Assembly (NCBI GenBank): GCA_008632985.1
Contig: QPGO01000068.1
Span: 62,001 to 126,000 of the forward strand
Origin: Psammoneis japonica
Taxonomy: Eukaryota
Length of the DNA: 64,000 nucleotides
Direction: 5' to 3'
Shown: positions 1 through 64,000 of the stretch, one piece after another
Layout of the letters: each line of letters opens with the position of its first letter
How positions within the stretch are numbered: the stretch's first letter is position 1
Notes under the pieces: generated by a model
The model's database searches: none
What the model was told of the DNA's origin: nothing
What the model saw: the letters and a program-made list of their open reading frames with translations, nothing else
Made by a program: the position numbers and the translations under genes

Positions 1-3000
1 TGGTCAGAATTGCACATCACAAACTTGGCAAGTGCTTGGCAGCCCTCAATCTTTTTGCACTCACACAAACTGCTGCGAGGGTCTGAGATCCTTTCTGTTG
101 CCCTTGCAAACCCTTGCAAAGTCTGTGAAATGGCATCTTACAAAAATGTCAGAAATGATGTGACTTTCTGATTTTTGACATCTCTGAGATTGCCCCTGGT
201 TTTTCATTCATTGTGGTGAGAGCTGTGAGATGTGCAGATTCTTGCTGCAATTTTTTTCACCTCCACAGCAAAAGGCATGTTCTCACAAGCACTGGCAACA
301 GCACTGACAGAAAATGCAAATGTTGGCCATGCTCATGCAAACTCGCCATGTTTTTTTTTGTCATTGTCTGCCAGAGGTTCTCAATGCATTGGTGGCAAGG
401 AGACCAAGGGGGGGAGAGGCCAGAAGTTGTTGCTGTTTTGTGCTGGCACATCATTGATGGCATTGAACAAAGAGAATCATCACACAAGCACTCTCATGCA
501 AGGTGCGCTCTTTGGGGCCTGTGCAACATGCTGAGTGCTTCCTTGCTCACAGGAGAATTTGCAGCTGTGTTTAGAGTGCCTCCCCACATGCCATGGAACA
601 TCTGCAAACTGCATTGCACCCACATTTTAAGCCCACCAACAGAGTGAAAAGGTGAAAATTGGTTGCATGGGTGCTGCACAGCATTGTTTTTTGGGTGCTC
701 TCATGTTTTCTTTTGGCGCGCATCACATGTGGTGTGTAGAGGGCACTTTGTTTGCTTTTTCAAAGCTTTTGTTGAAGCCAATGTTGGCACTGTTTTTGAT
801 TTCCTGCTGCAGAGCCAGAGCTGCAATGCATGGCATGTCAACTTTTAAGAACCAAGAGCAGCCTTCCTGATTTGTGTTTGGGGTGCTCACACGGCACAGG
901 AGCTCACATGCCAGGTGGCAACAAATGCAAGAATCCAATGTTGCTCATCAACCACAAGGGTTTTCCAGCCATCAATGTCCAAGTGCTTGAAAATGCAGCC
1001 CCAAACTGTCAAATGTTGGGCACCCAAGCACTGCAAGAAATGCTTGCCATGGCATTTCTTGGGAGCTGTGCTTGACAGCCAAAAGACAGGAGAATGAAAT
1101 CTGAGTCAAGTGTTGTGTCACAGAGGGGCACTGCTGCCCCTCATTGGATGAGGCTGATGATGGCTGTGGCAGGGCAAATTGGGTTGGGTCAGGCACTGGG
1201 CTTGCAGAGCATGAGCCTCACAAGGATGCCTTTGGCAGCTGTTGTCTGAACAAAGGCTGTCACAGCCAATTTCATTGAGTGCATGTGGGGCAATGTCCAC
1301 CAGAAGTTTGGATGTGTTTGTGTGCCTCCATTGTGCAGGTGCCCCATGGTGATTCAAGCACTTGTTCATCTGAACAATTTTGGGACACTGGCATTGTTGA
1401 TGACAATGAGCCACACCCCTCCAGTCAACACTGGACCAGATCAGTGCCAACAGGGTGAGCCACTTCTGCAGCAATGTCTTGTTCTTGCATGAATTGAGAA
1501 GGGAGCTGGTGGGATTTGGCAGGATCTCTGCACGAAGTCTTGCTTTTGTGCAGTGAAAAGAGTGCTCAATCCCAGAACACAAACCCTTGGCACAACAACT
1601 CATGGTGGCTGCCAAAATGAAATGATCAGAAGGTGTGTTTGCTTGGACAAGGCCTCCATTTGCTTCAACAACTTTGCCAAAAAAAAGGAACTTGGCACAC
1701 AGCTGTGGTGTTGCGCGCACATGTCAATGCCAACTTAGATCTGCTTCTTGAGTTTTGAGGTGCAAAAACAACAGCAGTGATGTTGGAAAGCACTGGTTTT
1801 GCTTGTGGATGACAATGTTGTTGCCACTCTTGTCTCTGTTGCAAAACATGCAGTGCTTCTGGAGCAAACCAGGGTGGCCTTTTGGCAAAGGTGCTGGAGG
1901 GCTCTTTGTAGAGCAGAGGGTTGCTGAGAATCTCAATGACTCAAGAATCCTCTGCTGGGCTCCAGCTCTTGGAAGTGCTGAAGGGTTGCTTGTCAATGTG
2001 TGCTCTTTCCTGCAGGAAGATGCAGCACTGCATTGTCGGAGGATTCTTCAAGCTCCCAGATTTTCCTGCAAACACACACACACACTTGTGGCAAAGATCT
2101 CTGAAGCCAGATGCTTTGAAAGATGTGGCACTCTCATCTGCAAGCATCTGCTCTTCTGTTGACAGCTCTTTGGCACCACAACCATGGATGGCCAAGAACA
2201 GCCTTTGGTCAAACGAGAGGGACTTTTCTTGTCACATGGCATGCCACCAGTGTGACTGTCTTGTGTTGGCGGCACTTGGTTGGCATCATTGGCAATGCTG
2301 TGATTTGAAAACAACATGGCATTGTAGATTTTTGCACTCATTCTTTGTTTTTGTTGAGCATGTCTGCTTGTGATGCACTTGGTCTCAGGGTGGATTGGAT
2401 TGTGCTTGCCACATCTGTGCATGAAGGGTCTGCATGATTGCAAACTTGCCAGCTCAGTTTCTGCAAGGAAAACACAGGAAAAGCCATCATGTGCCCCTTG
2501 GTGCTTTTGTCAAAATGTCCATCCATGAGGTTTGCAGGATTTGCAAGGGTGGTGGTTGGGGCCTGGCTCAGTGCCACACATGTTGTCACCCAGCTGCTCC
2601 ACAGTCACATGGACTTGAGAGCTTGTGTGCACAAGTCAGAGCTGGAAAATCATTGGAGCACAGGTGTGCTGGCACCATGCTGCTGATGGTGGACATGCCC
2701 AGACCATGGTGGTGCCTGGCAACACCATCCAAGTGGATGGAAAGCTGGGCATGGCCAGGATGATGGGTTTGCAATGCATGTTCTTGTGAAGGGCAGTTGT
2801 GGAGCAGGAGCACAACAAATGTGTGTAAGACCAGTTCCCAGAACAAGGTGTTCAGCCAAAAGACATGCAACTTTGTGAAGTTGCAAGGTGCAAGCTTCAA
2901 GTGGCTTCTTTCATTTGACAATTGACAGCAGCTGGGGCTCAGGATCACAGAAATCAAAAGCATGACAGTGGGGACTCCTGCCATGACCATGACATCATCC

Positions 3001-6000
3001 AATGCACAGAATCATCTGACAAACTTTCCATGCAGCCAAGTAAAAAAGATGTCAGAGGATGCTTGATTTCATGCAAAGTGCAGGCTGAAACAACTGAATT
3101 GTGCTGGTGTTTTGGAGTCAAAAGTTGCAAAGAAGAGTGTTGGAGCATTCACAAAAATCATCATCATCTTTGGGGTCAGCCATCTGTTCAGCCAGGACAG
3201 GCATGGTTCAGCTGTGTGGCAGCATCTCTCTTTTGGCCAACAGAGCAGGAGTGAAAGCCACAGAAGCAGTCAGAGGGGTGGTGGCCAAAGACTCTCAAAC
3301 AGGAGTGCACTGCACACCACAGAAAATGAGCTGGTCAGGGTCAGAGGGGCCATCTGACAGGGGAGCAGCAGTTTGCTCCAATGTTTGGGGACCAAAGGAA
3401 GCTCCTGAGAGATGGGTTCAACAGCAGTGGAAAGATCCACTGAGGTGCTGGCATCAGACTTGGAAGAGCATTTGCCAGTGTGCTCAGAAGATGGGTTGCC
3501 TTGACACATGCCAACCTTGCCCATTCCCCATCAGTGCACTTCAATTCCAGACTGCATGGCCTCAACATTGGCGCCAGCATCGCTGGTGTTGGCAAAACAC
3601 CAGACAGGCTCAGAAGGTTTCTTTTTCTTGGGAGCACACTGCTGGCTCTTGCCTTGTGTGCACCAGCAACTTGGGGTTGTCTTTTTCTGACCCACTTTGC
3701 ACTCTGCACTGTTCCTTGAATGCAGCAGAACAAAAAGCGCACCCTCGCTTGGCATGAGTCTTGTTGACAAAACCAAGAATGCCAACAGGGCCAAGTTCCA
3801 AGCAATTGGAATTCTTTGGGGCTTCAGCAGGGGGGGGGGGGTCATGGGGAGACAATTGTTTTGCTCCAACTGCTTGAAAAGGTCCAACTTGACAAAAACT
3901 TTGGTTTTGAAGAGCTCAGCCAGAGAAAGCACTGGATGTGCCTTGGACAAAACACCCATCTGCACGCAATCTTGACAAGACTTGAGGCTGCAGATGCAAG
4001 CTTGGTGCAATCCTGGTGGGAGTTGAGGAACAGTGCTGCTGGCTTCTTCTCCTCAGCTGAGTTGATGTCACTGGGGCACTTGCACAGGATGCATCCAGCA
4101 GCACCATCACAAAAAAGACAGATCCCAGGAGGTCTGCTCTTGCAGCATGTGATTGAGCTTGAGACCTCAATCTTTTCACAAAACAATGTTTCCTTGTTTT
4201 GCAGCTTGTTCACAAGGAGTTGAGAGAGATGGGCATCACATCAATCTCATGCTCATCACAAGCTTTGCTGCCAGGAGCTGCAGGATGATCTCTTTGCACT
4301 CTCTCTCAAGACCTCCCTGCACTGCAGAAAAGCATGAAGGTGAGGTCAAACAGATGCACAACTTTTCCATCAAATTTTTTGAGTTGACAAAAGGTTCTTG
4401 TCTGCACAGCTCAACAAGGTCTTGGATGGTCTTTGCAAAATGACCCTTGTTTCCAGCTTTTTGCAGTTGGTCCAAAGGAATGTGCTCAATCAAATCAGCA
4501 GGCTTTGGATGACAATGCTGTGTTGTGCAGTGGCAGCAGGCATGAGTGTTGATCTGCTTGTGCTGGTTGTCCAACAAAGAACCTTTTCCCACCACCACAA
4601 GCAGGTGCACTGGAAAACTTGGCAAGGGGTCAATGGGGGGGCATTTGCAGAGTCACCAAGTCTGTGACAAACTGATCCTTGAGGATTTCTAGATTTGCTC
4701 CAGCAACAAAATGACCATCAGCAGACCTGCTGCTGGGTGGGGATTCAACACAGATGAGCTGTCACAGAGGGACAGGAGCAGCACAACACAGATGAGCAAT
4801 TTGCACAACACACACAGATGACATTGCTGTGCTCCTCAGGCAGTGTCATCAAAAAGATGTGGGTTTGTTCCAGCTCTGCTGTGGGTGGGACCTCATGCTG
4901 CTGGGCTGTGACAACACATTGACATTTTTTGTCATGCAGTGCACACGTCATGCACAAACATTTCTGCATGACTTTGGCAGCATTTTGCGTCATTTTGCAG
5001 TGCAACCATTGAGTGATTCATTCAACAACTTTTGATGTTTTTTCATCTGCAGAGTGGACAGCCTGCTGAGTTTCATTCCTGACATGCAATTGAAAATTTC
5101 AACACATTTCTGCATGTGGCAGTTTCTCATGCATGCTTGCATGCATCGCAAGCTCTGCTGCAAGCTCTCTCCAACAAGGGAACAGCACAAAGCATGAAGA
5201 CATTGCAACAGAGAGAGGGGCAGTGCTGACACTCTTCAAACACAAAGCAAAAATGCCAACAAGACTTTGTCATTGCACAATGCACAGATGGTTGGCCGAC
5301 CAATGGACAAATTGAATCTCACTCAAAGCTGGTCAGAAAGCCTCAATGGACAGCATGACAACTGTTTGGATGTTGTTGAGTCACCTGCAGTGCCCACTTT
5401 AAACCATTCTCAAATGACAACCACAGCCAACTCCTCTCTGCTGACATTTCTGACAGTTTTTCCACCAACTGGCCCAGCTCTGCCAATGCTCTCTGCAGCA
5501 GAAGAGCAAATGGCAAGACTTCCAGATGCCTCCAACAAGGTCAGTGTGTTGTCACAATTCCAGCGCCAGCCACTGCACATTGTTTTGATGGGTCCAATGG
5601 CATCTGTTCATGTTGAAGAAACATGCCCTTCTAACTTGGTCACAGCCGGCCATTGACTTGAACCAACTGCCAGCAATCTTTTGAGAAGGCCCGCAGCAAG
5701 TGAGACATGACACAGCATTGCCGTTGTGAGCATGGCATGTGCAGGGCAGGATGCAGGACAAATTTGAGTGAGCCAATGGGTCCAACTGCCATTTTAGCAC
5801 ACATGCACACCAAATCTTGTGTGGAAAAACATGCAAATTTTTTTGAACTGGCACACCAAAAATGAACTCCACAAGCTCAAAAATTTTGAGTGTCTCAAGA
5901 GGGCATTCCAGAGATCACCTGGCACACTTTTTGCACAAGGAAACTGCACACCAGAGCCTGCATGCATTTCCACCACACCATGCCACAGAAAACAGAAAGT

Positions 6001-7620
6001 GCTGCAATCTGTGGCTGGTGCTGAGCAAAATGTGATGAGATCCGCCAGATGCTGGTTGCTTGCAGAGCTCATTCCACTGGCTCAAACAATGCAAATGAGC
6101 TGAAGGTGGCTTGCAAGTTTCCTCTGTGATGGAACACACAAGCTTCTTTTTTTTCCATTCTGAAAGCTCTGAGTGCAGTTGACTGTCAAGGAGCATGCCA
6201 CACATCATTTGGCTTCTGGCTGGTTGCACAAAAATCATGACACCAGGGAGCCAACAAATGAGGAAAACAACAAGCACAAGATTTCTGGCTTCTGAACTGT
6301 TTTGCATCCAAAAGACTGCATCCACAACTTCAGAGCCACCATGATGCACCAGTCTGCCAAGTCCAACTCCACATTGCCATGTGGAGGCAGGCTGAGCTCT
6401 TGCAAAAAATGTGCAATGACAGATCCAAGCTCTCTTGAGAGCTTGTGAAAGTTTGGATGCCACAGCTTGAAGTCACCACATTTGTTGTGAACTCATGCTT
6501 GTGCCATGGTGCCTTTCACACACTTCACCTTGTTTGACAGATTGCCGTGGCCATCTTGCTGCAGAAGCAACATTTCTGTGGAGGAAATTTGTCTCAGGGG
6601 CAGCCCACAATGAGAGAGACTCACAGAACAAAACAACAACATGGAAAAAAAAAACACACACGCAAGTTGAAATGACGCAAATGTGAAAAGCCTCAACAAA
6701 ATAAACCATGTCATGAGTGGCAACTCATGAGGTCTTCCACAGCACAACAAAAATGACATCACAGACACCTTTTCAGCTCAAAATTTTGCCACAATCTGCC
6801 CATGTCAACCTGGGTGTTCTTGAGCTCATCTTGTCTCTTGTGGTGCAATCCGTGCACCAAATTTTGTTGAGAGGATTCAAGCAAGAAGTGCCTTGGCAAT
6901 GATTGGATTTTTGAAGCTAGCAAAATCAAAATGCAGTTGTCCACATCATTGTTTTGCACATTGTTTTGAGCTGCAAGCCAAAAAAATTCCAACACTGTCC
7001 CACAGGGCGAAATGTGTGCTGAATCTGCACCAACTCCGGGTTTTTGCACCAGGCAGCACAGAAGAAAGTGAGTGGGCTGATGACTCCACTGGAGCACGGC
7101 TTGAGAGACACAGCTGCAGCATTGCAAATGCAGTTGTTCATTTGGATCTCAAAGGCAAATGGGGTTCTGGAATGCGCTGGCGACAGCAGCAAACTCTGCC
7201 ACAAAACTGACAGCACCAGTGCATTGCATTGAGGTTGAAGCCACTTTGGATGATGCAAGCTTTTGTGTGGGTGTGTGAAAGATGATGGTGGGCACCTCTC
7301 TCAAGGTTGCAAAATGCAGCACAGAGGATGGCAGATGTGCGCAGCAGCAGCGCACGCGTGCATGTGCTTTGTTTTGTGACAGTGCTTTTTTCCAGGAGAG
7401 ATTGTTTTGCTTGTCCCCACTCTCCTCTTGACAAGATGCTCAGGTGACACAACCCACAGCCCACTGGCTTGGCAGCAGTTGAGAAGAGTGCTGCACTGCT
7501 CTCTGGCTTGATGCGTCACACCATGACCACATGCCACCACACACAGCGGTGCAATGCTGTTGCTGGTGTGTGCTGCTGGCAACCAGCTTTGATGTTTGTT
7601 GATTTGTTGTCTTTTGCACC
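1..7620 (-). mobile_element. Heavily degenerate non-LTR retrotransposon (LINE with RT and RNase H, resembling the diatom Ambal-like type)
   Basis: Minus-strand fragments occur in LINE ORF2 order: RT-like LELKCTDGEWARL (~3.5 kb), VARHHHGLGMST (~2.7 kb; cf. GPxxYGGLG), ELASLQSCRPFMH (~2.45 kb; cf. LxxxNRCRLYL), RNase H-like PSALPRAGAQQRIL..HCMFCNRDKS (~1.9 kb), and WSSVDWRG..KIVQMNKCL (~1.4 kb). There are many frameshifts, and TpA and CpG are almost absent. Ends are approximate and other repeats may be included. Confidence 0.55.
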
Positions 7621-8069
7621 CAGGCAGTCAACCAAACAATTGCCCAATTGCAATCGATTTGATCGCGATCGAATTGCAATCTGGATTTCACTCGAATCAG
7701 TGATTTAAATTCATGACGAAAAAGGAATGGAACTTTTGGCTTTTAGCCTCACAAGTAAGCACCCCCGCGGCTCTTCCTTTCGTTTGATTGGCAAACGTCA
7801 GCGACAATTATGGAAATGACGAGGCTTTTGCAAATTCACCGAGAAACAGCCTGCTTGTGTCATCCGGTACTGGCATCGTATCTGTATGAGATTCTACATA
7901 CACACTGTCACACGTCATTCTCCAGTACAATAATGACATCATTCGCCGCATCCGGCGGGCGCAGCGAAAGGTTCTCCGTTGATCCTACGAGCACGCACGG
8001 TATGTACCCAAACGATGCACAGAAAACGTCGAAAAGCACTCTGAAAGTTCTGAGGCGAAAACGACAACG

Positions 8070-10077
8070 ATGAGCCTCGAAAGTCCATGGAAGCGAAGGC
8101 CTTCTGAGCTTTGGGGAAAGCAGCCAAGGACTGTATATGTGACAATACCAGATGGGGCATCGAAAAGCGGCCCACATAGAGCGACGCTTTTTCGCAAAAG
8201 GAGCAACATGTCTGTCGTCACGTTGGACGAAAGCCTGCACAAGAAATCACTTCCAAAAGACAGTTCAGTAAATTCTGTAACAACGAAATCGACAGAAGCA
8301 ACAACAGTGTGTCCAGAGAGCGTAGTGCATTGGGGTGAAGTGCACATTAGGGAATACGCACGAATATTAGGAGACAACCCGGTGAGTTCTCATTGGTGCG
8401 AGGGAGAATTTCCTCAGCCCAAAGTCTACTCTGGAAGTCCTTACTTTTCGAGCTAATCGCGTTTCATTGTTCTACTTATGTTATATGTTATAGTCGTGTA
8501 CGGCTGGTCCACCCATTGGGTAAGTTCATTTGACGGCGCATTCTGCCGGATCATCATTGCCCCTGCGCGTTCCGTGGTTTTCGACGGAGGTTGCTCGGGG
8601 TGACGTGACGTGAGAGTTCGCCGTTTCTACGGCAGGTCTGCGTAGCCTCCCGTACTACTCTTCGCACCTTCACCTCCGGGTGCCTCGCGCATCAGCCTCA
8701 TTTTTCTCACTCTTGCTCTTTTTCATGTGATGTTGTTGCTTCAGAATTGGATGGCCACATGGAGAGACTGTGGTTCTCTCCGTTGACAGACACGAGGCAT
8801 CTCGACCTCCCCGAAGAACAACAACAGAGATGTTGTTACCCAGAGAGGTTCGTGAGGAGATGCTCTTGAATGAGTGGGGTGTACCTCGATCGAAAATGGC
8901 GGCTGCAATTCGGGAGAACGTAAAAGCTAAGAGTCGAAGACGTCAAACCGTAACAAACATGAATGAGAGGACGGAGCATTTTGAAATCTTTGTTGAAAGT
9001 GCCGCTAGAAAACTAAAGCGACTGGTGAAGTTCAAGCGAAGTCCCTCTCGAGAAACGAAGGAGATGCAGAAACAGGCAGAGAGAGCTGCCGCTTCGGTAA
9101 TCGAAACACTTTCCTGTTCTTCTTTTGACCCTGACGACTTTCCCTCGGAGGATTTCAGTGGTTTGTTCTCTGTGGCTTCGACCCAGAGTCTACCGCCGGC
9201 TCTATTTGACGCTTCTTCTTGCGACAATTCTTCCACCGCACAAATGTCTGTTGTATCAGAGGCCGACAAGGCGTCTGGCTTCGTTGCCAGCATCGACAGT
9301 TTCGACATTACCGATGAGTATATACAGGATCCCGACTTGGAATCTGTCGCCGATGAGCCGAAAGAAGCTGCGGAGGCGGAAGGAGATTTGAGAACTGAAA
9401 AGGGCGACTTGGAGCCAAAATCATCGCTGGTGGCCGCAGAGCACACAGAGAGTTCAGAACCAAACAACTCGGAGCCAGAAAAGACGCTTTTGACTGTAGA
9501 GCCCACCGAGAGTCCAGAAACCTCAAACGAAGAGATGGGAATGCGATTCTCTGCCAACAAGGAGGAGAAGGAAATAGGGTCGGATGAAAGCCCGCTTGTC
9601 AAGAGTCAGTCAGAGAAGGGACGGAGGAAAAAGACAAGCAAAACTTGCGAGGAAGCGACGTCGACACTCGATCAATTCAACCCTGAGAAGGAAAAAGAGT
9701 TTGTAATAGAGAAGAGTAATGTGAATATGGACGAAAGAATAGATGAAGAGGGAAAGGAGGAAACGGAGATCCAGCGAGTTGCAAAATCACGCTCCCGATC
9801 GAAACGAAGATCAAAAAGAGACAAGGATCGCAGTCGTGTAAGAAGGTCAGACAGTGACGTCGAGAAGAAAAGAAGGTCCGACAAAGACAAGAAGAAAAGC
9901 AGTCGCACCCGAGAATCGAGCCGTCAACACGCTGATGGCAGCTCCGAAGAACGTGCGACCAGTGCTCGGGAGAAGGAGGAGGAGTCGACGAAGCCACCGA
10001 GAACGAGGCGTCCTATTGTCATCAGTGAACATGGCTGCGAAGAGACGGTAGCCAAGCTTCGATGGTCAAACTCATAA
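8070..10077 (+). CDS. Hypothetical protein of a diatom-type family (VHWGEVHIREYARILGDNP-SCTAGPPIGIGW motif) with a long charged low-complexity tail
   Basis: Exons 8070-8381, 8494-8519 and 8745-10077 join in frame through GT-AG introns. The true start may be ~7934 if a one-base frameshift near 8045 is an assembly error. Confidence 0.75.
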
Positions 10078-10582
10078 ATTTATGTAAATATTCAATTTCA
10101 TGCTAGTTTTTGTGGGTCGCTTCCGTTTGGACGGCGACCGCGGCGCAGACAGTACGTACCATACGGCTTGGCCATTTTGATTTCAAAGAGAGATTCTTGC
10201 TCATGGCTCACTGATTGGGCTTGTGCGTGCTGGATGAGAGGTCTTGTACCGGTACTCGCTCGTACTCGGCCAGAAGGTCGCCGGTAGCCTTACAAGGTCT
10301 TCTCCACATTTGTTTTTTTTATTGCCAGCAACGTAAACGTCGATCGAGAGAGCATCTGATCGTCGCCAATGCCTAAGTTTCGTTCAAGAGCGCACCAGAT
10401 ATTATAAAGAAAACAAACAATAGAATATCTCTTACATTCGATCACATGGTTATGAAGCTACCGTACAAAACGGCGGACACGATAGAAAACAACGGAAACT
10501 TCGTTGAACTGGTATTTCGTGGTCAAACTGAGTATCAGTGGGCTCAGATGTAAGTCCGCCTACAACTTTTATGAAAAATACG

Positions 10583-11547
10583 TTATTCCTTCTTGTCTTT
10601 CAGCTCTTGTTCGAGTTTGATAAAGTCATTGGAAGAGCGACGAGTGGGAAGCTGTGCGTCTCCCCATGACCGATTGACGATTCGACCTCTTTTGACTCCC
10701 TCTCGTTCCCCTATCGCTTTTGCCCAGGCCAAACATTCCTGTACTCATGTACTTGGAGAAACTCATCGGATCCGCTGTAAGACGTTCCCAGCACTAGCGA
10801 GCCGTACCAAGGCCATGCAGCTAAGTCTGCAATGGTAAATGTTTCTCCGCAAAGGTACGGCCCATTTGCCGAAAGGTGTTGATCGAGAACATCCAGTTGT
10901 CGCTTTACTTCCATTGAGTACCGGTCAATGGCGTAGCGAATCTTGATGGGGGCATACGTGTAGAAATGTCCGAAGCCTCCTCCTAGAAAGGGTGCAGATC
11001 CCTGGGTCCACATCAACCAGGAAAGGCATTCGGCTCGCATGGCAGAGCCGGGAGGAGGAAGAAACACGTTCTCTGTATCAAAAGTCTCACACAAGTACAT
11101 CATAATGGCAGCTGTTTCAAATACACGGATCGGCTCGTCCTTTCCGTCTACGTAGTGAAGCAGAGCAGGGATCTTGGAATTCGGATTTGCAGCGACGAAT
11201 CCTGAGGTGAATTGCTCGCCACCGCCAATATCGACTTTGTATGCGTCATACTCAATACCATACAAAAGATTGAGCTCTTCTAATAAGGAAGTGACCTTTA
11301 CACCATTCGGAGTCGCAAGTGAATGTAATTGGAGGTCGTGCTGGCCCCGAGGAAGTTCCTTTGTGATCCTCGCACCGGCGTTTGGTCTGTTGATTGCGCC
11401 CCACTTCCCTCCCTGTGGCTTGAATCTCCAAACTTTTGGCGGTCTGTAGCGAAAGAAGCTTTTAGATACGACAGCTGTTATTGAACTTCCAAGGATGACA
11501 AGAGCAGCAGCAATAGCAGTGTCTTCTAAGGTTCCTGAAAGCGGCAT
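10583..11547 (-). CDS. Glutathione S-transferase, YghU/nu-class thiol-disulfide oxidoreductase type
   Basis: Motifs SLATPNGVKV, NPNSKIPAL, SAPFLGGGFGHFY and TIADLAAWPWYG. The C-terminus (AWAKAIGEREGVKRGRIVNRSWG) continues in another frame after ~10730 to a TAA at 10583-10585. The N-terminus has a hydrophobic segment. Confidence 0.88.
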
Positions 11548-12120
11548 GGTCGTTTTTACGCTCAACTTCTGTCTCTTCCCGCCGCAGTTTCCCGCGCTTT
11601 TTTCATCGCGTCGCGCTCTCTCTTTTGCGCGTCTACTATGTAGCATCGCAGTATGTTTCCTACGAGAATATTAATTGTATACACATTTGTAGGCTTGAAA
11701 TAAGATTATTTGACGCCGGTCCATCGCGGTCGCGCTCGAGAGAAAATCGAAAAAATGCGAGGCAACACACAACGTTTGGCAGCAGTCATTGATAGCAACC
11801 CGTCGCTGCATTTGCCATCACCCGCTTTTCCATTGATTACATACATTAGATTATCAGAACATCGCAAAAGTTTGCGCTCTACCTCGAGGTTGCGACGAAC
11901 ACTGTCATACATCATATATCGTGAGGTACGTGAGTGCGGTTGGATCTGATGATGGATATATTTGTTTTTCTACACTTTGATTAGGAATTTCCTTTTTCAT
12001 ATTCAATTTCAATAAGGCGTCTCTCATATTTTTTTATTTATCAATTTTCCTCAAATTCTCAGATCGCGTGATTCACCCTGTAGGTCGAAGGTGTGACGCG
12101 TGTATTGACTCCTTTCGACC

Positions 12121-15100
12121 ATGGCGCCGATCACGGCAACGTCCATTGGTGTCACGCCTCAGGTTGTCGATGATCCGCGGCTTCTGCAGCTTTTGGAGAG
12201 GCTAAACAGTATTCACGTGGGTTCAGCCGACAGCGACGTTCCTCCGCTAGATATTGATGACTTAGTTTCCGAGCTCGCGAAGTTTCCAAAGTGGCGATTC
12301 GAGGAGCAGGTGAGTGTTCCCGGCTTACTTCTATATCCGTTATTTGTTCGCATACTTACCGCCGACGAATCTCGACCAGGCTGATTTGTACTACTGGATA
12401 AACCCCCTCAATGCGATCGATGCTTCGCTATCGTACCTCATGAAGAAATATCCTGCTCTTCTCCTGATTGGCCCAATGAAGGTGACAAAGAAAGCCGAGG
12501 GTTCGGACATGGATATCGAAAGCTTGGCGTGCCAGGCAGAGTCACCCAGTGATGTGGAGGCTGTTCCTACCTCCGTGGTGACCGCTGTCTGCACGCTACT
12601 GAGATTCCTGTCGTGCCTGCTCAGCAATTCTTTCAGCAAAAGCGTCTTCAATTCAGTAGATGAGCTGACACTTCTGCTAGCGGCATCTCATGACGATGTG
12701 GCAGCCTGCGCGCTCGAAGCTTTGTGCAGTCTGGCCACTCCGCCGTCGCTGCACAAGCAGCAGTCACCGGAAGTCCACCACCACACATCAGCTCTTCATA
12801 GCTCCACCTCCGGCGTCCACAACCGATTGCTTACGATGGCAAGGGGCTGGGGGTCGCGAGGTTCAGGCCTTGGCCTTTATGCTTGTGTTACTGCCGACGA
12901 TTCAGAATATGGCCAAGGTTCCCTGCCCGCTGAAGCTGGTGAATTGACTTTTGAGTTCTTTCCTTCATCATCTCACGCGAAAGACGAAACATCAGGAACT
13001 GATGGTGCGCCTCCAACAAATGGTCTAGTCCGAATACATCTCTCGGCGCAAGACATTGTCGATGAGCGCTTATCTCGCGACGGGAGTAGTGAAACGAGTG
13101 ATACCATAGACGAAGTCACGGTTAGCAAGCAGAAACGTCGTAGAATGGACGGATCTCGTCGGCGCGGGATGAAGACGAAGCCAACTTGTGAATTATTTTT
13201 TCACTGCCTCAAGCAAATAGGGGGGCGTGACCGTATCTCTAGGGACAAGCTCTTTACACTGCTCTTCGATATCCGCCTCGCCAGAGCCTTTCATTCGAAC
13301 GCACACGAATTCGGGCGGTTGAATGTCGGCTCAGAGCACTCACTACCATCCTTCATTCCCACCCTTCACAAGACATTATGTCAGGGTATTTTCATGCTCA
13401 ACCCGAACTCTGTATTGAGCTCATTGATTTGTTGCGGCCAACAGTGTCTTCTGCCTCCGTATCGGCAGCAGCTGCTAGACCAACGAAAAGCGCTGCACGG
13501 ACGAAGGATGGCGACCTGGTTGCGATTGCGGCGCTTGCTCACTCCCCTGAGGTACCATATACACCAGGACCCTTGCAGTTGAAGCGCTCACTGCTTTGGT
13601 TGCAAGAAGAGATGCGTCTACGGGTGGAATGTTGGGATTGGCCCGTCAATCCAGTGTTCTGAGCGAGCTTGGTGTCGCCAAAGGCCAGTACTTGGGACTC
13701 CTTCCTACTTTGATTCGCTATTCTCTGGCATCTCTAAGCTCCTTTTTGACTGAAAATGGCAGCTTAGATGCAGCTGCGAAGAACGAGATTGACACGTCCG
13801 ATGCAATGGATGTCGACGAAGAAAGCCTTCCACTCAAAATCGGTCTTGGTTTTCTCGAAGCTACAAAACCGCCGTCCCTTGCTCGACACGAACAACTGGA
13901 GCGTGCGCTAGAGTTCATCGATGTGGTGCTCACTCTGAGTTCAGCCGTTGTGTCTGCACCTTCTGGTACGGCAGCACTGACGGACTGCGGACTGATACCG
14001 GCTTTGCTCAGCACAGTGGCGATAGAGTCAAGCATACTGGAGGGAACAGACATGGCGGAAGACACGCTTTCGCGCTCAGCATGCCTCTTAAGATGTATAA
14101 CTGCACAAGCAATACAGATACTGGAGGGAGCGATCGTGACGCACAATAATGCTCTATCGGCCTTTCACGATCTTCATGGTGTCGATATCCTGATATCTCG
14201 ATTGCATAGAGAAATCGAGGAAGTTCGAAGCGATGGGGAGTGCCCGGAAGACATGGATACTTCTGACGGTGGCGAAGATAGAAAAGTGCGGAGCGCCGGA
14301 AGTCCAGGACGTCGGTCGCTCACTTCAGCAAGACGCGTGTTACTTTTCAGCATTGTGAACTGTCTAACGGTGGTTTTTCACCAAGAGTCTTCATCATCAT
14401 CACCATCTGCGCCTGCCGCAGGCACACAGCTTCGAAAGCCAGAGCTCACGCGTGCTCTTATCGACATTTTGGGGAATGTCAGTTCTTACGGCGGTATGCT
14501 TGCTGCGCTGGTTTCCTCGCTTCTCTCGGATGTCATGAACAGCGATCCTCTTGTTGTTCGTCATGTTCATGAGTCGGGTCTTGCAAATTCATTTTTGAAA
14601 ATGATAATGGTGAAAGAAAATAACTCAACGCTTCCTCCGATCCCAGAACTCATTATGGCCCTTCCAAATGTCATCTCCGCCCTCTCCCTCACCGAAGACG
14701 GCGCCAACGCCGTTCGTGAAGCAGATCCCTTCCCCTCTTTGCTTTCGGTGTTTTATCAACCCGAGTATGCTATGCCACAAAGTCGCTGTCTACTCAGCGA
14801 GCTCACTGCCATTGTGGGGACCGGTATAGATGAGATAATGCGACATGTGCCAAGCCTCAGGCCGCTGGTTTTGTCGGCGATAGTGAAGGCAATGCGAGAA
14901 GTTTTTGAGTTCGGTTCGAATCTGATAGCCGAAGAAGAGGCAGTGGACATATCAGACAAAAACACGACCAACGCGTTGAGCTTAGAGACGAAAAGAACGT
15001 GCTTGATGCAGTATGCCCTGAATTTCGGCCAAATGTTGGAGCAGATACTGCACAACGAAGATCATTGTAAGCCATTCGTCGAAGCAGGTGGTTTGGACGA

Positions 15101-18100
15101 ACTTCTAAAGTGGCACCCGCTTCTGATGCCTTCGAGTTTTCAGTTCCTGGCTAATGCGAGTTGCCTAAGCTGTCCATCTATTTGTACTCTTGCGCACTCT
15201 TCCACTGAAGATTCAATTACTATCGCAGTCAAGAGCATATCTGCTCATTATGATTCAAAAAAGATGTTGAAGAAGATCATCAATGCGCTATCAGCTCATA
15301 TGAGTGACTTGGAAGAAAGCGAAAACGAACTAAGAGAAGGACTTTCAGTCAATGGCGTCGCGGAAAACGCGAATGCATCGAACCTTGGTGCATATGGAGT
15401 TTTGAATGGAGTCCCAGAAGAGCCTATCCATGCTCTGTCAGACTCCGACGAAACATCGAGAACGACTAAGTTGGTGTCGAAGTACTTGCGCCATGTCGTG
15501 ACCCTTCAATGGCTTACGAACCTCCTAGCAAGTGTCATAAAATCAGCGTGGCAACGAAGTCAAGAAAGTGGCACTGGGTGGGGACGAGGGGAACTCGAAT
15601 GGAGAAATACGCTTTCTTCTTCCTCTTTCGCAGATCTAATCGAGCGTGTTTCTCTGTTTCATTATTCCGCATTGCTCGAAACTTGTCGCATCCGCACTGC
15701 AAAGAATTTTGAATTGCGTGAGAAAGACCGCCTGAGGCCGGGTCCCAGGCGGCTTCGCTTTAGATTGCGGATTGTGTGTCAAGAAGGTGCAGTTGTAAGA
15801 GATGGAATAGAAATAGATTCTTCGCCAAGCGTCGGGTTAGGGTTAGAGATGGGTGAAATCGTCGACGCCTTCGATCGTTGCGTGAATACGAACGGCGTAC
15901 TACGTTATAGAACGAAAAGGGGCTGGATTTCGGAACTGACTCGAGGGCATGGACGCGAGCCGATCGCAGAGGTGATACGCGTCTGGCGATGCGACGAAGA
16001 AGGGAGTACAAATGATGTGGAGGACGTTGCTGCAAACAATAAGAGAACGGAGTGCGGTATCCTAGGGATCGCTAGCGCTGGTGCCTCAGTTCTGGCAAGG
16101 ATGCAGACGAGTCACAGTGACTTGTTCTCTTCATTAAGCCGCGTCGCGATTCAAGGAGTCCGCTCACTTCAGCCTAGGTCCATATCCTTCCGAAAAGAAA
16201 CACCCGGAGCACACGCTGCTGCGCTTGTGCAGTTGGTGTCGTCAAACATAGAAAAGGCCTTCAGCATTCATCCCGTCAGGGATCACATCTCTCGATCTTT
16301 GAGCAACGGAAAATCCGAGGAATCATTTCCTGATTCGATCAGTGCTTCCGGCGCTTCCATGTACCTTGGGTGCATGCTAAGTCTTCTCCACGCTTGCCTC
16401 TTCTCTGAAAAGAGAGAAAAGCGTTTGGATAATGTCCCGCTGCTGATGTTCATGATGAAGTCTGACCAAGAAGACTCGCAAACGGAATCATCCGTGTCCT
16501 TTATTTCAGCGGTGCGGTTTGTCCTTGGGCAATGCCTTGTTGACTTGTCCAACGCGGAATCTAGCCCCGCAAAGGATAGAGTAACAGTCGTGTCGCAGGG
16601 GAACGAGGAGGGGATTATGAACTCACGTCACCATACAGTCGTTCGGTCGGTCGCGTCTAGTCTCCCGCCGACGCTTGCTCTTTTGAATCGGCTAATGTCG
16701 CCGTCACTCTTATCGAACTCACCTACTACACCAATACTCAGTCGGCTGAAAGGAAAGGATCTGGAAGAACTTGTGGGCCAGGCATGTTATTTGTCGGTGA
16801 TCGAGCTGGACACAACGAAAGATACAGAAGATGATTGTGGCTTTCGGCCAGAGCCCTTTCTGAAGGCGTTGCATTGCACCGTAGCAGAAATGACGCTGAA
16901 GATCTGGATAGATCCTCGACTGACCTGCTTCCCACCGCACATAATCCATCCCTTTGCAGTTTTGGTTGGCTCCATTATCGCAGCTCTTGAACAAGCTTCA
17001 AAGAAGCCCACAGTAACCGATGGAAGCGGAGAGGCTTCGCGAAGTTGGGATCTATTTTCCAGAAGAGTGCCCGCGCAAGTCCGTCGACAGCTTCATTCCA
17101 ACCACGCTCGTGAGACCCAGTTTGAGCCTAGTGAAGAAGCAGTTTCGCGCTTGATGGAAATGGGGTTTGGTCGCGAACACGCTCTCGAAGCTTTTGAGAA
17201 TACAGGCACGAACCGGTTCGAAATCGCAATGGAGTATGCGTTGTCTCACAGACCCCCTAGTCCAGCGACAATAGAGCGCCGAAGAGCGGCAAGAGCAGAG
17301 CGTGATCGTCAACGCAGAGAAAGAGAAGAACAACAAGGAGTTGTAGAATCCGCCTCAGATTCTCAAGATAACTCGGGTTCAGGTGCTGTCGATGGGGATA
17401 CATCTGACAACGAACAACCGGAAGCCAGCCGGTCAACCGCTGACGATATGGATGTCGACGAAGAATCCCCAGATGCTGAACAGTCATCTTCGAAAAGCAA
17501 AGAGGGCAGCAAGGAGGAAGCGAAAGACTTAACAAGAGAGAGAGCAAAGGATTGTCTTCGTTCATGGATAGAGCACAGTTCAGAAGTATCGCTTAACATC
17601 CTTTCAGGCTCATTTGAGAAGGACGGACAAGTTGAGACAACTCCTTACGTTGATGACGGAACTGGTTCAGGTGACGGAGAAGTCGAAGCAGTTACCGTGG
17701 TGCTGTCGTCTTTCTTATTGGACTTATGCCAAGGCTACCCAGAAGAGCGCCCTAAAGTCGTGTTGCAGCTATTGCAGCGCTTGAAATCTCAATTGACTGA
17801 GACTTGCAATGGCGGCACGTCGAAATGCAATGTTATTGATGGCCACGAACGCGCCTTCGCGTCGTTTTGCCATGCTGCTGTTCTCTTTATGCGCGCCCTT
17901 CCAAAGTCACGAGTTACGCTACTCCAGCAGGGGCTCGTTCAGCCTCTCGTCTTAAGCTTACAAACTTTTATTTCGGAAGTTGAAAGGAACAATGAAGGTA
18001 TTGGAGAAACGTCTTCTGGTATATCTGCGTCGAGAATCAGTTGGCCCATGTGGTTAGCACCTGTCCTTTTGCTACTTGATGTAATGGCGCAACCTATAGC

Positions 18101-21100
18101 GGCTTTCGCCGACAGCGACAGCGACACTGTCATGGATGAAGGCGATGGTGGCGAGCTTGCCCAAGTTCGACAAGAGCATAAGAATCATGCAGCTCTCTTG
18201 TCTTCGATGGCCAATGACATATTTTCTGCAATAAAAAAGACTCCACCCTGCACATCTGAAAACCATGAGGTGGAGAAAACGTCTGTCGACGGAAAGGAGG
18301 AAAATGAAGCCACCCACAAGCACAGAAATGCCGAGGGCTCTGCTCCATCCTCACCGTTCGCTTCGGTTCCGCCATATTTCCCGCTCCTTCCTGCCGAGCA
18401 GACCGAAGGATGCATGGAGTTGTGTCTTAGGCTCCTCGGGAAAGGTCGCAGCAAGCCGTATGTAACAAACGACATTCCGCCTCCACCTGGAATCACCCAT
18501 GCTTCTCTTCTCCTCCTTTCTCATCTCCTGAGGTCGCCGAAGTTGGCTGCACAAGGCCTGTGCATGGGCGCCGCGGAGACCGTTTTGAATCTTCCTCGTG
18601 GCTGTCGTTTCACTGGTAGCACTGGTCTCGTGACTGTCGTCCTTCGGCGCCTTCTCGAAGACGAGCCAACCTTGCAAGCTACAATGGAAACTGAAATTCG
18701 GGCAACGATTACCAAATTACATGGGAAGAAGCAGTCAACATCACGAACAGGAGAAAAGCCGAATATTTCTTGCTACTCATTTGTCAAGGCCGTTACTCCG
18801 ATGATCTGTCGCGATCCTGTCACATTTTTGAAGGCTGCAGCTTCCTCCGTTTCGTTCGAGGCAAAAGCGGACAGTTCATCCGATAGACAGCCACGGATTG
18901 AACTCCTGACTCCCGAGGAACGAACGAAGAACGTCAAGGCCCTATCTGAATTATTCGGCCATCGCGCTAGTTCCCACGCTCCAAGCGGCGGAAAGAACTC
19001 GCTTCAGACGGGTACGGCGAGCAGTACTAATCACCGGAGAGGGAAATCATCGAATTCTGCCAGAATGGCATCTTCAAAGAACAAATCTTCTCGCGGCGTG
19101 ACAACCAGGAAAGGAAGAAGAGAAAAGAGCGACGATCCCATGTCTAGTAAGAAACGCGTCGTCCTAAACGGGACGCCCACCAACCATGTCACTTCCTTGC
19201 TAGTCTCTCGATTAATGGCACTGTACCAAGAATCAGATGATCCAGCAACATCTGAGGACTGCTCTAATCTTTTCGGTGAAGGCACTTCTTTTGTCTGGAT
19301 CGCGGACATCCTTGAGATATTAGCGGATCTTGTGTTGGCACTTCCTACCTGTGCTGCCGCTATTCATCGTTATAGGCCCCACGGCAAAGATAGATGGCCA
19401 AGGAATCACCCGATGTCAAATCTACAGCATGCGCTGTCGGGTTGCCCCAACGCACCAAAAACTGTTGTGAGCTTCCTCCTGCATCGACTTCTACCCCAAG
19501 ATAGATGGAGCCCGCAAAAAGTCTACCGACGAAATGCTAACGTGGAAAATTCGGACGTTGAGTTAAGCAAGAGGAAGACTATTTACTTGAAAAGTAAGGT
19601 GTCACAAACTTCAGCCCGGCTTTTTGTCACTTTGGTAGCTCGTGCCGGTGAGGGACGGCGTCGCGTGATCGCGGACCTAACCTTTGCATTGAGCGGCGGC
19701 AGAATCGGTTGCTCTTCACCACCCCCGGCCCCATCGTCTACGTCTGTGAAGGTTGAAAGCGTGGAACATGAACTCCTTGCGCTTCACGCATGGGGAGAGC
19801 TCTGTATTGGACTAGCCGCGCCTCGTAGCAATGGTGTCATGAATGAAAACAACTCGTCTCTCAGCTATGAAATGGTGAAGTTGATGCTTGAGTCCGGAAT
19901 GGTTCATGCACTTCTCTATGGCATCCACCGCGTCGAATTGCAACACCCCATGGCTGCAACTGTGTGTGCTTCATTACTCGTCCCTTTGGAGGTGTTCTCT
20001 CGCGGAAGTTTGACTGACGCCATACAAAGCTTGGCCGATAAAGAAGCCAAAGAAAGGAAAGAAACGCCGAAGCACGATGAGGGTGAAACAAACTCGAAAG
20101 GTGTAAAGAAAAAGAAACCCGCTGAGCCGGAGCTTGATCGAGCCACTTCTCAACAAAGCGAATCTGCGTTTGCTGACGACGCGATGCTTGAGGATGGGTT
20201 TGATGCAGATACAGCCGCACGAACATCGGCAAATGCCGCGCCTGAAAACGTGGAACAAATGGAGGACGTTGCGTATGAAGATGAAGACATCGAAGATACC
20301 ATGGAAGAATACGAAGATGAGAGTGAGGAGAACGATGTTCAAGGCGACGCGGAGTCAGAGGACGAAGTCGGAAGTTCAAGCGACGAAAATAGCATTGAGG
20401 AGAGTTCAAGCGGCGAGGAATCAAATGATGAAATGGACGAACAGGAATCCACCAATTCGACCGATGATGATGGCGACGCTGAATCAGACGACAATACTTC
20501 TAGCGACGAAGTTGATGATGGCGAGGACGACGCGGTATTCGACGATGAATACAACGGCGACTTCCTCGACAACAGCGACGGCGCTCTCGATGACCGGCCG
20601 TTTGAAGCAGACCTAGACGGCGATTGGACAAGAGTTGATTCAAGCGGACTCGGCGGACTTTTGATTGGTGGTCGTCATGAACCTAGGGGCGCCTTGCCTT
20701 CACGTGCTAGGGGGTGGATGGATGCCGCACAAGCCATGATTGGTACGTTGCTCCGCACAGGCGACTTGGAAGGGAATGCCATTGCTGAAATCGAAGATAG
20801 TCTCGGAATACGATTGACGAGAAATCAGGGTTCAGAGGTTGGAGAGGACCGCGGTGGCAGCATGAGCAATTGGGATCATCCGACAGGTCCAAGAAACGAT
20901 GCTGCAACCGAGAGAAACAGAGACGGGCTCATGATTGGGACTGTTCCAAATGTGAATCAGAGGAACCCCCCAGACGTCGGTTACTCGACTTTGGGCGATG
21001 CGTCACGAGAGATAAGTTCTATGGAGTACGTTTTCGCAGGGCCCTCAATATCAGGTGGTAGTCGTAATTACGACGTGGTTTCTCCTCGTACCGTGGACCA

Positions 21101-24100
21101 GGTAGAAGATTTTCCGAGTCCATCATCGGGAGAGTCGCAGCTGTTTCCGGGTGGTCCTGCAGCAGCCACACACTCGAGGACTCGTCAATCCCCTCACCCA
21201 CTGCTTCGCGGAGTTAATCTACCACCAGTGAACTCTTTGGTCTCCGACCTCCTCCCGCACGGAGTACAAGCAACACGCCGAGACCATTCATATGCACGAA
21301 GCACTGGAGACTGGAGCGCTCCATCGACGACTGGATCATATCTTGTAACCACCTCAGGTAGCGGAAACATGAGCGTACGAGTCGTCAACCGGTTGCAAAG
21401 CAGCCGGATACCTGACTTTTCTTCGAGACCGAATCTTAACGGGCCTAGTGGATGGGCCGATGGATTTTTGATGACGGGGCTGTAGGCGAGTTCAGTGAGG
21501 CGTTTGAACGCGCCCTCGGGGAGGCAATGGCCAGCCCTGAGGAATCTCATTCGTCGTCTAATGCCGACAGTGCTACTGCTGACGGAGAACAAGGAGCAAG
21601 CACTTCGAGACAAGACGACCCATCTGCAAATCAAGGCGCAGAAACTTCAACCTCCGAACAAGTGGATTCAACCGCTTCAGGCGACAACGCGGCAGTTCAG
21701 GAAGGCAACCCTGCAGGTAGTAACCATCCCAATAGCGCGACAACTGCGAATTCCGATCCCGCAGATGTGTCGCAACAGAGCACCGCAAATACGAATGTCG
21801 ATGCTGCGGAAACGTCGGAACATAACGCCGAAGGAAGCAGCGCAACTAGCGAAGGTGACGGAGTAGCGTCGTCGCTTGCAGCAGGGCTCAGACTCTCGCC
21901 TAGGAGTGAAAGCGGTTCGGATCAAATGTCAACGGGTAATGCCGCGACGGATCAGAATGCTGGTCCTGAGAGTGGTACTTCATCTGGAGTAGAAAGTCGC
22001 CCGCCGGTGAACAACGACGTGTCTTCTACTAGTGGCATTCCTGGTGGCGAGACAGCAGGTAGTCAGGCGGCATCAATCGCAGAATCCAATCCTCGAGAAA
22101 ATGACAGTGGGGAAGAGGAATCGTCGCCTTCAAATGATGCTCCACAGGCGTCGTCCGAGAGACAGAATGAACCTAATGAGAACGGACTTGTTTGTCCGCC
22201 TGGCATCGATTTGGATGTATTCAATACTCTTCCTCTTGAGTTGCAGCAGGAGCAGGTTGAGCAGCATCGAGTAGCTACGGAGTTGGCTTCACAGCTAGAC
22301 TCTTCTTCGGGTTTGGATCCTGAGGTTCTGGCAGCGATCCCTGAGGAAATGCGACGTGAAGTTATTGAGCAGGAACAGCAAGAAAGACGGCTAAGGGAGC
22401 AGCCCCCCGCTGACCCATCAAATGCTGAGGAGATGGACAATGCAAGTTTTGTTGCATCTCTCTCACCAGAGCTCCGCGAAGAGATCCTTCTTACTGCAGA
22501 TGAAACCTTCCTCAGCAGTTTGCCTCCTAACATCGTCGCCGAAGCGAATGTTTTGCGCGAGCGAGCTTCAGCTCGTAGCAGAAGGTTTCACGAAGAGGAC
22601 ATGTTCGCGAGATCGTCACGAGGCGCAGCTTCTAGAGGGGGGTCTAGGCAAGACGGTCAAGCAGGCACTGCGGCAGGCGCCACATCGGGAGACCAAGGAC
22701 GAAATGGTGGTAGCTCAAGGAAGCGGCAACGATCGGGTAAGCTATGCGTAGAGAAGGATAGATCTCAAATTGTTTACGTCGCCGCAACTGGGACTCGTCG
22801 GATTGGCTCTCCGTTTGGAGTTGCTGACTTGAAGGCACTTATCAAGCTCATGTATCTCCTCAGCCCCGTGCGTCCACAGCGGCTACTTCAAAAGGTTATA
22901 AGAAACCTCTGCGCAAACGAAGGGATCCGATGTGCCCTGTCAGGTTCGATGGTGCGATTACTGAACGACGACAGCTCCGGCGCTTCTGTTACCATTGATA
23001 GGGTTGAAAAGGACTATCTCGAAGGTGACGAATGGCGGAGGAAAATGGACCACGAGTTCCTTACGACAATTAGTGATTTTCCGCCAACGACACTCATTGG
23101 TGCCGCCCCTGAGGTCCACGACACAGACAGCGTGAGCTCAAACTTTCACAATATGCTGCGACGCCGGCAAGGGAGCAGCACCGCAGCCTCGATTGCGTCG
23201 AACCTTCCAGCAAGCGCTCGAGGATCTTCTCGTGATCGAGGTTTGCCCACGGTGGTAGCAACTAGAATTATCGAAACTCTGTCGCACTTGTCTAAGAACT
23301 CCCTTCGATTCAATGTTGCTCTTCTGACGAACGAGGTTGTGCCGAAGCTGCAGATTGTAGACCAAGAGTCAGGGACAACCGGTTTTGACAAGCTGCTTGA
23401 CTTGCTGGAGAAACCGCTGTACTACAAAAGCTCATCGAATTTGGAACAACTTTTGAGCTTACTCGAGTCCGCGGTATCACCTTTGTCCCACGTTCCAAAA
23501 GACGGCGAAGACAGTCAGGATGTCAGTCAGCGTGAACAGCAGGTCGCAGCGTCATCGGGTAAAGAATGGGTAGAAGTTCCTCGAGTAGCTGTTTCTCAAT
23601 CGAGGTTGCAATTACTGTGTTCGATTCTTCGAATGGAGAGTTGCAGAGACACTTCATTTGTGAAAGTCAACACGATCGCGAGGCGGCTCTGTAGAGTCGA
23701 AGCGAATAGGGGATGTATTTTGGCAGAACTAGCGTCTGTTGCTCAGGCGCTTGGAACTGATGCTGTCATGGATCTCAAGGCTTTGCATATCAGAATGGAT
23801 GAAGCGGTGAAGCTTCATCAGAAGCAATTGTCAGCTGCAGCTAATGGGGAAGGAGAGAACAGCATTGCCAAATCATCCCTGGAGATGTTGTTCAAAAGGG
23901 CGGCGCTTCAAGCTCGGTGGCACTCTCCACAAGCAGCAGCGAGTTGAAACTCCTCAGAGTTCTTCAAACTCTACAAGGACTTTGCATCGACGTTTCTCAG
24001 GATGACCAGGGAGGCAGAAAGAATGGCGGTATTATCGTTACGGAGGAACTGGTTGAGCTTTTGCAAGGGATAAATCTGGACGATTTGTGGAGGCAGCTCA

Positions 24101-25826
24101 CGTCATGTTTGGAAGTTGTCCAGGTTCTTGAAGGAGTCGCAAGTTTGGACGACACTGAGAAACTCAATGCCGACGAGGAAAGGCCAGTGGATATGGACGA
24201 GGATGAAAGCAACGGAGAAAGCCGATCAAGAGGCAAGAAGCTTCAAAATAGCGTTGCTGGGCTGCTTACTCGATTTCTGCCAACGATCGAGGCGTTCTTT
24301 GTGACTAATGCAAGTATGACGCGTTCCACGACCCCAGACATGCAGAATGGTGCTGAGGTCTCATCGCCAAGCAAGACTGACGAAAGCCACAGTGAGTCAC
24401 CCTCACTGATACACGGTGATGCATCGAAAAGTGATAGCCCTACGGATTTGGACGCCTTGGTTGGCGGACGCCGCGTGATCGAGTTTGTTGTTGCTAATAG
24501 AGTTCTTTTGAACGCTCTGATTCGGAATAACCCCGGTCTTTTGGAGAAAGGGCTTCGTGCGATGGTCCAAGTATCACGTTGTAGAGCGTTTCTTGATTTT
24601 GATGTCAAGCGTCAGTGGTTCAAGACTCAGGTACGGCGACTTCGTCAGCACGCCAGTCGGCGACACGGAAGTCTGAGATTGTCAATCAGAAGGAAGTATG
24701 TGTTTCAGGATGCTTACGACCAGCTTCGAATTCGTAATGCCGATGAGATGCGTGGAAGGCTTCATATTACGTTCAGGAATGAGGAAGGAGTTGATGCCGG
24801 TGGGTTGTCCCGGGAATTTTTTGGCATTCTCGCCAAAGAAATGTTCAATCCGAATTATGCGCTGTTTACATCGACTGAGGATGGCTGCACCTTTCAGCCG
24901 AACCCGAACAGCAGTATCAACCCGGATCATCATAGCTACTTTCGCTTCGTAGGCCGAATCGTTGGAAAGGCCGTTTCAGACGGTTACTTGTTAGATGCTC
25001 ACTTTACGCGAAGTCTGTACAAGCATATGTTGGGTCTCAAGGTAAGAAAACAACTGCCGTACTTTCTCATCTGCAGTCACCAATAGTATCTCACCTTGCT
25101 GCTGTCTCTTCTTGAAATCAGCCGACCCACGACGATATGGAAGCTATCGACCCGGACTACTACAAGAATCTGAAAACTATCCTTGAGTACAATTTGGCTG
25201 ACCTCGGACTTGATTTGACGTTCTCGATCGAGGACCACTCGTTCGGAAAGAGCCAGATTATCGATCTCATTCCAGACGGAAGGCGCATTGCAGTAACAGA
25301 AGAAACAAAAGCAAAATACGTGAGGCTGGTGTGTCATCATCGAATGACCACGGCTATCCAGAGTCAGATCAAGGCATATCTGGATGGATTCTACGAGCTG
25401 GTTAGCAGGGACCTTATCGCGATTTTCACGCCGAGAGAGCTTGAGCTCCTTGTATCGGGGCTTCCCGACATTGACGTCCACGATCTAAAGAAAAACACGG
25501 AATATCAGGGATACAAGGCTGCAGACAAGGAGATTGGCTGGTTTTGGAACATTATGTTTTCTCTGTCGAGGAACGAGAAGGCATCCTTTTTGCAGTTTGT
25601 GACTGGCAGTTCCAAAGTTCCCCTTTCGGGGTTCTCGGAGCTACAAGGGATGCGCGGTATTCAGAAATTTACGATTCACAAGGCTGGTGGATCGAGCGGT
25701 GCACTCATGTCGGCACATACCTGCTTCAACTCTTTAGATCTGCCAGTGTACAAGAGCGAAAGCGAAATGCGGGAGAAACTTCTCTACGCCATTAGCGAAG
25801 GCGGAGGAGCTTTCCTGTTTGCTTAG
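12121..25826 (+). CDS. Giant HECT E3 ubiquitin ligase, HUWE1/UPL1/Tom1 type
   Basis: N-terminal helical DUF908/DUF913-like region (ADLYYWINPLNAID), UBA (VSRLMEMGFGREHALEA), acidic tract, UBM-like repeats (PPGIDLDVFNTLPLELQQE, DNASFVASLSPELREEIL) and a C-terminal HECT domain (EEGVDAGGLSREFF ... SAHTCFNSLDLP). Introns at 12310-12379 and 25042-25121. Apparent frameshifts near 13305, 13570, 21470 and 23885. Confidence 0.93.
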
Positions 25827-26607
25827 AAAGTGCCTCTGTATCGAGATGCTTGTAATTTAGAAACTAAGCAATTACAATTAGAACAACTTGGTTTAGATTT
25901 TTCGTCCTTGCCCTCAATTATCGTTCCCCCGCCTTCGAACATGGACGGGTTGCGCAAGTTGATGGGGATCCACCAGTACCGTGCACTTGAGTATTTATGA
26001 TGAGTTGAAATTTTGTACGCACAGTTACCCCACATGCGATACATCGATGGAAAGCTGAGAGTCTGCTCATTCCGTGGGGGGGGAATGGGGGGGTAAGCTC
26101 TGACGGTTTTTTCGGAAGATGAGGTGTGAGTTTTGGGTGTGATCATTGAAATATATCTAATTATTAAAATAATTAATGTTGAGCCTCATTTCTTTGATTG
26201 GCGAGCAACATGCTAAACACGACCTGATTTGGACCGTTGGTATTTTAATGCATTCTACAGACATGTGGGCGTGCATTAAAATAGGTCCGGGGGTCAAAAA
26301 CTCCAATGCGCGACCCTCAAGTGTTCCACAGTTTCAAAGTCATCGAAAATATCCAAAAACACGGTACTACCGTAGTGCCGGTAGGGCCCTCTCTAGAGAG
26401 AAAGATTGTTTGACATTGATTTTGATTTTTGAAAAAAGATCCACACCGTATTCACGGACAGACTGTTTCTTGGAGGACCCTCATTTTTTTTTCACGGCCA
26501 CGTTTTTTTCGGAAGGTCATCTTCATCGGCGGCGCTGTCGACGACGACGTGCACGTGTTGTTGTCATTTCTCATCCACGGTTGCATCAACGTATATGATA
26601 AACTGAG

Positions 26608-27837
26608 ATGCATCAAGTTCTTATTTCTGTAACTCTTGGACTACTCGCGCTTTCGTCAAAGGTTCAGGGTGCGTAATTAGAAACACATGTGGAGAATACA
26701 AAGTTGTCTTGTCCTTTTTTCTAATCCGCTAAACCTCTTGCGTGTTCTCCAATCTCTTTCGCTCTATGATACATTTTCAGGGTTTGCATCCCTCGTATCC
26801 GAAAGACAGAAATCATTTCGAACTTCTGGTGCCTTGAGATCGAGCAACGTTGATGACATTGTAAGAGTCGCCTCAGTTTTCTTTTCGTGGTTTATTATGC
26901 AACGATGCTGCTCACATATTATTTGGCTGATGATTCGTTCTTCTGTTTAAAATTAGATTCCTTTGAAAAAGGGCTCAACATGTGCTCTTATCACACCCTG
27001 GACAGCGTCTGGCGACATTGACATTGAAGGTTTGCGACGACTTCTCCAACTTCATCTAGATAGCGGAACAGATAATCTTTGCATTCTAGGGACGACCGGC
27101 GAGGCTTCAGTTATGTCTATGAAGGAACGAGAAACGGTCTTGACGACGGCGGTAGAAATGGTCAAGGGTAAAATTCCAATTCTTGTAGGCACAGGAACGA
27201 TTAATCCTGAATCCGTAAAGGCCATGACGATGCAAGCAATGGATTTGGGGTGCGATGCATCATTGGTTGTTTCTCCATACTATGTCAAGCCACCACAGAG
27301 AGGCCTGATTCGACACTTTACATCCATGGCAGACTTGGGGTTACCAGTTGTTATCTACAACATTCCGGGACGAGCAGTTGTAGACGTTTCAGATGAAAAT
27401 ATTGCCATTTGCGCTGAGCACGAAAATGTTGTTGGTGTCAAAGATGCGACGGGTGACTTGAGCCGTGTGGAATCCCTGAGAAGGCTCGCCGGGGACGATT
27501 TTCTCATGTACAGTGGCGACGACGGAACGAGCCTGGATTTCGTAAACTTGGGTGGAGACGGTTGTATCTCTGTTACCGCCAACCTTGCTCCCAAAGCAAT
27601 GCATGAAATTATGCAGGCTGCGCTTGCGGGTGACAAGAGACGGCATCAAAACTGAACGATCCGCTTAAAATGCTACACAAAAAATTGTTTGTGGAGACTA
27701 GTCCTATCCCTGTTAAATGGGCCGCTAAGAAAATGGGATTGATGGATTCTGCATACTGCCGCCCTCCGCTAGATGAATTGGACCCGAAATTTGTACCTGA
27801 TGTCGAGCAAGCATTGAAGGAGGGAGGTCTTATATGA
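26608..27837 (+). CDS. dapA: 4-hydroxy-tetrahydrodipicolinate synthase (DHDPS), probably plastid-targeted
   Basis: Motifs GTTGEAS, PYYVKPPQ, IYNIPGR, GVKDATGD and GGDGCISVTANL. Exons 26608-26668, 26781-26860 and 26957-27837 give a signal peptide ending VQG-F. A frameshift near 27635 precedes the conserved ETSPIPVKWA tail. Confidence 0.92.
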
Positions 27838-28352
27838 GTAATGGTATGGAAGTAAAAGTATCCGCGTCGCATTGAGAATCCTCGAATGACAATTCATTCA
27901 GGGTTCACTCGCCTCCTCTTATCACATCAGGTGGATCCACGGACCTTTAACTTTCAAGGATACCACCGTCTATTCACTATAAATCGCTTTATCGTTACAA
28001 ACGCTACACGGTATGACGTACAAGGAGTTGATAGGAATTTTTAAATTGTACTACCGTCTCAAAGATGAGCACAAATGTGTTCAGCTAGTCTACTGTGTTC
28101 AGTGTTCTGTGTACTTCACTACTTCTACCGTACATACTACCGGTAGCCTGTGGCATCGCTAGCTAGCACACCCTCTGACCAAAACCCAGTCGAATGAATC
28201 ATCGTGTCGAAGATTCGAGGCCGTCCGATCGTCTTCAGGTGGTGACGTGTTCGCCGCAGAAAAAGATCGCCGCGAAGCACGACGACAGGCTGAAGGCTGA
28301 AGGCGTGATGAGATGAACACTGAATGACAACAGCCACCGTCATGCATTCGCC

Positions 28353-29723
28353 ATGTTTTATGGAAGCAAGCTGATCTTCCCTTTTGCTCTTGCTACAAAC
28401 CTCCTAAGAGCGTCTGCATTTTCGTCCAACCGTGCTGTGGCATTCGTTCCCTCCTCGCGGCATCGCAGTGCCACTCGTCTCAACATGTCGACTCTTGTAA
28501 CGGGACGACCCACTTGGCAGCAAACCATGCTGCGTATCCGTGATCCAGCAAAGTCAATCCCATTCTACACAGAACAGTTGGGATTTACGTTGATCGATAC
28601 GTTTGACTTTCCGCAGTATTCCTTCAGCCTCTACTTCCTCACGACTCTTCCAGAAGGCGAAACATACGATTTGACCCCAGGCACTCAGGAAGCGCATGAC
28701 TACTTGTGGTCGATGGAAGGAGTAGCTCTAGAGCTTACCCATAACCATGGCTCGGAAAACGATGAAAGCTTCAAAGGATATCACTCGGGTAACGCTGAGA
28801 GAGATGGGTTTGGACACGTTGCTGTAAAGTGAGTGGAAAGAAAAGATCTGAGACCTTGATGCATGTCCTCGATCCATGCTCGTCTCACGCTTTTTGTGAT
28901 CAAATAAACTGAAACCCCATTAGCTGTGATGATGTGTATGCATCGGCTGCAAAACTTGAAAAAGCAGGTGTAAGCTTCAAAAAGAAACCAGACGAGGGAA
29001 GGTGAGTAAATGTCATGTTTCGTCTTGTTTAGTGCATGATTGGTGTCTCTGCTATAAAATCTAACACAAATCGTCGCACGATGTGACAGGATGAAGGGCC
29101 TTGCGTTTGCTTATGACCCCGACGGGTACTGGGTTGAGCTTGTCAGTCGTGGTGAAGGTGCAAAGGGCAAATACCCTTTGAGTACAACTTTTCGCAGACC
29201 ATGCTTCGCGTCAAGGATCCGAAAAAGAGCATCGAGTTCTATAAGAATCTGGGAATGAAGTTGTTGGTAGAACGGCACTTTGACGATTTCTCTCTTTACT
29301 TCTTGGGTTCTTCCAATGTGGATGAATCGGTCGAAGCCAAGGACCAGTTTCAGCCACTCCTTGAACTCACGCACAACCACGGCACCGAAGACGACAATGA
29401 CTTTAAGCATTACAATGGCAACGAAGACGGGCGACAAGGTTTTGGACACATTGGATTCTTGGTAGACGACGTTTACAAGGCATGTGATGCTATCCGTGAT
29501 ATGGGATATGGCTTTCGAAAGGTAACTAGTCACTGCTTCTTTCGCATCGACACGCATATGGTAGCTTCATGCTTGTCTCACCTTTCTTTAAACTGTTACT
29601 GCATCACACCAGGAACCGGACGGCGGATCAATGAAGGGACTGGCGTTTGCCTACGATCCAGATGGTTATTCTGTTGAGATTATTAAGCGCGGTGGCATCG
29701 ATTTTGGTGACGCAAAGAAATAG
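28353..29723 (+). CDS. Glyoxalase I (lactoylglutathione lyase), two-domain monomeric type, with ASAF plastid presequence
   Basis: Two copies each of QTMLR(I/V)xDP, LELTHNHG, GFGH and GLAFAYDPDGY. GT-AG introns start near 28830, 29002 and 29522. Apparent frameshift near 29170. Confidence 0.9.
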
Positions 29724-29908
29724 GCAAAAGCATCGACGAATGATAGTGCGCGTAGGAATGCATCTTTACATAATACTTAGTCTAGGTACAACTCCAGCAA
29801 AGTCATGTCGTACTGTGTACCGTATATCTATTGTTGTCGATGCAGTGACGGCCATTTGTCTGCTCTGCTGTGCCTCGAGAGGAAGTTTCAGGAAAACACA
29901 ACATTACC

Positions 29909-31330
29909 TTAAACAAACTTGAAGGTAGCTTGGAGCGGTAAATGATCACTGGGCTGATTTTCGTCTGGTATTGGTTGTGGCGGTGTTTTACAATCGCAAA
30001 GGGTGACTGGCTCAAGAGTGAGATCGTGCCATATATAGTCAATCCATTCAACACGTACAGCGTTGTGAGAGGTGCATTGCTTCTCCTTGCCCACGCCATT
30101 TCCAAATCCATGCACCTCTGCAAATGCATCTTGTAGACGGCGAGAACCCCAAGCCAATGTTCTGGATTCAGGATCGAATCCCGTATCAAAAGAGACTTTG
30201 GAAGAGACGCTGCTATCCGAACAACTAATTTGCCCACCAAATATGGATTCTACTTCGTTGGAATTGGTGTTGAAGTCTCCCAGGAGGAGGACGCTGTCGC
30301 CTGAATCAAATCTAGTCTCGACCAAATTTTTAATAGTGGCGAGCTCAGCCGCACGTACTTCACCAGGATACCAATTTGTTTTGACTCCATCTCGAGAGGT
30401 TGTCATGAGGTGAGCCACACAGCACGAAACAGTCTTGCCGCTCGGCCTGTGCAGCAGTCGGAGGAGTGCAGCATTCCGTCGATCTGCTGCAGGCATAAGT
30501 ACAGCAGGTTCATGCACGGGTGCCTTTTTCGTATGCCAGTGCTCCTTCATGTCGGCATTAAATAGTGCGCCATTTAGAGCTCCTTTCTCACATTCTAGGA
30601 CATGGACACCACCTGAAACGGAAACTGATCCTACATATGAGACTGGTTCAAACACACTTCGCTTCCAAAACACACCGAGCCCAGAGGGCGGGTCACGTCC
30701 TTTTAGTGGGTCTTTGAAAAAAGCACCGTCATATCCCAGTGCCTCCATTGCGTCTGAAAAGGACTCAGAGCAACCTTGTTCCCTGTACTCTGCAACAGTG
30801 GAATGACAATCGTACTCCTCGAGCGCAACGATATCTGGTTTGTTTTGGGTGACTCGTTCAAAGACTCGTGGCCCTCGTCCAGCCCAAGCGTATATTTGTT
30901 CTTCTGTCGACACAACGTCTTGAAAAAAGTCGTGAAATAGATCGGGAGGCAAAGACTTTTTCGATAATCCCCTTAGAGTTGTTGCGACGACGGCTTGCTC
31001 GTCTCGGCCGCTGTACATGACTTGATCCTCCCCGACCCAAGTCAGCCCGGACAATTCCTGTGGCACATCTTGCGGACCTTGACATCGCCGTGTCCCCCAA
31101 AAACCTCTCATTGCCGCATAATCCCCCGATTGAAAGTTCTTGTGAAAATGTGACAAATACTCTGGAGTGAGAGTTGCGCCGACCCATTCTTGAAAATTTT
31201 GAGAAGAGTAGTGCTCGATTCTTTCCTGAATACTCGGCGAAACGGTCATTACCCAAGGAATAGTGTTTGCTGCGAGGCTTTTTGCAAGAATATTGTACGT
31301 GACAACTTGGAACGAGTTTGCAGCGACCAT
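29909..31330 (-). CDS. Endonuclease/exonuclease/phosphatase (CCR4/nocturnin-like) protein
   Basis: Motifs VVTYNILA, PDIVALEEYD, VAHL, LLGDFN, WIDYIW and PSDHLPL in an intact 473-aa ORF. Confidence 0.88.
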   Translation of the reverse strand: MVAANSFQVVTYNILAKSLAANTIPWVMTVSPSIQERIEHYSSQNFQEWVGATLTPEYLSHFHKNFQSGDYAAMRGFWGTRRCQGPQDVPQELSGLTWVGEDQVMYSGRDEQAVVATTLRGLSKKSLPPDLFHDFFQDVVSTEEQIYAWAGRGPRVFERVTQNKPDIVALEEYDCHSTVAEYREQGCSESFSDAMEALGYDGAFFKDPLKGRDPPSGLGVFWKRSVFEPVSYVGSVSVSGGVHVLECEKGALNGALFNADMKEHWHTKKAPVHEPAVLMPAADRRNAALLRLLHRPSGKTVSCCVAHLMTTSRDGVKTNWYPGEVRAAELATIKNLVETRFDSGDSVLLLGDFNTNSNEVESIFGGQISCSDSSVSSKVSFDTGFDPESRTLAWGSRRLQDAFAEVHGFGNGVGKEKQCTSHNAVRVEWIDYIWHDLTLEPVTLCDCKTPPQPIPDENQPSDHLPLQATFKFV

Positions 31331-32019
31331 GGTTGACGCCTTTTTCCTTTTTCTGCACCAACTTGCTCTATCTCCGCTCCTCTCCTCTCTTCTATCTTTA
31401 TCTCGATCTCATTCTATTCATCTCGATTTTTGTGAAAAGCGCGAGCGCCTTGGAGTGAACCAACAAAATCAAAAATGGCGGGAAAACGAATATATCGTAT
31501 TTGCATAACCTAAATATGCAAACTTAAGTAATTTTCTTTTTGCCGTTAAACCGTTTAATTTCGATAATAAAACATTCGTTGTCAAAGATGTACAATTGTA
31601 TGATCATTCTACGGATCAAATAAGAGATATAGATTGATGCGAGCATCAAACATGCCGGTCTGCCGTGTCACTCGAAACTCGCATTGTCGCGTTTTCAGAC
31701 TTGCTGTTTGAGCACACAATCACAAGCTAAACATATCATTGTCAAAGGTACTCTTCATCAGCAGTGTTGTCGGGTTCGAGAAGAAAATTGCGAAAAGTTC
31801 AGCAGCAATAAGCGCATTTCTGGTTGATCTCACGTGATTTGCGAGAGTTGGTCGTGTCCGTCGTAAAATTCTACGCGCTTCGTACCAAGGAAAATATATC
31901 AGCTCAAAGTAGCGGGCAACGCGTGTCACATCACAGTCTGTGTACTTCTACATTCAGGAACCTTTGCTTTCGTTGACACCTTCTTGGTTACGAATTTACT
32001 TTTATTACAATACTGAACA

Positions 32020-33926
32020 ATGCGTGAAGATGGTGGTCTAGGCACAAGCCTGGTCGGTGACCGCGTAACAGTCAATGGGAGAACTGTTTCTGTCACAAAA
32101 ATGCTGGGTGAAGGTACGTGATGTCGGTGATTCAGTGTGTTTGAAGTCGGCTATGAATTCGTTTTCTCAGGCAGCTTGTTACTGCTTCGAATCGTAGGCG
32201 GCTTTTCTTTTGTTTATTTAGTAAAGGAGTGCGTAAGTCCAACGGCAACACAATCTACTAGCAATCAAAGCGACGCCCCTACCAGATCGACCGCTTCCAA
32301 TACCGCTTCTTCAGCGTCCGATAATGTGATGGTACTCAAGGTCACGTCAATGCACTCGAGACATCAGAGAAAAGTTGCAGAAAAAGAGGCAAAACTGCTT
32401 TCACGGCTAAATCACCCCTCGATTGTCAAAATGTTTGATGCTTCGTCTAGAACAGTTGTTGTTGCTGGTGGCTCTGGAAAACTGGGCGTTCTTGGGAGTC
32501 AGAAGGAATCGGCCGAGGGAAGTAAGAAGGAACGACCACAACACTGCATACTTTTAGAATACTGCGAAGGCGGCCACGCGCTCGATGTTTGTTATCAGCT
32601 CAAGTCTCAGGGATCGCGATTTGATATTTCCTCCCTCATTATTGCGTTTGGGCAAATTTGTAACGCTGTTTCGTATCTTCATGCTCAACGGCCTCCGGTT
32701 GTCCACCGCGACTTGAAACCCGAGAACTTTTTGATTCGAAACGGAGCATACAAGCTATGTGACTTTGGATCTGCGGTTTTTGGAAGTGTAGAGCTCAAGA
32801 CACAAAGTCAACGTGCGGAAGCGGGAGAAGTGATTGAAAAAACAACCACGCAAATGTTTCGAGCGCCAGAGATGGTGGATTTGTACATGACAAAGAAGTT
32901 GACCCAGAGGTATGTTGTGGGGTCCGTGTTTTGACTAGAGAGAGTATTCTGCTTGATCTTACCAATGAGCCATGTTCTGCTATCTCTTTCTCCTTAGCAC
33001 CGACGTGTGGGCGCTAGGCTGTTGTTTGTATTCATTGGCATTCCTGCAAAATTGCTTTGAAGAAAACTCAAATCTAGCCATTTTGTCAAAGAACTATAAG
33101 ATACCAGAAGATAATCCTTATGGAGATGCTTTCGTGGAGCTCATCGACCGCATGCTAACCGTCGACTGCAAAGCAAGAGCCGACATGACGGAGGTTATTC
33201 TTTGTTTATCTGCCATTTATTCGAATCGACCCTTGCCTCCACGAAAGAAACGACCAAAGTCTCCGAAGAAAGTTGATTCACCCGATGGAGAACCCACCAG
33301 CGAGGTTGAGAAGAAACGAGTCGGCTCTTATCGAACCGACGGTCAAGGCATCCGGACCTCTGCCAAGCTCCCTGAACCCAAAAAGGTGGAAGCAAAAAAG
33401 TTGAATCCCAATTCGGCAGCTGCTAGACGCCGGCGTCAAAGTCAAAATGAAGTATCGCCACGAAATTCTCAAACCAGCAAGCGACTGCCGTCCATATCTT
33501 CGTCTGGAGGAAACTTTTCGTCGGGTGCATTTAGGTCAAGCAGTAGCTCACCGACAGTAGAGGATATTGCCTTTTCACCGTCAGAGAATCCGTTTGCTTC
33601 CAGGAGAGAAAATGGTAAGTTATCCTTTGTTGCATCCATACGTTGGACTTACCTCATGCGTTGACTCAATGACGCCAATGTTGCTCTCTACCGGTACAAC
33701 AGGAACGGAAGAAAAGAAAAGCGACAACACGGGTGACGGTTTTGGATTCGCTGATGGATTTTGGGAGATCCCTAGTTCAAACAGTCGAGGCAGCACTGAT
33801 GGAGAGGCAGAAGCTGCCGCGGGCATGAACAATCTCTCTGTTGACGGCGATCCTTATGCCTCCGCACGAGGCGACAAGGTAAAGAAAGTGCGCAGCCTGA
33901 AGGGCTTATTTCATAAAGGGCACTAG
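32020..33926 (+). CDS. Ser/Thr protein kinase, NAK (AAK1/Ark1-like) family
   Basis: Motifs LGEGGFSFVYLV (across intron 32114-32197), VHRDLKPENFL, KLCDFGSA, TTQMFRAPEMVDLY and DVWALGCCLY. Further introns near 32910-32997 and in the 3' part. Confidence 0.88.
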
Positions 33927-34064
33927 TATGCACTTCGATATAGATGTCGCCTCTGGATTTTTGACACCTCAGTAGTCATTCTCTTCCCGTACATTTTAAA
34001 TTTATTCGACTATCGGTAGTTCATGAACGCCAATCTCAAGTTCACACCCTTCATCTACCAGAGC

Positions 34065-34763
34065 TCAGAAAATGAATGGAACCAAAACCCACCTCTTCTC
34101 TGGAGATGGGCTACCCTTAGGAGCTGCGCCGTCTTTGTAGAGCTTGACATACTTCTCTTTGCGAGCCGTTGATAATTGAACTAACATGACAAAGCTCACA
34201 ACGAAGATAAAGATGGATGGGGGGGAGAAACCGGCAGCAAGAATGTATCCTATCCATGCCAACAATTCAAATGTGTAGTGCGGCGCAGCCAAATATAGAA
34301 ATGGCCCGCTGTAAGGGATCGTCCATTTGGTATCGGTAGGATCCTTGCGAAGTGACCGAAAATACGCGTGGCAGAGGAAGTTCCCAACTTCTCCAAGGCT
34401 AAACAATGCGAGACCCACCACAGCGATTGGGCTAAACACTTCAGTGGATGCTTGTTTGAGGCAAACTCCTGTGCATCCATTGATGGCGCCCCAAATAGAA
34501 TAATACAGGAAACACAGGACCGAATCACGTTCATTGGGAATCCCTTTCCCATGGTATCTGTTCAAGAAAACCACCTCGGCCGCGCGACGTAAGAAATGAA
34601 AATGCCAGCAAAATGCCAAAACAGCAGCAGGTGCCGCCGTTTCAGCCACCAAGGGTGAAGCCCAACCGTGGCACTGCTCGAGCTTTGTTTCTGCAAGGAA
34701 GTACAGACTCGGAGCAGCGAGATAGCCAAAGAGCCATGGGCAACGTGTCCAAACGATCGGCAT
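34065..34763 (-). CDS. Steroid 5-alpha-reductase / enoyl-CoA reductase-like membrane protein
   Basis: Hydrophobic ORF with HFLRRAAEV, GNFLCHAYFRSLR, APHYTFELLAWIG and RWVLVPFIF. The start is uncertain and may lie near 34830 via a frameshift. Confidence 0.8.
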   Translation of the reverse strand: MPIVWTRCPWLFGYLAAPSLYFLAETKLEQCHGWASPLVAETAAPAAVLAFCWHFHFLRRAAEVVFLNRYHGKGIPNERDSVLCFLYYSIWGAINGCTGVCLKQASTEVFSPIAVVGLALFSLGEVGNFLCHAYFRSLRKDPTDTKWTIPYSGPFLYLAAPHYTFELLAWIGYILAAGFSPPSIFIFVVSFVMLVQLSTARKEKYVKLYKDGAAPKGSPSPEKRWVLVPFIF

Positions 34764-34999
34764 TTCGTTTTGTGCAGGCGGGTACTCGGTTATGGTTCTC
34801 AGAAGAAACTACAATGGGAGCAAACAGAGATGAAAGAGGCACCGAACTTCACCTATCGTCTCCTTTTCGTCTTTTTTATGTACTGTACAGGTTACTTTCT
34901 TGCTGCAGAACAAAGCTGCACATGGCACACGCACACACGCAGACTTCGCACTTCACTTCTTCATTCATCACTCCGCATCACCTCTTATTCGCAGGTGGT

Positions 35000-37230
35000 C
35001 CTAGACCTACCTATGGGATGCAGGTGTGCGTGATGTCTGAAGTGGGAATGCTGACTAACTGCTCTTGCCAGTGGATGATTGCCCAGAATTTGTGCAACAA
35101 TGTGACACCCAAAATGAGTGCACATGCTTGCCAGTGTCATTGTCATCCCAAACATCATCAGCAACACAAACGTCTGCCCATGAGTGCATGTTTGAGCAAG
35201 AGACATTTGCACAACTTGAGCAAGCCGGTTTGAAGGTCAATGCCAAAAAGCTCTTCTTTGCCAAGCCTGGGGTGGACCATCTGGGCTTTCACATCAAGCG
35301 AAATGGCACTGGACCTGAGAAAGTGGAGGCAATTCAAGTGATTGCAGCTCCTGCTGCTTGAAAGGAATTGCAATGTTTCATTGGCGCAATCAACTGCCAT
35401 CAAGACATGTGGCCTCGATCATCTCACATGTGCTTGCTCCACTGGCCAAACTCACCTCAAATGAGGCAAAACGGCAATGGACAAGCACAGAACAAAAAGC
35501 CTGTAAAAATGTGAAGCTCATCACATCAAAAGATGTGTCATTGTCATGCCCAAATTTCAAGGAACCCTTTGAGAAATGCACTGATGCAAGCAACTCTCAA
35601 TTGGGAGCAGCAGTTGTTGCCCAAAGCAACTGACCTGTTGCCTCCTGCAGCCACAGGTTAAATGGCACACAGACATGCCATGCTGAAATGGAAAAAGAAC
35701 TTCTGTCTGCAGTGGAAATGCTTGAAGATTTCTGAAATGCACTGTTTGGCCAACAGACAAATGCATTCATGGATCATAAAAATCTCTTGCATGACAAGAA
35801 CTTTGCCACAGACAGAGTCATGCATTGGCATCTCATCACAGAAGAGTGCAGCCCCAAATTGATTTGCCTCAAGTGCAAGGTGAGTGTCATTGCACAGCAC
35901 TGAAGAAATGGCTGCAAAGGTTGCACCCAAATCCTGCAACAATGCAAAGTTCTTGATGCTGAACAGAAAAACGGGACAAAGACATCCTCTCCAAATTGTC
36001 AAATGCGACATGTCACATGAAGACTTTTAGTGGAGGAAAGAGAGATTGAATGCTCACATGTCACAGAGAAAAAATTGTCATGCCAAAGATGTGTCACAAA
36101 AAGCAGTTGCAGATTGTTGGTGTCACATGCACCTTCTGCACCCCCTGGCATGAACAGAGCTGAAGAAACAATCTCACAACACCTGTGCGTGGTGGTCTGC
36201 CCTGTGTGAAGACATGCAAAAACATGTGTCCAAGCAGCGTGAGACATGCCAGAAATTCAAACAGAAACAAAAGAAACATGGACATTTGCCTCCCTGGTGT
36301 GCAGAAGCAGCACCATGGGAAAGACCATGTGTGGATCTAACTGGACTGCACAAGATGCGTGGAAAGGGAAGAAGGAAACCCCTGGTCCTAAAGTGTTCAA
36401 CTGTGGTTGATCCAGCAACCAGATGGTTTGAAGTTGAGGAAATTCCAAATGAAGAATCCACAACTGTTGCTGGACCAACAGAAAGGATGTGGTTGAGTGG
36501 ACACCCCTGGCCATCACAAATTGCTTGTGACCATGGAAGTGAGTTCATCAGACACCAGTTTAAGAACATGGTTGAAGAGGACCATGGCATCAAATGCAAG
36601 CCCATCACCACACAAAATCCACAAGCAAATGCTCCAACATGTTGTGTGCATTAAGCACTGGGCAACATGGTGCACACATTTGACCCACAAAGTGCACCAC
36701 TGGACACAGAAGATCCATTTGCTGAAGTTCTGTCAGCAGCAGCCTTCAGCACATCTCTGGCTGGAAGTTTGTCCAGAAATGAGAACAGGAGATCATGAAT
36801 GAGAACAACACTCAAGAGAAAGATCAATGTGCCCCATGCACATGCAGAGTGAAAGAAAAAATGGTGCTTGAGAAAGACTCTCAAAAATTAGAACAGCCCT
36901 GCATTGGACCATGCAAAACAACAATGGCACACACTGATGGCACAGTGCAGATCTCACATGTGGCAATGTTGTTGACACTGTCAATGTCCATTGCATGATG
37001 CTATTTAACAAATGACTTCAATGTTCAATTGGGGAGGTGAGTGCAACATGCATTGTTGCGTGTGAAGGACACATCAGTCACACACATCTGATTGAATGTT
37101 GAAAATTGCAAACAGGATCAACAGATGATGTTGACACATAAGATGTCAATGCCGATCATGTCCGGACAAACTTTTGTCACAATCAGATTCAACATGATGT
37201 GATCTCACAATTTTTCCACTTTTCATGACT
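35000..37230 (+). mobile_element. Degenerate Ty3/gypsy LTR retrotransposon pol fragment (RT-RNase H-integrase) with a likely polypurine tract
   Basis: LPMG (~35006), LEQAGLKVNAKK..VDHLG, CPNFKEPFEKCTDASNSQLGA, PWERPCVDLTG, VDPATRWFE, DHGSEF and NPQANA, with integrase after RNase H. Purine tract GGGGAGGTGAG at 37031-37041, followed by a putative LTR. Confidence 0.88.
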
Positions 37231-37299
37231 TGCTCTGCTTTTGTTTACACTCGTTCTTCAAGCATGGTGCATGTGGAACCTGCAGCACATTTTCATCAA

Positions 37300-40200
37300 C
37301 ACCTCCTTGAGCATTTTGCATGCACTGAGCTCCAGCTCTTTGCTGCCGCCTTGTTCTGGCATTTAGATTTGTGGCAAACAATGGAAAAATGGTGGCAAAA
37401 AGCAGTGCAGCCATCTTCTGCTCAGTGGCAACTCCATTGGACCCTGTGATGGCAGAGATGTGCATCACATTGACAGTGCTGAGTGTCTCTCATCCTGACA
37501 GATGGTGCTCTCTTCATCAAGAAAACTGGCTGGGGGGCACCACGTTGTTGCTCACCACCCCGCAAATTGCACAACAATGGCGTGCCTGCCTGGCTGGGCT
37601 GCACTCTTTGCAGAAGACCTGGCCTGTCACACCATGTCTGCACAAGAGTTTTGGCACTTGTTTCCTCTGGTGTTTTTGTGAAATTTTCTTCAATTGTTGT
37701 GGTTTCAGCACCAAGGAAAACAACCCGCAGCAGTCGTGTCATCTGGAGGTTGTTCCAAACAAGTCTGCCTGGAGCAAACCATCAAAGACAGATTGGCAAC
37801 ATGTGGTTGTCAGCTCCCAGCCTTGCAGAGTGCAGCCATGCTGCTGACTTTTAAGGCAGCAATCAGAAACAGAAGAAGGATCAACCAATCAGCCAACACA
37901 ATGACCACTGCTGGTTGGCAACGGCACCCCTTGTGGACTTTCGGCTGGCTGGGGCACCAAACTCCAGAGAGAGACATCTCAGACTGGCATCTGCAAAATG
38001 TGCAAGAACAACAAAAGGATGCAGCTCAACTCAACCAGCAGTCAAGGAGCAGTGCCTTCAGCAGCTGTCAAAGTTGAGCAGGTGCCCAACAGGCCCCTGG
38101 TGCAGGTTGCTGCAGTGCTGCAGCCGGCAGCCATTGGTTGTCCACTCTCTGCTTTGTGCAGGTCCCTGGCACAGCTGCAACAAAATCCAGCTTGAAGCAG
38201 CAAAACCTTCTTTCTCTGCTTGGTTTGCCTGTTCCTCTGTTGTTTGATGCATGTGATGAGTCAAGGGAGGGCTGGGCTCATCATTGCATTGTGCAATGTC
38301 CATTCCCACAGATGTGGTTGGGTGACAGTCCATTTGCACAGCACTGCTTTCTCTGCCTGGAGATGGATGCCTGTGCCATGTGTGCAGGATTGATGTTTGC
38401 AGGCTGCTGCTGCATCTGTCCGCGAGCCATGGCCACTTGCAAGTGTGGTGGCATGACAGCAGCTCTGCAAGGTGCCCCCCATTGGGTGGCATCAAAAGTC
38501 ATGTGGAAGCCTCTCAAGTCCACAGTGGAAGTGATGGCAGATGACACCATTGAGCTCATCTGCAGTTTCTTGGCCAAATTGAGGACAGGCAGTTTTGTTG
38601 CAATGGCTCCACACAGATTGCGTGACAATGGGCAGTTGGCAGATCCAGTGGTGGGCCAATTTGGCACCAGTGCATCAAGAGCCTTTCTGCTGGAAATGCT
38701 CATGTTCAAACCCAGACCATTCCTTGGAAATGCAGCACTCCAAGAGTTTGTCTCACCTGACAATGCTCTGAGCAGGTGACAAAAAATGGTGTCATGGTGA
38801 TTGTGCCATGCCTGCAGACACACCCATGTGTGGAGCAAGAGAAGTCAAGTGCTGTGTTGTTTTTGTCCACCCACTTGATGAGCTTAAGAAGCAGCTTGTC
38901 TAACTGGCCATTGGCCACTGGACAGGCAATCACATGTGATGTGCCCTCATTTTCTCTGTGTCACAGCATGGGCAGCAGCTGTGGTCTTGTTGTTTCCAGC
39001 ATTGCAGCCACTTGCCAACCCCACATGTGCCAACCAAATGCTTGGCCAACCACTGTTGCCTGTCAATGCCCAGCTGCCAGGCAACTTTTTTGACAGCCTT
39101 GTTGCAGCCTGTCTGCCAGAACCCATCATTTGTGAAGCATCATTTTTGATGCACCCAACAGTGAGCCAGCTGTGCTCTGCATGCACGGTGATGCAGCAGT
39201 TCCGGGGGCAACTTTTCACAGAGATTTTCTTTTCAGAGACACAGACAGGACACATGACTTCTTCAATGGCAAGCTGCCATGGTCAATCCTTACCTTGGTT
39301 GTGGGCCTCATGCTGCTGGCATGCTTTCACCAAGTTGTCCATTTTGACATCAAGGCATGTCCATCAATCTATCTGGCTTTTGCAAGGGCAGAACATCCTG
39401 GCGGCCCTTGTCCTGCCAAAATTTCCACTGCAGTGGGCTGCACTTGAGCTCATGTTTTCTCACACTCAACACATCAAAACTGTCAGAGCAAGCAGCGGCA
39501 TGATGTGCACTGGGATCAGAGAACTTCCAGAGAGCTTTTTTCCATCACATCACACCACTTCAATCAAACCTTCTGCAATCTTGTGATTTGTGCACATGTC
39601 CTTGACTGTGCAGATGATGCTGCACAAGCCGGTGATTTCCAATCAACAGGGCTCAACATCTGCTGGATGGCCAGGAACTGTGTTGGCTCCTTTGACTGTG
39701 TTGCTTTCAAGTGTGCCCTTTGTGGCAAAGGTGAAGCAGCCAAGTGAGCCAGTTTTTTTGTTGCTGTGCTGTTGCGATCAGCTGGATTGAGTGACACATT
39801 GTCTGTCATCGTCAGTTGAGAGTTTGTCATTGGACCAATTTTGTGATCTGTCATTGTCAGTTGTGAGTTTGTCATTGGACCAATTTTGTGACTGGGAATG
39901 TTGGCAAGTGCGTGCAATCAGGGATGGTGGTGGATCTGTTGGCTGGGTTGTTTCTTTTGCAGGGAGAGTGCCTGAGTGCGTGCAATCAGGGATGGTGGAT
40001 CTGTTGGCGGGGTTGTTTCTTTTGCAGGGAGAGTGCCTGAGTGACAGATTCCCCATGTTTCTCTTCCTTTGTGGTGGATGCGTGTGTGGAAAGAAGATCT
40101 GGTGGTGGCACCGATGGTGTCGTTGGAACAAACCATTTCTGCTGCTGATGTGTCCGTCCGGTGCTGGCAAGCCAAAAAGATGGCCAAAGCTGATTCGTAG

Positions 40201-43200
40201 AGTGCTGGCACATGTGTTGCTCTGACAGGGAGAAGCACAAGGTCCAATGACAAAAGAATGACCAGCTGTGCTCTCTGAAAGAATTGCGCTGGCAGCTGAA
40301 GTTGGAGCAGAATTTGTTGCTTCAAAAGATTGGACTCATCTTTTGTCATTTTATGCAGTGGTCCACCAAAGCTGAGTCAGCACTTCACCCATTTTGATTG
40401 TCCTTGTGAACCCACAAATGGTCCACATGAAGAGTTGTCTTTCTGTTCCAGTTGTTGTGGTAAATTTTCACATAAAATGCAGCATCTGGCAAAGATTCCC
40501 ATCAAGTGAGCATAATTTTGACAAACGGATCTTCACAAAGACATGCTGTTGGACATTGCCGCCTTGCGTGGAAGCATTTTGGCCCCAATGGCCATGATCG
40601 TAACCCCAACAGTCACCATCAGGTCAGCAATGAGGTGACCCCAGTCGTTCCGGGTGTCCGGCATTGATGCAGGGGAAACTGCTGTCAAAATGTGCCCACA
40701 TTTGAAAACATTGGAGACATCGGATCATCCTGGGATGCCCAACATTGCCGACATGCTCAACACACACCCCAATGTGGTGTGAAAGCTGATGCTGCCACTG
40801 CAAATGCCACAGGCTGCCAATGGCACCAGCAACCAACCATGCTTTGGCACCCATGCCAAAACACCAGTCCCAAACACCAACAGCTTGAGAGCCAAGTGGC
40901 CAACTGTTCCCCACAGCTTCATCTGCAAATTCCCATTGACTCCGATGAGTGAATGTTCCACCAAGGTCAACCAGGCTTGTGCGAGGTTCGTTGCAAAAAT
41001 GGCAGCCATTGTCCACGCGAAGGGCGGATCCTCGACATGCTGCCAAAAATCTCCAACCAGCTTGATTCCCATGAACAACAGCAGCTAATGAGCGATCCAG
41101 TTGAGAGCACTGAGTGGTTCAGGGTCATGCATGACACCACACATGTCCGGCGGAACAGAGTCAAGAAGGGTCAAGTCGACAAAACGCGCCACAGTCAGGA
41201 TGCGAAGGATGGCAATGTTGGCAGCAATTGCAGTTGCTGTTCCCAGATGCACTTTCAAAGGAACAATGAATCGAATGGGATCGGCAATCATCTTCACAAG
41301 AATGTTGGCAAAATGTGCAATGCAGCGGTCAATCTGAAACCTTTGCCCCTGGTGATGTCTCCTTGGAGGAGATTTTCGACACGGAGAACCAATGCAAAAG
41401 CACTGGTGTCAAAAGCAGGCAGCAAGAGCAATGCTCGTTGTCTCAGATCAGATGCCCGTCACTGTCGTAACGATGGAATTTCATTGGGGTGTCCCAAGAT
41501 TGGCGGGCGGTCCGGCACCAGCAGCGACAGCTCTGCCATTTGCCGCAGTCCGCGCAGTCGCCATCTGCACTGTGCCATCTGCCATCTCTTCAATCTGCCA
41601 TTTTGTTGTGTCTCTTTGCATGTGCAGAAGTTGCGCACAGCAGCACAATGTCGGACATTTGTCGTGCAATGCTGATGATGACGATGAAACTTTTTGGATG
41701 CTTGTCACAGAGGTTGCTTGGTGCATGGTTGCCCAAAATCACAAAATTTTGGGTGGCAATTTGGCCCAAGCTTGCATCAGGTGTTTCTCTCCAACAGCTG
41801 CCCAACTGGTGTGGTGCTCAGCTTTTTGGATGATGCTGGAATGCCAACAGCACAACCTGGCAATGCACCAACCCACCATTGGGAATTTGTTGATGTTGTG
41901 CAAAGAGGGCACTCTGCACGTGAGCGCTTGCACTCCAATGCAGAGCTGCTGCATTGCTGACACTCTGTGCTGCAATCCTGTGCTGCACTGACATGTGTTG
42001 CAGCCAGCACCTCTGAGGCCACTGTGCCAATGCACAGCTCTTGTGTCCCTGCCAAATGACATGTTTGAAAGCATTTTCATTGCTTCCATGAGGCGTGATG
42101 ATGATGGTGGCTTGGTCAACACCAGCAACCTCAGCAGTTGTCTCAAAACTGTCCTTGCACCTTTTGTGCGCCAATGGCATTTTTGCTGTCAACTTGCCAG
42201 CTGTTGCTCCAAGGTGCCACAACCCTGGCTGGCTTGTGTCAAATGTCAGCACAAGATTGCTTGGGTGCAAGAGTTGGAGGAGTGTGAGTTTTCATGCCAC
42301 AATCTGCTGCACAGCACTTTCAATGATCCCTTGCACCTCAGCCCAGGGAGCAAGCATGCCAAAACTGTTTGGTTGTCTCTGGGCTTGTGACCCCCCCTTT
42401 TCCTTTTCATCATTGTGAGCACTCAACTGGTGCTGCGCGCACTGTTGTGCACAGTCACACACACTCATCTCATGGCTCAGAATTTCTAGAAGGTTCCTGT
42501 GATGTAACTCAGTGCTGCAATCAAGCCATGGTGCATCATCACACAACACTTGTGTGTTGGCAATGGCCTGGAGAATGCCAGAGAGTGGTTGTGCCACCCC
42601 GACATGTGACTGTTTCCAGGAAAACTCATGTGTTGGCAATGTTCTCCTTGAAGCTCTGTCTTGACATTGTGCATCAATGAGGTGCCATTGGCCTCCTTTC
42701 TTCTAGAAACTTTGGGCATTTGCCCTGGGAGGCTGTTGATGAGCATGTGCAGCCATGCTGTTTGGCTGGCATTGCTGCCTGGAGTTTCACCCAACTTGTG
42801 AGTTAGGTGCAAACTGAGAGCTTGAATTGCCACAGTCAGTTTTTCACCACAGAGGTTGACCTGCATTTGCACCCAGCAGCTCCACAGCCCTGACTGCACT
42901 CCTTTTGGTCCTGCTGGAAAAAATGGCAGGGTGCAAAAAAAAAAAAGTGCAGTGTGCAGCAAAAAGAGCAGCCAGTCATGGCACAGCAATGAACTCCTCA
43001 GCAAGAAATGCACACTTGACTCACCTGCAATGTGCTGCTCTCTTTGCTTTTGTCAACCCATGTCCAGACTCAGATGCACAACTTTCTTGAAACTGAAAGC
43101 ATCCACTGAAAAGGAGTCTGAAGTTGGGAACAATTTCTCCAGTGGTGCCTGTTGCACCAGTGCTGTGGGCACCTTTGCACTGAATGAGACCTTTTTTTGC

Positions 43201-44950
43201 AAATGTTTTCTGCAGCCTTCAACTTGCTGTGCAGCACATCCAGTGCCGCTGGCTGAAATCTGACTGTGGAGAACTGCACAAGTTTCTGTCAAGTGGCCTG
43301 CCAGTGACAAAAGACTGTGCAAAAAATCTTCTCTCTTTCCAAAAGCAAAAGAGTTCTCAAAGCCTTTCTTTTTTGCAGCTTTTGACACAAACACCAGCAC
43401 AGCTTCTCCTTGGGGTCATTCTCCAAAAATGATCCAAGGTGAGGTTGAGTGAGAATGGAGGCAGCAGCAAGCTGCATTGTTGTGTGTGCTGGCACAAGAG
43501 AATTGTGACTTGACCCACACCTGCAAGCAATGGTTGAAGCTGCTGGCAGTGGGGTCACATCAGCATTGGCAACCAGCATTGCAGCAGCCACAGGTCAGCT
43601 GTTGAGTCTCCTGCACAAAGGTGGACATTGTGCTTGAGCAAGGTCGTTGGGCTCATTGCTGGAAGAGGTGGGTGAGGAAGATGAGTTGTCTCAGCAGGGC
43701 ATGCTGGTGAATTGCCACTGCCACAAGGGTGCCATGGAAAGCAGAGTGGGTCAAATGGCTTGCCATTGTTTGAATCAGCAGCAATGTCAATGGGGTTTTG
43801 ACCAATGGCGCTGCTCCACTCCAAGGCAGAGGGGCTCACAAGGCCACCCTGGATCTCCCAGTTTGTGTTGTCATTGCCTGTTTCAGGACACACATGATGA
43901 CCTTGCTGATGCTCTAGCATTTGCTCTTGCCTTTCCCAGCAGGATTCAGGAAGAAAGCAAACCTGGGCAGTGTTTGGACAAACAGCAGCACCCTGAATTG
44001 AGCTGTTCCTTAAACACACAATGACAACATGCAACAACAGGTGCTGGCACACCAGTGCAAAGATGAGAGGCAGCAGTGGGGTCAGCATTGTCTGCAGTTC
44101 ATTGAAACATGTGCTGGTTGCTGTGCACCTGCCAGCCTTCTTCTTCTCATGCTGCTCATGGAGAAATTTGTTCAAGGTGGCCTTTGACAACTTGGCTTTG
44201 CATCTTAGCTGCCATGTGGTGGTTTAGCACTTGGAATGAATTTTGCATGTCAACCTCAAACTCTTGGCCTGTGCTGGGGTTTTGGCACTTTTGAGGTCAT
44301 TGCTCCTCTGGTGCACTCTCAACTGGGTCTTCCATGGCAAAGTCATTTGAGATGATGTCAAAATGTTGGCGTTCCACTTCTTGGTCAAGTGGCACTTCCT
44401 CTTTGGCACATGCAAAAGGAGCTCTGCTGGCCCGTTGCTGTTGCTGACCTTGATCTTTGACCATGCTGGCACTTTAAAATTGTCATTGGCGGCACCTCAA
44501 TGACTCACAGTGCTCTTGCTTGCATTGCCATCACACTCACAGCAGCACTCCATGCCTTGCTGGCACAGCTGCTCTTGCTGCTGTGCAAGGTGCATGGTTG
44601 CAGCTTCGGCTGATGTGCTTCAGTTGCTGGTGCTGCCAGCTCTGGCAATGACTGGTGACATGGCTTGTGGCTGGATGGTGTGGCAAGGTCTCACTGTGCA
44701 ACTCGTCAAGTGATGTGTTTGCTTTGTTGGTTCTCATGATGATCTTGTGGTGATTGTCAGCAGGAATCTTCGATGTGTGTTCTTCTTGCAGCTGCACGCC
44801 ATTTACCGCTCGTAGCTTCTGCACTGATGCAAATTCGTGTAGAAGCCACCAGCAACACAGATGGCGCAGAAGCGACGCAAACTGAACGGTGCGCGGGCGA
44901 CCGTTTAGTCAAATCGGTGCCGATTTGGTGCCGCCGTTCATTTCGGGACG
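37300..44950 (-). mobile_element. Degenerate non-LTR retrotransposon (endonuclease-like, RT, RNase H, C-terminal cysteine motif)
   Basis: Minus-strand fragments in order: endonuclease-like region (~44.5-44.9 kb), RT-like region (~41.3-42.7 kb), IGVNGNLQMKLWGTVGHLA (~40.9 kb), RNase H-like EITGLCSIICTV..IEVVCDGKSSL (~39.55 kb), TSHVIACP..LLKLIKWV (~38.9 kb) and QSVWSHCN (~38.6 kb). TpA and CpG are depleted. May contain nested inserts. Confidence 0.65.
39802..40043. repeat. Two adjacent tandem duplications (45-bp unit x2; ~68-bp unit x2)
   Basis: TCTGTCATYGTCAGTTGWGAGTTTGTCATTGGACCAATTTTGTGA starts at 39802 and 39847. AGTGCGTGCAATCAGGGATGGTGG...GGGAGAGTGCCTG starts at 39907 and 39975. Confidence 0.9.
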
Positions 44951-45315
44951 CCCTAAGGTAAAATAATGGCAACGCGATGTCACGCTGCACGCTGTTCTTG
45001 AATCAAAATTCAATTTCGTCACGACGGAACGAAACCCCAACCTTAACCTGACAACGATTTCTGAGTGAAAATCTGTGGCGAACCGGGGTATTTCAATTCG
45101 ATCGCGTGGTTGCGGCTAATATAGTTTGTGGAGAAGAAGGAGTACACCTAAATCACGGACATTGACCTGAAGAAGGCCTGGACGTCTAATCTGAGATGTA
45201 GCCTCCAGAGTCGTACTGAATATAATAGGTACTTACTAGCTTGTTTGCGTCTGCTCTCCAGATTCGATCTCTCTTTGAGAGAGAGAAGCAATTTCTTCTC
45301 ATCAAAGCAACCGGC

Positions 45316-46632
45316 TTACTTATTATACTCGCCCCTCCAACCTGGGACAACCCAGTCAATCACGCCGCCTTCTCCTACAACCAGGTTAATCCAGTCTTTC
45401 GTGGATGTTCCAGTTCCCGCAGAGGCGTCATTGAGTGCATTTTCCGCCGGACTAAGCGGTAATCGAAACGAAGAAAACAAACGGTGGGCGGCATTAAGGT
45501 ACCTGGATAAACTGCGTATTAGAATCTTCAAAACGAGCACTCACCAAGCATTATCAATTCGAGTAAAGTCGTCGAAATTCAATCCGGCCAATTTCGCGGC
45601 ATCTCGAACTGCCGGAATGGCAGCTTCAGGAAGCTGCGGTTCCTTGGCGTAAACAAAAGCGCCTTCGTAGTTACCTTGCAAAGTGTGCCCTTTATACGCA
45701 ACAAGTTTGAATGGAGGAATGTCTTTCTTCCCGTCTGATTCACCTAAAATGAACCAGTTTTCGTTAAACTTTAATCCATTCATTTTCCCCTCGGTGTGCA
45801 TGGTACGTCCCGTGGGGTTCTCTTGAGCATTTGCCGCGTCAACAATCATGTGCTCTGACAGGGCGTTTTCCCAAAACCCACCGCCAACTTCTTCAGGTCG
45901 ACGTACACGAAGAAAAATACCCATGTCGAGTTCGGATGCATCCGGTGCACCGTCGGAAGCTTTAAAAGTGTTGGTCTGGCAGTCAAACAAATCATAGTTC
46001 GGATTCAGACCGTCAGTCTTATACCAAGTGCCAACCAAGGATTTGGGGTCGAAATTCTTAATGGCGGTGGAGTATCCAACATTTTCCGCTGAGTTGTCGA
46101 TATTCTTTGGGACCTTGACGCATTCGTTTTCTTCGATCGTGCATGAGAGCCAGTTGTTGAGATCCTCAGACCCAAATTCGGCAAAACATCGTACTGCACA
46201 TGTCTGTTCTCCTTTGCATCTTCCTAGACAAGAAACACCCTTGATACCCCGAGGATTAGAAAAGAGATTTTTCGTTTGGTCACCGCATTTATTGATGAAG
46301 CAACCCACATCCGACTGTTCCATTTTATTGTCTTTTGCATACTCGGCAAATCCGTCGTAACTTGCGGTTGCGCTAGCAGGCGTGTCTGCAAAAGCCATGC
46401 TGCCTCCAAAAAACGTAGAGGCTGAAATTGCAACGCCAAGGCTCAAAGCTGCAGCAGCACGAATGCCCTTCTCAACCACCTCTTTGGGACCTTGACTGCT
46501 TGTTTTCTTGTCGTTGACCATGTTCATCGCACATGCCGACGACGCACGGCCTTTTGGTAGTAAAGGAGGAGCGAAAGCCAAAGCCTCGTGTGATGTCAAC
46601 AGGGCAAATAGAAAAGCAGATGCAAACTTCAT
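45316..46632 (-). CDS. VDL: Violaxanthin de-epoxidase-like (VDL) protein, plastid/thylakoid targeted
   Basis: Signal peptide plus AFAP, a Cys-rich domain (CFINKCGDQ..CLGRCKGEQTCAVRCFAEF..WLSCTIEENECV) and a VDE-type lipocalin (GTWYKTDGLNPNYDLFDCQ, ENWFILG, YEGAFVY). Intron 45452-45544 joins the last exon ending PGWRGEYNK. The VDL1/VDL2 subtype was not determined. Confidence 0.88.
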
Positions 46633-46949
46633 GATTTTTCAATGCAGCATATAAACCTTTCAACAAAAAGAGATGACCGTGATGCTCACCAACACACACA
46701 ATGCGTCTGCCACTTGGCGACTGGATGGTGGTGAAGATCGATGTGAGGGGTTGTCGGAGGGAACTTCAACAAAATTCAAAACGGGCGGGAAACGGCGCGC
46801 GAAGTAATCCATCACCGCGCGCTTTCGTACGTCAGCATTTGTCAGTTTGTCATCTTGGCTGTGAAAAGAGGTTCGTAGTGACCCAGCCTGTCAAATTGAC
46901 GGTGGCGGCGCGAGAGGAAAAGTTGGCGCATGTTGGTTGTGGGAAATTG

Positions 46950-48800
46950 AAGAAGATGCTTTCAAGATGGGGGAACGCCTCTGGATGGCTGCTGTCCAAA
47001 GCAGTTCTGTCCTCTAGTGCATTTGGATGTTTTGCAAGTGCAATTTTCTTCATGCACAAAAGAGAGGCTGGGTGCTCCCAAGAAAACCCCCGAGAGCATG
47101 CTCCGGTTGGCTGACAGATGCTTTTTCGGCTCAAATTTTGCACAAGATTTTTGGACAGCTGCTGCACAAAGGCACCCCTCAAAGTGCAACCCTCCCAATC
47201 TGCAAGTCTTCTGCATTTGTTGATGGGGCTGGAATCCAAGTGCACAGCAGCAAATGCCAAGAGATGTCTGGGGGGGGGGGGGGAGCTTCTCAAAACTCAA
47301 AAACGGCCACAACCTCTCAGCATTGTTGGAGTTCTGAGTTTGGAAAACCCTTTGAGTGCATCACATTGCACACACAGCACAGGTTGCAAGTTTTTGTCAA
47401 ACAGTGTGACGTGGTTTTTAAGTTGTGTTCTTTTCAACAAAGGACATGACTGTGCAGCACTTTTCAATCTCAACTCTGCCAAAACAAGAAAGTCTTGCAA
47501 GGTCACTCACATCAGCTCACACACAGTTTTTTCATCTTTGAACAGTGGCACAGACAAAAAGCCACCTTGCAACCATGATGTGCTGCCGTGCTGCCTGTGG
47601 GCCATGCTGTGCCTCCTCTTCAGCAGTGCACCACATCACGTGCATGTGCAAAAAACTTCCATGTGCTGCCACCACCCAGGCTCCACTCTTTGCAGAGCCT
47701 GGCACTGAGGCACTTCAGAGTTGACAATGTTGCAGCTGTCAAGGAGATTGGTCATGATCTAAAGTGAGGCAGCTTAAGAGTGCAAGGGCAGATCATGCTT
47801 CAGAGAAGAGCAAAAATGTGCTTGTCTTCAACAGCTTTGAGCAGTTGTTTCTTGAGCATGTTGGGCACAGTGTGCAAAACTGGAAGTGTTCCTTGGCCTT
47901 GTTGTGTTGACATTTTGGGGCTGCAGCATCTTGGGCAGCATTGGCGCTGGCTGCCAGCTGTGCTTCCAGGTGGTTGGGCATGACACAGGCAGCTGTGTTT
48001 GGCAAAATTGTGAGTTCAGGACGAGGCATGATGAGGGTAAAATGTGAAATGATGGCCATTGTGCCAATGACTTTCACATCCAGAGGGAGCTGCCATGGCT
48101 TTGGCACAAAGTTTGCCACCACATGGAATGGCAGGCAACTCTGCCAGACTTCAGCGTGGGTCCTTGATGAGCACAAGCACGGGATGTGGGTGCTGCATTG
48201 CAGACATGTTGGTGTCGACAATCATGCTGCATGTTGTGGTGGGTGGGTCATGTCATGGACATTCTTTGAAGGTGCCATTGCAAGGTGCAGGAGACACACA
48301 GGACCAGTGCTGTGGCTCTGCCAATGCAAAATGAAGAGCTGTGGGTGTGCAGCAGAGCAAGCCATGCCTGAAGAATGAGCTGAGCTGGTTGATGCATTTA
48401 AAAGTCATTGTCAGATTGGCACTGGAATGCACCACACCAATGTGGCCACTTGCAACACTGCTGGAGGTGTCGCGATCTTGTTGTTGCTTGTGCTCTTGAG
48501 ACAGGGGCTGGTCTCTCTGGGCCACCACTGGGGAGCAAACAACCATGTCTCCTCCTCAGTGGCACCAACAATGATGTGCACATGAAGCCAACTTTCAGGC
48601 TTTGCATGTGCTGATGCTCAGAGCAATCAGCAACTCCAGCTGTGCCACATTTCAAACAACATTTTGGGCAAAAAATGTTCGGGACCTTCAGCCCCCACAC
48701 AAGTTGCATTTTCAGAAATGTTGGTGGCTCAACAGAAAAGGTGGAGTGAGGAGCTGATGCCTGGATCATGCAGTTCCTCTCTTTGAAAATGACAAATGGA
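46950..48800 (-). mobile_element. Degenerate repeat containing a Ty1/copia (CoDi-like) gag-type fragment
   Basis: Minus strand reads LTILPNTAACVMPNH (~48.0 kb) and HTVPNMLKKQLLKAVEDKHIFAL (~47.81-47.88 kb), resembling diatom copia gag N-termini. TpA and CpG are nearly absent. Confidence 0.5.
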
Positions 48801-49443
48801 CAGGAAAGTGCACCATCCACTTCTTTCCCAGTGCCTCGAGGTTGGCTCTCCCGAAGTCCGGCTCGTCTTTTCGTGGGCTGGGGCGAGCGAGCACCTGCTG
48901 CAGCTCCATTTCCACATTGGCTCCTCCTCTTTTAGGTGGAACTCTCTAGATCGAAGTCTGAAACCGAAAGATTTTGGATTGCCGCCCTCGCTGCTGTCAG
49001 AAAATAGAGCCATGACGATTGCCTGCACCAATCATTTTGCTGCATTTTGTGCCGGGCGTTCGAATTGATTGCAACACATGACGGTCATTTCGGTGCGCAC
49101 TTTTGCGCGACCCACGCGACATGACTAACACGCGTCAGTGCGTGGTGCTGGTTGTTTTGCTTCTGACCGTTCTGTCTTCTGTGAGGTTTCATGAGGCTGT
49201 CTGTGCATGTTGATGTTGTCTGGTTGTGCATGTTGATGTTGTCTAAGGCAAGCTGCATTGGATTGAGTGAATGTGGAAATGTGCGAAATTTACGCATTGT
49301 TGCAGTTTCTTTGCCAAACAGTTGGTCCTCATTTGTGGCCATGCTCAATCCGCGGCGGCTCAAGTGAAAGTCCATGTGCATGTGTTTTGCGCATTGACGC
49401 GGTTGTCTTTGCCAAATGGTCATTTGTAATTTGCTCAATTCCA

Positions 49444-49903
49444 TCATTTCTGGCCACACTTCTTCTGAAGGGACTTTGCTTGCTCCTTCTCCTGCTCCGC
49501 CATCTCCTCCTTGGTGAAAAATCTCCCCGACCACTGTGGAGTCACCGCTGCACATGCTGCCTTTAGCTCCTCCATGGTTGAACCATCCTTGGGTGCGACC
49601 GTTGTTTCCACATGATGACTGTCCGCTGTCGTGTTGTCTTGCACAAGCACAGAAGTGACATCAAAATTTCCCAAGGTGAGGTCAAACGCCGCTCTTGCTT
49701 CTTCCAAGGTGATCTCCTCTTCGTCTTCCTCATTCATCAATGACTGAAGAAGTTCCGCACGTGTCTGCACCTTTTTCTTGTCCTCACCAGTTTTCTTTGG
49801 CCCGTCTGCCTTCTTTGTTTGTTGTTGCAAATCCATGTTTTCTCTGTTGCTACGTTTTCTGTGATGGCTGCGTTCGCGTTTCTTGGTTTGTTGGTTAAAA
49901 TCC
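49444..49903 (-). CDS. Hypothetical charged protein downstream of Rep/Hel (possibly degenerate)
   Basis: Open frame MDFNQQTKK..MDLQQQTKK..EEDEEEITLEEARAAFDLTLGNF; no recognisable domain. Confidence 0.35.
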
Positions 49904-50052
49904 ATTTGACGTTGTGTGACGCATGTGCAGATTTCTGCGCAATGTGCTGATCTAATCGAAGTGTTCCATTTTACGAAAATTTCCGCATTTTTACGGTTGG
50001 GGTCGCCAAACAGTTGCACAGTGGTTGAGCATCCTAATCTAATGTTTGCGTG

Positions 50053-53000
50053 CTACATTGACATTTCTGCGTGCTGTTGCTGAGAAAAATGCGTGGCGCT
50101 TCTCTCCTTCATGAGTCTTGTCAAGGCTTCGTAGCCTTCTGGGACCTTGCATTTTTGCAGGTCCTTGCTCAGTGGCTTTCGCATGAACAGCCCTTCTCTG
50201 GTCTTTACTCTGGAGAGCACAACATGCACCCAATTCTGAGTGTAGCTCCAAGAGTGCACAAACAACTGCGGGACTCCACTCCCTTGCAGTTTGTGCCCTG
50301 CAGTGGCATTGTTGATGACAAACGGCAGCTGGGTTGCCTTCAGTTGGAAAGTGTGCCTTTGTTTGTCGCCTTCTTCTAAAATTAGGCTGGGCTTGGCGAT
50401 GCAAGCCCTGAAAGCATTTGTTTTTGGCTCAACTAAAAACTTCGCGAGGTCGATGCTTTTGTTGCAGTGTTCCAATGCAACGTGGTCTACCTGACTGGCA
50501 AGCACAGCAGGAATGCCAATGTTGTTGTCTAAAGTTGCCAGTCTTGGTTCCTGTCCTGGTTTGAGAACGACCTTGTCAACAGTGGCTTGCGTTCCGTTTG
50601 CTTGACCGTTTGCTGCATTTTCGTTGAAAGGTGTCATGACTCTGCATCTTCTGTAAATTCGTAAGACTGGATCCATTCTTCCTGATTGCATGACAACGTC
50701 TCCTTCACCACAGTTGTTCCAGAAGCTGTTGTAAACCGGAAATGGTTGGTAGAGTCTCGTGCCATTCTGCACCTGCAAGTCGTCACTGAAAATCAACATT
50801 GAGTCAAGGACGTCTCCATCTCTTCCATGCAGTGTTTCTGCTCTTTTTCGAATGGGCCAGTGTCAATTGCATCTCTGTCCTTATTTGCGCACGCAGCATG
50901 GCGGAGGTCACTGGGCAGATCATCTTCATTCTGAACCACTCATTCGTTGATGTGCTCTGTGTCGTCAACTGTGATCTTACCAGTGCGGAATCTCTTGAGC
51001 AGTTTTCCCCATGATGGATCGTCTTTAAACCTGTGCACACCACGAAGTTCTGTGTGGCAGTTGATCCACTCGTGAAACTCGGGACACACATCTTTGTGTG
51101 GTGGTTTCACTCCTTTTCCGACTGGTTCTAGTTGCCTGAGGTCACCTGCGAAAACAATGTTGACACCACCGCATGGCTTGCTCAATTCGCTCTTCAACAC
51201 TGTTAAATTCTCATGGAGTTTTTCTAGTTCTCTCTTGCTTGCAAAAGAAATCTCGTCTGCCGCCGAAAGTCTCGTGTCTGACCATGCTTCAATTTGCTCT
51301 TTGGTCATTTGCTTTCTTCTCATGAGGTGTGCAACTCGGTGGATTGTGTCCCCTTTGAGAACAGTCGCAGCCACTCCGGTCAGTGCAGTCACTCTGATTG
51401 TGCTTGTTGTGAACGGCTGCTCAACAAGCGAGCAATGCTCTCTTCCGCATTCCACGACGAGGTCTGTCATGGTTGATTTGCCACTTCCACCTGCACCATG
51501 TAAAAAACACACAAGTTGCAACGTTCTGCATCTTTGCACTTCCACGAGTTTCTTCAATCGGTGAAGGTTTGTTGCGAATTCGTGTCTGCCATTTCTCCTG
51601 TCAAGTCCATTGCGTGACATCTTGTCTTGAAGAGCGTCTTGGTGGTGAGTGAGCACAAAGGTTCCTGCTAGAATTTCAAAGGCACACTGCTGTTGCCCAT
51701 CCAGTCTTGCTTTCCTGGCCCAGTCTACGATGCTTGCTGCAGATCCGTTTGCTTGACGTGCATCGACGTGTTTTTCCAAACCTGTCACATCCTCAAACGA
51801 CCTTCTTGTTCTTTGCGTTCTAGTCAGTGTCACTCGAACAATGTCGTCTCTTGACAGTGGTCTGCTGTGGATGTGTTGTTGCACTCCTTCATTCTGGTCT
51901 TCCTCGTCGGTGTCATCGCCGCCCTCTAGATTCTCAAAAAGTTGTCGTTCATCAACCTGGCTTTCCTCGTTTGGTGGGTCAGTGTGCATGTCTGCCAAGC
52001 ATTTGCAACCACCCATGTGCAAACCTTTCTGTCTTGCACGTTTACCACTCAAATGCGCAGGAACAACTGCTTGGTCGCTCAACCCAATGTCATCGTCTTC
52101 TGGCTGCTCTGCCATTTCTTCCAAGAGTGCTTCCAGCAGTTGACCCTGAACGGCGCCTGAAAGACCTTCTTCCTCGTCACTTTTGCAACAGTCAAACGCA
52201 ACGTCAGCAGGTCTAAATTGCTCCATCTTTCTTTGCAGATCGTCAGATGTGCTTTTGAGACGAAGGCAGTTGGACTCAGCATCCTGCAGGTTCTGCAAGA
52301 AGTTCAAGTTTTCCTCTGCAATGACACCGGCTGCTGCGGAGAGTTGGAATTCATGCAGGCATGCATGGGTCATTGGTTTGAGTTCCGTCATTGTTCTGCA
52401 AGGTGCAAACAAGGCCAATGCCAACTTGCAGCACAATTCTTTGTCTGGTGTTGTTGGTTGCTGCGGATCTACAAGGCAACTGCCAAACTTGGCTGCATCA
52501 GGAAAATCACACTGAAGTGCTTTCAACAATCGCGGTTGCTGTCGCTGTCTGACACCTTGAAGAAACTCATTCTTCGTTGAATTGCAAGACGGGTGCCTGT
52601 GTGCTCTGTCATCAAACATCATCATGCCGTGTTCGTTTTTCCTTGTGTTGCAAAGAACTTCGCATTCACTAAAAAACGAAAACGGGCTGAGATTCTCCAG
52701 TGCTGTTGGACGACACAGGCAGTGCAAGGCCTGGCATTGGAAGAACGGTGCGTCGCCAAAACAGGCTACAGTCGCAGACACTTCATCTCTTTCTAGTGTG
52801 CTGACAATGTCTTTCAAGGGGCACCATGCGGTCAAATGAGATTCGATGAAACGGCTTCCATTCCTTGTCATGCAAGATGCAAGTGGTGGTCCAATGATGC
52901 TCATCTTGTCATGCGAGCAAGCACCCCACATGAGATGTCTGATTGCTTCCGATGCATCAGATGCGTGTTTCCGTAATTCCATTGCTGTCCTGTTCGTAGT

Positions 53001-55703
53001 TTGAAGCACTTCGTCGTACGATGCAGTGTCATCTTTCTGGGTGTCTTTTAGGATGCACTCAATCGTACACTGAGCAGATGGTCCAGGCATCAACAAAGCA
53101 ATGTTTGTGTTGCATGTCAGTTTTGATCTGCTTGTTGCAGGGCACGACACGTTTTGAAAAGCATCGTGCTTTCTCCTCTTTGGAACAACTTCCTTCACGC
53201 ACCGATGCGCAAAAGTTCCATCCCAGCTGAACCACTTTATCTGAGTGTCATCTGCGTTCCTTGCCAAATCATTTGGACACAAAGCAGCTGGTTGCCTGTG
53301 ATGGCAGTCACCCAGTTTGAGCTCCTCTTGTTTCCTTTTCCTTGACTGCGTGTCCAGTTCCTCGTGTGGGGTTTTTTTGTGCATTTTACGCAACTCCACG
53401 CATTTGGGAAAACACGACTTCGTAACGTGCATGTGATGGTTGTAAGCTGCGTCCGGTGTGCATGCCTCCATTGTCCCTTGCGGACCACTTCGCTGGCATT
53501 GTACACACATTGCTTTTAGTTGCTTTGCATGGTTGTCTGGATGGCGAGTCAGGCCAGGCACACGGTGCCGTGACTGTAAAAAGCTTTCTACAAACTCGAC
53601 GTTTGTCCAGCACTTGGTGCAGTGACGACAACAAGCAAACATTCCGTTCTTCGACTGCTGGCCGTCTTTGCGCCTCAGGTTTCTTAGCTGTTGGTCGTCT
53701 GCTGCTTTTGGAGAGGTGCGACACATTTTTGGCACTGTGCAGTCATGATCGAATGCTTCACGCAATGCGTCAGTGCTGAAGTCCTCGCTGCAGATTAATT
53801 CCGTGCTGCAGATCTTCTGAACTATGTTGGCAAGGCACTCAGCACCTTCACGTCGGATCTGTCTTGCTGGCGAATGCAGTTTCTCTCTTGCATTGTTGAT
53901 CGATGCGAACCAGATCTGCATGTGTCCGTGTGCTGCCAGACGTCCCTGCTCCTCAACTGCGGCTAAAAATGCGGCTGGCCTGCCAATGTAGAAGTTAAAG
54001 TTTTCTCTTGGTTGGTTGGCACTCAGATCCCAACCCACTGCCTCTTCTGTTGCAATGTCAAACAAGCACTCGAATGCAAAGGCTGTTAGACCGGGAAACT
54101 TTAGATGCAGTTCATTACGTTGCTCAGCCCTGCCAGCAAGAATTTCGTCCATCAGTTGTGTCACGTCTTCGTTTGGGTCCAGGATGACACCCGAGTGCAG
54201 TTGCACAAGAAACGAATTTGCATCGTCCGGACTGACGGTTAAGAAAATGCCACCCTGACCAAAATGATGCTGACAAGTTTCGGCGTTTCTCCTCATTTTC
54301 TTTGCTGCTTCGTCACTGTGTGGCAGAGATGCAGATGCAACGTCGAGTGTGCACAAAAAGTGGTGCCCGAGTCCACAATCTCTTCTCTTGCCCAAGTTGC
54401 GATCACAAACAGCTCTGTCCACATCATCCACTGTCAGTTTGTTTGCAAACTGTGCAGCCTGATTCTTGTCCCTGACTTTCCACCCTGCACTCTGTGGCAT
54501 CCTTTGCTTCATTGTCAAGTTGCAGCATGTTAACACGAAGAGCTGCTCGTGGAAGTGAGGCTGGGAAATCCGTGCCAAGTGGTCGGCAGAGTGTGCAAGG
54601 TTGGTGCCATCTGTGAGACTTCCGTCTTTCTTCATTCTCGTCTCATTGATTCCTCCTCTGCCAAAAGGAAACTGCAGCAGACACGCATTGATGAAGTTGT
54701 TGCCTTTGAAATCACTCGCAGATTCTTTAGACAACTGTGCTTGCACCTCTAAATCAAATCCATTGGCAGCAGCTTCGTGTGCAAGATCTTTGAAGCAGCC
54801 CAGGTTGCGCTGACCACCGGTCGCAGGAGACATGGTTCCATCAGGAAAGCAAATGTGAAATGACTCTGAGGTCTCAACATTCGCATTTTCTCCTTCTTCT
54901 TCGCTGGTGCTGTCGACAAGTGCGGGATTCCGCAGATTGCGCCTGGCTTCATCTAGATTTGTCTGTTGGCACACCCACTCTTGGTCATGGCACAACAGCC
55001 ATTCCATCGCCCTCAGCATGCAGTGCGTCCCAATTCTGTTCTTTGAACGCGCAAGTTGTCTTTGCTCCGGAGTCATCTTTCCAGTCATCAGTGCAATCAC
55101 ATTCTGATGTAAATTCAGTGCATCGAAGTGCACAACAGTTCTTACGATGCTTTGCATCTTGACTTTGTAGCATGTCAGACTTCCCCGAAGCTTCTTCTGT
55201 TTGCCGCCAAGGTGACTGAAGCAGCATCCGCATGTTTTCACTGGTGTGAGCATTGCTGATTCTGCTTCGGTCAGAGACAACAGTTCGTGCGGCGGGGTGC
55301 CAAAACAGCAGTTGTTCGCCATCGCGCACATTGGCGTGACAGCTCTTCCCAGGCTTCTTCGGCATTCGCTGCAGCAAGTGAATCCGTCGACGCGTCGTCT
55401 GTCTTCCTGCACTGCGCATTGGGCACGGGGAGAAAGCAGCAGGTCTTTGATCCAATCAGCATCTTCATGCTCTGCAGTGCAGCAGGACTTGAGACGATCA
55501 GATGTGCTGTTCCAGTCTGAAGGGGTGAGTGAGTTTCTTGCTGATTCCAATGTTTCGAGCGGCAAGTGGCAAACTTCTCTAGGTTTCAGCAGAACGTCAC
55601 AGACTGAACATGCGTGTGGTCTAAATTCTCCATCTCCATGTGGACAAAGCATCTCAAACTTTCTGTTGATTGCACTGCAAACACGGGAGTTGGCCTCGTC
55701 CAT
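50053..55703 (-). pseudogene. Helitron Rep-helicase (HUH replication initiator + PIF1 helicase), about 1900 aa, with one break near 50800-50940
   Basis: DUF6570-like PMCAMANNCCFGTPPHELLSLT; Rep motifs FGQGGIFLTVSPDD and VEEQGRLAAHGHMQIW; PIF1 motifs GAGGSGKST, TALTGVAATVLKGDTIH, DEISF, GGVNIVFAGDLRQLEPV, QLPF..ATAGHKLQG and HVVLSRV. Many conserved Tyr are replaced by Cys/His. Confidence 0.92.
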
Positions 55704-55789
55704 CTTGGTTTAAGATGACACTTTGACTCGACAAATTTCAAGAAGTCACTCAGCAAAAACAGTTGTTTTTTCAGTGCGATCACCGTGAA

Positions 55790-56470
55790 GCTGCGATCGG
55801 TGCTGTCCAATCACCACAGCAATGTGTGTTTTCTCACCACCTGCAGCACTGCGACTGGTGTCGTCCAGTCACCGCAGTGGTTCTGTCTGGTTGATCAACG
55901 AACCGCGTCGGTGCCATCCGTTCACCGCAGCGCTGTGTCGTCTTCTCACAACCTGTGCAATCAGGTCACTGTGAGTGCTGCGACTGGTGCTGTCCAGTCA
56001 CCGCAGCCGAGTTAATTGGTTGCTTGACGAACTGCGTCGGTGCCACCCGATCACCGCAGCGTTGTGTCGCGTTCTCACAACCTGTGCGATCAGGTCTCTG
56101 TGAGAGCTGCGACTGGTGTCGTCCAGTCACCGCAGCTGAGCTTGTGCGTCATCTCACAACCTGCATTACGAGGTGCAGCGCTGTGTTGTTTGCTCACAAC
56201 CTGTGCAATCAGGTCGCTGTGAGAGCTGCGACTGGTGTCGTCCAGTCACCGCAGCCAAGTGAATTGGTTGCTTGACGAACTGCGTCGGTGCCATCCGATC
56301 ACCGCAGCGTTGTGTCGTGTTCTCACAACCTGTGCGATCAGGTCTCTGTGAGAGCTGCAACTGGTGTCGTCCAGTCACCGCAGCTGAGCTTGTGCGTTGT
56401 CTCACAACCTGCGTTGCCAGGTCACTGTGAGAACTGAGAACTGCGATCGGTGTGGCCCAATCACCGTAGT
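55790..56470. repeat. Tandem array of hairpin-forming units, period ~119-129 bp
   Basis: The core GACTGG-N6-CCAGTCACCGCAG starts at 55853, 55982, 56111, 56230 and 56359 (AACTGG variant). It alternates with CGTCGGTGCCAYCCGWTCACCGCAG and CTCACAACCTGTGCRATCAGGTC..TGTGAG units. Confidence 0.92.
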
Positions 56471-56626
56471 TGGATGCTTTTCGTTTCCCTTTGCGCAAAG
56501 GTTCTGTCACAAAAAAGTGAGACGAAAGTGTGCCTCTTTCACCTCAACGGAAGAGTGACGTGTGCGTTCCTCCCACATCCTTCTTCGCACCAGACGTGCA
56601 ATGTCCTGCTTAGTTTCGTCGACGTT

Positions 56627-56735
56627 GAACATCCCATGGGACAAGATTTGGATCTTGTTCAAGTTGTTTCGACCATCTGCTCTGAACATTCCATGGGGCA
56701 AGATTCGGATCTTGTTCAAGTTGTTTCGGCAATCT
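56627..56735. repeat. ~57-bp tandem duplication
   Basis: GAACATYCCATGGGRCAAGATTYGGATCTTGTTCAAGTTGTTTCG occurs twice. Confidence 0.85.
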
Positions 56736-57270
56736 TGGTGGTGGGCGCAGCTTTGCGCAAATTCCGCAGAATCACGCTTTGACGAGTGGCGGGGCAGTTG
56801 AGTCAGTTGTGTGGCAATGACAATGCGATTGACATCATTCGTGTTTCCAAAGTGCGCGCGAATCCTCCAAATGGGTGATGGGCCCACCTCAGCCAACTGC
56901 CAGCACAGTGGTGACAGCGATGGCGTCGACCGTTTGGCGACTAGATTTCGTGCGCGATGGCCGCGCGGCAGCAACGGCTGAAATGCACATGAAGCACGGA
57001 CGGAATTGCACGTGATTTTACGCATTTTCAGCAAATTGGTGCGACTTTGCGTGCTCCGATCCTTGCATCTGTTTTGTTCAAATTGAATCCATGCACCACT
57101 TGCAAGTGCTGACACCTGGAAGGTTGCCTTGTTGCAGTTCGACGTGTTTGGATCTAGTTGCTGACGTTGCCAGTTCTCCTTGGCATGATGTGCGCAGCTC
57201 TGCTGGGTCTTTCTTGGCACTTCTGAACGATTGCACTTTTTGTTCCCACAATTTCTCTCCGACTGATTCG

Positions 57271-58143
57271 ATGGCATGCAAAAGAAACACAACGACCTCC
57301 CCGGCTGCGAAAGCCAAAGTCGCCGAAACCAAACAGAAGAAGGCAAAGACGAAGTTTTCTGATGCTCTGTTGAAGAAACTGGGTCCGCCCCGCAAGACCA
57401 ACGGCTTGACCGACGACGACCTTAAACCGGAAGACCACCTTGCCAAGCACGGGTTCAAGCTTTCCAAATCTGCCGGTTCTGACGATGGCAGCCATTCCGA
57501 TGAGGACGCCCTCCTGCGCTGCACCACCATCACTGTCGGCCGCAAGAAAGGCGTTGTTTTTCGTCTCCAAGCCAAGAGTCCCCTTTTGACTGATGTTTGG
57601 TCGGAGAAGGTTCTGTTTGACAACCTTCGCAGCAGGACTCCGTGGGCGGTTCAAGTCGGATTCCACCCTTGTGCTGGCAGGTGGGTTCACGAAGGCGAGT
57701 TGCAGACGAACGCCAAGAACTGCGCCGTGCGTCTCTTCTTCATCTTCCTCGAAGAAGTCCCAACCGATGCTAAAGTGCGCGGCCTTGGGAAGTGCATTGC
57801 GAAGCAGCTCAATGATGACCCTGAGAACAACACCGAGGTCTTCGTTGAAGACGACTTCTTCTGGATGAAGGATGCTGTTTGGTCTGAAGTGATCGGCAAC
57901 GAGGCAGCGCTTGCCGAGCTTCAGAAGGAAGGTGGTCAGTTTCACATCGGTTGGTGTGCCCAAAACAAGAACTCACTTCACAGTTGCTTCTACGAGGGGT
58001 CGTTGCCTGTGGAACTCTGTCGTCTCATTGGAGCTCCGGCAGAAGAAGCTGGAGAAGAGGCCGACGATGATGTCGAGCTCAACTGTGAAGTTGACCTGAA
58101 CGTCGATGACGACTTGGTGCTTCAGGACAGCGACGAAGACTGA
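57271..58143 (+). CDS. Hypothetical protein with a basic N-terminus, globular core and acidic C-terminal tail
   Basis: 290-codon open frame from MACKRNTTTSPAAKAK to DDDLVLQDSDED with coding-like third-position C/G bias; no domain recognised. Confidence 0.65.
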   Translation: MACKRNTTTSPAAKAKVAETKQKKAKTKFSDALLKKLGPPRKTNGLTDDDLKPEDHLAKHGFKLSKSAGSDDGSHSDEDALLRCTTITVGRKKGVVFRLQAKSPLLTDVWSEKVLFDNLRSRTPWAVQVGFHPCAGRWVHEGELQTNAKNCAVRLFFIFLEEVPTDAKVRGLGKCIAKQLNDDPENNTEVFVEDDFFWMKDAVWSEVIGNEAALAELQKEGGQFHIGWCAQNKNSLHSCFYEGSLPVELCRLIGAPAEEAGEEADDDVELNCEVDLNVDDDLVLQDSDED

Positions 58144-58230
58144 GTTGTTTTTTTTTTTGCCGGTGCAGTGTAAATTTGCAAATGTTTGGCAAACCAAGTG
58201 TTGATTGCAACTCAGCTTTCCTCTGTCTCT

Positions 58231-59217
58231 TCAAGTGTGTGCCATCTCCGACGACAACTTGTCGTTACTGCGAAGCAATGGCGAATTGAGCAGAGCAACT
58301 AGCGTGTGACGTCCAGTGCAGTGACAGCAAAAAAACAGTTCAGTTGAGTTCTTGAGCAAAATTGGCCATTTCGCGATGGGCAAATGCTTCCGTTCCAAGT
58401 GTGTCAGAGTGGGACGTCGCATGTGCTGGCTGGTTGACTGAGAAGTCTCCTCTTTCTTGGCGCACTTGTGGAAGACGAGATGTTTCACGTCTCCGCTGTG
58501 CCACAAAAAGTCGCCATCATGGCAATCCGCCGTGAAGGACTCGCACATCCACTCTCCCGCGTGCGACGCGAACAGCGGATCTAGCGCCACCACCACGGTC
58601 CCAGCACGACACAACTTCGAAAGCATCGCCTCTGCCTTCTGCTGTGTGTTCTTGTCATCGACCATGCGGGAGTTGCAGTTGTTGAAGAACACCTTGAGTC
58701 CTTTCTTTTTCCACAAAGGAGCCAGCCTCTCGTCCAAGAATGACTTGTTGATCAACTCTAACCCGCCGTTCGAGCGAAGGCCAGCACGATGAGCCCAACG
58801 TACAGCCTCTTGGTGACGATCGTGGTCGGCCTCGATGCTCACCACGGTGCAACGGCGACGAAGTAACTTGAGCCCGATGCTGGGTCCGGCAACTCCCCCG
58901 CCCATGTCGACAGATGCATCACAGGTGTGATTCACGCCAAGAAGGCGTTCGTTCAAAAACACTTCGCTGCTCAAAGCGAAGCCAACTTCGCCGCCGTGCG
59001 AAGATCCGCTTCCGTCTCCGGAGACACGCCTGCTCTGGAACGCGGAGTCCGGAGCCGTTTGAAGACAAAACTCCCCAACACTTCTGCAACGATGGTTCAT
59101 CGCATCCAACCTTGTGGCAACATCAACCTTGCTTGCAGCGGGTTCGACCAGACATCGCGTTTCCAAACCAAACTGTGACGTGCACAGAATGCGTAAAATT
59201 ACCGTCGCGCCCTCCAT
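58231..59217 (-). CDS. DOT1-like (histone H3K79-type) class I SAM-dependent methyltransferase, mutated
   Basis: Ordered motifs SHGGEV (cf. YGE), DASVDMGGGVAG (cf. DVFVDLGSGVG), VVSIEA (cf. GIEI), NKSFLD, VFFNNCN (cf. IFVNNF), LCRAGTVVVAL (cf. LKPGTRIVSL) and FLWHS (cf. VSWT). Confidence 0.7.
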   Translation of the reverse strand: MEGATVILRILCTSQFGLETRCLVEPAASKVDVATRLDAMNHRCRSVGEFCLQTAPDSAFQSRRVSGDGSGSSHGGEVGFALSSEVFLNERLLGVNHTCDASVDMGGGVAGPSIGLKLLRRRCTVVSIEADHDRHQEAVRWAHRAGLRSNGGLELINKSFLDERLAPLWKKKGLKVFFNNCNSRMVDDKNTQQKAEAMLSKLCRAGTVVVALDPLFASHAGEWMCESFTADCHDGDFLWHSGDVKHLVFHKCAKKEETSQSTSQHMRRPTLTHLERKHLPIAKWPILLKNSTELFFCCHCTGRHTLVALLNSPLLRSNDKLSSEMAHT

Positions 59218-59692
59218 GCGGCGAAATTTTCAAACGCGGCGTGCTGCCTCCACCTGCGCATGGAGCGACGTGTGGAGTCATTTTGAACAGATGTGTGGAC
59301 GCGTTGAAACAATAAGATGCCTTTGGGCGACAAAATTTGTTTTGAATCTCGGCCTGCTTCTCATCGTCACCGCACTTGCACATCCGTGTAATTCAAACAC
59401 ACGAGCTGGCATGGCACGTGACACACTTCTACGCGAGAACTCGTGCTGAGATTGCCGTGGGATGATCCTCCCTCCGCGGAGACAAAAACAACGCGACAAC
59501 ACTTCCGTCATCATGTTTTGAAACACATTTCAAATTGAGACACACCATGTCGCAACTACCTCGTGCCTCGCTGCGTCGTCCTGCCAACGACAAGCACTTG
59601 TCGTGATCGAGTTACAGCCGGTCTCGACAGTGTGGGGGTTTGGGACGTGCAGCTCGCAGCCCGACAACAAGCAAACACTTCTCGCGATCAGG

Positions 59693-59858
59693 TTTCGACC
59701 CCACTCCCCTGGAGTCCGCTGGTCCCTGTCAACAGAGTTTTGCTTTGGGTGCTCTTGAGGCAACGGAAAGCAGACACATCTCTTGATTGGGTTTTGACCC
59801 CACTCCCCTGGAGTCCGCCGGTCCCTGTCGACAGAGTTCTGCTTTGGGCACTGTTGAG
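59693..59858. repeat. ~66-bp direct repeat, two copies ~99 bp apart, between the divergent DOT1-like and dioxygenase genes
   Basis: TTTYGACCCCACTCCCCTGGAGTCCGCYGGTCCCTGTCRACAGAGTTYTGCTTTGGG starts at ~59693 and ~59793. Confidence 0.88.
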
Positions 59859-59936
59859 ACGACAGTGACAGTGTCAAGCAGCAGAACATTTACCGGCAAG
59901 TTCGCACACACGTTCTCTGCGAACACCGCATCGTCA

Positions 59937-60980
59937 ATGCGCACCAGGACACACGAGAATGTGTTGAGGGCTCAACCGCCACTTCGTAAGGCCCACCGCA
60001 GCCGCAGGCGAATCCGCAGCCGCGCCAGCAGGAAAACATCCAAGATTGCTCGCCTCGTTCCACTCGCACCGTGCGCCACTGAGAGTCTCTCCATGCACTG
60101 CGTAGCCAACCGCACTCTAGTTTATAACGGCGACTACACTCAGCCTGCACCACCTTGTCTTGCTGACATTGACTTTGCCAAATTGGCTCCTCTGGTCGTC
60201 TGTGACCCTGTGCTCGATCTGAAGCCTTTCTTTGGCTTGGACGGTTGCCACTGCAACAACACCTGCACCCTGCTGCCGCGTTCTGCTGTGGTGTTCAGCT
60301 CCCCCAACCCAGCAGAACCAGTTGCTCAGTGCCGAGCGCTCGAAGCACTGGAATGCTGCACCGCCCAGTCCACCGTGCGCGGCAAACAACGCGTTGCCTT
60401 CATGGAGATGGACAGGAGCAAGCATTCCACGATTGGCCTGGCTGCCACGAGATGCACTTGAATTTCTTGCAAGCAGCCTGGCACAGCCGACCAACACACT
60501 CACCACCTCACCAGACTTCTTTCACGCATGGAGCACCTTGTCAATGAGTGCGTGGACTGTGCCATCCTCAAGGGCATCGCTCGTGTCAAAAAGTTTCACA
60601 ACTGGAAATCCCTGGTGCGGTCAGATGGCATTTTCTCCTCTCTGGCGGCTGGGCGCAATGTCTTCCTCAACGCCCATCAGGACCAGGACTTCTTCCTGTC
60701 AGCAGTCACCGTGGTGGGAGTCCCTCCGTCCGGCAGCCACACCATGAATGACGGGATTGTGGCGTGCTTCTGCTTCCCTGCCGAAGGCATCTCCGTTGCA
60801 CTCCGGCTTGGTGATGTCATCATTTTTAACCCCACCAAGCACCACTGCATCTCCAGCAGGACAAACTCAAACGACGAGTTCTTCTGCATGTCTCTCTACC
60901 TGAAGAGTGCTGCAGTGGGCAAGAACAACAATTCAGTCCCCCTTTCTCTAGAGGAAGAGACCATTCTCAGGCGACTGTGA
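59937..60980 (+). CDS. Fe(II)/2OG-type dioxygenase resembling the TET/JBP family, with a frameshift near 60460
   Basis: IFSSLAAGRNVFLNAHQDQDF (HxD), FCFPAEGISVALRLGDVIIFNPTKHHC (distal His) and CMSLYLK. The upstream frame (VRGKQRVAF..KHSTIGLAATR) abuts it and probably encodes the N-terminal half. Confidence 0.65.
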
Positions 60981-61185
60981 CAGCACAAAATGACTTGCTA
61001 AATTTGCGTAAATTTGCTGACTTTCTGTGCTCAGGCGACTGTGCAGGTGCCTGCCAATTTGCCAGATTTGCGCAAATTTACCGACTTTCTGTTCTTCCTC
61101 GTTCCCATTTTTCGAACCACAACTGGGGCCACGCCTTTCCAACCAATGCTGCAGTTTCGCTGAAAAACACCAACACACTGTGCTG

Positions 61186-62799
61186 CTAATTTACAGAGCA
61201 CACTACACGGCAAATGTTTTGCCAGACGCAGAGCTTCTCCCCCCCCGACTTGGGGAGCAGACGCGATTTCTTCTTCCGATTCATGGCACCCGACGTCGCC
61301 TTCCTCTTCTTCTTCTTCTTCTCCGATTTGTCCAAGTTGCATCTGCAGAGAAATTCCTCCCCGGGCATGATTCGCTTCGTGACTGTCAAGCACCCGTCAT
61401 TGTAGAACTTGCAGTTGTTGTCCGCATGTTGGCTTGCCTTGATCTTCTTCTTGTCCTTGAACGACTCGGTGGCATCGTTCACGCAGTGCATTCCGAGGTA
61501 GAGTGGATGGGAATTCTTGTTCCCTGGACCGCTAAAATCAAGCGGTTTTGGCTCCACTGTGACGCAGTGGCCCTCACTGTCACGGATGGTGGAGCAGCAC
61601 ATGCTGTGGTCTTCTCCAAACTTGCTGTCGTGGTCGCACCACGAGTGGCTCCTCGTCGCACCGGGCACCCTGGGGCCCACGTAGATTCCAACCGTGCTGC
61701 CTTTCTGGAACTGGCGCAAAGCAAAAAAACCAATGCCTGCGCCCCTCCGTTGCGATGCGCGTAGCTCGCCCACCTCCACCTCCTTGGGGCCTGCGGAGCA
61801 AACGGACTTTTCGAGGTAAAACAACGCAGGTTGAAGTGACACGGCGCCTCATCCAAATGTGCACACTTCTGCACTTGCTCTCTTCACGAGGCAGACCAGT
61901 GCGAGCGACCACCCCACTTCGAAAGCCTCGACGGTGGTCTTGAACACTTTGTTGCTCTTCGGCGTCGAGTCTGGGATGCCCCTCTCGCCGACTTCCGTGC
62001 GGTGCCTCCACACCCACTTGCAGTGTTCGCCGTGAGCATTCGCGACGGCTTCAGGGTCGCTCCTGATGCACCCCAGTTCTCCCAGCGCGGGGAACCAGAG
62101 GTCGGGATCATTCGGTGCATCCTTCATCAGGCACATGGACTCCTGGAAATCATTGGATTTTTCGTGCCGCAACACCCAGTCCCACAAGTCGAATGACGGA
62201 TCGTTGGGGTCCGGAAATTGCTTTCCTTCTTCTTCCTCTTCCGCCGTTGCTTTCGCGACCACTTTGGCCGCGGGCTTGGCTGCCTCCTCGCTTTTGCCGC
62301 TGCAAAAAGGTGGGACCTCCGGTTTCACAAAGGTGGCCTGATCACCCACCAACTCGATCTTGCAACCGGCCTCAAGGAGCTGCTCGGCGGTGTGACCCAG
62401 CTGCTGTGCTTCATTCCAACCACAAATTTGAAAGGTTGGCTCCGGCGGCACGGCTTTCTCCCTCTTTTCAGTTTGGGACTGCGCCGGCTTCTCTGACATC
62501 CTTGCGCGTTCGGACTCGACGGACACACCCTCGGCACTTCCCTCGGCGCCAAGTGCAGTCATGGCAGCTGCCGCCGCGCCTTCGGCACCCGTGAGTTCTG
62601 CCATGACTTCCGGAGCTGCTGCATCCTCTGCTTTGCCAGACGCAACGATGTTGTCCTCCGCCATTCTAGCGCCGTGATGACAGAGCTGCACTGACTGCTG
62701 TGTGGTGTGCTGCTTTGTTCCAGCTGTTGGCGATCCACATCCTTCTGCGCACGCAAACGCATGACACTTTGCACCAAATTCCACGCAGCGCGTCTGCAC
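61186..62799 (-). CDS. SET-domain protein (putative lysine methyltransferase) with a long N-terminal region and one in-frame TGA at 61849-61851
   Basis: Motifs SQRRGAGIGFFALRQFQKGSTVGIYVG, LGMHCVND and NCKFYNDGCLTVTKRIMPGEEFLCRC, followed by a Lys-rich tail. ORFs 61849-62799 and 61186-61842 are in the same frame. Confidence 0.8.
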
Positions 62800-63083
62800 C
62801 TGTCTGCGTCCGTCTTCACTGCTGCGCGCACTGCGGTGCTGCAGCGCACCCTTTCAAACCTTCATCAATGTTTGTTTTTTCCTTCCTTTTCCTTTTCTCT
62901 TCTTCTTCTATCTGGCTGGGAGGAACTGCTGGATAGCCGGTGTATTCGATTAAGGGTGGTCGGTTGCTACTTTTTTAAGCTCGAATTCGGCCGAACAGCT
63001 CGCATTTTGCATGATTTTTCCTGAATTTCACCGTGCTTCACCGTGGTGAAAACAACAAGCCATGAGTCTGTGACGGAGGTGGT

Positions 63084-63158
63084 CCGTCTACCAACTCTCA
63101 TTTATTTTATGTTTGTTATGTATCAAAGATTGTATATACATGAAAAGTTGGTAGACGG
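63084..63158. repeat. 13-bp perfect inverted repeat around an AT-rich spacer
   Basis: CCGTCTACCAACT (63084-63096) and AGTTGGTAGACGG (63146-63158). Confidence 0.85.
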
Positions 63159-63664
63159 CAAACTACGTTTTTGAGAAACATCGATGATTGTCATCATCGT
63201 CGTGCTTCGGTCGCGGTGGTGATGGTTCTCGTTTTCGTGCGCGATCGGGTGTGACTATGAATAATTCTTGTATTCAAAAATAAACACTATAAAAAACCTT
63301 ATTCAAATGCAACGGTAATTTTAGGATAAACGCGGGGATGACCCCCCTTAAGCATTTTTCTATTCCGGGTTTTACTATTTTATGAGTCATCAAACTCAAA
63401 ACTTCGCTCTCCGAAAAGCTTCGCAACTCGCAACTCAAAATACCGGTACCGGTACACAATAAATAATACACAACACACGACACACAACACACAGTACACA
63501 ACACAGAACAAACAGACGCTCATCTAGTTACCGTAGCAATCCTTCCTCCTCTCTCTTTTCTTTTGTTTCTCTCTCCCCTTCCCCCCCTTCTTTTGTTATT
63601 CCGCCAATAAGACAACAAAAAATTGCCCTCGTGTTCGCGATTTGATCTGGATCTGAACGCAACC

Positions 63665-64000
63665 ATGAGCATGCACGGAAAGCAAAGGAACAGCAGCACT
63701 GTTTATGCGGCGGTGCCCACGGCTGGGTCGAATCATGACGACCATGACAACGAATTGAAGCTGGCATCTCCATCTAGCCGCGGTTTTATGCAGTCTCGAA
63801 AGCTTGTTTTCTTGGTCCGGTTGTTGATTGTTGGATTCATTTCGAGTGGCCTTTACTATCAACGTGATTCTTGGTGGCCATCACGTTATCATGGACATCC
63901 AACAAAACTGCCCGGTGGTGGTCGTGATTGGTTGATCAACGTGGTGGATGGCACCATTGTGTGCAAGCATGAAACTGATTTAGTCCTCGGCGTGGATGCA
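63665..64000 (+). CDS. 5' part of a probable type II membrane protein, running off the window
   Basis: Open from ATG 63665 to the window end: MSMHGKQ..., a hydrophobic span LVFLVRLLIVGFISSGLYY, then GGGRDWLINVVDGTIVCKHETDLVLGV (ricin-B/beta-trefoil-like). TpA and Tyr usage is normal. Confidence 0.6.
   Translation, partial: MSMHGKQRNSSTVYAAVPTAGSNHDDHDNELKLASPSSRGFMQSRKLVFLVRLLIVGFISSGLYYQRDSWWPSRYHGHPTKLPGGGRDWLINVVDGTIVCKHETDLVLGVDA

Follow-up and report, generated by a model that had tools for sequence, protein, structure and literature searches.

Fungal RIP is a C>T change, made mostly at CpA, that gives rise to TpA and stop codons. The substrates of APOBEC3, ADAR and ADAT enzymes are RNA or single-stranded cDNA, and their footprints are strand-asymmetric. 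The closest described system is that of Bigelowiella natans, in which Mettrop et al. (2026; bioRxiv 10.64898/2026.01.13.699255) reported that integrated NCLDV and virophage DNA undergoes de novo hypermutation of TpA to TpG/CpA; in two viral regions, 230 of the 231 de novo mutations were A>G/T>C, and all of these fell on TpA. According to the main text of the preprint, the B. natans genome also contains clusters in which TpA is scarce, CpA+TpG abundant and RT/DDE domains are enriched; its authors name an ADAT2 candidate. A U located 5' of the edited A characterizes ADAR and ADAT substrates, as stated there and as generally held. Our literature searches found no report of TpA hypermutation in diatoms.

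In the window analysed here, a stretch of 64,000 nucleotides from Psammoneis japonica, transposon-derived blocks have passed through a highly context-specific mutation of TpA to TpG or CpA, while the genes alongside have been spared (Table 1), and the elements hit include a Helitron and a Ty3/Gypsy retroelement, thus no fewer than two unrelated classes. The preliminary description suggested that such a process could be an undescribed genome-defence pathway, but the same signature has been published as de novo mutation in B. natans, so that this kind of process, as far as the preprint's main text describes it, is already known and is found here at saturation. The two cases share changes that are almost only A>G/T>C at TpA, TG and CA as products, and an attack on foreign-derived regions with the rest normal. 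They differ in the host, a rhizarian there and a diatom-like stramenopile here, in the targets, which are viral there and a Helitron and a Gypsy element here, and in degree, since erasure is near-saturated in the window (O/E 0.03-0.16) compared with a Rho of 0.45 for the NCLDV of B. natans. Furthermore, strong CpG decay accompanies the TpA loss here; a flank rule, RTAY >> YTAR, applies here, whereas the words "trinucleotide" and "flanking" are absent from the preprint's main text; and de novo events were recorded there, whereas the window holds the footprint alone.

Like RIP, the process inactivates mobile DNA irreversibly through transitions in a specific sequence context, and genes are spared. 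Unlike RIP, it destroys TpA without making stops, and a dependence on duplication is not supported, given a depleted block at single-copy depth. The decay of CpG through deamination of 5mC in methylated transposons gives the same two products, TpG and CpA, and is clearly present here (CpG O/E 0.09-0.48; R>Q/H/C/stop), but it is unable to remove TpA, which is lost here even with CpG intact. Deaminase-type transition clusters with a nearest-neighbour rule are shared with APOBEC3/ADAR and ADAT2/3 (TadA), but in the window both DNA strands are affected, a DNA transposon is included, and an enzyme can be named as a candidate only.

Table 1. Features of the window (positions within the 64,000 nucleotides; O/E, observed over expected).
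Feature	Positions	Strand	Details
Block R1, TpA- and CpG-erased	1-7650	none	O/E TA 0.03, CG 0.09, TG 1.83, CA 1.97; 41 CG/7600 nt
Gene block, internal control	7700-35050	none	O/E TA 0.55, CG 1.04, TG 1.09, CA 1.07
Block R2, TpA- and CpG-erased	35060-44750	none	O/E TA 0.06, CG 0.18, TG 1.93, CA 1.87
Ty3/Gypsy-type pol remnant (RT end, RNase H, integrase)	35197-36968	+	several frames, with stops
Gene island, normal dinucleotides	44800-46640	none	O/E TA 0.57, CG 1.10
Violaxanthin/diadinoxanthin de-epoxidase gene	45541-46632	-	Pfam VDE, E 9e-71
Block R3a, TpA/CpG-depleted, single-copy depth	46650-48660	none	TA 12 vs 72 expected; CG 37 vs 133 expected
Multi-copy Helitron-like element, ~14 kb	48670-62900	-	TpA-depleted, most CpG retained
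Rep/Hel gene	50062-55709	-	Pfam Helitron_like_N, DUF6570, PIF1
Rep two-tyrosine motif site, reads QCTIECILK	53046-53072	-	Tyr codons now TGT/TGC
Short, very high-depth repeat, normal TpA and CpG density	62909-63350	none	TA dense from 62909 on

The contrast between depleted and gene blocks claimed in the preliminary description is borne out by block-wise composition. Over the whole window the O/E values are 0.32 for TpA, 1.41 for TpG and 1.42 for CpA, and TpA falls to 0.03-0.16 in the depleted blocks (1-7650, 35060-44750, 46650-48660 and 48670-62900), with TpG/CpA at 1.4-2.0, against ~0.55 in gene blocks. By segment, TpA O/E is 0.03 in 1-7600 (16 TA in 7600 nt, where 285 are expected at the gene-block O/E), 0.06 in 35000-44700 (40 TA), 0.15 in 46600-50900, 0.16 in the Helitron ORF (50940-55703) and 0.13 in 55704-62900, compared with 0.55-0.57 in gene blocks 7900-34900, 44900-46500 and 63000-64000, while G+C is equal in both kinds of block (0.47-0.55). 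The borders are sharp to ~100-300 nt: R1 ends on the right at ~7650-7706, and dense TA ends at 35056 and starts again at 44804 on the two sides of R2. What had been overlooked is the strong depletion of CpG, with O/E of 0.09, 0.18 and 0.48 in the older blocks; the Helitron ORF stands at 0.70 and 55704-62900 at 0.91. Blocks 1 and 2 fall short of expectation by 417 and 501 CpG but by 269 and 314 TpA, so that over half of the TpG/CpA excess in these two oldest blocks comes from CpG loss and not, as had been assumed, all from TpA. The summed TA and CG deficit approximates the TG and CA excess in the four blocks (686 vs 776, 815 vs 989, 156 vs 188 and 544 vs 688). TpA mutation runs alongside ordinary CpG>TpG/CpA decay, and faster; the TpA O/E of 0.13 beside a CpG O/E of 0.91 in 55704-62900 means that TpA loss can precede CpG deamination.

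The spared sequence encodes GST-like, HUWE1-like HECT ligase, EEP nuclease/phosphatase and protein kinase Pfam domains in 7700-35050, and a de-epoxidase whose best named relatives are from diatoms (69-79% identity). The view that all depleted blocks are transposons stands for two block contents, the Helitron and the Ty3/Gypsy pol remnants at 35197-36968; beyond these, no transposon domain was found among 160 block ORFs scanned against Pfam, the R1 ORFs gave no Pfam match, and comparison within the window found no copies common to different blocks.

The proteins of both elements record the same change. The Rep/Hel ORF at 50940-55703 has 1587 aa and exactly 4 Tyr (179, 572, 754, 896), the number counted in the preliminary description; Cys makes up 5.1% of it and His 4.4%. 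A frame change near 50820-50940 interrupts the gene, and its C-terminal part lies at 50062-50853 in another frame. The altered motifs ALHCLCRP, ELCCKL, APCR, LSAADEIS and STMTDL pointed out earlier are present, but HVVLSR is absent from this ORF. Homologues number 1372 at E<=1e-3, and of the 21 columns in which 40 intact Helitron homologues conserve Tyr, 12 hold Cys in the window ORF, 4 His, 2 Phe, 1 Ser and 2 still Tyr; other conserved columns are retained (Cys 16/16, Gln 16/16, Trp 11/11, His 15/16). In 39 of the 40 homologues, Tyr occupies both columns of the motif, Y-x-x-x-Y-x-x-K among the homologues listed; the window ORF has Cys at both (residues 879 and 883), which we take to be the catalytic tyrosines, as in HUH Y2 Rep proteins. 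Set against its nearest intact relative (P0161, 73% identity), the ORF carries Cys at 6 of the relative's 10 Tyr positions, Phe at 2, His at 1 and Tyr at 1. Eight control homologues retain Tyr at 103 of 123 conserved-Tyr columns, and five further Tyr-poor homologue representatives carry Tyr>Cys/His. A Helitron on an unrelated metagenome contig (L009) has 13 TA in 7761 nt, no RTAY remaining, and an open 1882-aa ORF with 0.1% Tyr and 17 Cys/His at conserved-Tyr columns. In the Ty3/Gypsy remnant (rve, E 7e-8; RT_RNaseH_2, E 2.8e-6), which aligns with P0272 by tblastn in 4 segments of 35197-36968 (35-46% identity), none of the 21 Tyr of P0272 is retained (10 Cys, 6 His, 4 Phe, 1 Ile), and its Arg changes are R>Q 6, R>C 5, R>H 5 and R>stop 3.

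Conserved columns hold 47 changes that can be assigned unambiguously to a single transition: 29 TA>TG/CA, 12 CG>TG/CA, 3 other A:T>G:C and 3 other G:C>A:T. Of the 32 inferred A:T>G:C changes, 29 thus lie at TpA, and this agrees with the earlier claim of a TpA-specific A:T>G:C change on both strands, one that differs from 5mC decay and runs counter to RIP. The claim of missense without stops also holds: besides Tyr to Cys or His, Ile (ATA) became Thr and Val (GTA) became Ala, every Ile>Thr codon at conserved columns being ACA and every Val>Ala codon GCA. How well TpA survives varies with the bases on either side (RTAY 0.016, YTAR 0.40; chi-square P = 2e-23), and trinucleotide depletion follows the order TAT > TAC > TAG ~ TAA in each block. 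Both products are seen on each strand (17 vs 12 inferred changes; TG 885 and CA 915 in R1). A per-strand 5'-TAY model failed in the one test made, Tyr>His being no commoner after purine (His 4 R/6 Y; Cys 14 R/8 Y).

A restriction to repeats, as first proposed, is contradicted by the X1 contigs, in which the depleted 46669-48669 has single-copy depth (R3a 64-68, that of the neighbouring gene), while the deepest repeat (62909-63350; summed depth 8980 in bin 62677-63343) has normal TpA. The Helitron-like element reaches summed depths of 2147-5608 against ~64 for single-copy DNA, with 131 TA vs 453 expected and 782 CG vs 1004 expected in 48670-63000. Transitions make up 359 of its 386 variant places in X1, and among the 31 variant sites listed (37 of 40 listed entries, of 411) 4 are TpA vs TpG/CpA, 5 are CA vs TG doubles and 18 are CpG vs TpG/CpA. 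Most TpA losses thus appear to be common to the family copies and may predate the last amplification, which weakens the case for action in situ on each copy.

We consider it probable that the TpA to TpG/CpA hypermutation of these elements is of the same kind as in B. natans, likely as an adenine-deaminase defence against silenced foreign DNA. TpA is its own reverse complement, so that A and T as the attacked base are indistinguishable from sequence, and A>G at T-A-Y and T>C at R-T-A fit all counts equally. The attack could fall on T if a dioxygenase of the TET/JBP type, or a similar enzyme, formed 5hmU/5fU in RTA of silenced DNA and the modified base then mispaired with G to give T>C. Mispairing with G is a property of 5-formyluracil, and in dinoflagellates 5hmU prefers TpA; we know of no such modification in diatoms, the B. 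natans authors prefer deamination (Mettrop et al. 2026), and we regard this mechanism as unlikely. Equally doubtful is an APOBEC3/ADAR-like editing of ssDNA rolling-circle, cDNA or RNA intermediates during transposition, with copies arriving mutated and nothing happening in situ. The sharp borders next to a neighbouring gene, the losses common to Helitron copies and the excess of Tyr>Cys over Tyr>His (Helitron 12:4, Gypsy remnant 10:6) are in its favour, but a single-stranded intermediate predicts one product whereas TG and CA are both abundant per strand, the strongest erasure lies in old, CpG-poor blocks, consistent with slow accumulation, and the B. natans mutations occur in situ in a single-copy insert (Mettrop et al. 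2026).

The sharing of blocks by TpA and CpG losses, together with diatom methylation predominantly at CpG (PMC5124317), might suggest error-prone patch repair in methylated heterochromatin, in which 5mC-derived T:G mismatches recruit mismatch repair and Pol-eta-like A>G errors at WA. This is less likely still, given an ApA O/E of 1.2-1.4 with no depletion, few transversions at Tyr codons (3 of 19 changes, Tyr>Phe being also a common natural replacement) and the TpA-poor but CpG-rich 55704-62900. Pol eta errors favour WA motifs. That the elements were natively TpA-poor, through selection against TA or a TpA-poor donor genome, is very improbable and already contradicted at the family level: although TpA may already be scarce in the local consensus of the multi-copy Helitron, Tyr makes up a median of 3.3% in family relatives, TpA O/E lies at 0.31-0.86 in 24 of 25 related metagenome loci, conserved Tyr including both motif tyrosines are replaced, and non-coding and out-of-frame DNA is as depleted as coding DNA. 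These comparisons indicate that the depletion is mutational and not native to the elements. An artefact of sequencing, base-calling or polishing at modified bases is hardly credible. The X1 contigs, assembled independently from raw reads by exact 31-letter words (word depth ~64) though perhaps from the assembly's own sample, in which case the library is not independent, reproduce the depleted sequence with 3 differing letters and 1 gap over 44001-48942 and contain 96% of sampled words from 3000-10000; the signature recurs in L009, an unrelated metagenome assembly, and in other public proteins; and strand-mixed miscalls would create CpG, which is depleted here.

Taken together, the changes are an A:T>G:C transition at TpA on either strand. 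Their most likely source is an enzyme that deaminates adenine in DNA to inosine, a polynucleotide deaminase requiring a 5' T, for which an ADAT2/TadA-like enzyme is the candidate. The flanks set the efficiency of the process, with RTAY, above all ATA/TAT, nearly gone and YTAR surviving best. Since it eliminates TAA and TAG and no sense codon can become a stop through it, reading frames are not closed; what it rewrites are the codons for Tyr, Ile (ATA), Val (GTA) and Leu (TTA/CTA), and with them the Rep two-tyrosine motif has been lost. The target of the process would probably be silenced foreign DNA in situ, where it may act as an irreversible genome defence.

The dinucleotide content of the window falls into two states, at a G+C content of 0.43-0.57 in 1-kb bins. 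The preliminary description had noted that the transposon blocks lack TpA and are rich in TpG and CpA, and our counts agree with it, giving observed/expected (O/E) ratios for TpA of 0.03-0.16 in the blocks versus 0.55-0.57 in the gene blocks. The borders are sharp: dense TA is back at 7706 past the first block (R1), ends at 35056 and is back at 44804 around the second (R2), and is back at 62909 past the Helitron. R1 holds 16 TA and 41 CG, compared with 285 and 458 expected from the gene-block O/E. The same blocks have also lost CpG, which the preliminary description overlooked, and this deficit exceeds that of TpA in R1 (417 versus 269 sites) and R2 (501 versus 314). The combined TA and CG deficit is close to the excess of TpG and CpA, with 686 versus 776 sites in R1 and 815 versus 989 in R2. 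TAA and TAG occur at 0.7-3.2 per kb in the blocks versus 7.5-8.2 in the genes. As had been stated earlier, no stops are created by a change of TA to TG or CA, which removes TAA and TAG and converts no sense codon to a stop, so long ORFs in the blocks are expected and meaningless.

Features of the window, with O/E ratios of the dinucleotides concerned
Feature	Positions	TpA	CpG	TpG / CpA	Content
Gene blocks	7900-34900, 44900-46500, 63000-64000	0.55-0.57	1.04-1.13	1.0-1.3	
R1, depleted block	1-7600	0.03	0.09	1.83 / 1.97	16 TA
R2, depleted block	35000-44700	0.06	0.18	1.93 / 1.87	
Depleted stretch	46600-50900	0.15	0.48	1.58 / 1.73	
Helitron ORF	50940-55703	0.16	0.70	1.49 / 1.69	
Remainder of Helitron	55704-62900	0.13	0.91	1.42 / 1.38	
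Ty3/Gypsy pol remnants, start of R2	35197-36968				RT_RNaseH_2 and rve (Pfam)
Helitron-like element, minus strand	48670-62900				
Rep/Hel frame change	near 50820-50940				
Rep/Hel C-terminal part	50062-50853				last ~250-270 residues of homologues, another frame
Non-Rep ORFs of Helitron	56507-62853				
HUWE1-like HECT ubiquitin ligase	12314-25086				DUF908, DUF913, UBA, UBM, HECT
Short repeat	62909-63350				length-variant joints 63031-63306; 13-nt perfect hairpin 63084-63158

The genes of the window are eukaryotic and encode, by Pfam, a GST, a HUWE1-like HECT ligase, an EEP-family protein, a kinase and a VDE-lipocalin de-epoxidase. The last of these has 342 relatives at E<=1e-3; among the best 120, those that are named come from diatoms (Cyclotella cryptica, Conticribra weissflogii, Fragilaria crotonensis and Nitzschia inconspicua, at 69-79% identity) and none exceeds 81% identity. 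The host would accordingly be a diatom or a near relative that has no proteins in the collection compared. The HUWE1-like ligase is read from four long ORFs that follow one another in different frames, which implies three interruptions, by very short introns or frame changes, of the roughly 12.8-kb gene. No RNA datasets are listed as matching 3000-10000. A Pfam scan of 160 stop-to-stop ORFs from the blocks returned no matches but rve, RT_RNaseH_2 and three at chance level, and no domain in R1, 46650-48660 or the remainder of R2. TpA depletion is confined to the blocks, and the adjoining genes are normal; a mobile-element identity is established for the Helitron and the Gypsy remnant, and three blocks are unassigned. 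Within the window no copies are common to different blocks, and the only duplications are short tandem ones inside the Helitron, which differ mostly as CpG versus TpG/CpA and are uninformative on TpA.

The Helitron is one multi-copy element, with a summed word depth of 2147-5608 in the read-derived contigs of sequencing run X1 versus about 64 in neighbouring single-copy DNA, a depth summed over contig words being no copy number. Its Rep/Hel gene carries Helitron_like_N (PF14214), DUF6570 (PF20209) and PIF1 (PF05970) domains by Pfam and has 1372 homologues, and it is assigned to the Helitrons by a Rep domain and a PIF1-type helicase in a single protein and by full-length alignment to homologues of 1600-1900 aa. 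In the Rep motif Y-x-x-x-Y-x-x-K, which has Tyr in 39 of 40 homologues, the window reads QCTIECILK, with both Tyr replaced by Cys, and thus lacks the intact two-tyrosine motif of an autonomous copy. This replacement and the frame break together show that the window copy is dead. The non-Rep part of the element contains several ORFs of 270-375 aa on both strands, with 0-0.5% Tyr and no Pfam family, which are probably open merely through the lack of TAA and TAG; one of them has a chance-level SET match (E 0.0075). A joint 48498>63006, considered as an allele lacking the Helitron insertion, is carried by one X1 contig (depth 68), skips 14,507 nt and has 21 nt on one side, too weak a basis for such an allele.

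The loss of TpA can be followed in the encoded proteins. We aligned the window Rep/Hel ORF with 40 homologous proteins from P0122-P0199, each longer than 1500 aa and with more than 2.5% Tyr, and took a column as conserved when at least 60% of the 40 share the same residue; the window agrees at 370 of these 470 columns. Among the 1587 residues of the ORF, 4 are Tyr, 5.1% are Cys and 4.4% are His, and the median Tyr content of the best 150 homologue representatives is 3.3% (5th-95th percentile 1.3-4.9%). At the 21 conserved-Tyr columns the window has 12 Cys, 4 His, 2 Phe, 1 Ser and 2 Tyr, so that 16 of the 19 changes lead to Cys or His. Other conserved residues are kept (Cys 16/16, Gln 16/16, Trp 11/11, His 15/16), and of 123 such Tyr columns in eight control homologues outside the alignment, 103 retain Tyr and 2 have Cys or His. 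The closest intact relative, P0161 (a 312-aa fragment with 73% identity), has 10 Tyr, opposite which the window has 6 Cys, 1 His, 2 Phe and 1 Tyr. Likewise, opposite the 21 Tyr of P0272, the one homologue found for the Gypsy remnant, that remnant has 10 Cys, 6 His, 4 Phe and 1 Ile. The rewriting of Tyr to Cys or His proposed in the preliminary description is therefore borne out at 16 of 21 positions in each element. Judged from these sequence comparisons, the TpA depletion is a mutation footprint and not native composition.

For the 100 conserved columns at which the window differs, single-step codon changes were inferred as 17 TA>TG, 12 TA>CA, 10 CG>CA, 2 CG>TG, 3 other A:T>G:C and 3 other G:C>A:T, along with 25 transversions, 24 multi-step changes and 4 ambiguous cases, the transversion and multi-step classes including ordinary family divergence. 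TpA thus carries 29 of the 32 A:T>G:C transitions inferred from homologues; ApA is not depleted in the blocks (O/E 1.2-1.4) and ApT likewise lacks a comparable depletion, which speaks for the context dependence of these changes. The Val to Ala and Ile to Thr changes described earlier fit as well, since every such codon is GCA or ACA, respectively. Survival of TpA depends strongly on its flanks (chi-square P = 2e-23): relative to the gene blocks, RTAY falls to a density of 0.016, with 6 sites remaining in 33.5 kb, RTAR/YTAY to 0.15 and YTAR to 0.40, and in every block the order of trinucleotide depletion is TAT > TAC > TAG ~ TAA or, as paired words, ATA/TAT > TAC/GTA > TAG/TAA. A model in which 5'-TAY is the target on each strand should give Tyr>His chiefly where a purine precedes; the observed counts, which leave out the rows of the metagenome contig L009, are 4 R and 6 Y for His and 14 R and 8 Y for Cys, and do not support the model. 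The flank rule itself is real. Inferred TAT codons of the Gypsy remnant became 5 CAT and 2 TGT, and inferred TAC codons 8 TGC and 1 CAC, a hint, from a small sample, that the strand to be hit depends on the 3' neighbour.

Several other processes could be considered as the source of this footprint. Of the 31-letter words sampled from 3000-10000, X1 contains 96%, and its read-derived contigs (depth about 64) span 44001-48942, including the depleted single-copy stretch 46650-48660, with 3 differing letters and 1 gap. The depletion is thus reproduced in contigs built from reads; because X1 may be the assembly's own sample, this excludes an artefact of the assembler or polisher and does not exclude one of the library. 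Fungal RIP changes C to T at CpA (or CpN) and creates TpA, raising TpA/ApT indices, which is the opposite direction to the TpA loss and CpA/TpG gain in the window, as the preliminary description had recognized. Decay by 5mC deamination is clearly present, with CpG O/E of 0.09, 0.18 and 0.48 in R1, R2 and 46600-50900, 12 CG>TG/CA changes in the Helitron, and 19 changes of Arg in the Gypsy remnant relative to P0272 (R>Q 6, R>C 5, R>H 5, R>stop 3). Diatom DNA methylation is mostly at CpG (PMC5124317), which accounts for this decay alongside the TpA loss. The decay explains the CpG loss only and not the TpA loss. In the remainder of the Helitron, TpA is lost with no matching loss of CpG (0.13 versus 0.91), so TpA loss needs no CpG loss, and CpG loss with TpA intact is seen in no bin of the window. 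Pol-eta-type WA mutagenesis, which would strike both TpA and ApA and yield many transversions, fits neither the ApA ratios nor the dominance of transitions.

The signature also appears in independent carriers. TpA O/E is 0.31-0.86 in 24 of the 25 metagenome loci encoding relatives of the element. The remaining one, L009, a contig with a related Helitron, has a TpA O/E of 0.01 (13 TA in 7761 nt) and a CpG O/E of 0.30, and is erased of TpA across the whole contig, 1-7761, including the flanks. Its ORF of 1882 aa is fully open, and 0.1% of the residues are Tyr. The conserved-Tyr columns of L009 hold 13 Cys, 4 His, 5 Phe and 1 Tyr; of the 13 sites at which L009 and the window each have Cys or His, 5 differ in which of the two is present, and none of the 13 remaining TA of L009 is RTAY. 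Among the 150 homologue representatives, 8 have less than 1.5% Tyr, and in five of these Cys or His stands at conserved-Tyr columns in 17/17 (P0137), 5/5 (P0143), 9/13 (P0129), 12/22 (P0212) and 6/11 (P0248). The 25 loci contain no close DNA-level relative of the window element or of L009, the best cross-matches of about 66-71% being between other loci, and no polarised spectrum at the nucleotide level is therefore possible.

As to timing, X1 has 386 variant places in the stretch covered by its contigs, with 359 transitions (A>G 99, T>C 109, C>T 77, G>A 74). Differences between copies were classed from the best-supported 40 of 411 variant rows, 37 of which, at 31 sites, lie within the multi-copy element: 18 are CpG versus TpG/CpA, 5 CA versus TG double changes, 4 TpA versus TpG/CpA and 4 other. 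On these rows, the copies differ recently through CpG decay for the most part, and they seem to have most of the TpA loss in common. Either an already-mutated, Rep-dead Helitron copy was amplified in trans, or the best 40 of 411 rows are unrepresentative. The claim that the process is restricted to repeats is not supported, since 46669-48669 is depleted at single-copy depth and the short repeat past the Helitron, the deepest sequence of the stretch covered by the X1 contigs, is normal in TpA. With a summed depth of 8980, the highest in that stretch, versus about 64 for single-copy DNA, and with normal TpA and CpG densities and many length-variant joints, this high-copy sequence was spared by the TpA process.

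The preliminary description had also suggested an undescribed pathway. However, TpA>TpG/CpA hypermutation was already reported in 2026 in Bigelowiella natans (bioRxiv 10.64898/2026.01.13.699255, 14 April 2026), the only report of the signature returned by our literature search, which found none from diatoms. According to the main text of that preprint, 231 of 302 nuclear single-nucleotide mutations in mutation-accumulation lines lie in an integrated NCLDV and a virophage region, and 230 of the 231 are A>G/T>C, every one at TpA, at rates about 1000-fold over background and confined to some lines. It further describes 124 TpA-poor, CpA+TpG-rich clusters in the genome, as well as TpA-poor coding sequences among which RT and DDE domains are enriched, and its authors propose an ADAT2-like DNA adenine deaminase; diatoms and flanking context are unmentioned in that main text. 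The window resembles B. natans in that changes are almost solely A:T>G:C (29 TA>TG/CA and 3 other versus 3 non-CpG G:C>A:T), are restricted to TpA with both TpG and CpA as products, and lie in mobile DNA next to normal host genes. It differs in its targets, Helitron and Gypsy, in its near-saturation, and in being known from the footprint alone. The finding is real and strong, and the window represents a second, distant host and new targets for this hypermutation; near-saturation, the flank rule and separability from CpG decay are what it newly demonstrates. We infer that the mechanism is adenine deamination, acting in situ and defensive, the 5'-T footprint being the sole trace in the sequence of an ADAT/TadA-like DNA adenine deamination.

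It is possible, although we consider it rather doubtful, that TpA-directed DNA editing is an old and widespread defence of the SAR supergroup, shared by diatoms (stramenopiles) and chlorarachniophytes (rhizarians) and active in environmental protists, which prefers RTAY far over YTAR, permanently silences transposons and integrated viruses by erasing Tyr, Ile and Val codons with the frames left open, acts faster than 5mC decay and hides old mobile DNA from homology annotation. The window would give a mutational genome defence known so far from a single 2026 preprint a second, phylogenetically distant host, in which it is at saturation and strikes classical transposons and not viruses. The flank rule is a constraint that any candidate enzyme must reproduce, and ORFs free of TAA and TAG in such DNA are no evidence of function. 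The rewriting of Tyr to Cys or His conceals transposons from Pfam, with a transposon domain in only 2 of the 160 scanned block ORFs, and screening algal genomes and metagenomes for low TpA combined with high TpG+CpA could locate DNA of this kind. Genetically tractable diatoms exist, and any that carry the signature would be a place to look for the enzyme.

Follow-up and report, generated by a model that had tools for sequence, protein, structure and literature searches.

The window analysed here, a stretch of 64 kb from Psammoneis japonica, contains a block from about 48.9 kb to about 63.05 kb that is depleted in TpA and retains CpG, with sharp edges in the composition along the window. On its minus strand the block carries a Rep/Hel gene, and four ORFs are located upstream of this gene in two convergent pairs, A 57091-58143(+) and B 58231-59217(-), followed by C 59787-60980(+) and D 61186-62799(-). 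ORFs B and C are placed between D and A and form a divergent pair. Convergent pairs had been proposed in an earlier reading of the sequence alone (the sequence-only reading), and ORFs are indeed present at A/B and C/D. The features are as follows.

48913..63050, minus strand: multi-copy Helitron unit, ends approximate, delimited by composition edges and contig depth
50062..55703, minus strand: Rep/Hel pseudogene with HUH nuclease and Pif1-type helicase, from Pfam and tblastn
55849..56388, no strand: 129-bp unit repeated 4.3 times in tandem, containing short palindromes and lying between ORF A and the Rep/Hel start
57091..58143, plus strand: ORF A, accessory protein that matches no known family; homologues in loci L001, L005, and L013
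58231..59217, minus strand: ORF B, mutated, with one homologue, P0051
59669..59848, no strand: direct repeat of a 99-bp unit in 1.8 copies, B/C intergenic region (divergent)
59787..60980, plus strand: ORF C, putative TET/JBP-like 2OG-Fe(II) dioxygenase pseudogene, in-frame TGA at 60459-60461
61186..62799, minus strand: ORF D, possibly SET-like pseudogene, in-frame TGA at 61849-61851, candidate SET-like domain in 61189-61848
63006..63353, no strand: AT-rich repeated segment on the 5' side of the element, from depth and composition

The ORF at 50940-55703(-), which is 1587 aa long, matched the Pfam models DUF6570, Helitron_like_N, PIF1, and AAA_30. When intact homologues were used in tblastn searches, the similarity reached 50062, interrupted by a single frame change near 50820-50853, and 1863 of the 1866 residues of the homologue P0001 were covered, indicating a nearly full-length gene. 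By the Pfam matches and the tblastn extension, the predicted Rep(HUH)/PIF1 gene is real. In total, 48 homologues were detected, the best with 44% identity; a scan of IMG/VR with Rep/Hel revealed no relatives. In the Rep domain (Helitron_like_N, E 2.9e-8) the sequence HGH is aligned with the HxH of seven homologues, and the helicase (PIF1, E 7.4e-13; AAA_30, E 4.5e-11) has retained the Walker A motif GxxGSGKS. The catalytic YxxxY motif, found in all seven homologues shown, is changed to CxxxC in the window copy (residues 879 and 883). Judged by its sequence, the window copy is a dead Helitron member that has lost the YxxxY motif possessed by its family.

The region between ORF A and Rep/Hel had been described as a hairpin array. 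The array itself, its recurring short palindromes, and a strong fold as single-stranded DNA were confirmed (z = -5.4; none of 100 shuffled sequences folded equally well), but it consists of a 129-bp tandem repeat, and inverted repeats of at least 14 bp were not found in the array region. Another genomic copy lacks 253 bp within the array (joint 56166 to 56420 in sequencing run X1).

Among the four accessory genes, ORF C gave the clearest relationship. Its family comprises 723 representative proteins at E values of 0.001 or below, and the best of them, P0052, is 42% identical to ORF C. The family is without a Pfam model; no dioxygenase model, Tet_JBP included, matched any of 20 members or either of the two halves of ORF C. 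The predicted structure of P0052 (pLDDT 88), compared by VIA, yielded TET/JBP structures at all of the top 16 places (Z 13.5-18.2), among them TET2 (Z 18.2, rmsd 4.4, 255 aligned), CMD1 (15.7), NgTET1 (15.4), and CcTet (14.8), with AlkB/FTO scoring at most 12.2. Foldseek also placed TET/JBP structures at ranks 1-26, with an E value of 9e-9 for CcTet. Of the iron-binding HxD...H signature, H204, the near-invariant D206, D208, and H260 are conserved among 40 family sequences, and ORF C retains HQD and the distal His. These model comparisons support a TET/JBP-like family, the relationship being visible only at the level of the fold, and agree with the dioxygenase of TET/JBP type suggested before.

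For ORF D, the match to the Pfam SET model (E 0.0075, 17.1 bits) is under the cut-off of 22.4 bits, as are those of the relatives in L005 (E 2.3e-4, 22.0 bits) and L013 (E 0.0089, 16.9 bits). All three alignments cover the model from positions 1-2 to 102-104 of 105. A profile of the ORF D family matched the SET domains of KMT2C and KMT2D with E values from 8.8e-4 (KMT2C) to 8.5e-3, and the family has the conserved stretches GxG...G(Y)Y(V)G and GEEL. Several weak but agreeing matches, including the one to KMT2C, hint at a SET-like protein; the unqualified SET assignment made earlier had to be toned down, every Pfam SET score being below the cut-off.

ORF B has a single homologue, P0051 (54% identity), among 5.8 billion clusters. 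It contains a GxGxG-type motif and an FFNNY stretch, the latter presumably resembling a DOT1 motif. The Pfam DOT1 model matched neither ORF B nor P0051 even at E values up to 10, and no other Pfam match was obtained, so that the designation as DOT1-like found no support. The best PDB profile match, to an O-methyltransferase (E 0.1), spans the region from motif I to beta-2, and ORF B is probably class I SAM-methyltransferase-like. An AF2 model calculated from two sequences was unusable (pLDDT 34), and IMG/VR, scanned with the ORF B alignment, contained no relatives. ORF A has a basic N-terminus of low complexity, followed by a conserved domain some 200 aa long and a tail of acidic character, and is without match in Pfam, NCBIfam, or PDB. 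The NCBIfam search gave nothing significant, and PDB sequence searches, for which C, B, D, P0051, and the profiles A2 and A5 served as queries, were also without a meaningful match.

Including the cargo, the unit has a length of about 14.2-14.4 kb. Its repetition in the genome, as demanded of a Helitron, is indicated by the contigs of run X1, whose summed depth, a measure different from strict copy number and from a run that may be the assembly's own source, is 2286-5784 over 48804-62751 and about 57-68 in the flanks. With 4398 contigs placed, Rep/Hel bins (2724-5250) and cargo bins (2286-4241) alike reach 36-90 times the flank depth. Unique contigs end at 48942 and resume at 63324, and the adjacent relic at 47000-48803 is of single-copy depth. 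A second copy of the element was not found within the 64-kb window. The equally high depth over Rep/Hel and cargo bears out the proposal that both belong to one multi-copy Helitron unit. A length of about 14 kb is usual for autonomous Helitrons, and the word giant used in the sequence-only reading was an overstatement. That reading had also named three situations contrary to its proposal, namely cargo genes that are single-copy syntenic host genes, other Rep/Hel copies that never carry them, and termini that leave out the region 57-63 kb; none of the three was encountered.

When the block ends were read for Helitron termini (5'-TC, CTRR-3', a 3' hairpin, and an A/T target), none were convincing. 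On the 5' side, the bin 62752-63385 has a depth of 8792, and many joints and 11 loose-ended contigs of run X1 fall into the AT-rich segment 63006..63353. TpA is not depleted in this segment (O/E 0.72), and a 12-bp inverted repeat is readable at about 63084-63095 and 63147-63158. The segment may belong to a terminus or may be a repeat next to the element. A joint from 48498 to 63006, which skips 14507 bp at a depth of 68 with a side of only 21 letters, was considered as an empty-site allele; this was rejected because the depth of the junction-spanning contig 47270-48942 is that of a full single copy and 48498-48900 is unrepeated.

Related Rep/Hel loci were detected in metagenomes. Five loci of the close clade have 1 kb or more of sequence upstream of Rep/Hel, and in four of them ORF A and/or SET-like genes are located there: homologues of ORF A in L001, L005, and L013, and SET-like homologues in L005, in L014, and, as two genes, in L013. 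The Rep/Hel proteins of these close relatives are only 39-48% identical to the window copy, which implies that ORF A and the SET-like gene have been retained for a long time. Neither ORF B nor ORF C was detected in any of 76 metagenome Rep/Hel loci, few of which have enough flanking sequence. A more distant Rep/Hel clade has different, unrelated accessory ORFs, and hhalign comparisons among the accessory families (A, B, C, D, and X1 to X5 of the distant clade) revealed no relationship, all probabilities being below 1%.

The composition of the element is unusual. Over 48913-63050 the O/E ratios are 0.16 for TpA, 0.82 for CpG, 1.45 for TG, and 1.50 for CA, against 0.55 for TpA and 1.04 for CpG in the host part of the window (8000-34500). 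Neighbouring relics are depleted in TpA as well (TpA 0.03-0.06, TG/CA 1.7-2.0), and in older relics of the window CpG is also lost. The other TpA/CpG-depleted blocks of the window contained no Pfam domain, and of 17 ORFs submitted only one was matched, a host-like steroid reductase ORF. The consequences for codons are drastic. Of 22 conserved Tyr residues in Rep/Hel, 21 are changed, 13 to Cys (TGC/TGT) and four to His (CAC). In the cargo, Tyr has been lost at all three conserved positions of A (all now Cys), at all nine of B, where five Cys and one His stand at the Tyr positions of P0051, at three of four in C, and at eight of ten in D. For the five genes together, conserved TAY codons now read TGY (24) or CAY (10). 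Conserved Arg residues in Rep/Hel are replaced by His, Gln, or Cys, the pattern expected of CpG decay. Between copies of the element, 306 of 328 variant places in run X1 are transitions, and at 35 of the 40 best-supported variant places (of 356) one of the dinucleotides TG, CA, CG, and TA is exchanged for another of them.

The TpA-poor composition is therefore best read as transition damage from TpA to TpG/CpA in a fairly young copy. As a native signature of the element, caused by foreign origin or codon usage, it would differ from host genes just as observed; this is extremely unlikely, given that conserved Tyr codons appear as TGY/CAY in all five genes, that the Tyr content of relatives is normal, that the TpA O/E ratio is 0.36-0.82 in 75 of 76 related Rep/Hel loci, and that at five dinucleotides one copy has CA where another has TG. 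Base-calling artefacts at modified bases were also considered as a source of TG/CA and rejected, mixed TG/CA patterns recurring in k-mer contigs. The k-mer contigs of run X1, possibly the source of the assembly itself, show no differences over 2.2 kb of flank. Most TpA losses seem to be common to 90% or more of the depth, which is hard to fit with amplification before mutation. The composition shared by all genes, noted before as TpA-poor and CpG-retaining, was thus confirmed by measurement against the host, but as mutational damage, and it therefore provides no evidence that the TET-like enzyme works. All five genes of the window copy have been destroyed by TpA hypermutation, together with two TGA stops and one frameshift. 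Loss of TpA removes TAA and TAG stops, so that dead genes keep long open frames; the long frames seen here are partly a side effect of this loss, and ORFs overlap in large numbers, with every frame open. A mutator directed at TpA would be inescapable for the catalytic tyrosines of Rep, because this dinucleotide is part of both Tyr codons.

A literature search for hypermutation with loss of TpA in diatoms returned only fungal RIP, and the only organism found in print with TpA to TpG/CpA hypermutation is the chlorarachniophyte Bigelowiella natans, in which integrated viral DNA is affected (10.64898/2026.01.13.699255). According to the available text of this preprint, TpA is lost, TpG/CpA is gained, and almost only transitions occur in foreign DNA, as in the window element, and TpA-depleted clusters of the B. 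natans genome are enriched in transposon domains. The inserts described there are single-copy NCLDV and virophage sequences, whereas a multi-copy Helitron is affected here, and neither Helitrons nor CpG are mentioned (no occurrence of either in that text). Compared to the part of the B. natans data presented there, TpA depletion is far deeper in our window (O/E 0.03-0.16), and CpG is also lost in older relics. With RIP there is a likeness in the transition hypermutation at one dinucleotide, by which repeats are killed yet remain full length. The direction is opposite, however. Under RIP, C is converted to T, chiefly at CpA, by which TpA and stop codons arise (as outlined in the accessible part of PMC12730594), while here TpA is destroyed, TAA/TAG stops are removed, and frames are open.

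Transposons with genes for epigenetic functions are known from other groups. VANC is a sequence-specific DNA-binding protein and not an enzyme. It has no homology to proteins of the window element and resembles the present case in the idea of a transposon-encoded factor undoing the transposon's own epigenetic silencing. VANC anti-silencing proteins are encoded by the VANDAL (MuDR) elements of Arabidopsis (PMC12730594). More similar are the fungal Helitrons Helitron1 and Helitron2, which encode TET/JBP (Kojima 2025, PMC12730594). From the available text they share with the window element a separate TET/JBP dioxygenase gene on a Rep/Hel rolling-circle element, and escape from methylation-based silencing has been proposed there as well. 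Unlike these, the present element resides in a photosynthetic protist (a VDE gene is adjoining) and not in a fungus, its dioxygenase family is without match to Pfam Tet_JBP, and SET-like, methyltransferase-like, and ORF A genes are added. Phytophthora HarbingerS/MuDR transposons encode SET (Kojima and Jurka 2014, Repbase Reports, cited via PMC12730594), and thus, by this secondary account, also have a SET-domain methyltransferase gene on a DNA transposon. These are DDE transposons, in contrast to the Helitron considered here, in which the SET-like gene scores below the Pfam cut-off and lies beside a TET-like gene. The statement in the sequence-only reading that the combination had no description needs to be restricted, since TET/JBP on fungal Helitrons and SET on HarbingerS/MuDR are already published (PMC12730594, available part). 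The literature search gave nothing closer than the papers cited, either for the combination of genes seen here or for TET/JBP on Helitrons of algae.

From these analyses it appears likely that a high-copy, autonomous-type Helitron with accessory genes is represented by the minus-strand block from about 48.9 to 63.05 kb, this copy itself being dead by TpA hypermutation. Alternatively, the cargo might be a separate element or gene cluster adjoining the Helitron, the composition being that of a shared heterochromatic neighbourhood. The lack of convincing termini at the block ends, the somewhat different CpG O/E of Rep/Hel (0.67) and cargo (0.90), and the TpA depletion of neighbouring relics would fit such an arrangement. 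It is nevertheless very improbable, because Rep/Hel and cargo are equally deep next to a single-copy relic, A and/or SET-like genes accompany Rep/Hel on four independent contigs, and B and C are located between D and A. For the Helitron with its own cargo, the following picture emerges. An intact Rep/Hel, with HUH, two catalytic Tyr residues, and the Pif1-type helicase, would move the element by rolling-circle transposition. The family carries accessory genes upstream of Rep/Hel, of which A and the SET-like gene are common to related Helitrons of other samples, and in the family of the window genome the TET/JBP-like gene and ORF B are located as a divergent pair between them. Intact masters could use the accessory proteins on histone or DNA marks of the element, either countering silencing by the host or setting a chromatin state. 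The window copy has been killed by TpA-directed transitions and partial CpG decay, with nearly all Tyr codons gone.

The anatomy of the element, its repetition in the genome, the conservation of A and the SET-like gene, and the TET/JBP fold are established by the data; the anti-silencing role of the cargo is what we infer from these predicted functions. That an algal Helitron uses a four-gene epigenetic module as counter-defence, and that the host replies with a TpA-directed mutator lethal to rolling-circle elements, is put forward as a tentative possibility only. The cargo, or at least B and C, could instead be host genes caught by chance, of no benefit and forming no toolkit. Gene capture by Helitrons is well established in the literature, at least in the sources available; B and C are absent from the 76 related loci, few with enough flank, ORF B has its single homologue, and the large ORF C family offers plentiful donors. 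Passive capture is rather unlikely, considering that four full-length ORFs and no fragments are present, each in its own orientation, that A and the SET-like gene have stayed beside strongly diverged Rep/Hel genes, and that 11 fungal transposon lineages repeatedly acquired TET/JBP, which argues for a benefit (PMC12730594, available part); B and C may still have been captured recently and play no part in the element's life. The accessory proteins could also render another service, such as targeting insertion to certain chromatin, limiting the element itself through repressive SET marks, or marking DNA for replication. Chromatin domains borne by transposable elements often are readers or tethers for target choice, as stated in the accessible part of 10.1101/2021.11.30.470311, and the present data do not separate writer from eraser or activation from repression; on the whole, services of this kind are judged doubtful. 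That TET/JBP-like enzymes themselves oxidise thymine at TpA, and that T to C changes arise because the oxidised base mispairs and not through an adenine deaminase, appears highly improbable.

How selfish DNA fights silencing is illustrated by transposons that encode enzymes of their own for modifying chromatin or DNA. While the known cases are single genes (fungal TET/JBP, oomycete SET, plant VANC), up to three enzyme-like genes and the conserved ORF A are combined here. Relatives are found in many aquatic metagenomes, and intact homologues exist (L013, L005, P0051, and P0052). The window copy is also a clean record, at the level of codons, of TpA to TpG/CpA hypermutation on a multi-copy transposon. 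Two consequences were not found in the available text of the B. natans preprint: Tyr codons, and hence HUH-Y catalytic sites, are wiped out, and stops are removed, by which the open frames of dead genes mislead ORF-based annotation. If the tentative proposal of counter-defence and host reply is true, the window would record an arms race between transposon-borne modifiers of chromatin and DNA and a RIP-like mutator acting in the reverse direction.

The Rep/Hel gene, hairpin array and two convergent pairs of open reading frames recognised by the sequence-only reading are largely confirmed, the array being a tandem repeat with short palindromes. The following features were located in the window:

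34068-34808, minus strand: steroid 5-alpha-reductase-like gene (Steroid_dh, E 4e-17)
45541-46632, minus strand: violaxanthin de-epoxidase (VDE) gene (E 9e-71; normal Tyr content, 0.022)
50940-55703, minus strand: Rep/Hel open frame, 1587 aa, with Pfam domains DUF6570, Helitron_like_N, PIF1 and AAA_30
55849-56388: tandem array, 4.3 copies of 129 bp, directly 5' of Rep/Hel (higher coordinates)
57091-58143, plus strand: ORF A, convergent with ORF B
58231-59217, minus strand: ORF B, convergent with ORF A
59787-60980, plus strand: ORF C, convergent with ORF D, one in-frame TGA
61186-62799, minus strand: ORF D, convergent with ORF C, one in-frame TGA

A word-indexed search revealed 48 homologues of Rep/Hel, mostly of 1850-1980 aa and with the same set of domains, the best showing 44% identity. 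By tblastn with two homologues, similarity runs from 55682 down to 50062 and changes frame once, near 50820-50853, so that the gene is essentially full length. Within the array short palindromes recur and no inverted repeat of at least 14 bp was found; its single-stranded DNA folding (z = -5.4) was equalled by none of 100 shuffles. The stops in ORF C (60459-60461) and ORF D (61849-61851) are both TGA, and their origin from CGA by CpG decay is plausible.

In the element (48913-63050), TpA and CpG are present at observed/expected ratios (O/E) of 0.16 and 0.82, compared with 0.55 and 1.04 in host-like DNA (8000-34500), and TG and CA reach 1.45 and 1.50. The TpA-poor, CpG-retaining composition noted earlier is therefore real, but it is mutation damage, as indicated by replacement of Tyr by Cys or His in all five genes. 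When Rep/Hel was aligned with 12 intact homologues, only one of 22 conserved Tyr columns was retained in the window, 13 being Cys (TGC or TGT) and four His (CAC). The catalytic YxxxY of Rep reads CxxxC; the HUH and Walker A motifs are intact. Conserved Arg residues of Rep/Hel are replaced by His, Gln or Cys, which fits the prediction for CpG decay. All three conserved Tyr of ORF A are now Cys, nine Tyr of the ORF B homologue stand opposite five Cys, one His, two Leu and one Phe, and three of four and eight of ten conserved Tyr are gone from ORF C and ORF D, respectively. Because these losses affect Rep/Hel, including YxxxY, and all cargo genes, this copy is dead, inactivated by the recently described TpA-directed hypermutation. 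A 2026 preprint on Bigelowiella natans (10.64898/2026.01.13.699255) puts the measured rate of TpA to TpG/CpA change in two integrated viral regions at about 6e-7 per site and generation, reports 124 TpA-depleted clusters and proposes an ADAT2-like adenine deaminase. TpA loss also deletes TAA and TAG, and therefore frames remain open and many long overlapping ORFs are seen; the genes described as apparently intronless are indeed open, but partly for this reason. Across the five genes in both orientations, 24 Tyr codons changed to Cys (TGY) and 10 to His (CAY), a small sample that hints at a bias of A to G changes towards the coding (non-template) strand.

Three further blocks, 1-7000, 35000-44400 and 47000-48900, show TpA O/E of 0.03-0.06, CpG of 0.08-0.18 and TG/CA of 1.7-2.0, and contain no recognisable Pfam domain. 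They look like older relics in which TpA hypermutation and CpG decay have both run to completion, and the part from 47000 to 48803 has single-copy depth in the public sequencing run X1. The VDE and steroid 5-alpha-reductase-like genes flanking the relics are host-like, with normal TpA and CpG, and the predicted VDE gene marks the host as a photosynthetic eukaryote. That the element still has its CpG most probably reflects the young age of the window copy. CG in the window is already CA or TG in some other copies and the converse is found too (run X1, loose ends at 63006), and the older relics have lost both dinucleotides.

When words were sampled from 52000-61900, a fraction of 0.49 was present in run X1, and contigs of this run were placed on 45000-64000.

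Summed word depth in run X1, which does not equal copy number; the run may be the source of the assembly itself
45000-48803 (left flank): 64-68
48804-62751 (each bin): 2286-5784
Rep/Hel bins: 2724-5250
Cargo bins: 2286-4241
62752-63385: 8792
63386-64000 (right flank): 57

Single-copy contigs stop at 48942 and resume at 63324, and the depth of the element contrasts strongly with the flanks and the adjoining single-copy relic. Rep/Hel and cargo are one multi-copy Helitron unit. Of 328 variant places, 306 are transitions, and among the best-supported 40 of 356 places, 35 are interconversions among TG, CA, CG and TA. At five dinucleotides in these 40 places the window has CA where other copies have TG, or vice versa, the pattern expected when a single ancestral TpA or CpG is hit independently in different copies. 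The window copy has 131 TpA sites compared with about 450 at host-like O/E, about 320 being apparently lost. Since only 127 of the 328 places showed changes towards A or T at a share of at least 10%, most losses seem to be common to the bulk of copies (at least 90% of depth). For the dominance of a Tyr-less copy in a family at 36-90 times flank depth there are two candidate accounts: amplification from a progenitor already without Tyr, by segmental duplication or trans-mobilisation, or the presence of intact masters below the 10% threshold. The segment 63006-63353 is AT-rich without TpA depletion, has the highest depth and many variable joints, and contains a 12-bp inverted repeat (about 63084-63095 and 63147-63158). 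Possible identities for this segment are a 5' terminal region that other copies share, an independent repeat or a favoured target.

Scanning metagenome contigs with the Rep/Hel alignment yielded 76 loci, in which cargo was sought by tblastn and profile searches. Homologues of ORF A lie 5' of Rep/Hel in loci L001, L005 and L013, and SET-like homologues were detected in L005, L013 (two genes) and L014 (a fragment at the contig edge). In the close clade (39-48% Rep/Hel identity), at least 1 kb upstream is available for these four loci and L009, and four of the five carry A and/or a SET-like gene. The exception, L009, is itself hypermutated: positions 1-7761 have TpA O/E of 0.03 and CpG of 0.30, and its 1882-aa Rep/Hel frame is fully open with a Tyr fraction of 0.001, while TpA O/E is 0.36-0.82 in the remaining 75 loci. 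TpA hypermutation thus acts also in the organism behind L009, be it the same species or another. The expectation that cargo is kept with Rep/Hel in relatives holds for A and the SET-like gene, but none of the 76 loci yielded a homologue of B or C. A gap of 187 bp separates the convergent SET-like gene and ORF A of L013; it is exactly here that the window has the divergent C/B pair, which places B and C within the element. They were probably acquired later by the Helitron family of this genome. A distant Rep/Hel clade (L032, L038, L039, L042, L048, L066, L069, L071) has its own conserved upstream ORF families: X1 (not the run of that name; eight loci, about 240-510 aa, same strand, immediately upstream of Rep/Hel) and X2 (five loci, about 300-560 aa, opposite strand), neither with a Pfam match or profile similarity to A-D.

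With its stop read as X, ORF C matched 723 representative proteins at E <= 0.001, the best being P0052 (42% identity, E 2.8e-65). None of 20 family members tested matched a Pfam dioxygenase; an HxD...H pattern is conserved in a 40-sequence alignment and kept in the window copy. With the AlphaFold2 model of P0052 (pLDDT 88.1), CcTet, NgTET1, TET2 and CMD1 filled all Foldseek rows to rank 26 (best E 9e-9), and VIA-align gave Z scores of 18.2 for TET2 (rmsd 4.4, 255 aligned), 15.7 for CMD1, 15.4 for NgTET1 and 14.8 for CcTet versus at most 12.2 for AlkB/FTO. A TET/JBP-like fold is well supported by this model, and both rankings agree with the dioxygenase label given before. ORF D probably contains a SET domain, as proposed: ORF D and relatives match nearly the whole Pfam model at 17.1, 16.9 and 22.0 bits, although just below the cut-off of 22.4, and a joint profile with three relatives matched KMT2C/KMT2D SET domains (E 8.8e-4 to 8.5e-3). 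The label DOT1-like for ORF B could not be verified. Its single homologue in a 5.8-billion-cluster index is P0051 (54% identity), no Pfam or NCBIfam match was obtained, and a two-sequence AlphaFold2 model reached pLDDT 34; the one structural hint is a weak profile match to an O-methyltransferase (E 0.1) around motif I. The tentative designation methyltransferase-like is preferred. ORF A gave no match in family or structure sequence and profile searches.

In Helitrons, rolling-circle transposition depends on Rep/Hel to nick the element and unwind it, and A and SET-like genes are retained beside Rep/Hel across deep divergence. Intact masters would express the accessory proteins; the SET-like protein, perhaps with B, would alter histone methylation on the element's own copies and the TET/JBP-like protein their DNA modification, resisting silencing being the likeliest purpose. 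A 2024 PNAS paper reportedly deals with 5hmU and transposon silencing in dinoflagellates.

That the cargo is merely adjacent to a Helitron is very improbable, depth being high across Rep/Hel and cargo alike versus single-copy flanks, as expected if the cargo belongs to the element. Passive capture is conceivable at least for B and C, which the metagenome relatives do not share, but is considered unlikely. A targeting or self-limiting role of the accessory proteins in place of counter-silencing is rated equally unlikely. Of the chromatin-modifier toolkit originally proposed, what stands is a multi-copy Helitron whose cargo is SET-like, TET/JBP-like and methyltransferase-like; as a whole, the original interpretation is partially supported.

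Literature searches turned up neither this set of genes nor TET/JBP on an algal Helitron, in line with the earlier claim of novelty for the combination, but its components have precedents. TET/JBP genes occur in 11 fungal DNA-transposon lineages, Helitron1 and Helitron2 among them (Kojima 2025, PMC12730594); the same paper cites HarbingerS and MuDR elements of Phytophthora that bear SET genes, and VANC of Arabidopsis. Fusions of chromatin and transposon domains, SET included, amount to 823 gene models (Grau-Bové et al., 10.1101/2021.11.30.470311). The B. natans preprint mentions neither Helitrons nor CpG; its supplementary tables might list such genes. A Helitron with such cargo is a variation within a known transposon category and no new category.

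What the first reader, a model, noticed from the sequence alone, without database searches (positions are those of the whole stretch)
59937..60980. Element-borne TET/JBP-like dioxygenase with an atypical co-substrate motif
Seen: an HxD (HQD)...H (HHC) metal triad in a DSBH-like pattern with LRLGDVIIFN. The final strand reads FFCMSLYLK with no obvious Arg. Known: TET/JBP enzymes oxidise 5mC or thymine and normally use a terminal-strand Arg to bind 2OG; Chlamydomonas CMD1 uses ascorbate instead. Inference: this may be a DNA base-modifying enzyme with non-standard chemistry. If it oxidises T, it could even relate to T->C changes at TpA (speculative). The Cys could also be a decayed Arg (CGC->TGC).
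Basis: partly seen in the sequence, partly recalled or inferred. Interest (0 to 1): 0.72.

Follow-up and report, generated by a model that had tools for sequence, protein, structure and literature searches.

The report
Transposon TET-like enzyme with rewired pocket
This is a broken copy of a DNA-base oxidising enzyme gene carried by a jumping element in a diatom-like alga; its large unannotated family lacks the arginine that normally grips the co-substrate, so it either holds that co-substrate another way or does different chemistry.

Summary
The motifs are real. The gene runs 59547-60980 inside a ~14-kb Helitron, has three in-frame stops, and has at least 34 copies in this genome. An AlphaFold model of an open-frame sister copy (pLDDT 95) matches TET2, NgTET1, CMD1 and CcTet ahead of AlkB. 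The missing Arg is a family trait: 0 of 150 aligned members have Arg/Lys on the last strand. It is not decay: the Cys is invariant in 30 of 30 copies, and structural end-points put Phe445, not the Cys, at the Arg position. A basic residue sits instead five residues after the distal His (130 of 150), where canonical TET/JBPs are hydrophobic (25 of 25). That suggests a relocated 2OG anchor (about 45%); a CMD1-like co-substrate is the main rival (about 27%). TpA-to-CpA/TpG mutation is real and strong (67-78% of sites, about ten times the CpG rate). It also hits LTR relics, and 80 of 80 related metagenome loci show no TpA loss, so a causal link is weak (about 8%). Transposon-borne TETs are known in fungi and Chlamydomonas. 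This scan has reported other copies in this genome before.

The parts
59547..60980 (+). TET/JBP-like dioxygenase gene, 477 codons, broken by TGA at codons 20, 80 and 305; catalytic domain in roughly codons 170-470
   Evidence: AF2 model of sister copy L003; fold searches
60675..60689 (+). HxDxD: metal ligands His377 and Asp379, plus Asp381, which aligns with the base-reading Asp of canonical Tet_JBP proteins with a one-residue gap
   Evidence: H 149/149, D 148/149, D 148/149; profile alignment
60843..60860 (+). Distal metal His433, conserved Ser436, and Arg438 (His+5), the candidate relocated co-substrate anchor
   Evidence: His 149/149, Ser 142/149; His+5 Arg/Lys 130/150; Arg 30/30 copies
60879..60905 (+). 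Terminal DSBH strand F445-K453: Phe at the canonical Arg position, Cys447 two residues on, Ser449 at CMD1 Ser414, Tyr451 at the stacking aromatic, Lys453 at the base-reading His/Arg
   Evidence: residue roles from PMC7854593 and PMC11040006
60378..60380 (+). Arg278, conserved; candidate for the N-terminal active-site Arg (TET2 Arg1261, CMD1 Arg244); assignment inferred, not shown
   Evidence: Arg 142/145 aligned
48916..62945 (-). ~14-kb Helitron-type element with ends shared by the other copies fetched
50053..55709 (-). Helitron Rep-helicase (1589-aa frame 50940-55709, plus a further frame 50053-50862 with no Pfam match that probably continues it)
   Evidence: Pfam Helitron_like_N, PIF1, AAA_30, DUF6570; frames
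55790..56420 (.). Internal tandem repeat of the element
   Evidence: multiple self-overlapping matches
57016..58143 (+). Cargo frame of unknown kind (375 aa stop to stop)
   Evidence: no Pfam match
58231..59229 (-). Cargo frame head to head with the dioxygenase; a glycine-rich stretch resembles a SAM-binding motif (recalled, not tested)
   Evidence: no Pfam match at E<=0.1
61186..62853 (-). Two adjacent frames in one reading frame, split by a stop; the downstream one is SET-like
   Evidence: Pfam SET E=0.0075, below cut-off

Best explanation
The intact ancestor of this gene encoded an Fe(II) TET/JBP-type DNA dioxygenase, carried as cargo by a Helitron. It flips a 5-methylpyrimidine, most likely the 5mC laid on repeats by the host's C5 methyltransferases, into a pocket lined by Asp381, Tyr451 and Lys453, and oxidises the methyl group, which weakens silencing of the element. 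The co-substrate pocket is rewired across the family: the terminal-strand Arg is replaced by Val/Ile/Phe, and an Arg/Lys five residues after the distal His most likely takes over the grip on 2-oxoglutarate. Shown: fold, metal triad, family-wide loss of the Arg, reciprocal pattern at His+5, transposon context, and that this copy is broken. Inferred: substrate, anti-silencing role, and that His+5 reaches the pocket. TpA mutation is a separate, repeat-wide process of which the gene is a victim.
For: Fold: TET2 Z 17.5 (rmsd 3.7, 252 aligned), NgTET1 14.8, CMD1 14.0, CcTet 13.1, then ALKBH1 11.5, among 48,161 chains; Foldseek ranks 1-26 are all these four enzymes. Profile match to Pfam-confirmed viral Tet_JBP proteins: 97.5%, E 6e-12. 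Triad and Lys invariant or nearly so in 149 relatives. Register: end-points of three structural alignments each put residue 445 on Arg289/Arg410/Arg385 and Lys453 on His297/Arg418/Arg393 (residue numbers from PMC7854593, PMC11040006). Reciprocal pattern: family His+5 Arg/Lys 130/150 and Tyr-6 never Arg; canonical viral set His+5 Ile/Met/Phe 25/25 and Tyr-6 Arg 25/25; TET2 has Leu at His+5. Context: 6 of 15 longer metagenome loci scanned have a Helitron, Plavaka or RT neighbour; host has C5 methyltransferases (27 matches); CpG decay in the copies. Precedent: PMC12730594; 10.1101/2022.06.16.496473.
Against: No coordinates were available, so the direction of Arg438 is untested, and DSSP shows no bridge at that residue. 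20 of 150 members lack Arg/Lys at His+5, including the closest relative P0003, and only some are CpG-type decay products. The register rests on end-points and assumes no gap in the last 15 residues; TET2's end-points do not fit as simply, and hhalign prefers a gapped register. Ser449 matches a vitamin C ligand of CMD1. Pocket residues do not separate 5mC from T: the viral JBP-like set has the same Asp and a basic residue at Tyr+2. No Pfam Tet_JBP match for any member scanned. No activity or expression data.
Confidence: 0.45

Rival explanations
1. CMD1-like chemistry: same element role and 5mC substrate, but 2OG is not used. Ascorbate or another small molecule is the co-substrate, and the product is a hypermodified base.
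For: No Arg/Lys on the last strand in 150 of 150. The S-x-Y-x-K end mirrors CMD1 Ser414/Phe416/Arg418, and Ser414 contacts vitamin C. The positions of CcTet Thr323 and Tyr361 appear to be Leu and Pro here (by offset and by PMC11040006 passages). CMD1 is itself transposon-borne.
Against: Other CMD1 vitamin C ligands are not matched by offset: Thr399 corresponds to Val/Ile/Leu, Ser335 to Ala (134/149), Thr337 mostly to Gly. CMD1 is not the best fold match. The conserved His+5 basic residue offers a simpler account.
Confidence: 0.27
2. The family oxidises thymine (JBP-like, making 5hmU), without causing the TpA mutation.
For: Y-L-K resembles Y-L-R of the viral JBP-like set. The top viral structural matches include proteins named JBP1/TET oxygenase. 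T-dioxygenases mark transposons in dinoflagellates (PMC11572971).
Against: A basic residue at this place also reads 5mC in CMD1 and CcTet. In dinoflagellates 5hmU silences transposons, which a transposon would not be expected to carry.
Confidence: 0.12
3. The enzyme oxidises T in TpA steps to 5-formyluracil or further, and mispairing with G causes the TpA to CpA/TpG changes in this genome's repeats.
For: The process is a strict, symmetric dinucleotide effect with a 5' purine preference and no strand coordination, which fits a persistent site-specific mark. 5fU pairs with G and gives T-to-C (PMC6100112, abstract). Phage T-dioxygenases read the 3' neighbour, one preferring NTG then NTA (PMC13229309). 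A relative from another dataset shows the same Tyr-to-Cys/His decay (P0005 vs P0007, 8 of 52 differences). No other family member and no canonical Tet_JBP gene surfaced in this genome.
Against: 80 of 80 metagenome loci carrying relatives (37 non-redundant groups) have TpA o/e 0.53-1.05, like host genes here (0.55) and unlike repeats here (0.03-0.16); collapsed assemblies could hide mild decay. 119 of 150 relatives have no Cys/His at four conserved Tyr columns. LTR relics without the gene are hit harder than the Helitron. All 30 copies examined have lost two conserved Tyr. A-to-G on the other strand fits the data equally well.
Confidence: 0.08
4. A metal-binding but catalytically silent DNA binder, or an oxygenase for RNA or protein.
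For: Loss of the usual 2OG ligands; no sequence match to any solved structure.
Against: The metal triad is near-invariant over 149 divergent relatives. Nucleic-acid TET enzymes stand clear of prolyl hydroxylases (Z 10.3 and below) in the fold search.
Confidence: 0.05
5. The Cys is a decayed Arg (CGC to TGC), so the parent enzyme was a canonical TET/JBP.
For: A gapped profile alignment sets Cys-x-Ser on Arg-x-Ser; the genome does mutate CpG.
Against: Cys in 30 of 30 copies (TGC 27, TGT 3), whereas Arg245, Arg278 and Arg378 are still Arg in 23-27 of 30 and CpG decay is only 8-23%. The column is Cys 77, Val 28, Ser 13 and never Arg in 150 relatives.
Confidence: 0.01

Closest known systems
Transposon-encoded TET/JBP dioxygenases of fungi, including Helitron- and Plavaka-borne ones (PMC12730594; passages and section 3.4 read)
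   Same: TET/JBP cargo on DNA transposons, spread over several superfamilies; here Helitron, with relatives beside Helitron and Plavaka genes.
   Different: Diatom-type host (named relatives: Fragilaria crotonensis, Seminavis robusta); that paper has no occurrence of 'diatom' or 'stramenopile'. Family motifs HxDxD and S-x-Y-x-K, and no terminal Arg. I did not see its Figure 7, so I cannot say whether its PU or PE types keep the Arg.
Chlamydomonas CMD1 and the Helitron2-borne TET/JBP genes (PMC7854593, three text parts and passages; 10.1101/2022.06.16.496473, passages)
   Same: Transposon-borne TET homologue with a non-canonical co-substrate site; Ser, aromatic and basic residues at the same three strand positions.
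   Different: CMD1 keeps Arg410 and blocks the site with Trp358; this family drops the Arg for a hydrophobic residue, does not match Thr399/Ser335/Thr337 by offset, and has a conserved His+5 Arg/Lys.
TET2, NgTET1, CcTet (2OG-dependent 5mC dioxygenases)
   Same: Best fold matches (Z 13-17.7); metal triad, stacking aromatic and base-reading positions are present.
   Different: Arg1896/Arg289/Arg385 absent; 10-12% identity; one residue fewer between the metal Asp and the base-reading Asp.
JBP and phage T-dioxygenases (PMC13229309, abstract and two sections; PMC11572971, abstract and two sections)
   Same: Profile match to viral Tet_JBP proteins, E 6e-12; Y-L-K against Y-L-R.
   Different: All 25 viral segments have the Arg; no relative of this family was found in viral contigs or phage records.
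Repeat-induced point mutation of fungi (recalled; for the TpA process only)
   Same: Repeat-restricted, dinucleotide-specific transitions that wreck transposon genes.
   Different: Direction is T-to-C/A-to-G at TpA rather than C-to-T, and no strand coordination was seen.

Membership tests
TET/JBP dioxygenases | TET-type DSBH fold, closer to TET/JBP than to AlkB or prolyl hydroxylases | tested here: met
   (model of sister copy L003)
TET/JBP dioxygenases | HxD...H Fe(II) triad | tested here: met
   149/149, 148/149, 149/149; intact in the window copy
TET/JBP dioxygenases | Sequence-profile relationship to Pfam Tet_JBP (PF12851) | tested here: inconclusive
   No direct Pfam match; profile-profile match to Pfam-positive viral proteins 97.5%, E 6e-12; Atlas feature hit 0.96 to a cluster with 18% Tet_JBP
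TET/JBP dioxygenases | Base-stacking aromatic and base-reading His/Arg at the end of the last strand | tested here: met
   Tyr 144/149, Lys 149/149; register; Lys rather than His/Arg
Canonical 2OG-dependent TET/JBP | Terminal-strand Arg that binds the distal carboxylate of 2OG | tested here: not met
   0 of 150 with Arg/Lys at Tyr-6 to Tyr-1; Phe in 30 of 30 copies
Canonical 2OG-dependent TET/JBP | Oxidises 5mC or T in DNA with 2OG | not testable with these tools
   needs an assay
CMD1-type glyceryl transferases | Vitamin C ligands (Ser335, Thr337, Trp358, Thr399, Ser414, His249) | tested here: inconclusive
   By offset only: Ser414 matched (126/149); Thr399, Ser335 and Thr337 mostly not; no residue-level structural alignment available
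CMD1-type glyceryl transferases | Makes 5gmC from 5mC and ascorbate | not testable with these tools
   needs an assay
Helitron | Rep (HUH) plus PIF1 helicase gene | tested here: met
Helitron | Dispersed copies with common ends | tested here: met
   11 other left ends and 13 other right ends coincide with the window's; several left flanks are shared between copies
Helitron2/Helentron subtype | Short asymmetric inverted repeats, hairpins, TT target | tested here: inconclusive
   An 8-base word lies near both ends in inverted orientation; target site not resolved; subtype features recalled

The most novel reading that the evidence does not exclude
A diatom transposon family of more than 1,000 clusters encodes TET-fold enzymes with a new co-substrate site. 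In this genome the enzyme oxidises thymine at TpA and so drives a repeat-wide T-to-C hypermutation, a reverse-direction counterpart of RIP. The milder form, a new co-substrate or a new DNA base with no TpA link, has a probability of about 0.27 and would deserve about 0.75.
Probability: 0.08. Interest if true: 0.9.

Novelty: new variant of a known kind. Interest (0 to 1): 0.5.

Why it matters
The one TET homologue known to me with a rewired co-substrate site, CMD1, makes a new DNA base. Here is a large family that Pfam misses (1,155 clusters at 50% identity), with intact natural members, in which the canonical Arg is gone throughout. One assay decides between a relocated 2OG anchor, which would be a neat structural variant, and new chemistry, which could mean an undescribed base in diatom DNA and a new reagent. 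It also extends the transposon-plus-TET partnership from fungi and a green alga to diatoms. Separately, the TpA mutation process found no match in my literature searches and deserves study whatever its enzyme.

Tried and rejected
Pfam gave no match for the gene, its four first relatives, or 13 further family members. PHROGs gave only weak unnamed matches, best E 5e-4. Sequence and profile searches of the PDB gave chance matches only. No relative was found in phage records or viral contigs. A PF12851 search of this genome found no candidate, which does not show absence. A distant relative as query returned the same 34 loci, so no separate host copy surfaced. Strand coordination was tested as a way to tell a T lesion from an A lesion: none at any distance for TA-TA, CG-CG or TA-CG, |z|<2 over 12 copies, so the lesion is undecided. 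No RNA holder was listed. One search had one locus mis-oriented and is superseded. Nine deaminase-family matches in the genome were listed but not studied. Literature searches found nothing on TpA loss in diatom repeats or on this family in diatoms. The library lacks most subscription papers; one Iyer paper was not held and Iyer 2014 was seen only as a citation, so earlier mention is possible. No supplements were opened; alignments in them may bear on the register. Rejected: decayed Arg; a non-nucleic-acid oxygenase as best match; treating this copy as functional.

Full report
Observation. The window is eukaryotic, with HUWE1-like, GST and violaxanthin de-epoxidase genes, and lies in a 91-Mb genome. 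Named relatives of the gene are from diatoms, so I call the host diatom-like. The frame begins at 59547, not 59937, and runs 477 codons with TGA at codons 20, 80 and 305. This copy is dead. Numbering below follows that frame (P0002).

The element. A Rep-helicase frame lies at 50940-55709 on the minus strand. Flanks of 13 other copies align with the window over 48916 to about 62945 at roughly 94-95% identity; 11 were followed to the left end and 13 to the right end, and the ends coincide. The dioxygenase search found 34 matches among 36 candidates, a lower bound, and 20 of the 34 have open frames of 502 aa or more. A distant relative as query returned the same 34 loci. A PF12851 search found no candidate.

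The family. A profile of five sequences found 1,155 clusters at 50% identity with E<=0.001. I aligned 149 of the best 150 with the domain of sister copy L003. His377, His433 and Lys453 are invariant; Asp379 and Asp381 are each 148 of 149; Tyr451 is 144, Ser449 126, Ser436 142 and Arg278 142. Of 10 clusters looked up, two have named members, from Fragilaria crotonensis and Seminavis robusta. A metagenome scan gave 178 relatives, of which the best 80 were kept. Of 15 longer loci whose neighbours I scanned, 3 have Helitron genes (two are near-duplicates), 2 have Plavaka transposase and 1 has a sub-threshold RT match; 9 show no recognised transposon gene.

Fold. The AlphaFold model of residues 170-477 has pLDDT 94.9. 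Against 48,161 chains the top four are TET2 (Z 17.5, rmsd 3.7, 252 aligned), NgTET1 (14.8), CMD1 (14.0) and CcTet (13.1); ALKBH1 follows at 11.5. Foldseek agrees. To obtain real Tet_JBP sequences I pulled viral loci with a short recalled motif. Five non-redundant ones were confirmed by Pfam, and their profile matches the family at 97.5%, E 6e-12.

Where is the Arg? PMC7854593 (three text parts and passages) and PMC11040006 (passages) give the last-strand residues. The 2OG Arg is 1896/289/385 in TET2/NgTET1/CcTet and aligns with CMD1 Arg410. The stacking aromatic lies six residues on and the base-reading His/Arg eight on. The structural alignments end at model 291 = NgTET1 304, 291 = CMD1 425 (7CY8) and 290 = CcTet 399. 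If no gap intervenes, each offset places Phe445 on the Arg, Ser449 on CMD1 Ser414, Tyr451 on the aromatic and Lys453 on His297/Arg418/Arg393. TET2's end-points are two or more residues off this, and hhalign prefers a two-residue gap that sets Cys447 on the Arg. In either register there is no Arg: 0 of 150 members have Arg or Lys from Tyr-6 to Tyr-1. Decay is excluded. Cys447 and Phe445 are fixed in 30 of 30 copies, while Arg245, Arg278 and Arg378 are still Arg in 24, 23 and 27 copies.

What replaces it? At His+5 the family has Arg or Lys in 130 of 150, with variable neighbours. The canonical viral set has Ile, Met or Phe there in 25 of 25 distinct segments (from 120 loci) and Arg at Tyr-6 in 25 of 25; TET2 has Leu. 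The viral set is narrow because one motif selected it. The pattern is reciprocal, as expected if the anchor moved to a neighbouring position. That His+5 and Tyr-6 lie close in space is my inference; I had no coordinates, and DSSP marks no bridge at Arg438. Twenty members lack the basic residue. For the CMD1 reading: Ser449 matches the vitamin C ligand Ser414, and CMD1 is itself on a transposon (10.1101/2022.06.16.496473, passages). Against it: by offset, Thr399, Ser335 and Thr337 are mostly unmatched, and CMD1 keeps its Arg. I put relocation with 5mC at 0.45 and a non-2OG co-substrate at 0.27.

Substrate. The pocket residues do not decide between 5mC and T, because CMD1, CcTet and the viral JBP-like set all have a basic residue at Tyr+2. 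Context favours 5mC. The genome has C5 methyltransferases (27 matches), CpG decays in its repeats, methylation in Phaeodactylum is limited to transposons (PMC12344493, passages), and fungal transposon TETs are proposed to counter silencing (PMC12730594).

The TpA process. Across 14 copies, 488 TpA-type sites are 67-78% converted to CpA or TpG and 830 CpG sites 8-23%. Other transitions run at 0.25-0.64% and transversions below 0.1%. Sites converted the same way in all copies would be missed, and some fully converted sites were assigned to TpA by inference. Copies chose CpA or TpG largely independently (agreement 0.48-0.65). A purine 5' of the T favours change (ATAT 1.00, ATAC 0.97, GTAC 0.90 against CTAG 0.35, TTAA 0.48). 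There is no strand coordination. Host genes have TpA o/e 0.53-0.55, the Helitron 0.16, and older repeats, including an LTR relic, 0.03-0.06. The gene is a victim: none of 30 copies keeps Tyr293 or Tyr407 and 12 keep Tyr451, so even open frames are probably impaired. Against a causal role, all 80 metagenome loci have TpA o/e 0.53-1.05, although collapsed assemblies could mask mild decay, and 119 of 150 relatives show no Cys/His at four conserved Tyr columns. In favour, the chemistry is plausible (5fU:G pairing, PMC6100112 abstract; NTG/NTA preference of a phage T-dioxygenase, PMC13229309), one relative elsewhere shows the same decay, and action in trans cannot be excluded. I put it at 0.08.

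Novelty. Transposon-borne TET/JBP genes, including on Helitrons, are described in fungi and Chlamydomonas. My searches found no description of this diatom family or of its missing Arg, and none of TpA loss in diatom repeats; the library is incomplete. Eight earlier notes of this scan cover other copies in the same genome and reach similar conclusions. The short texts I saw do not mention the structural register, the His+5 pattern or the strand test. Verdict: a new variant of a known kind, in a dead copy. Interest 0.5, because one assay on natural intact relatives could reveal new chemistry.

Noticed in passing
window 1-7400, 35001-44500, 47001-48900, 48916-62945: Repeat-restricted loss of TpA (o/e 0.03-0.16) with gain of CpA and TpG, about ten times faster than CpG decay in the Helitron, favoured by a 5' purine, with no strand coordination. 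Mechanism unexplained; a T lesion and an A lesion fit equally.
   Followed up: partly
window 35319-36654: LTR retrotransposon relic (RNase H-like and integrase matches), almost free of TpA and CpG.
   Followed up: partly
window 48916-48950 and 62915-62945: An 8-base word lies near both ends in inverted orientation, with hairpin-like neighbours. Most right ends are followed by a shared short word; the window and two other copies differ there. A TpA-containing stretch at the left end is kept in nearly all copies.
   Followed up: partly
L050, L052, L055, L059 (left flanks): Four copies on different contigs share the same sequence beyond the left end, so a larger unit, a preferred target or redundant haplotype contigs may be involved.
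   Followed up: no
window 58231-59229 (-) and 61186-62853 (-): Further cargo: a frame with a SAM-motif-like stretch, head to head with the dioxygenase, and a SET-like frame below the Pfam cut-off.
   Followed up: partly
proteins P0005 vs P0007; P0137, P0072: Tyr-to-Cys/His decay in relatives from other datasets suggests the TpA process is not confined to this genome.
   Followed up: partly
14 Helitron copies, non-TpA sites: T-to-C (0.27-0.39%) exceeds non-CpG C-to-T (0.11-0.13%), a possible leak of the same process into other contexts.
   Followed up: partly
L299-L306: The genome has many C5 DNA methyltransferase matches (27), several broken or clustered on single contigs.
   Followed up: no
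L307-L315: Nine deaminase-family matches in the genome; candidates to inspect if the TpA lesion is on adenine.
   Followed up: no
L133, L142: Helitron Rep-helicase with a C-terminal GIY-YIG domain next to a family member.
   Followed up: no
L151:1686-3764: A family member fused to a Zn2Cys6-like cluster beside a Plavaka transposase.
   Followed up: no
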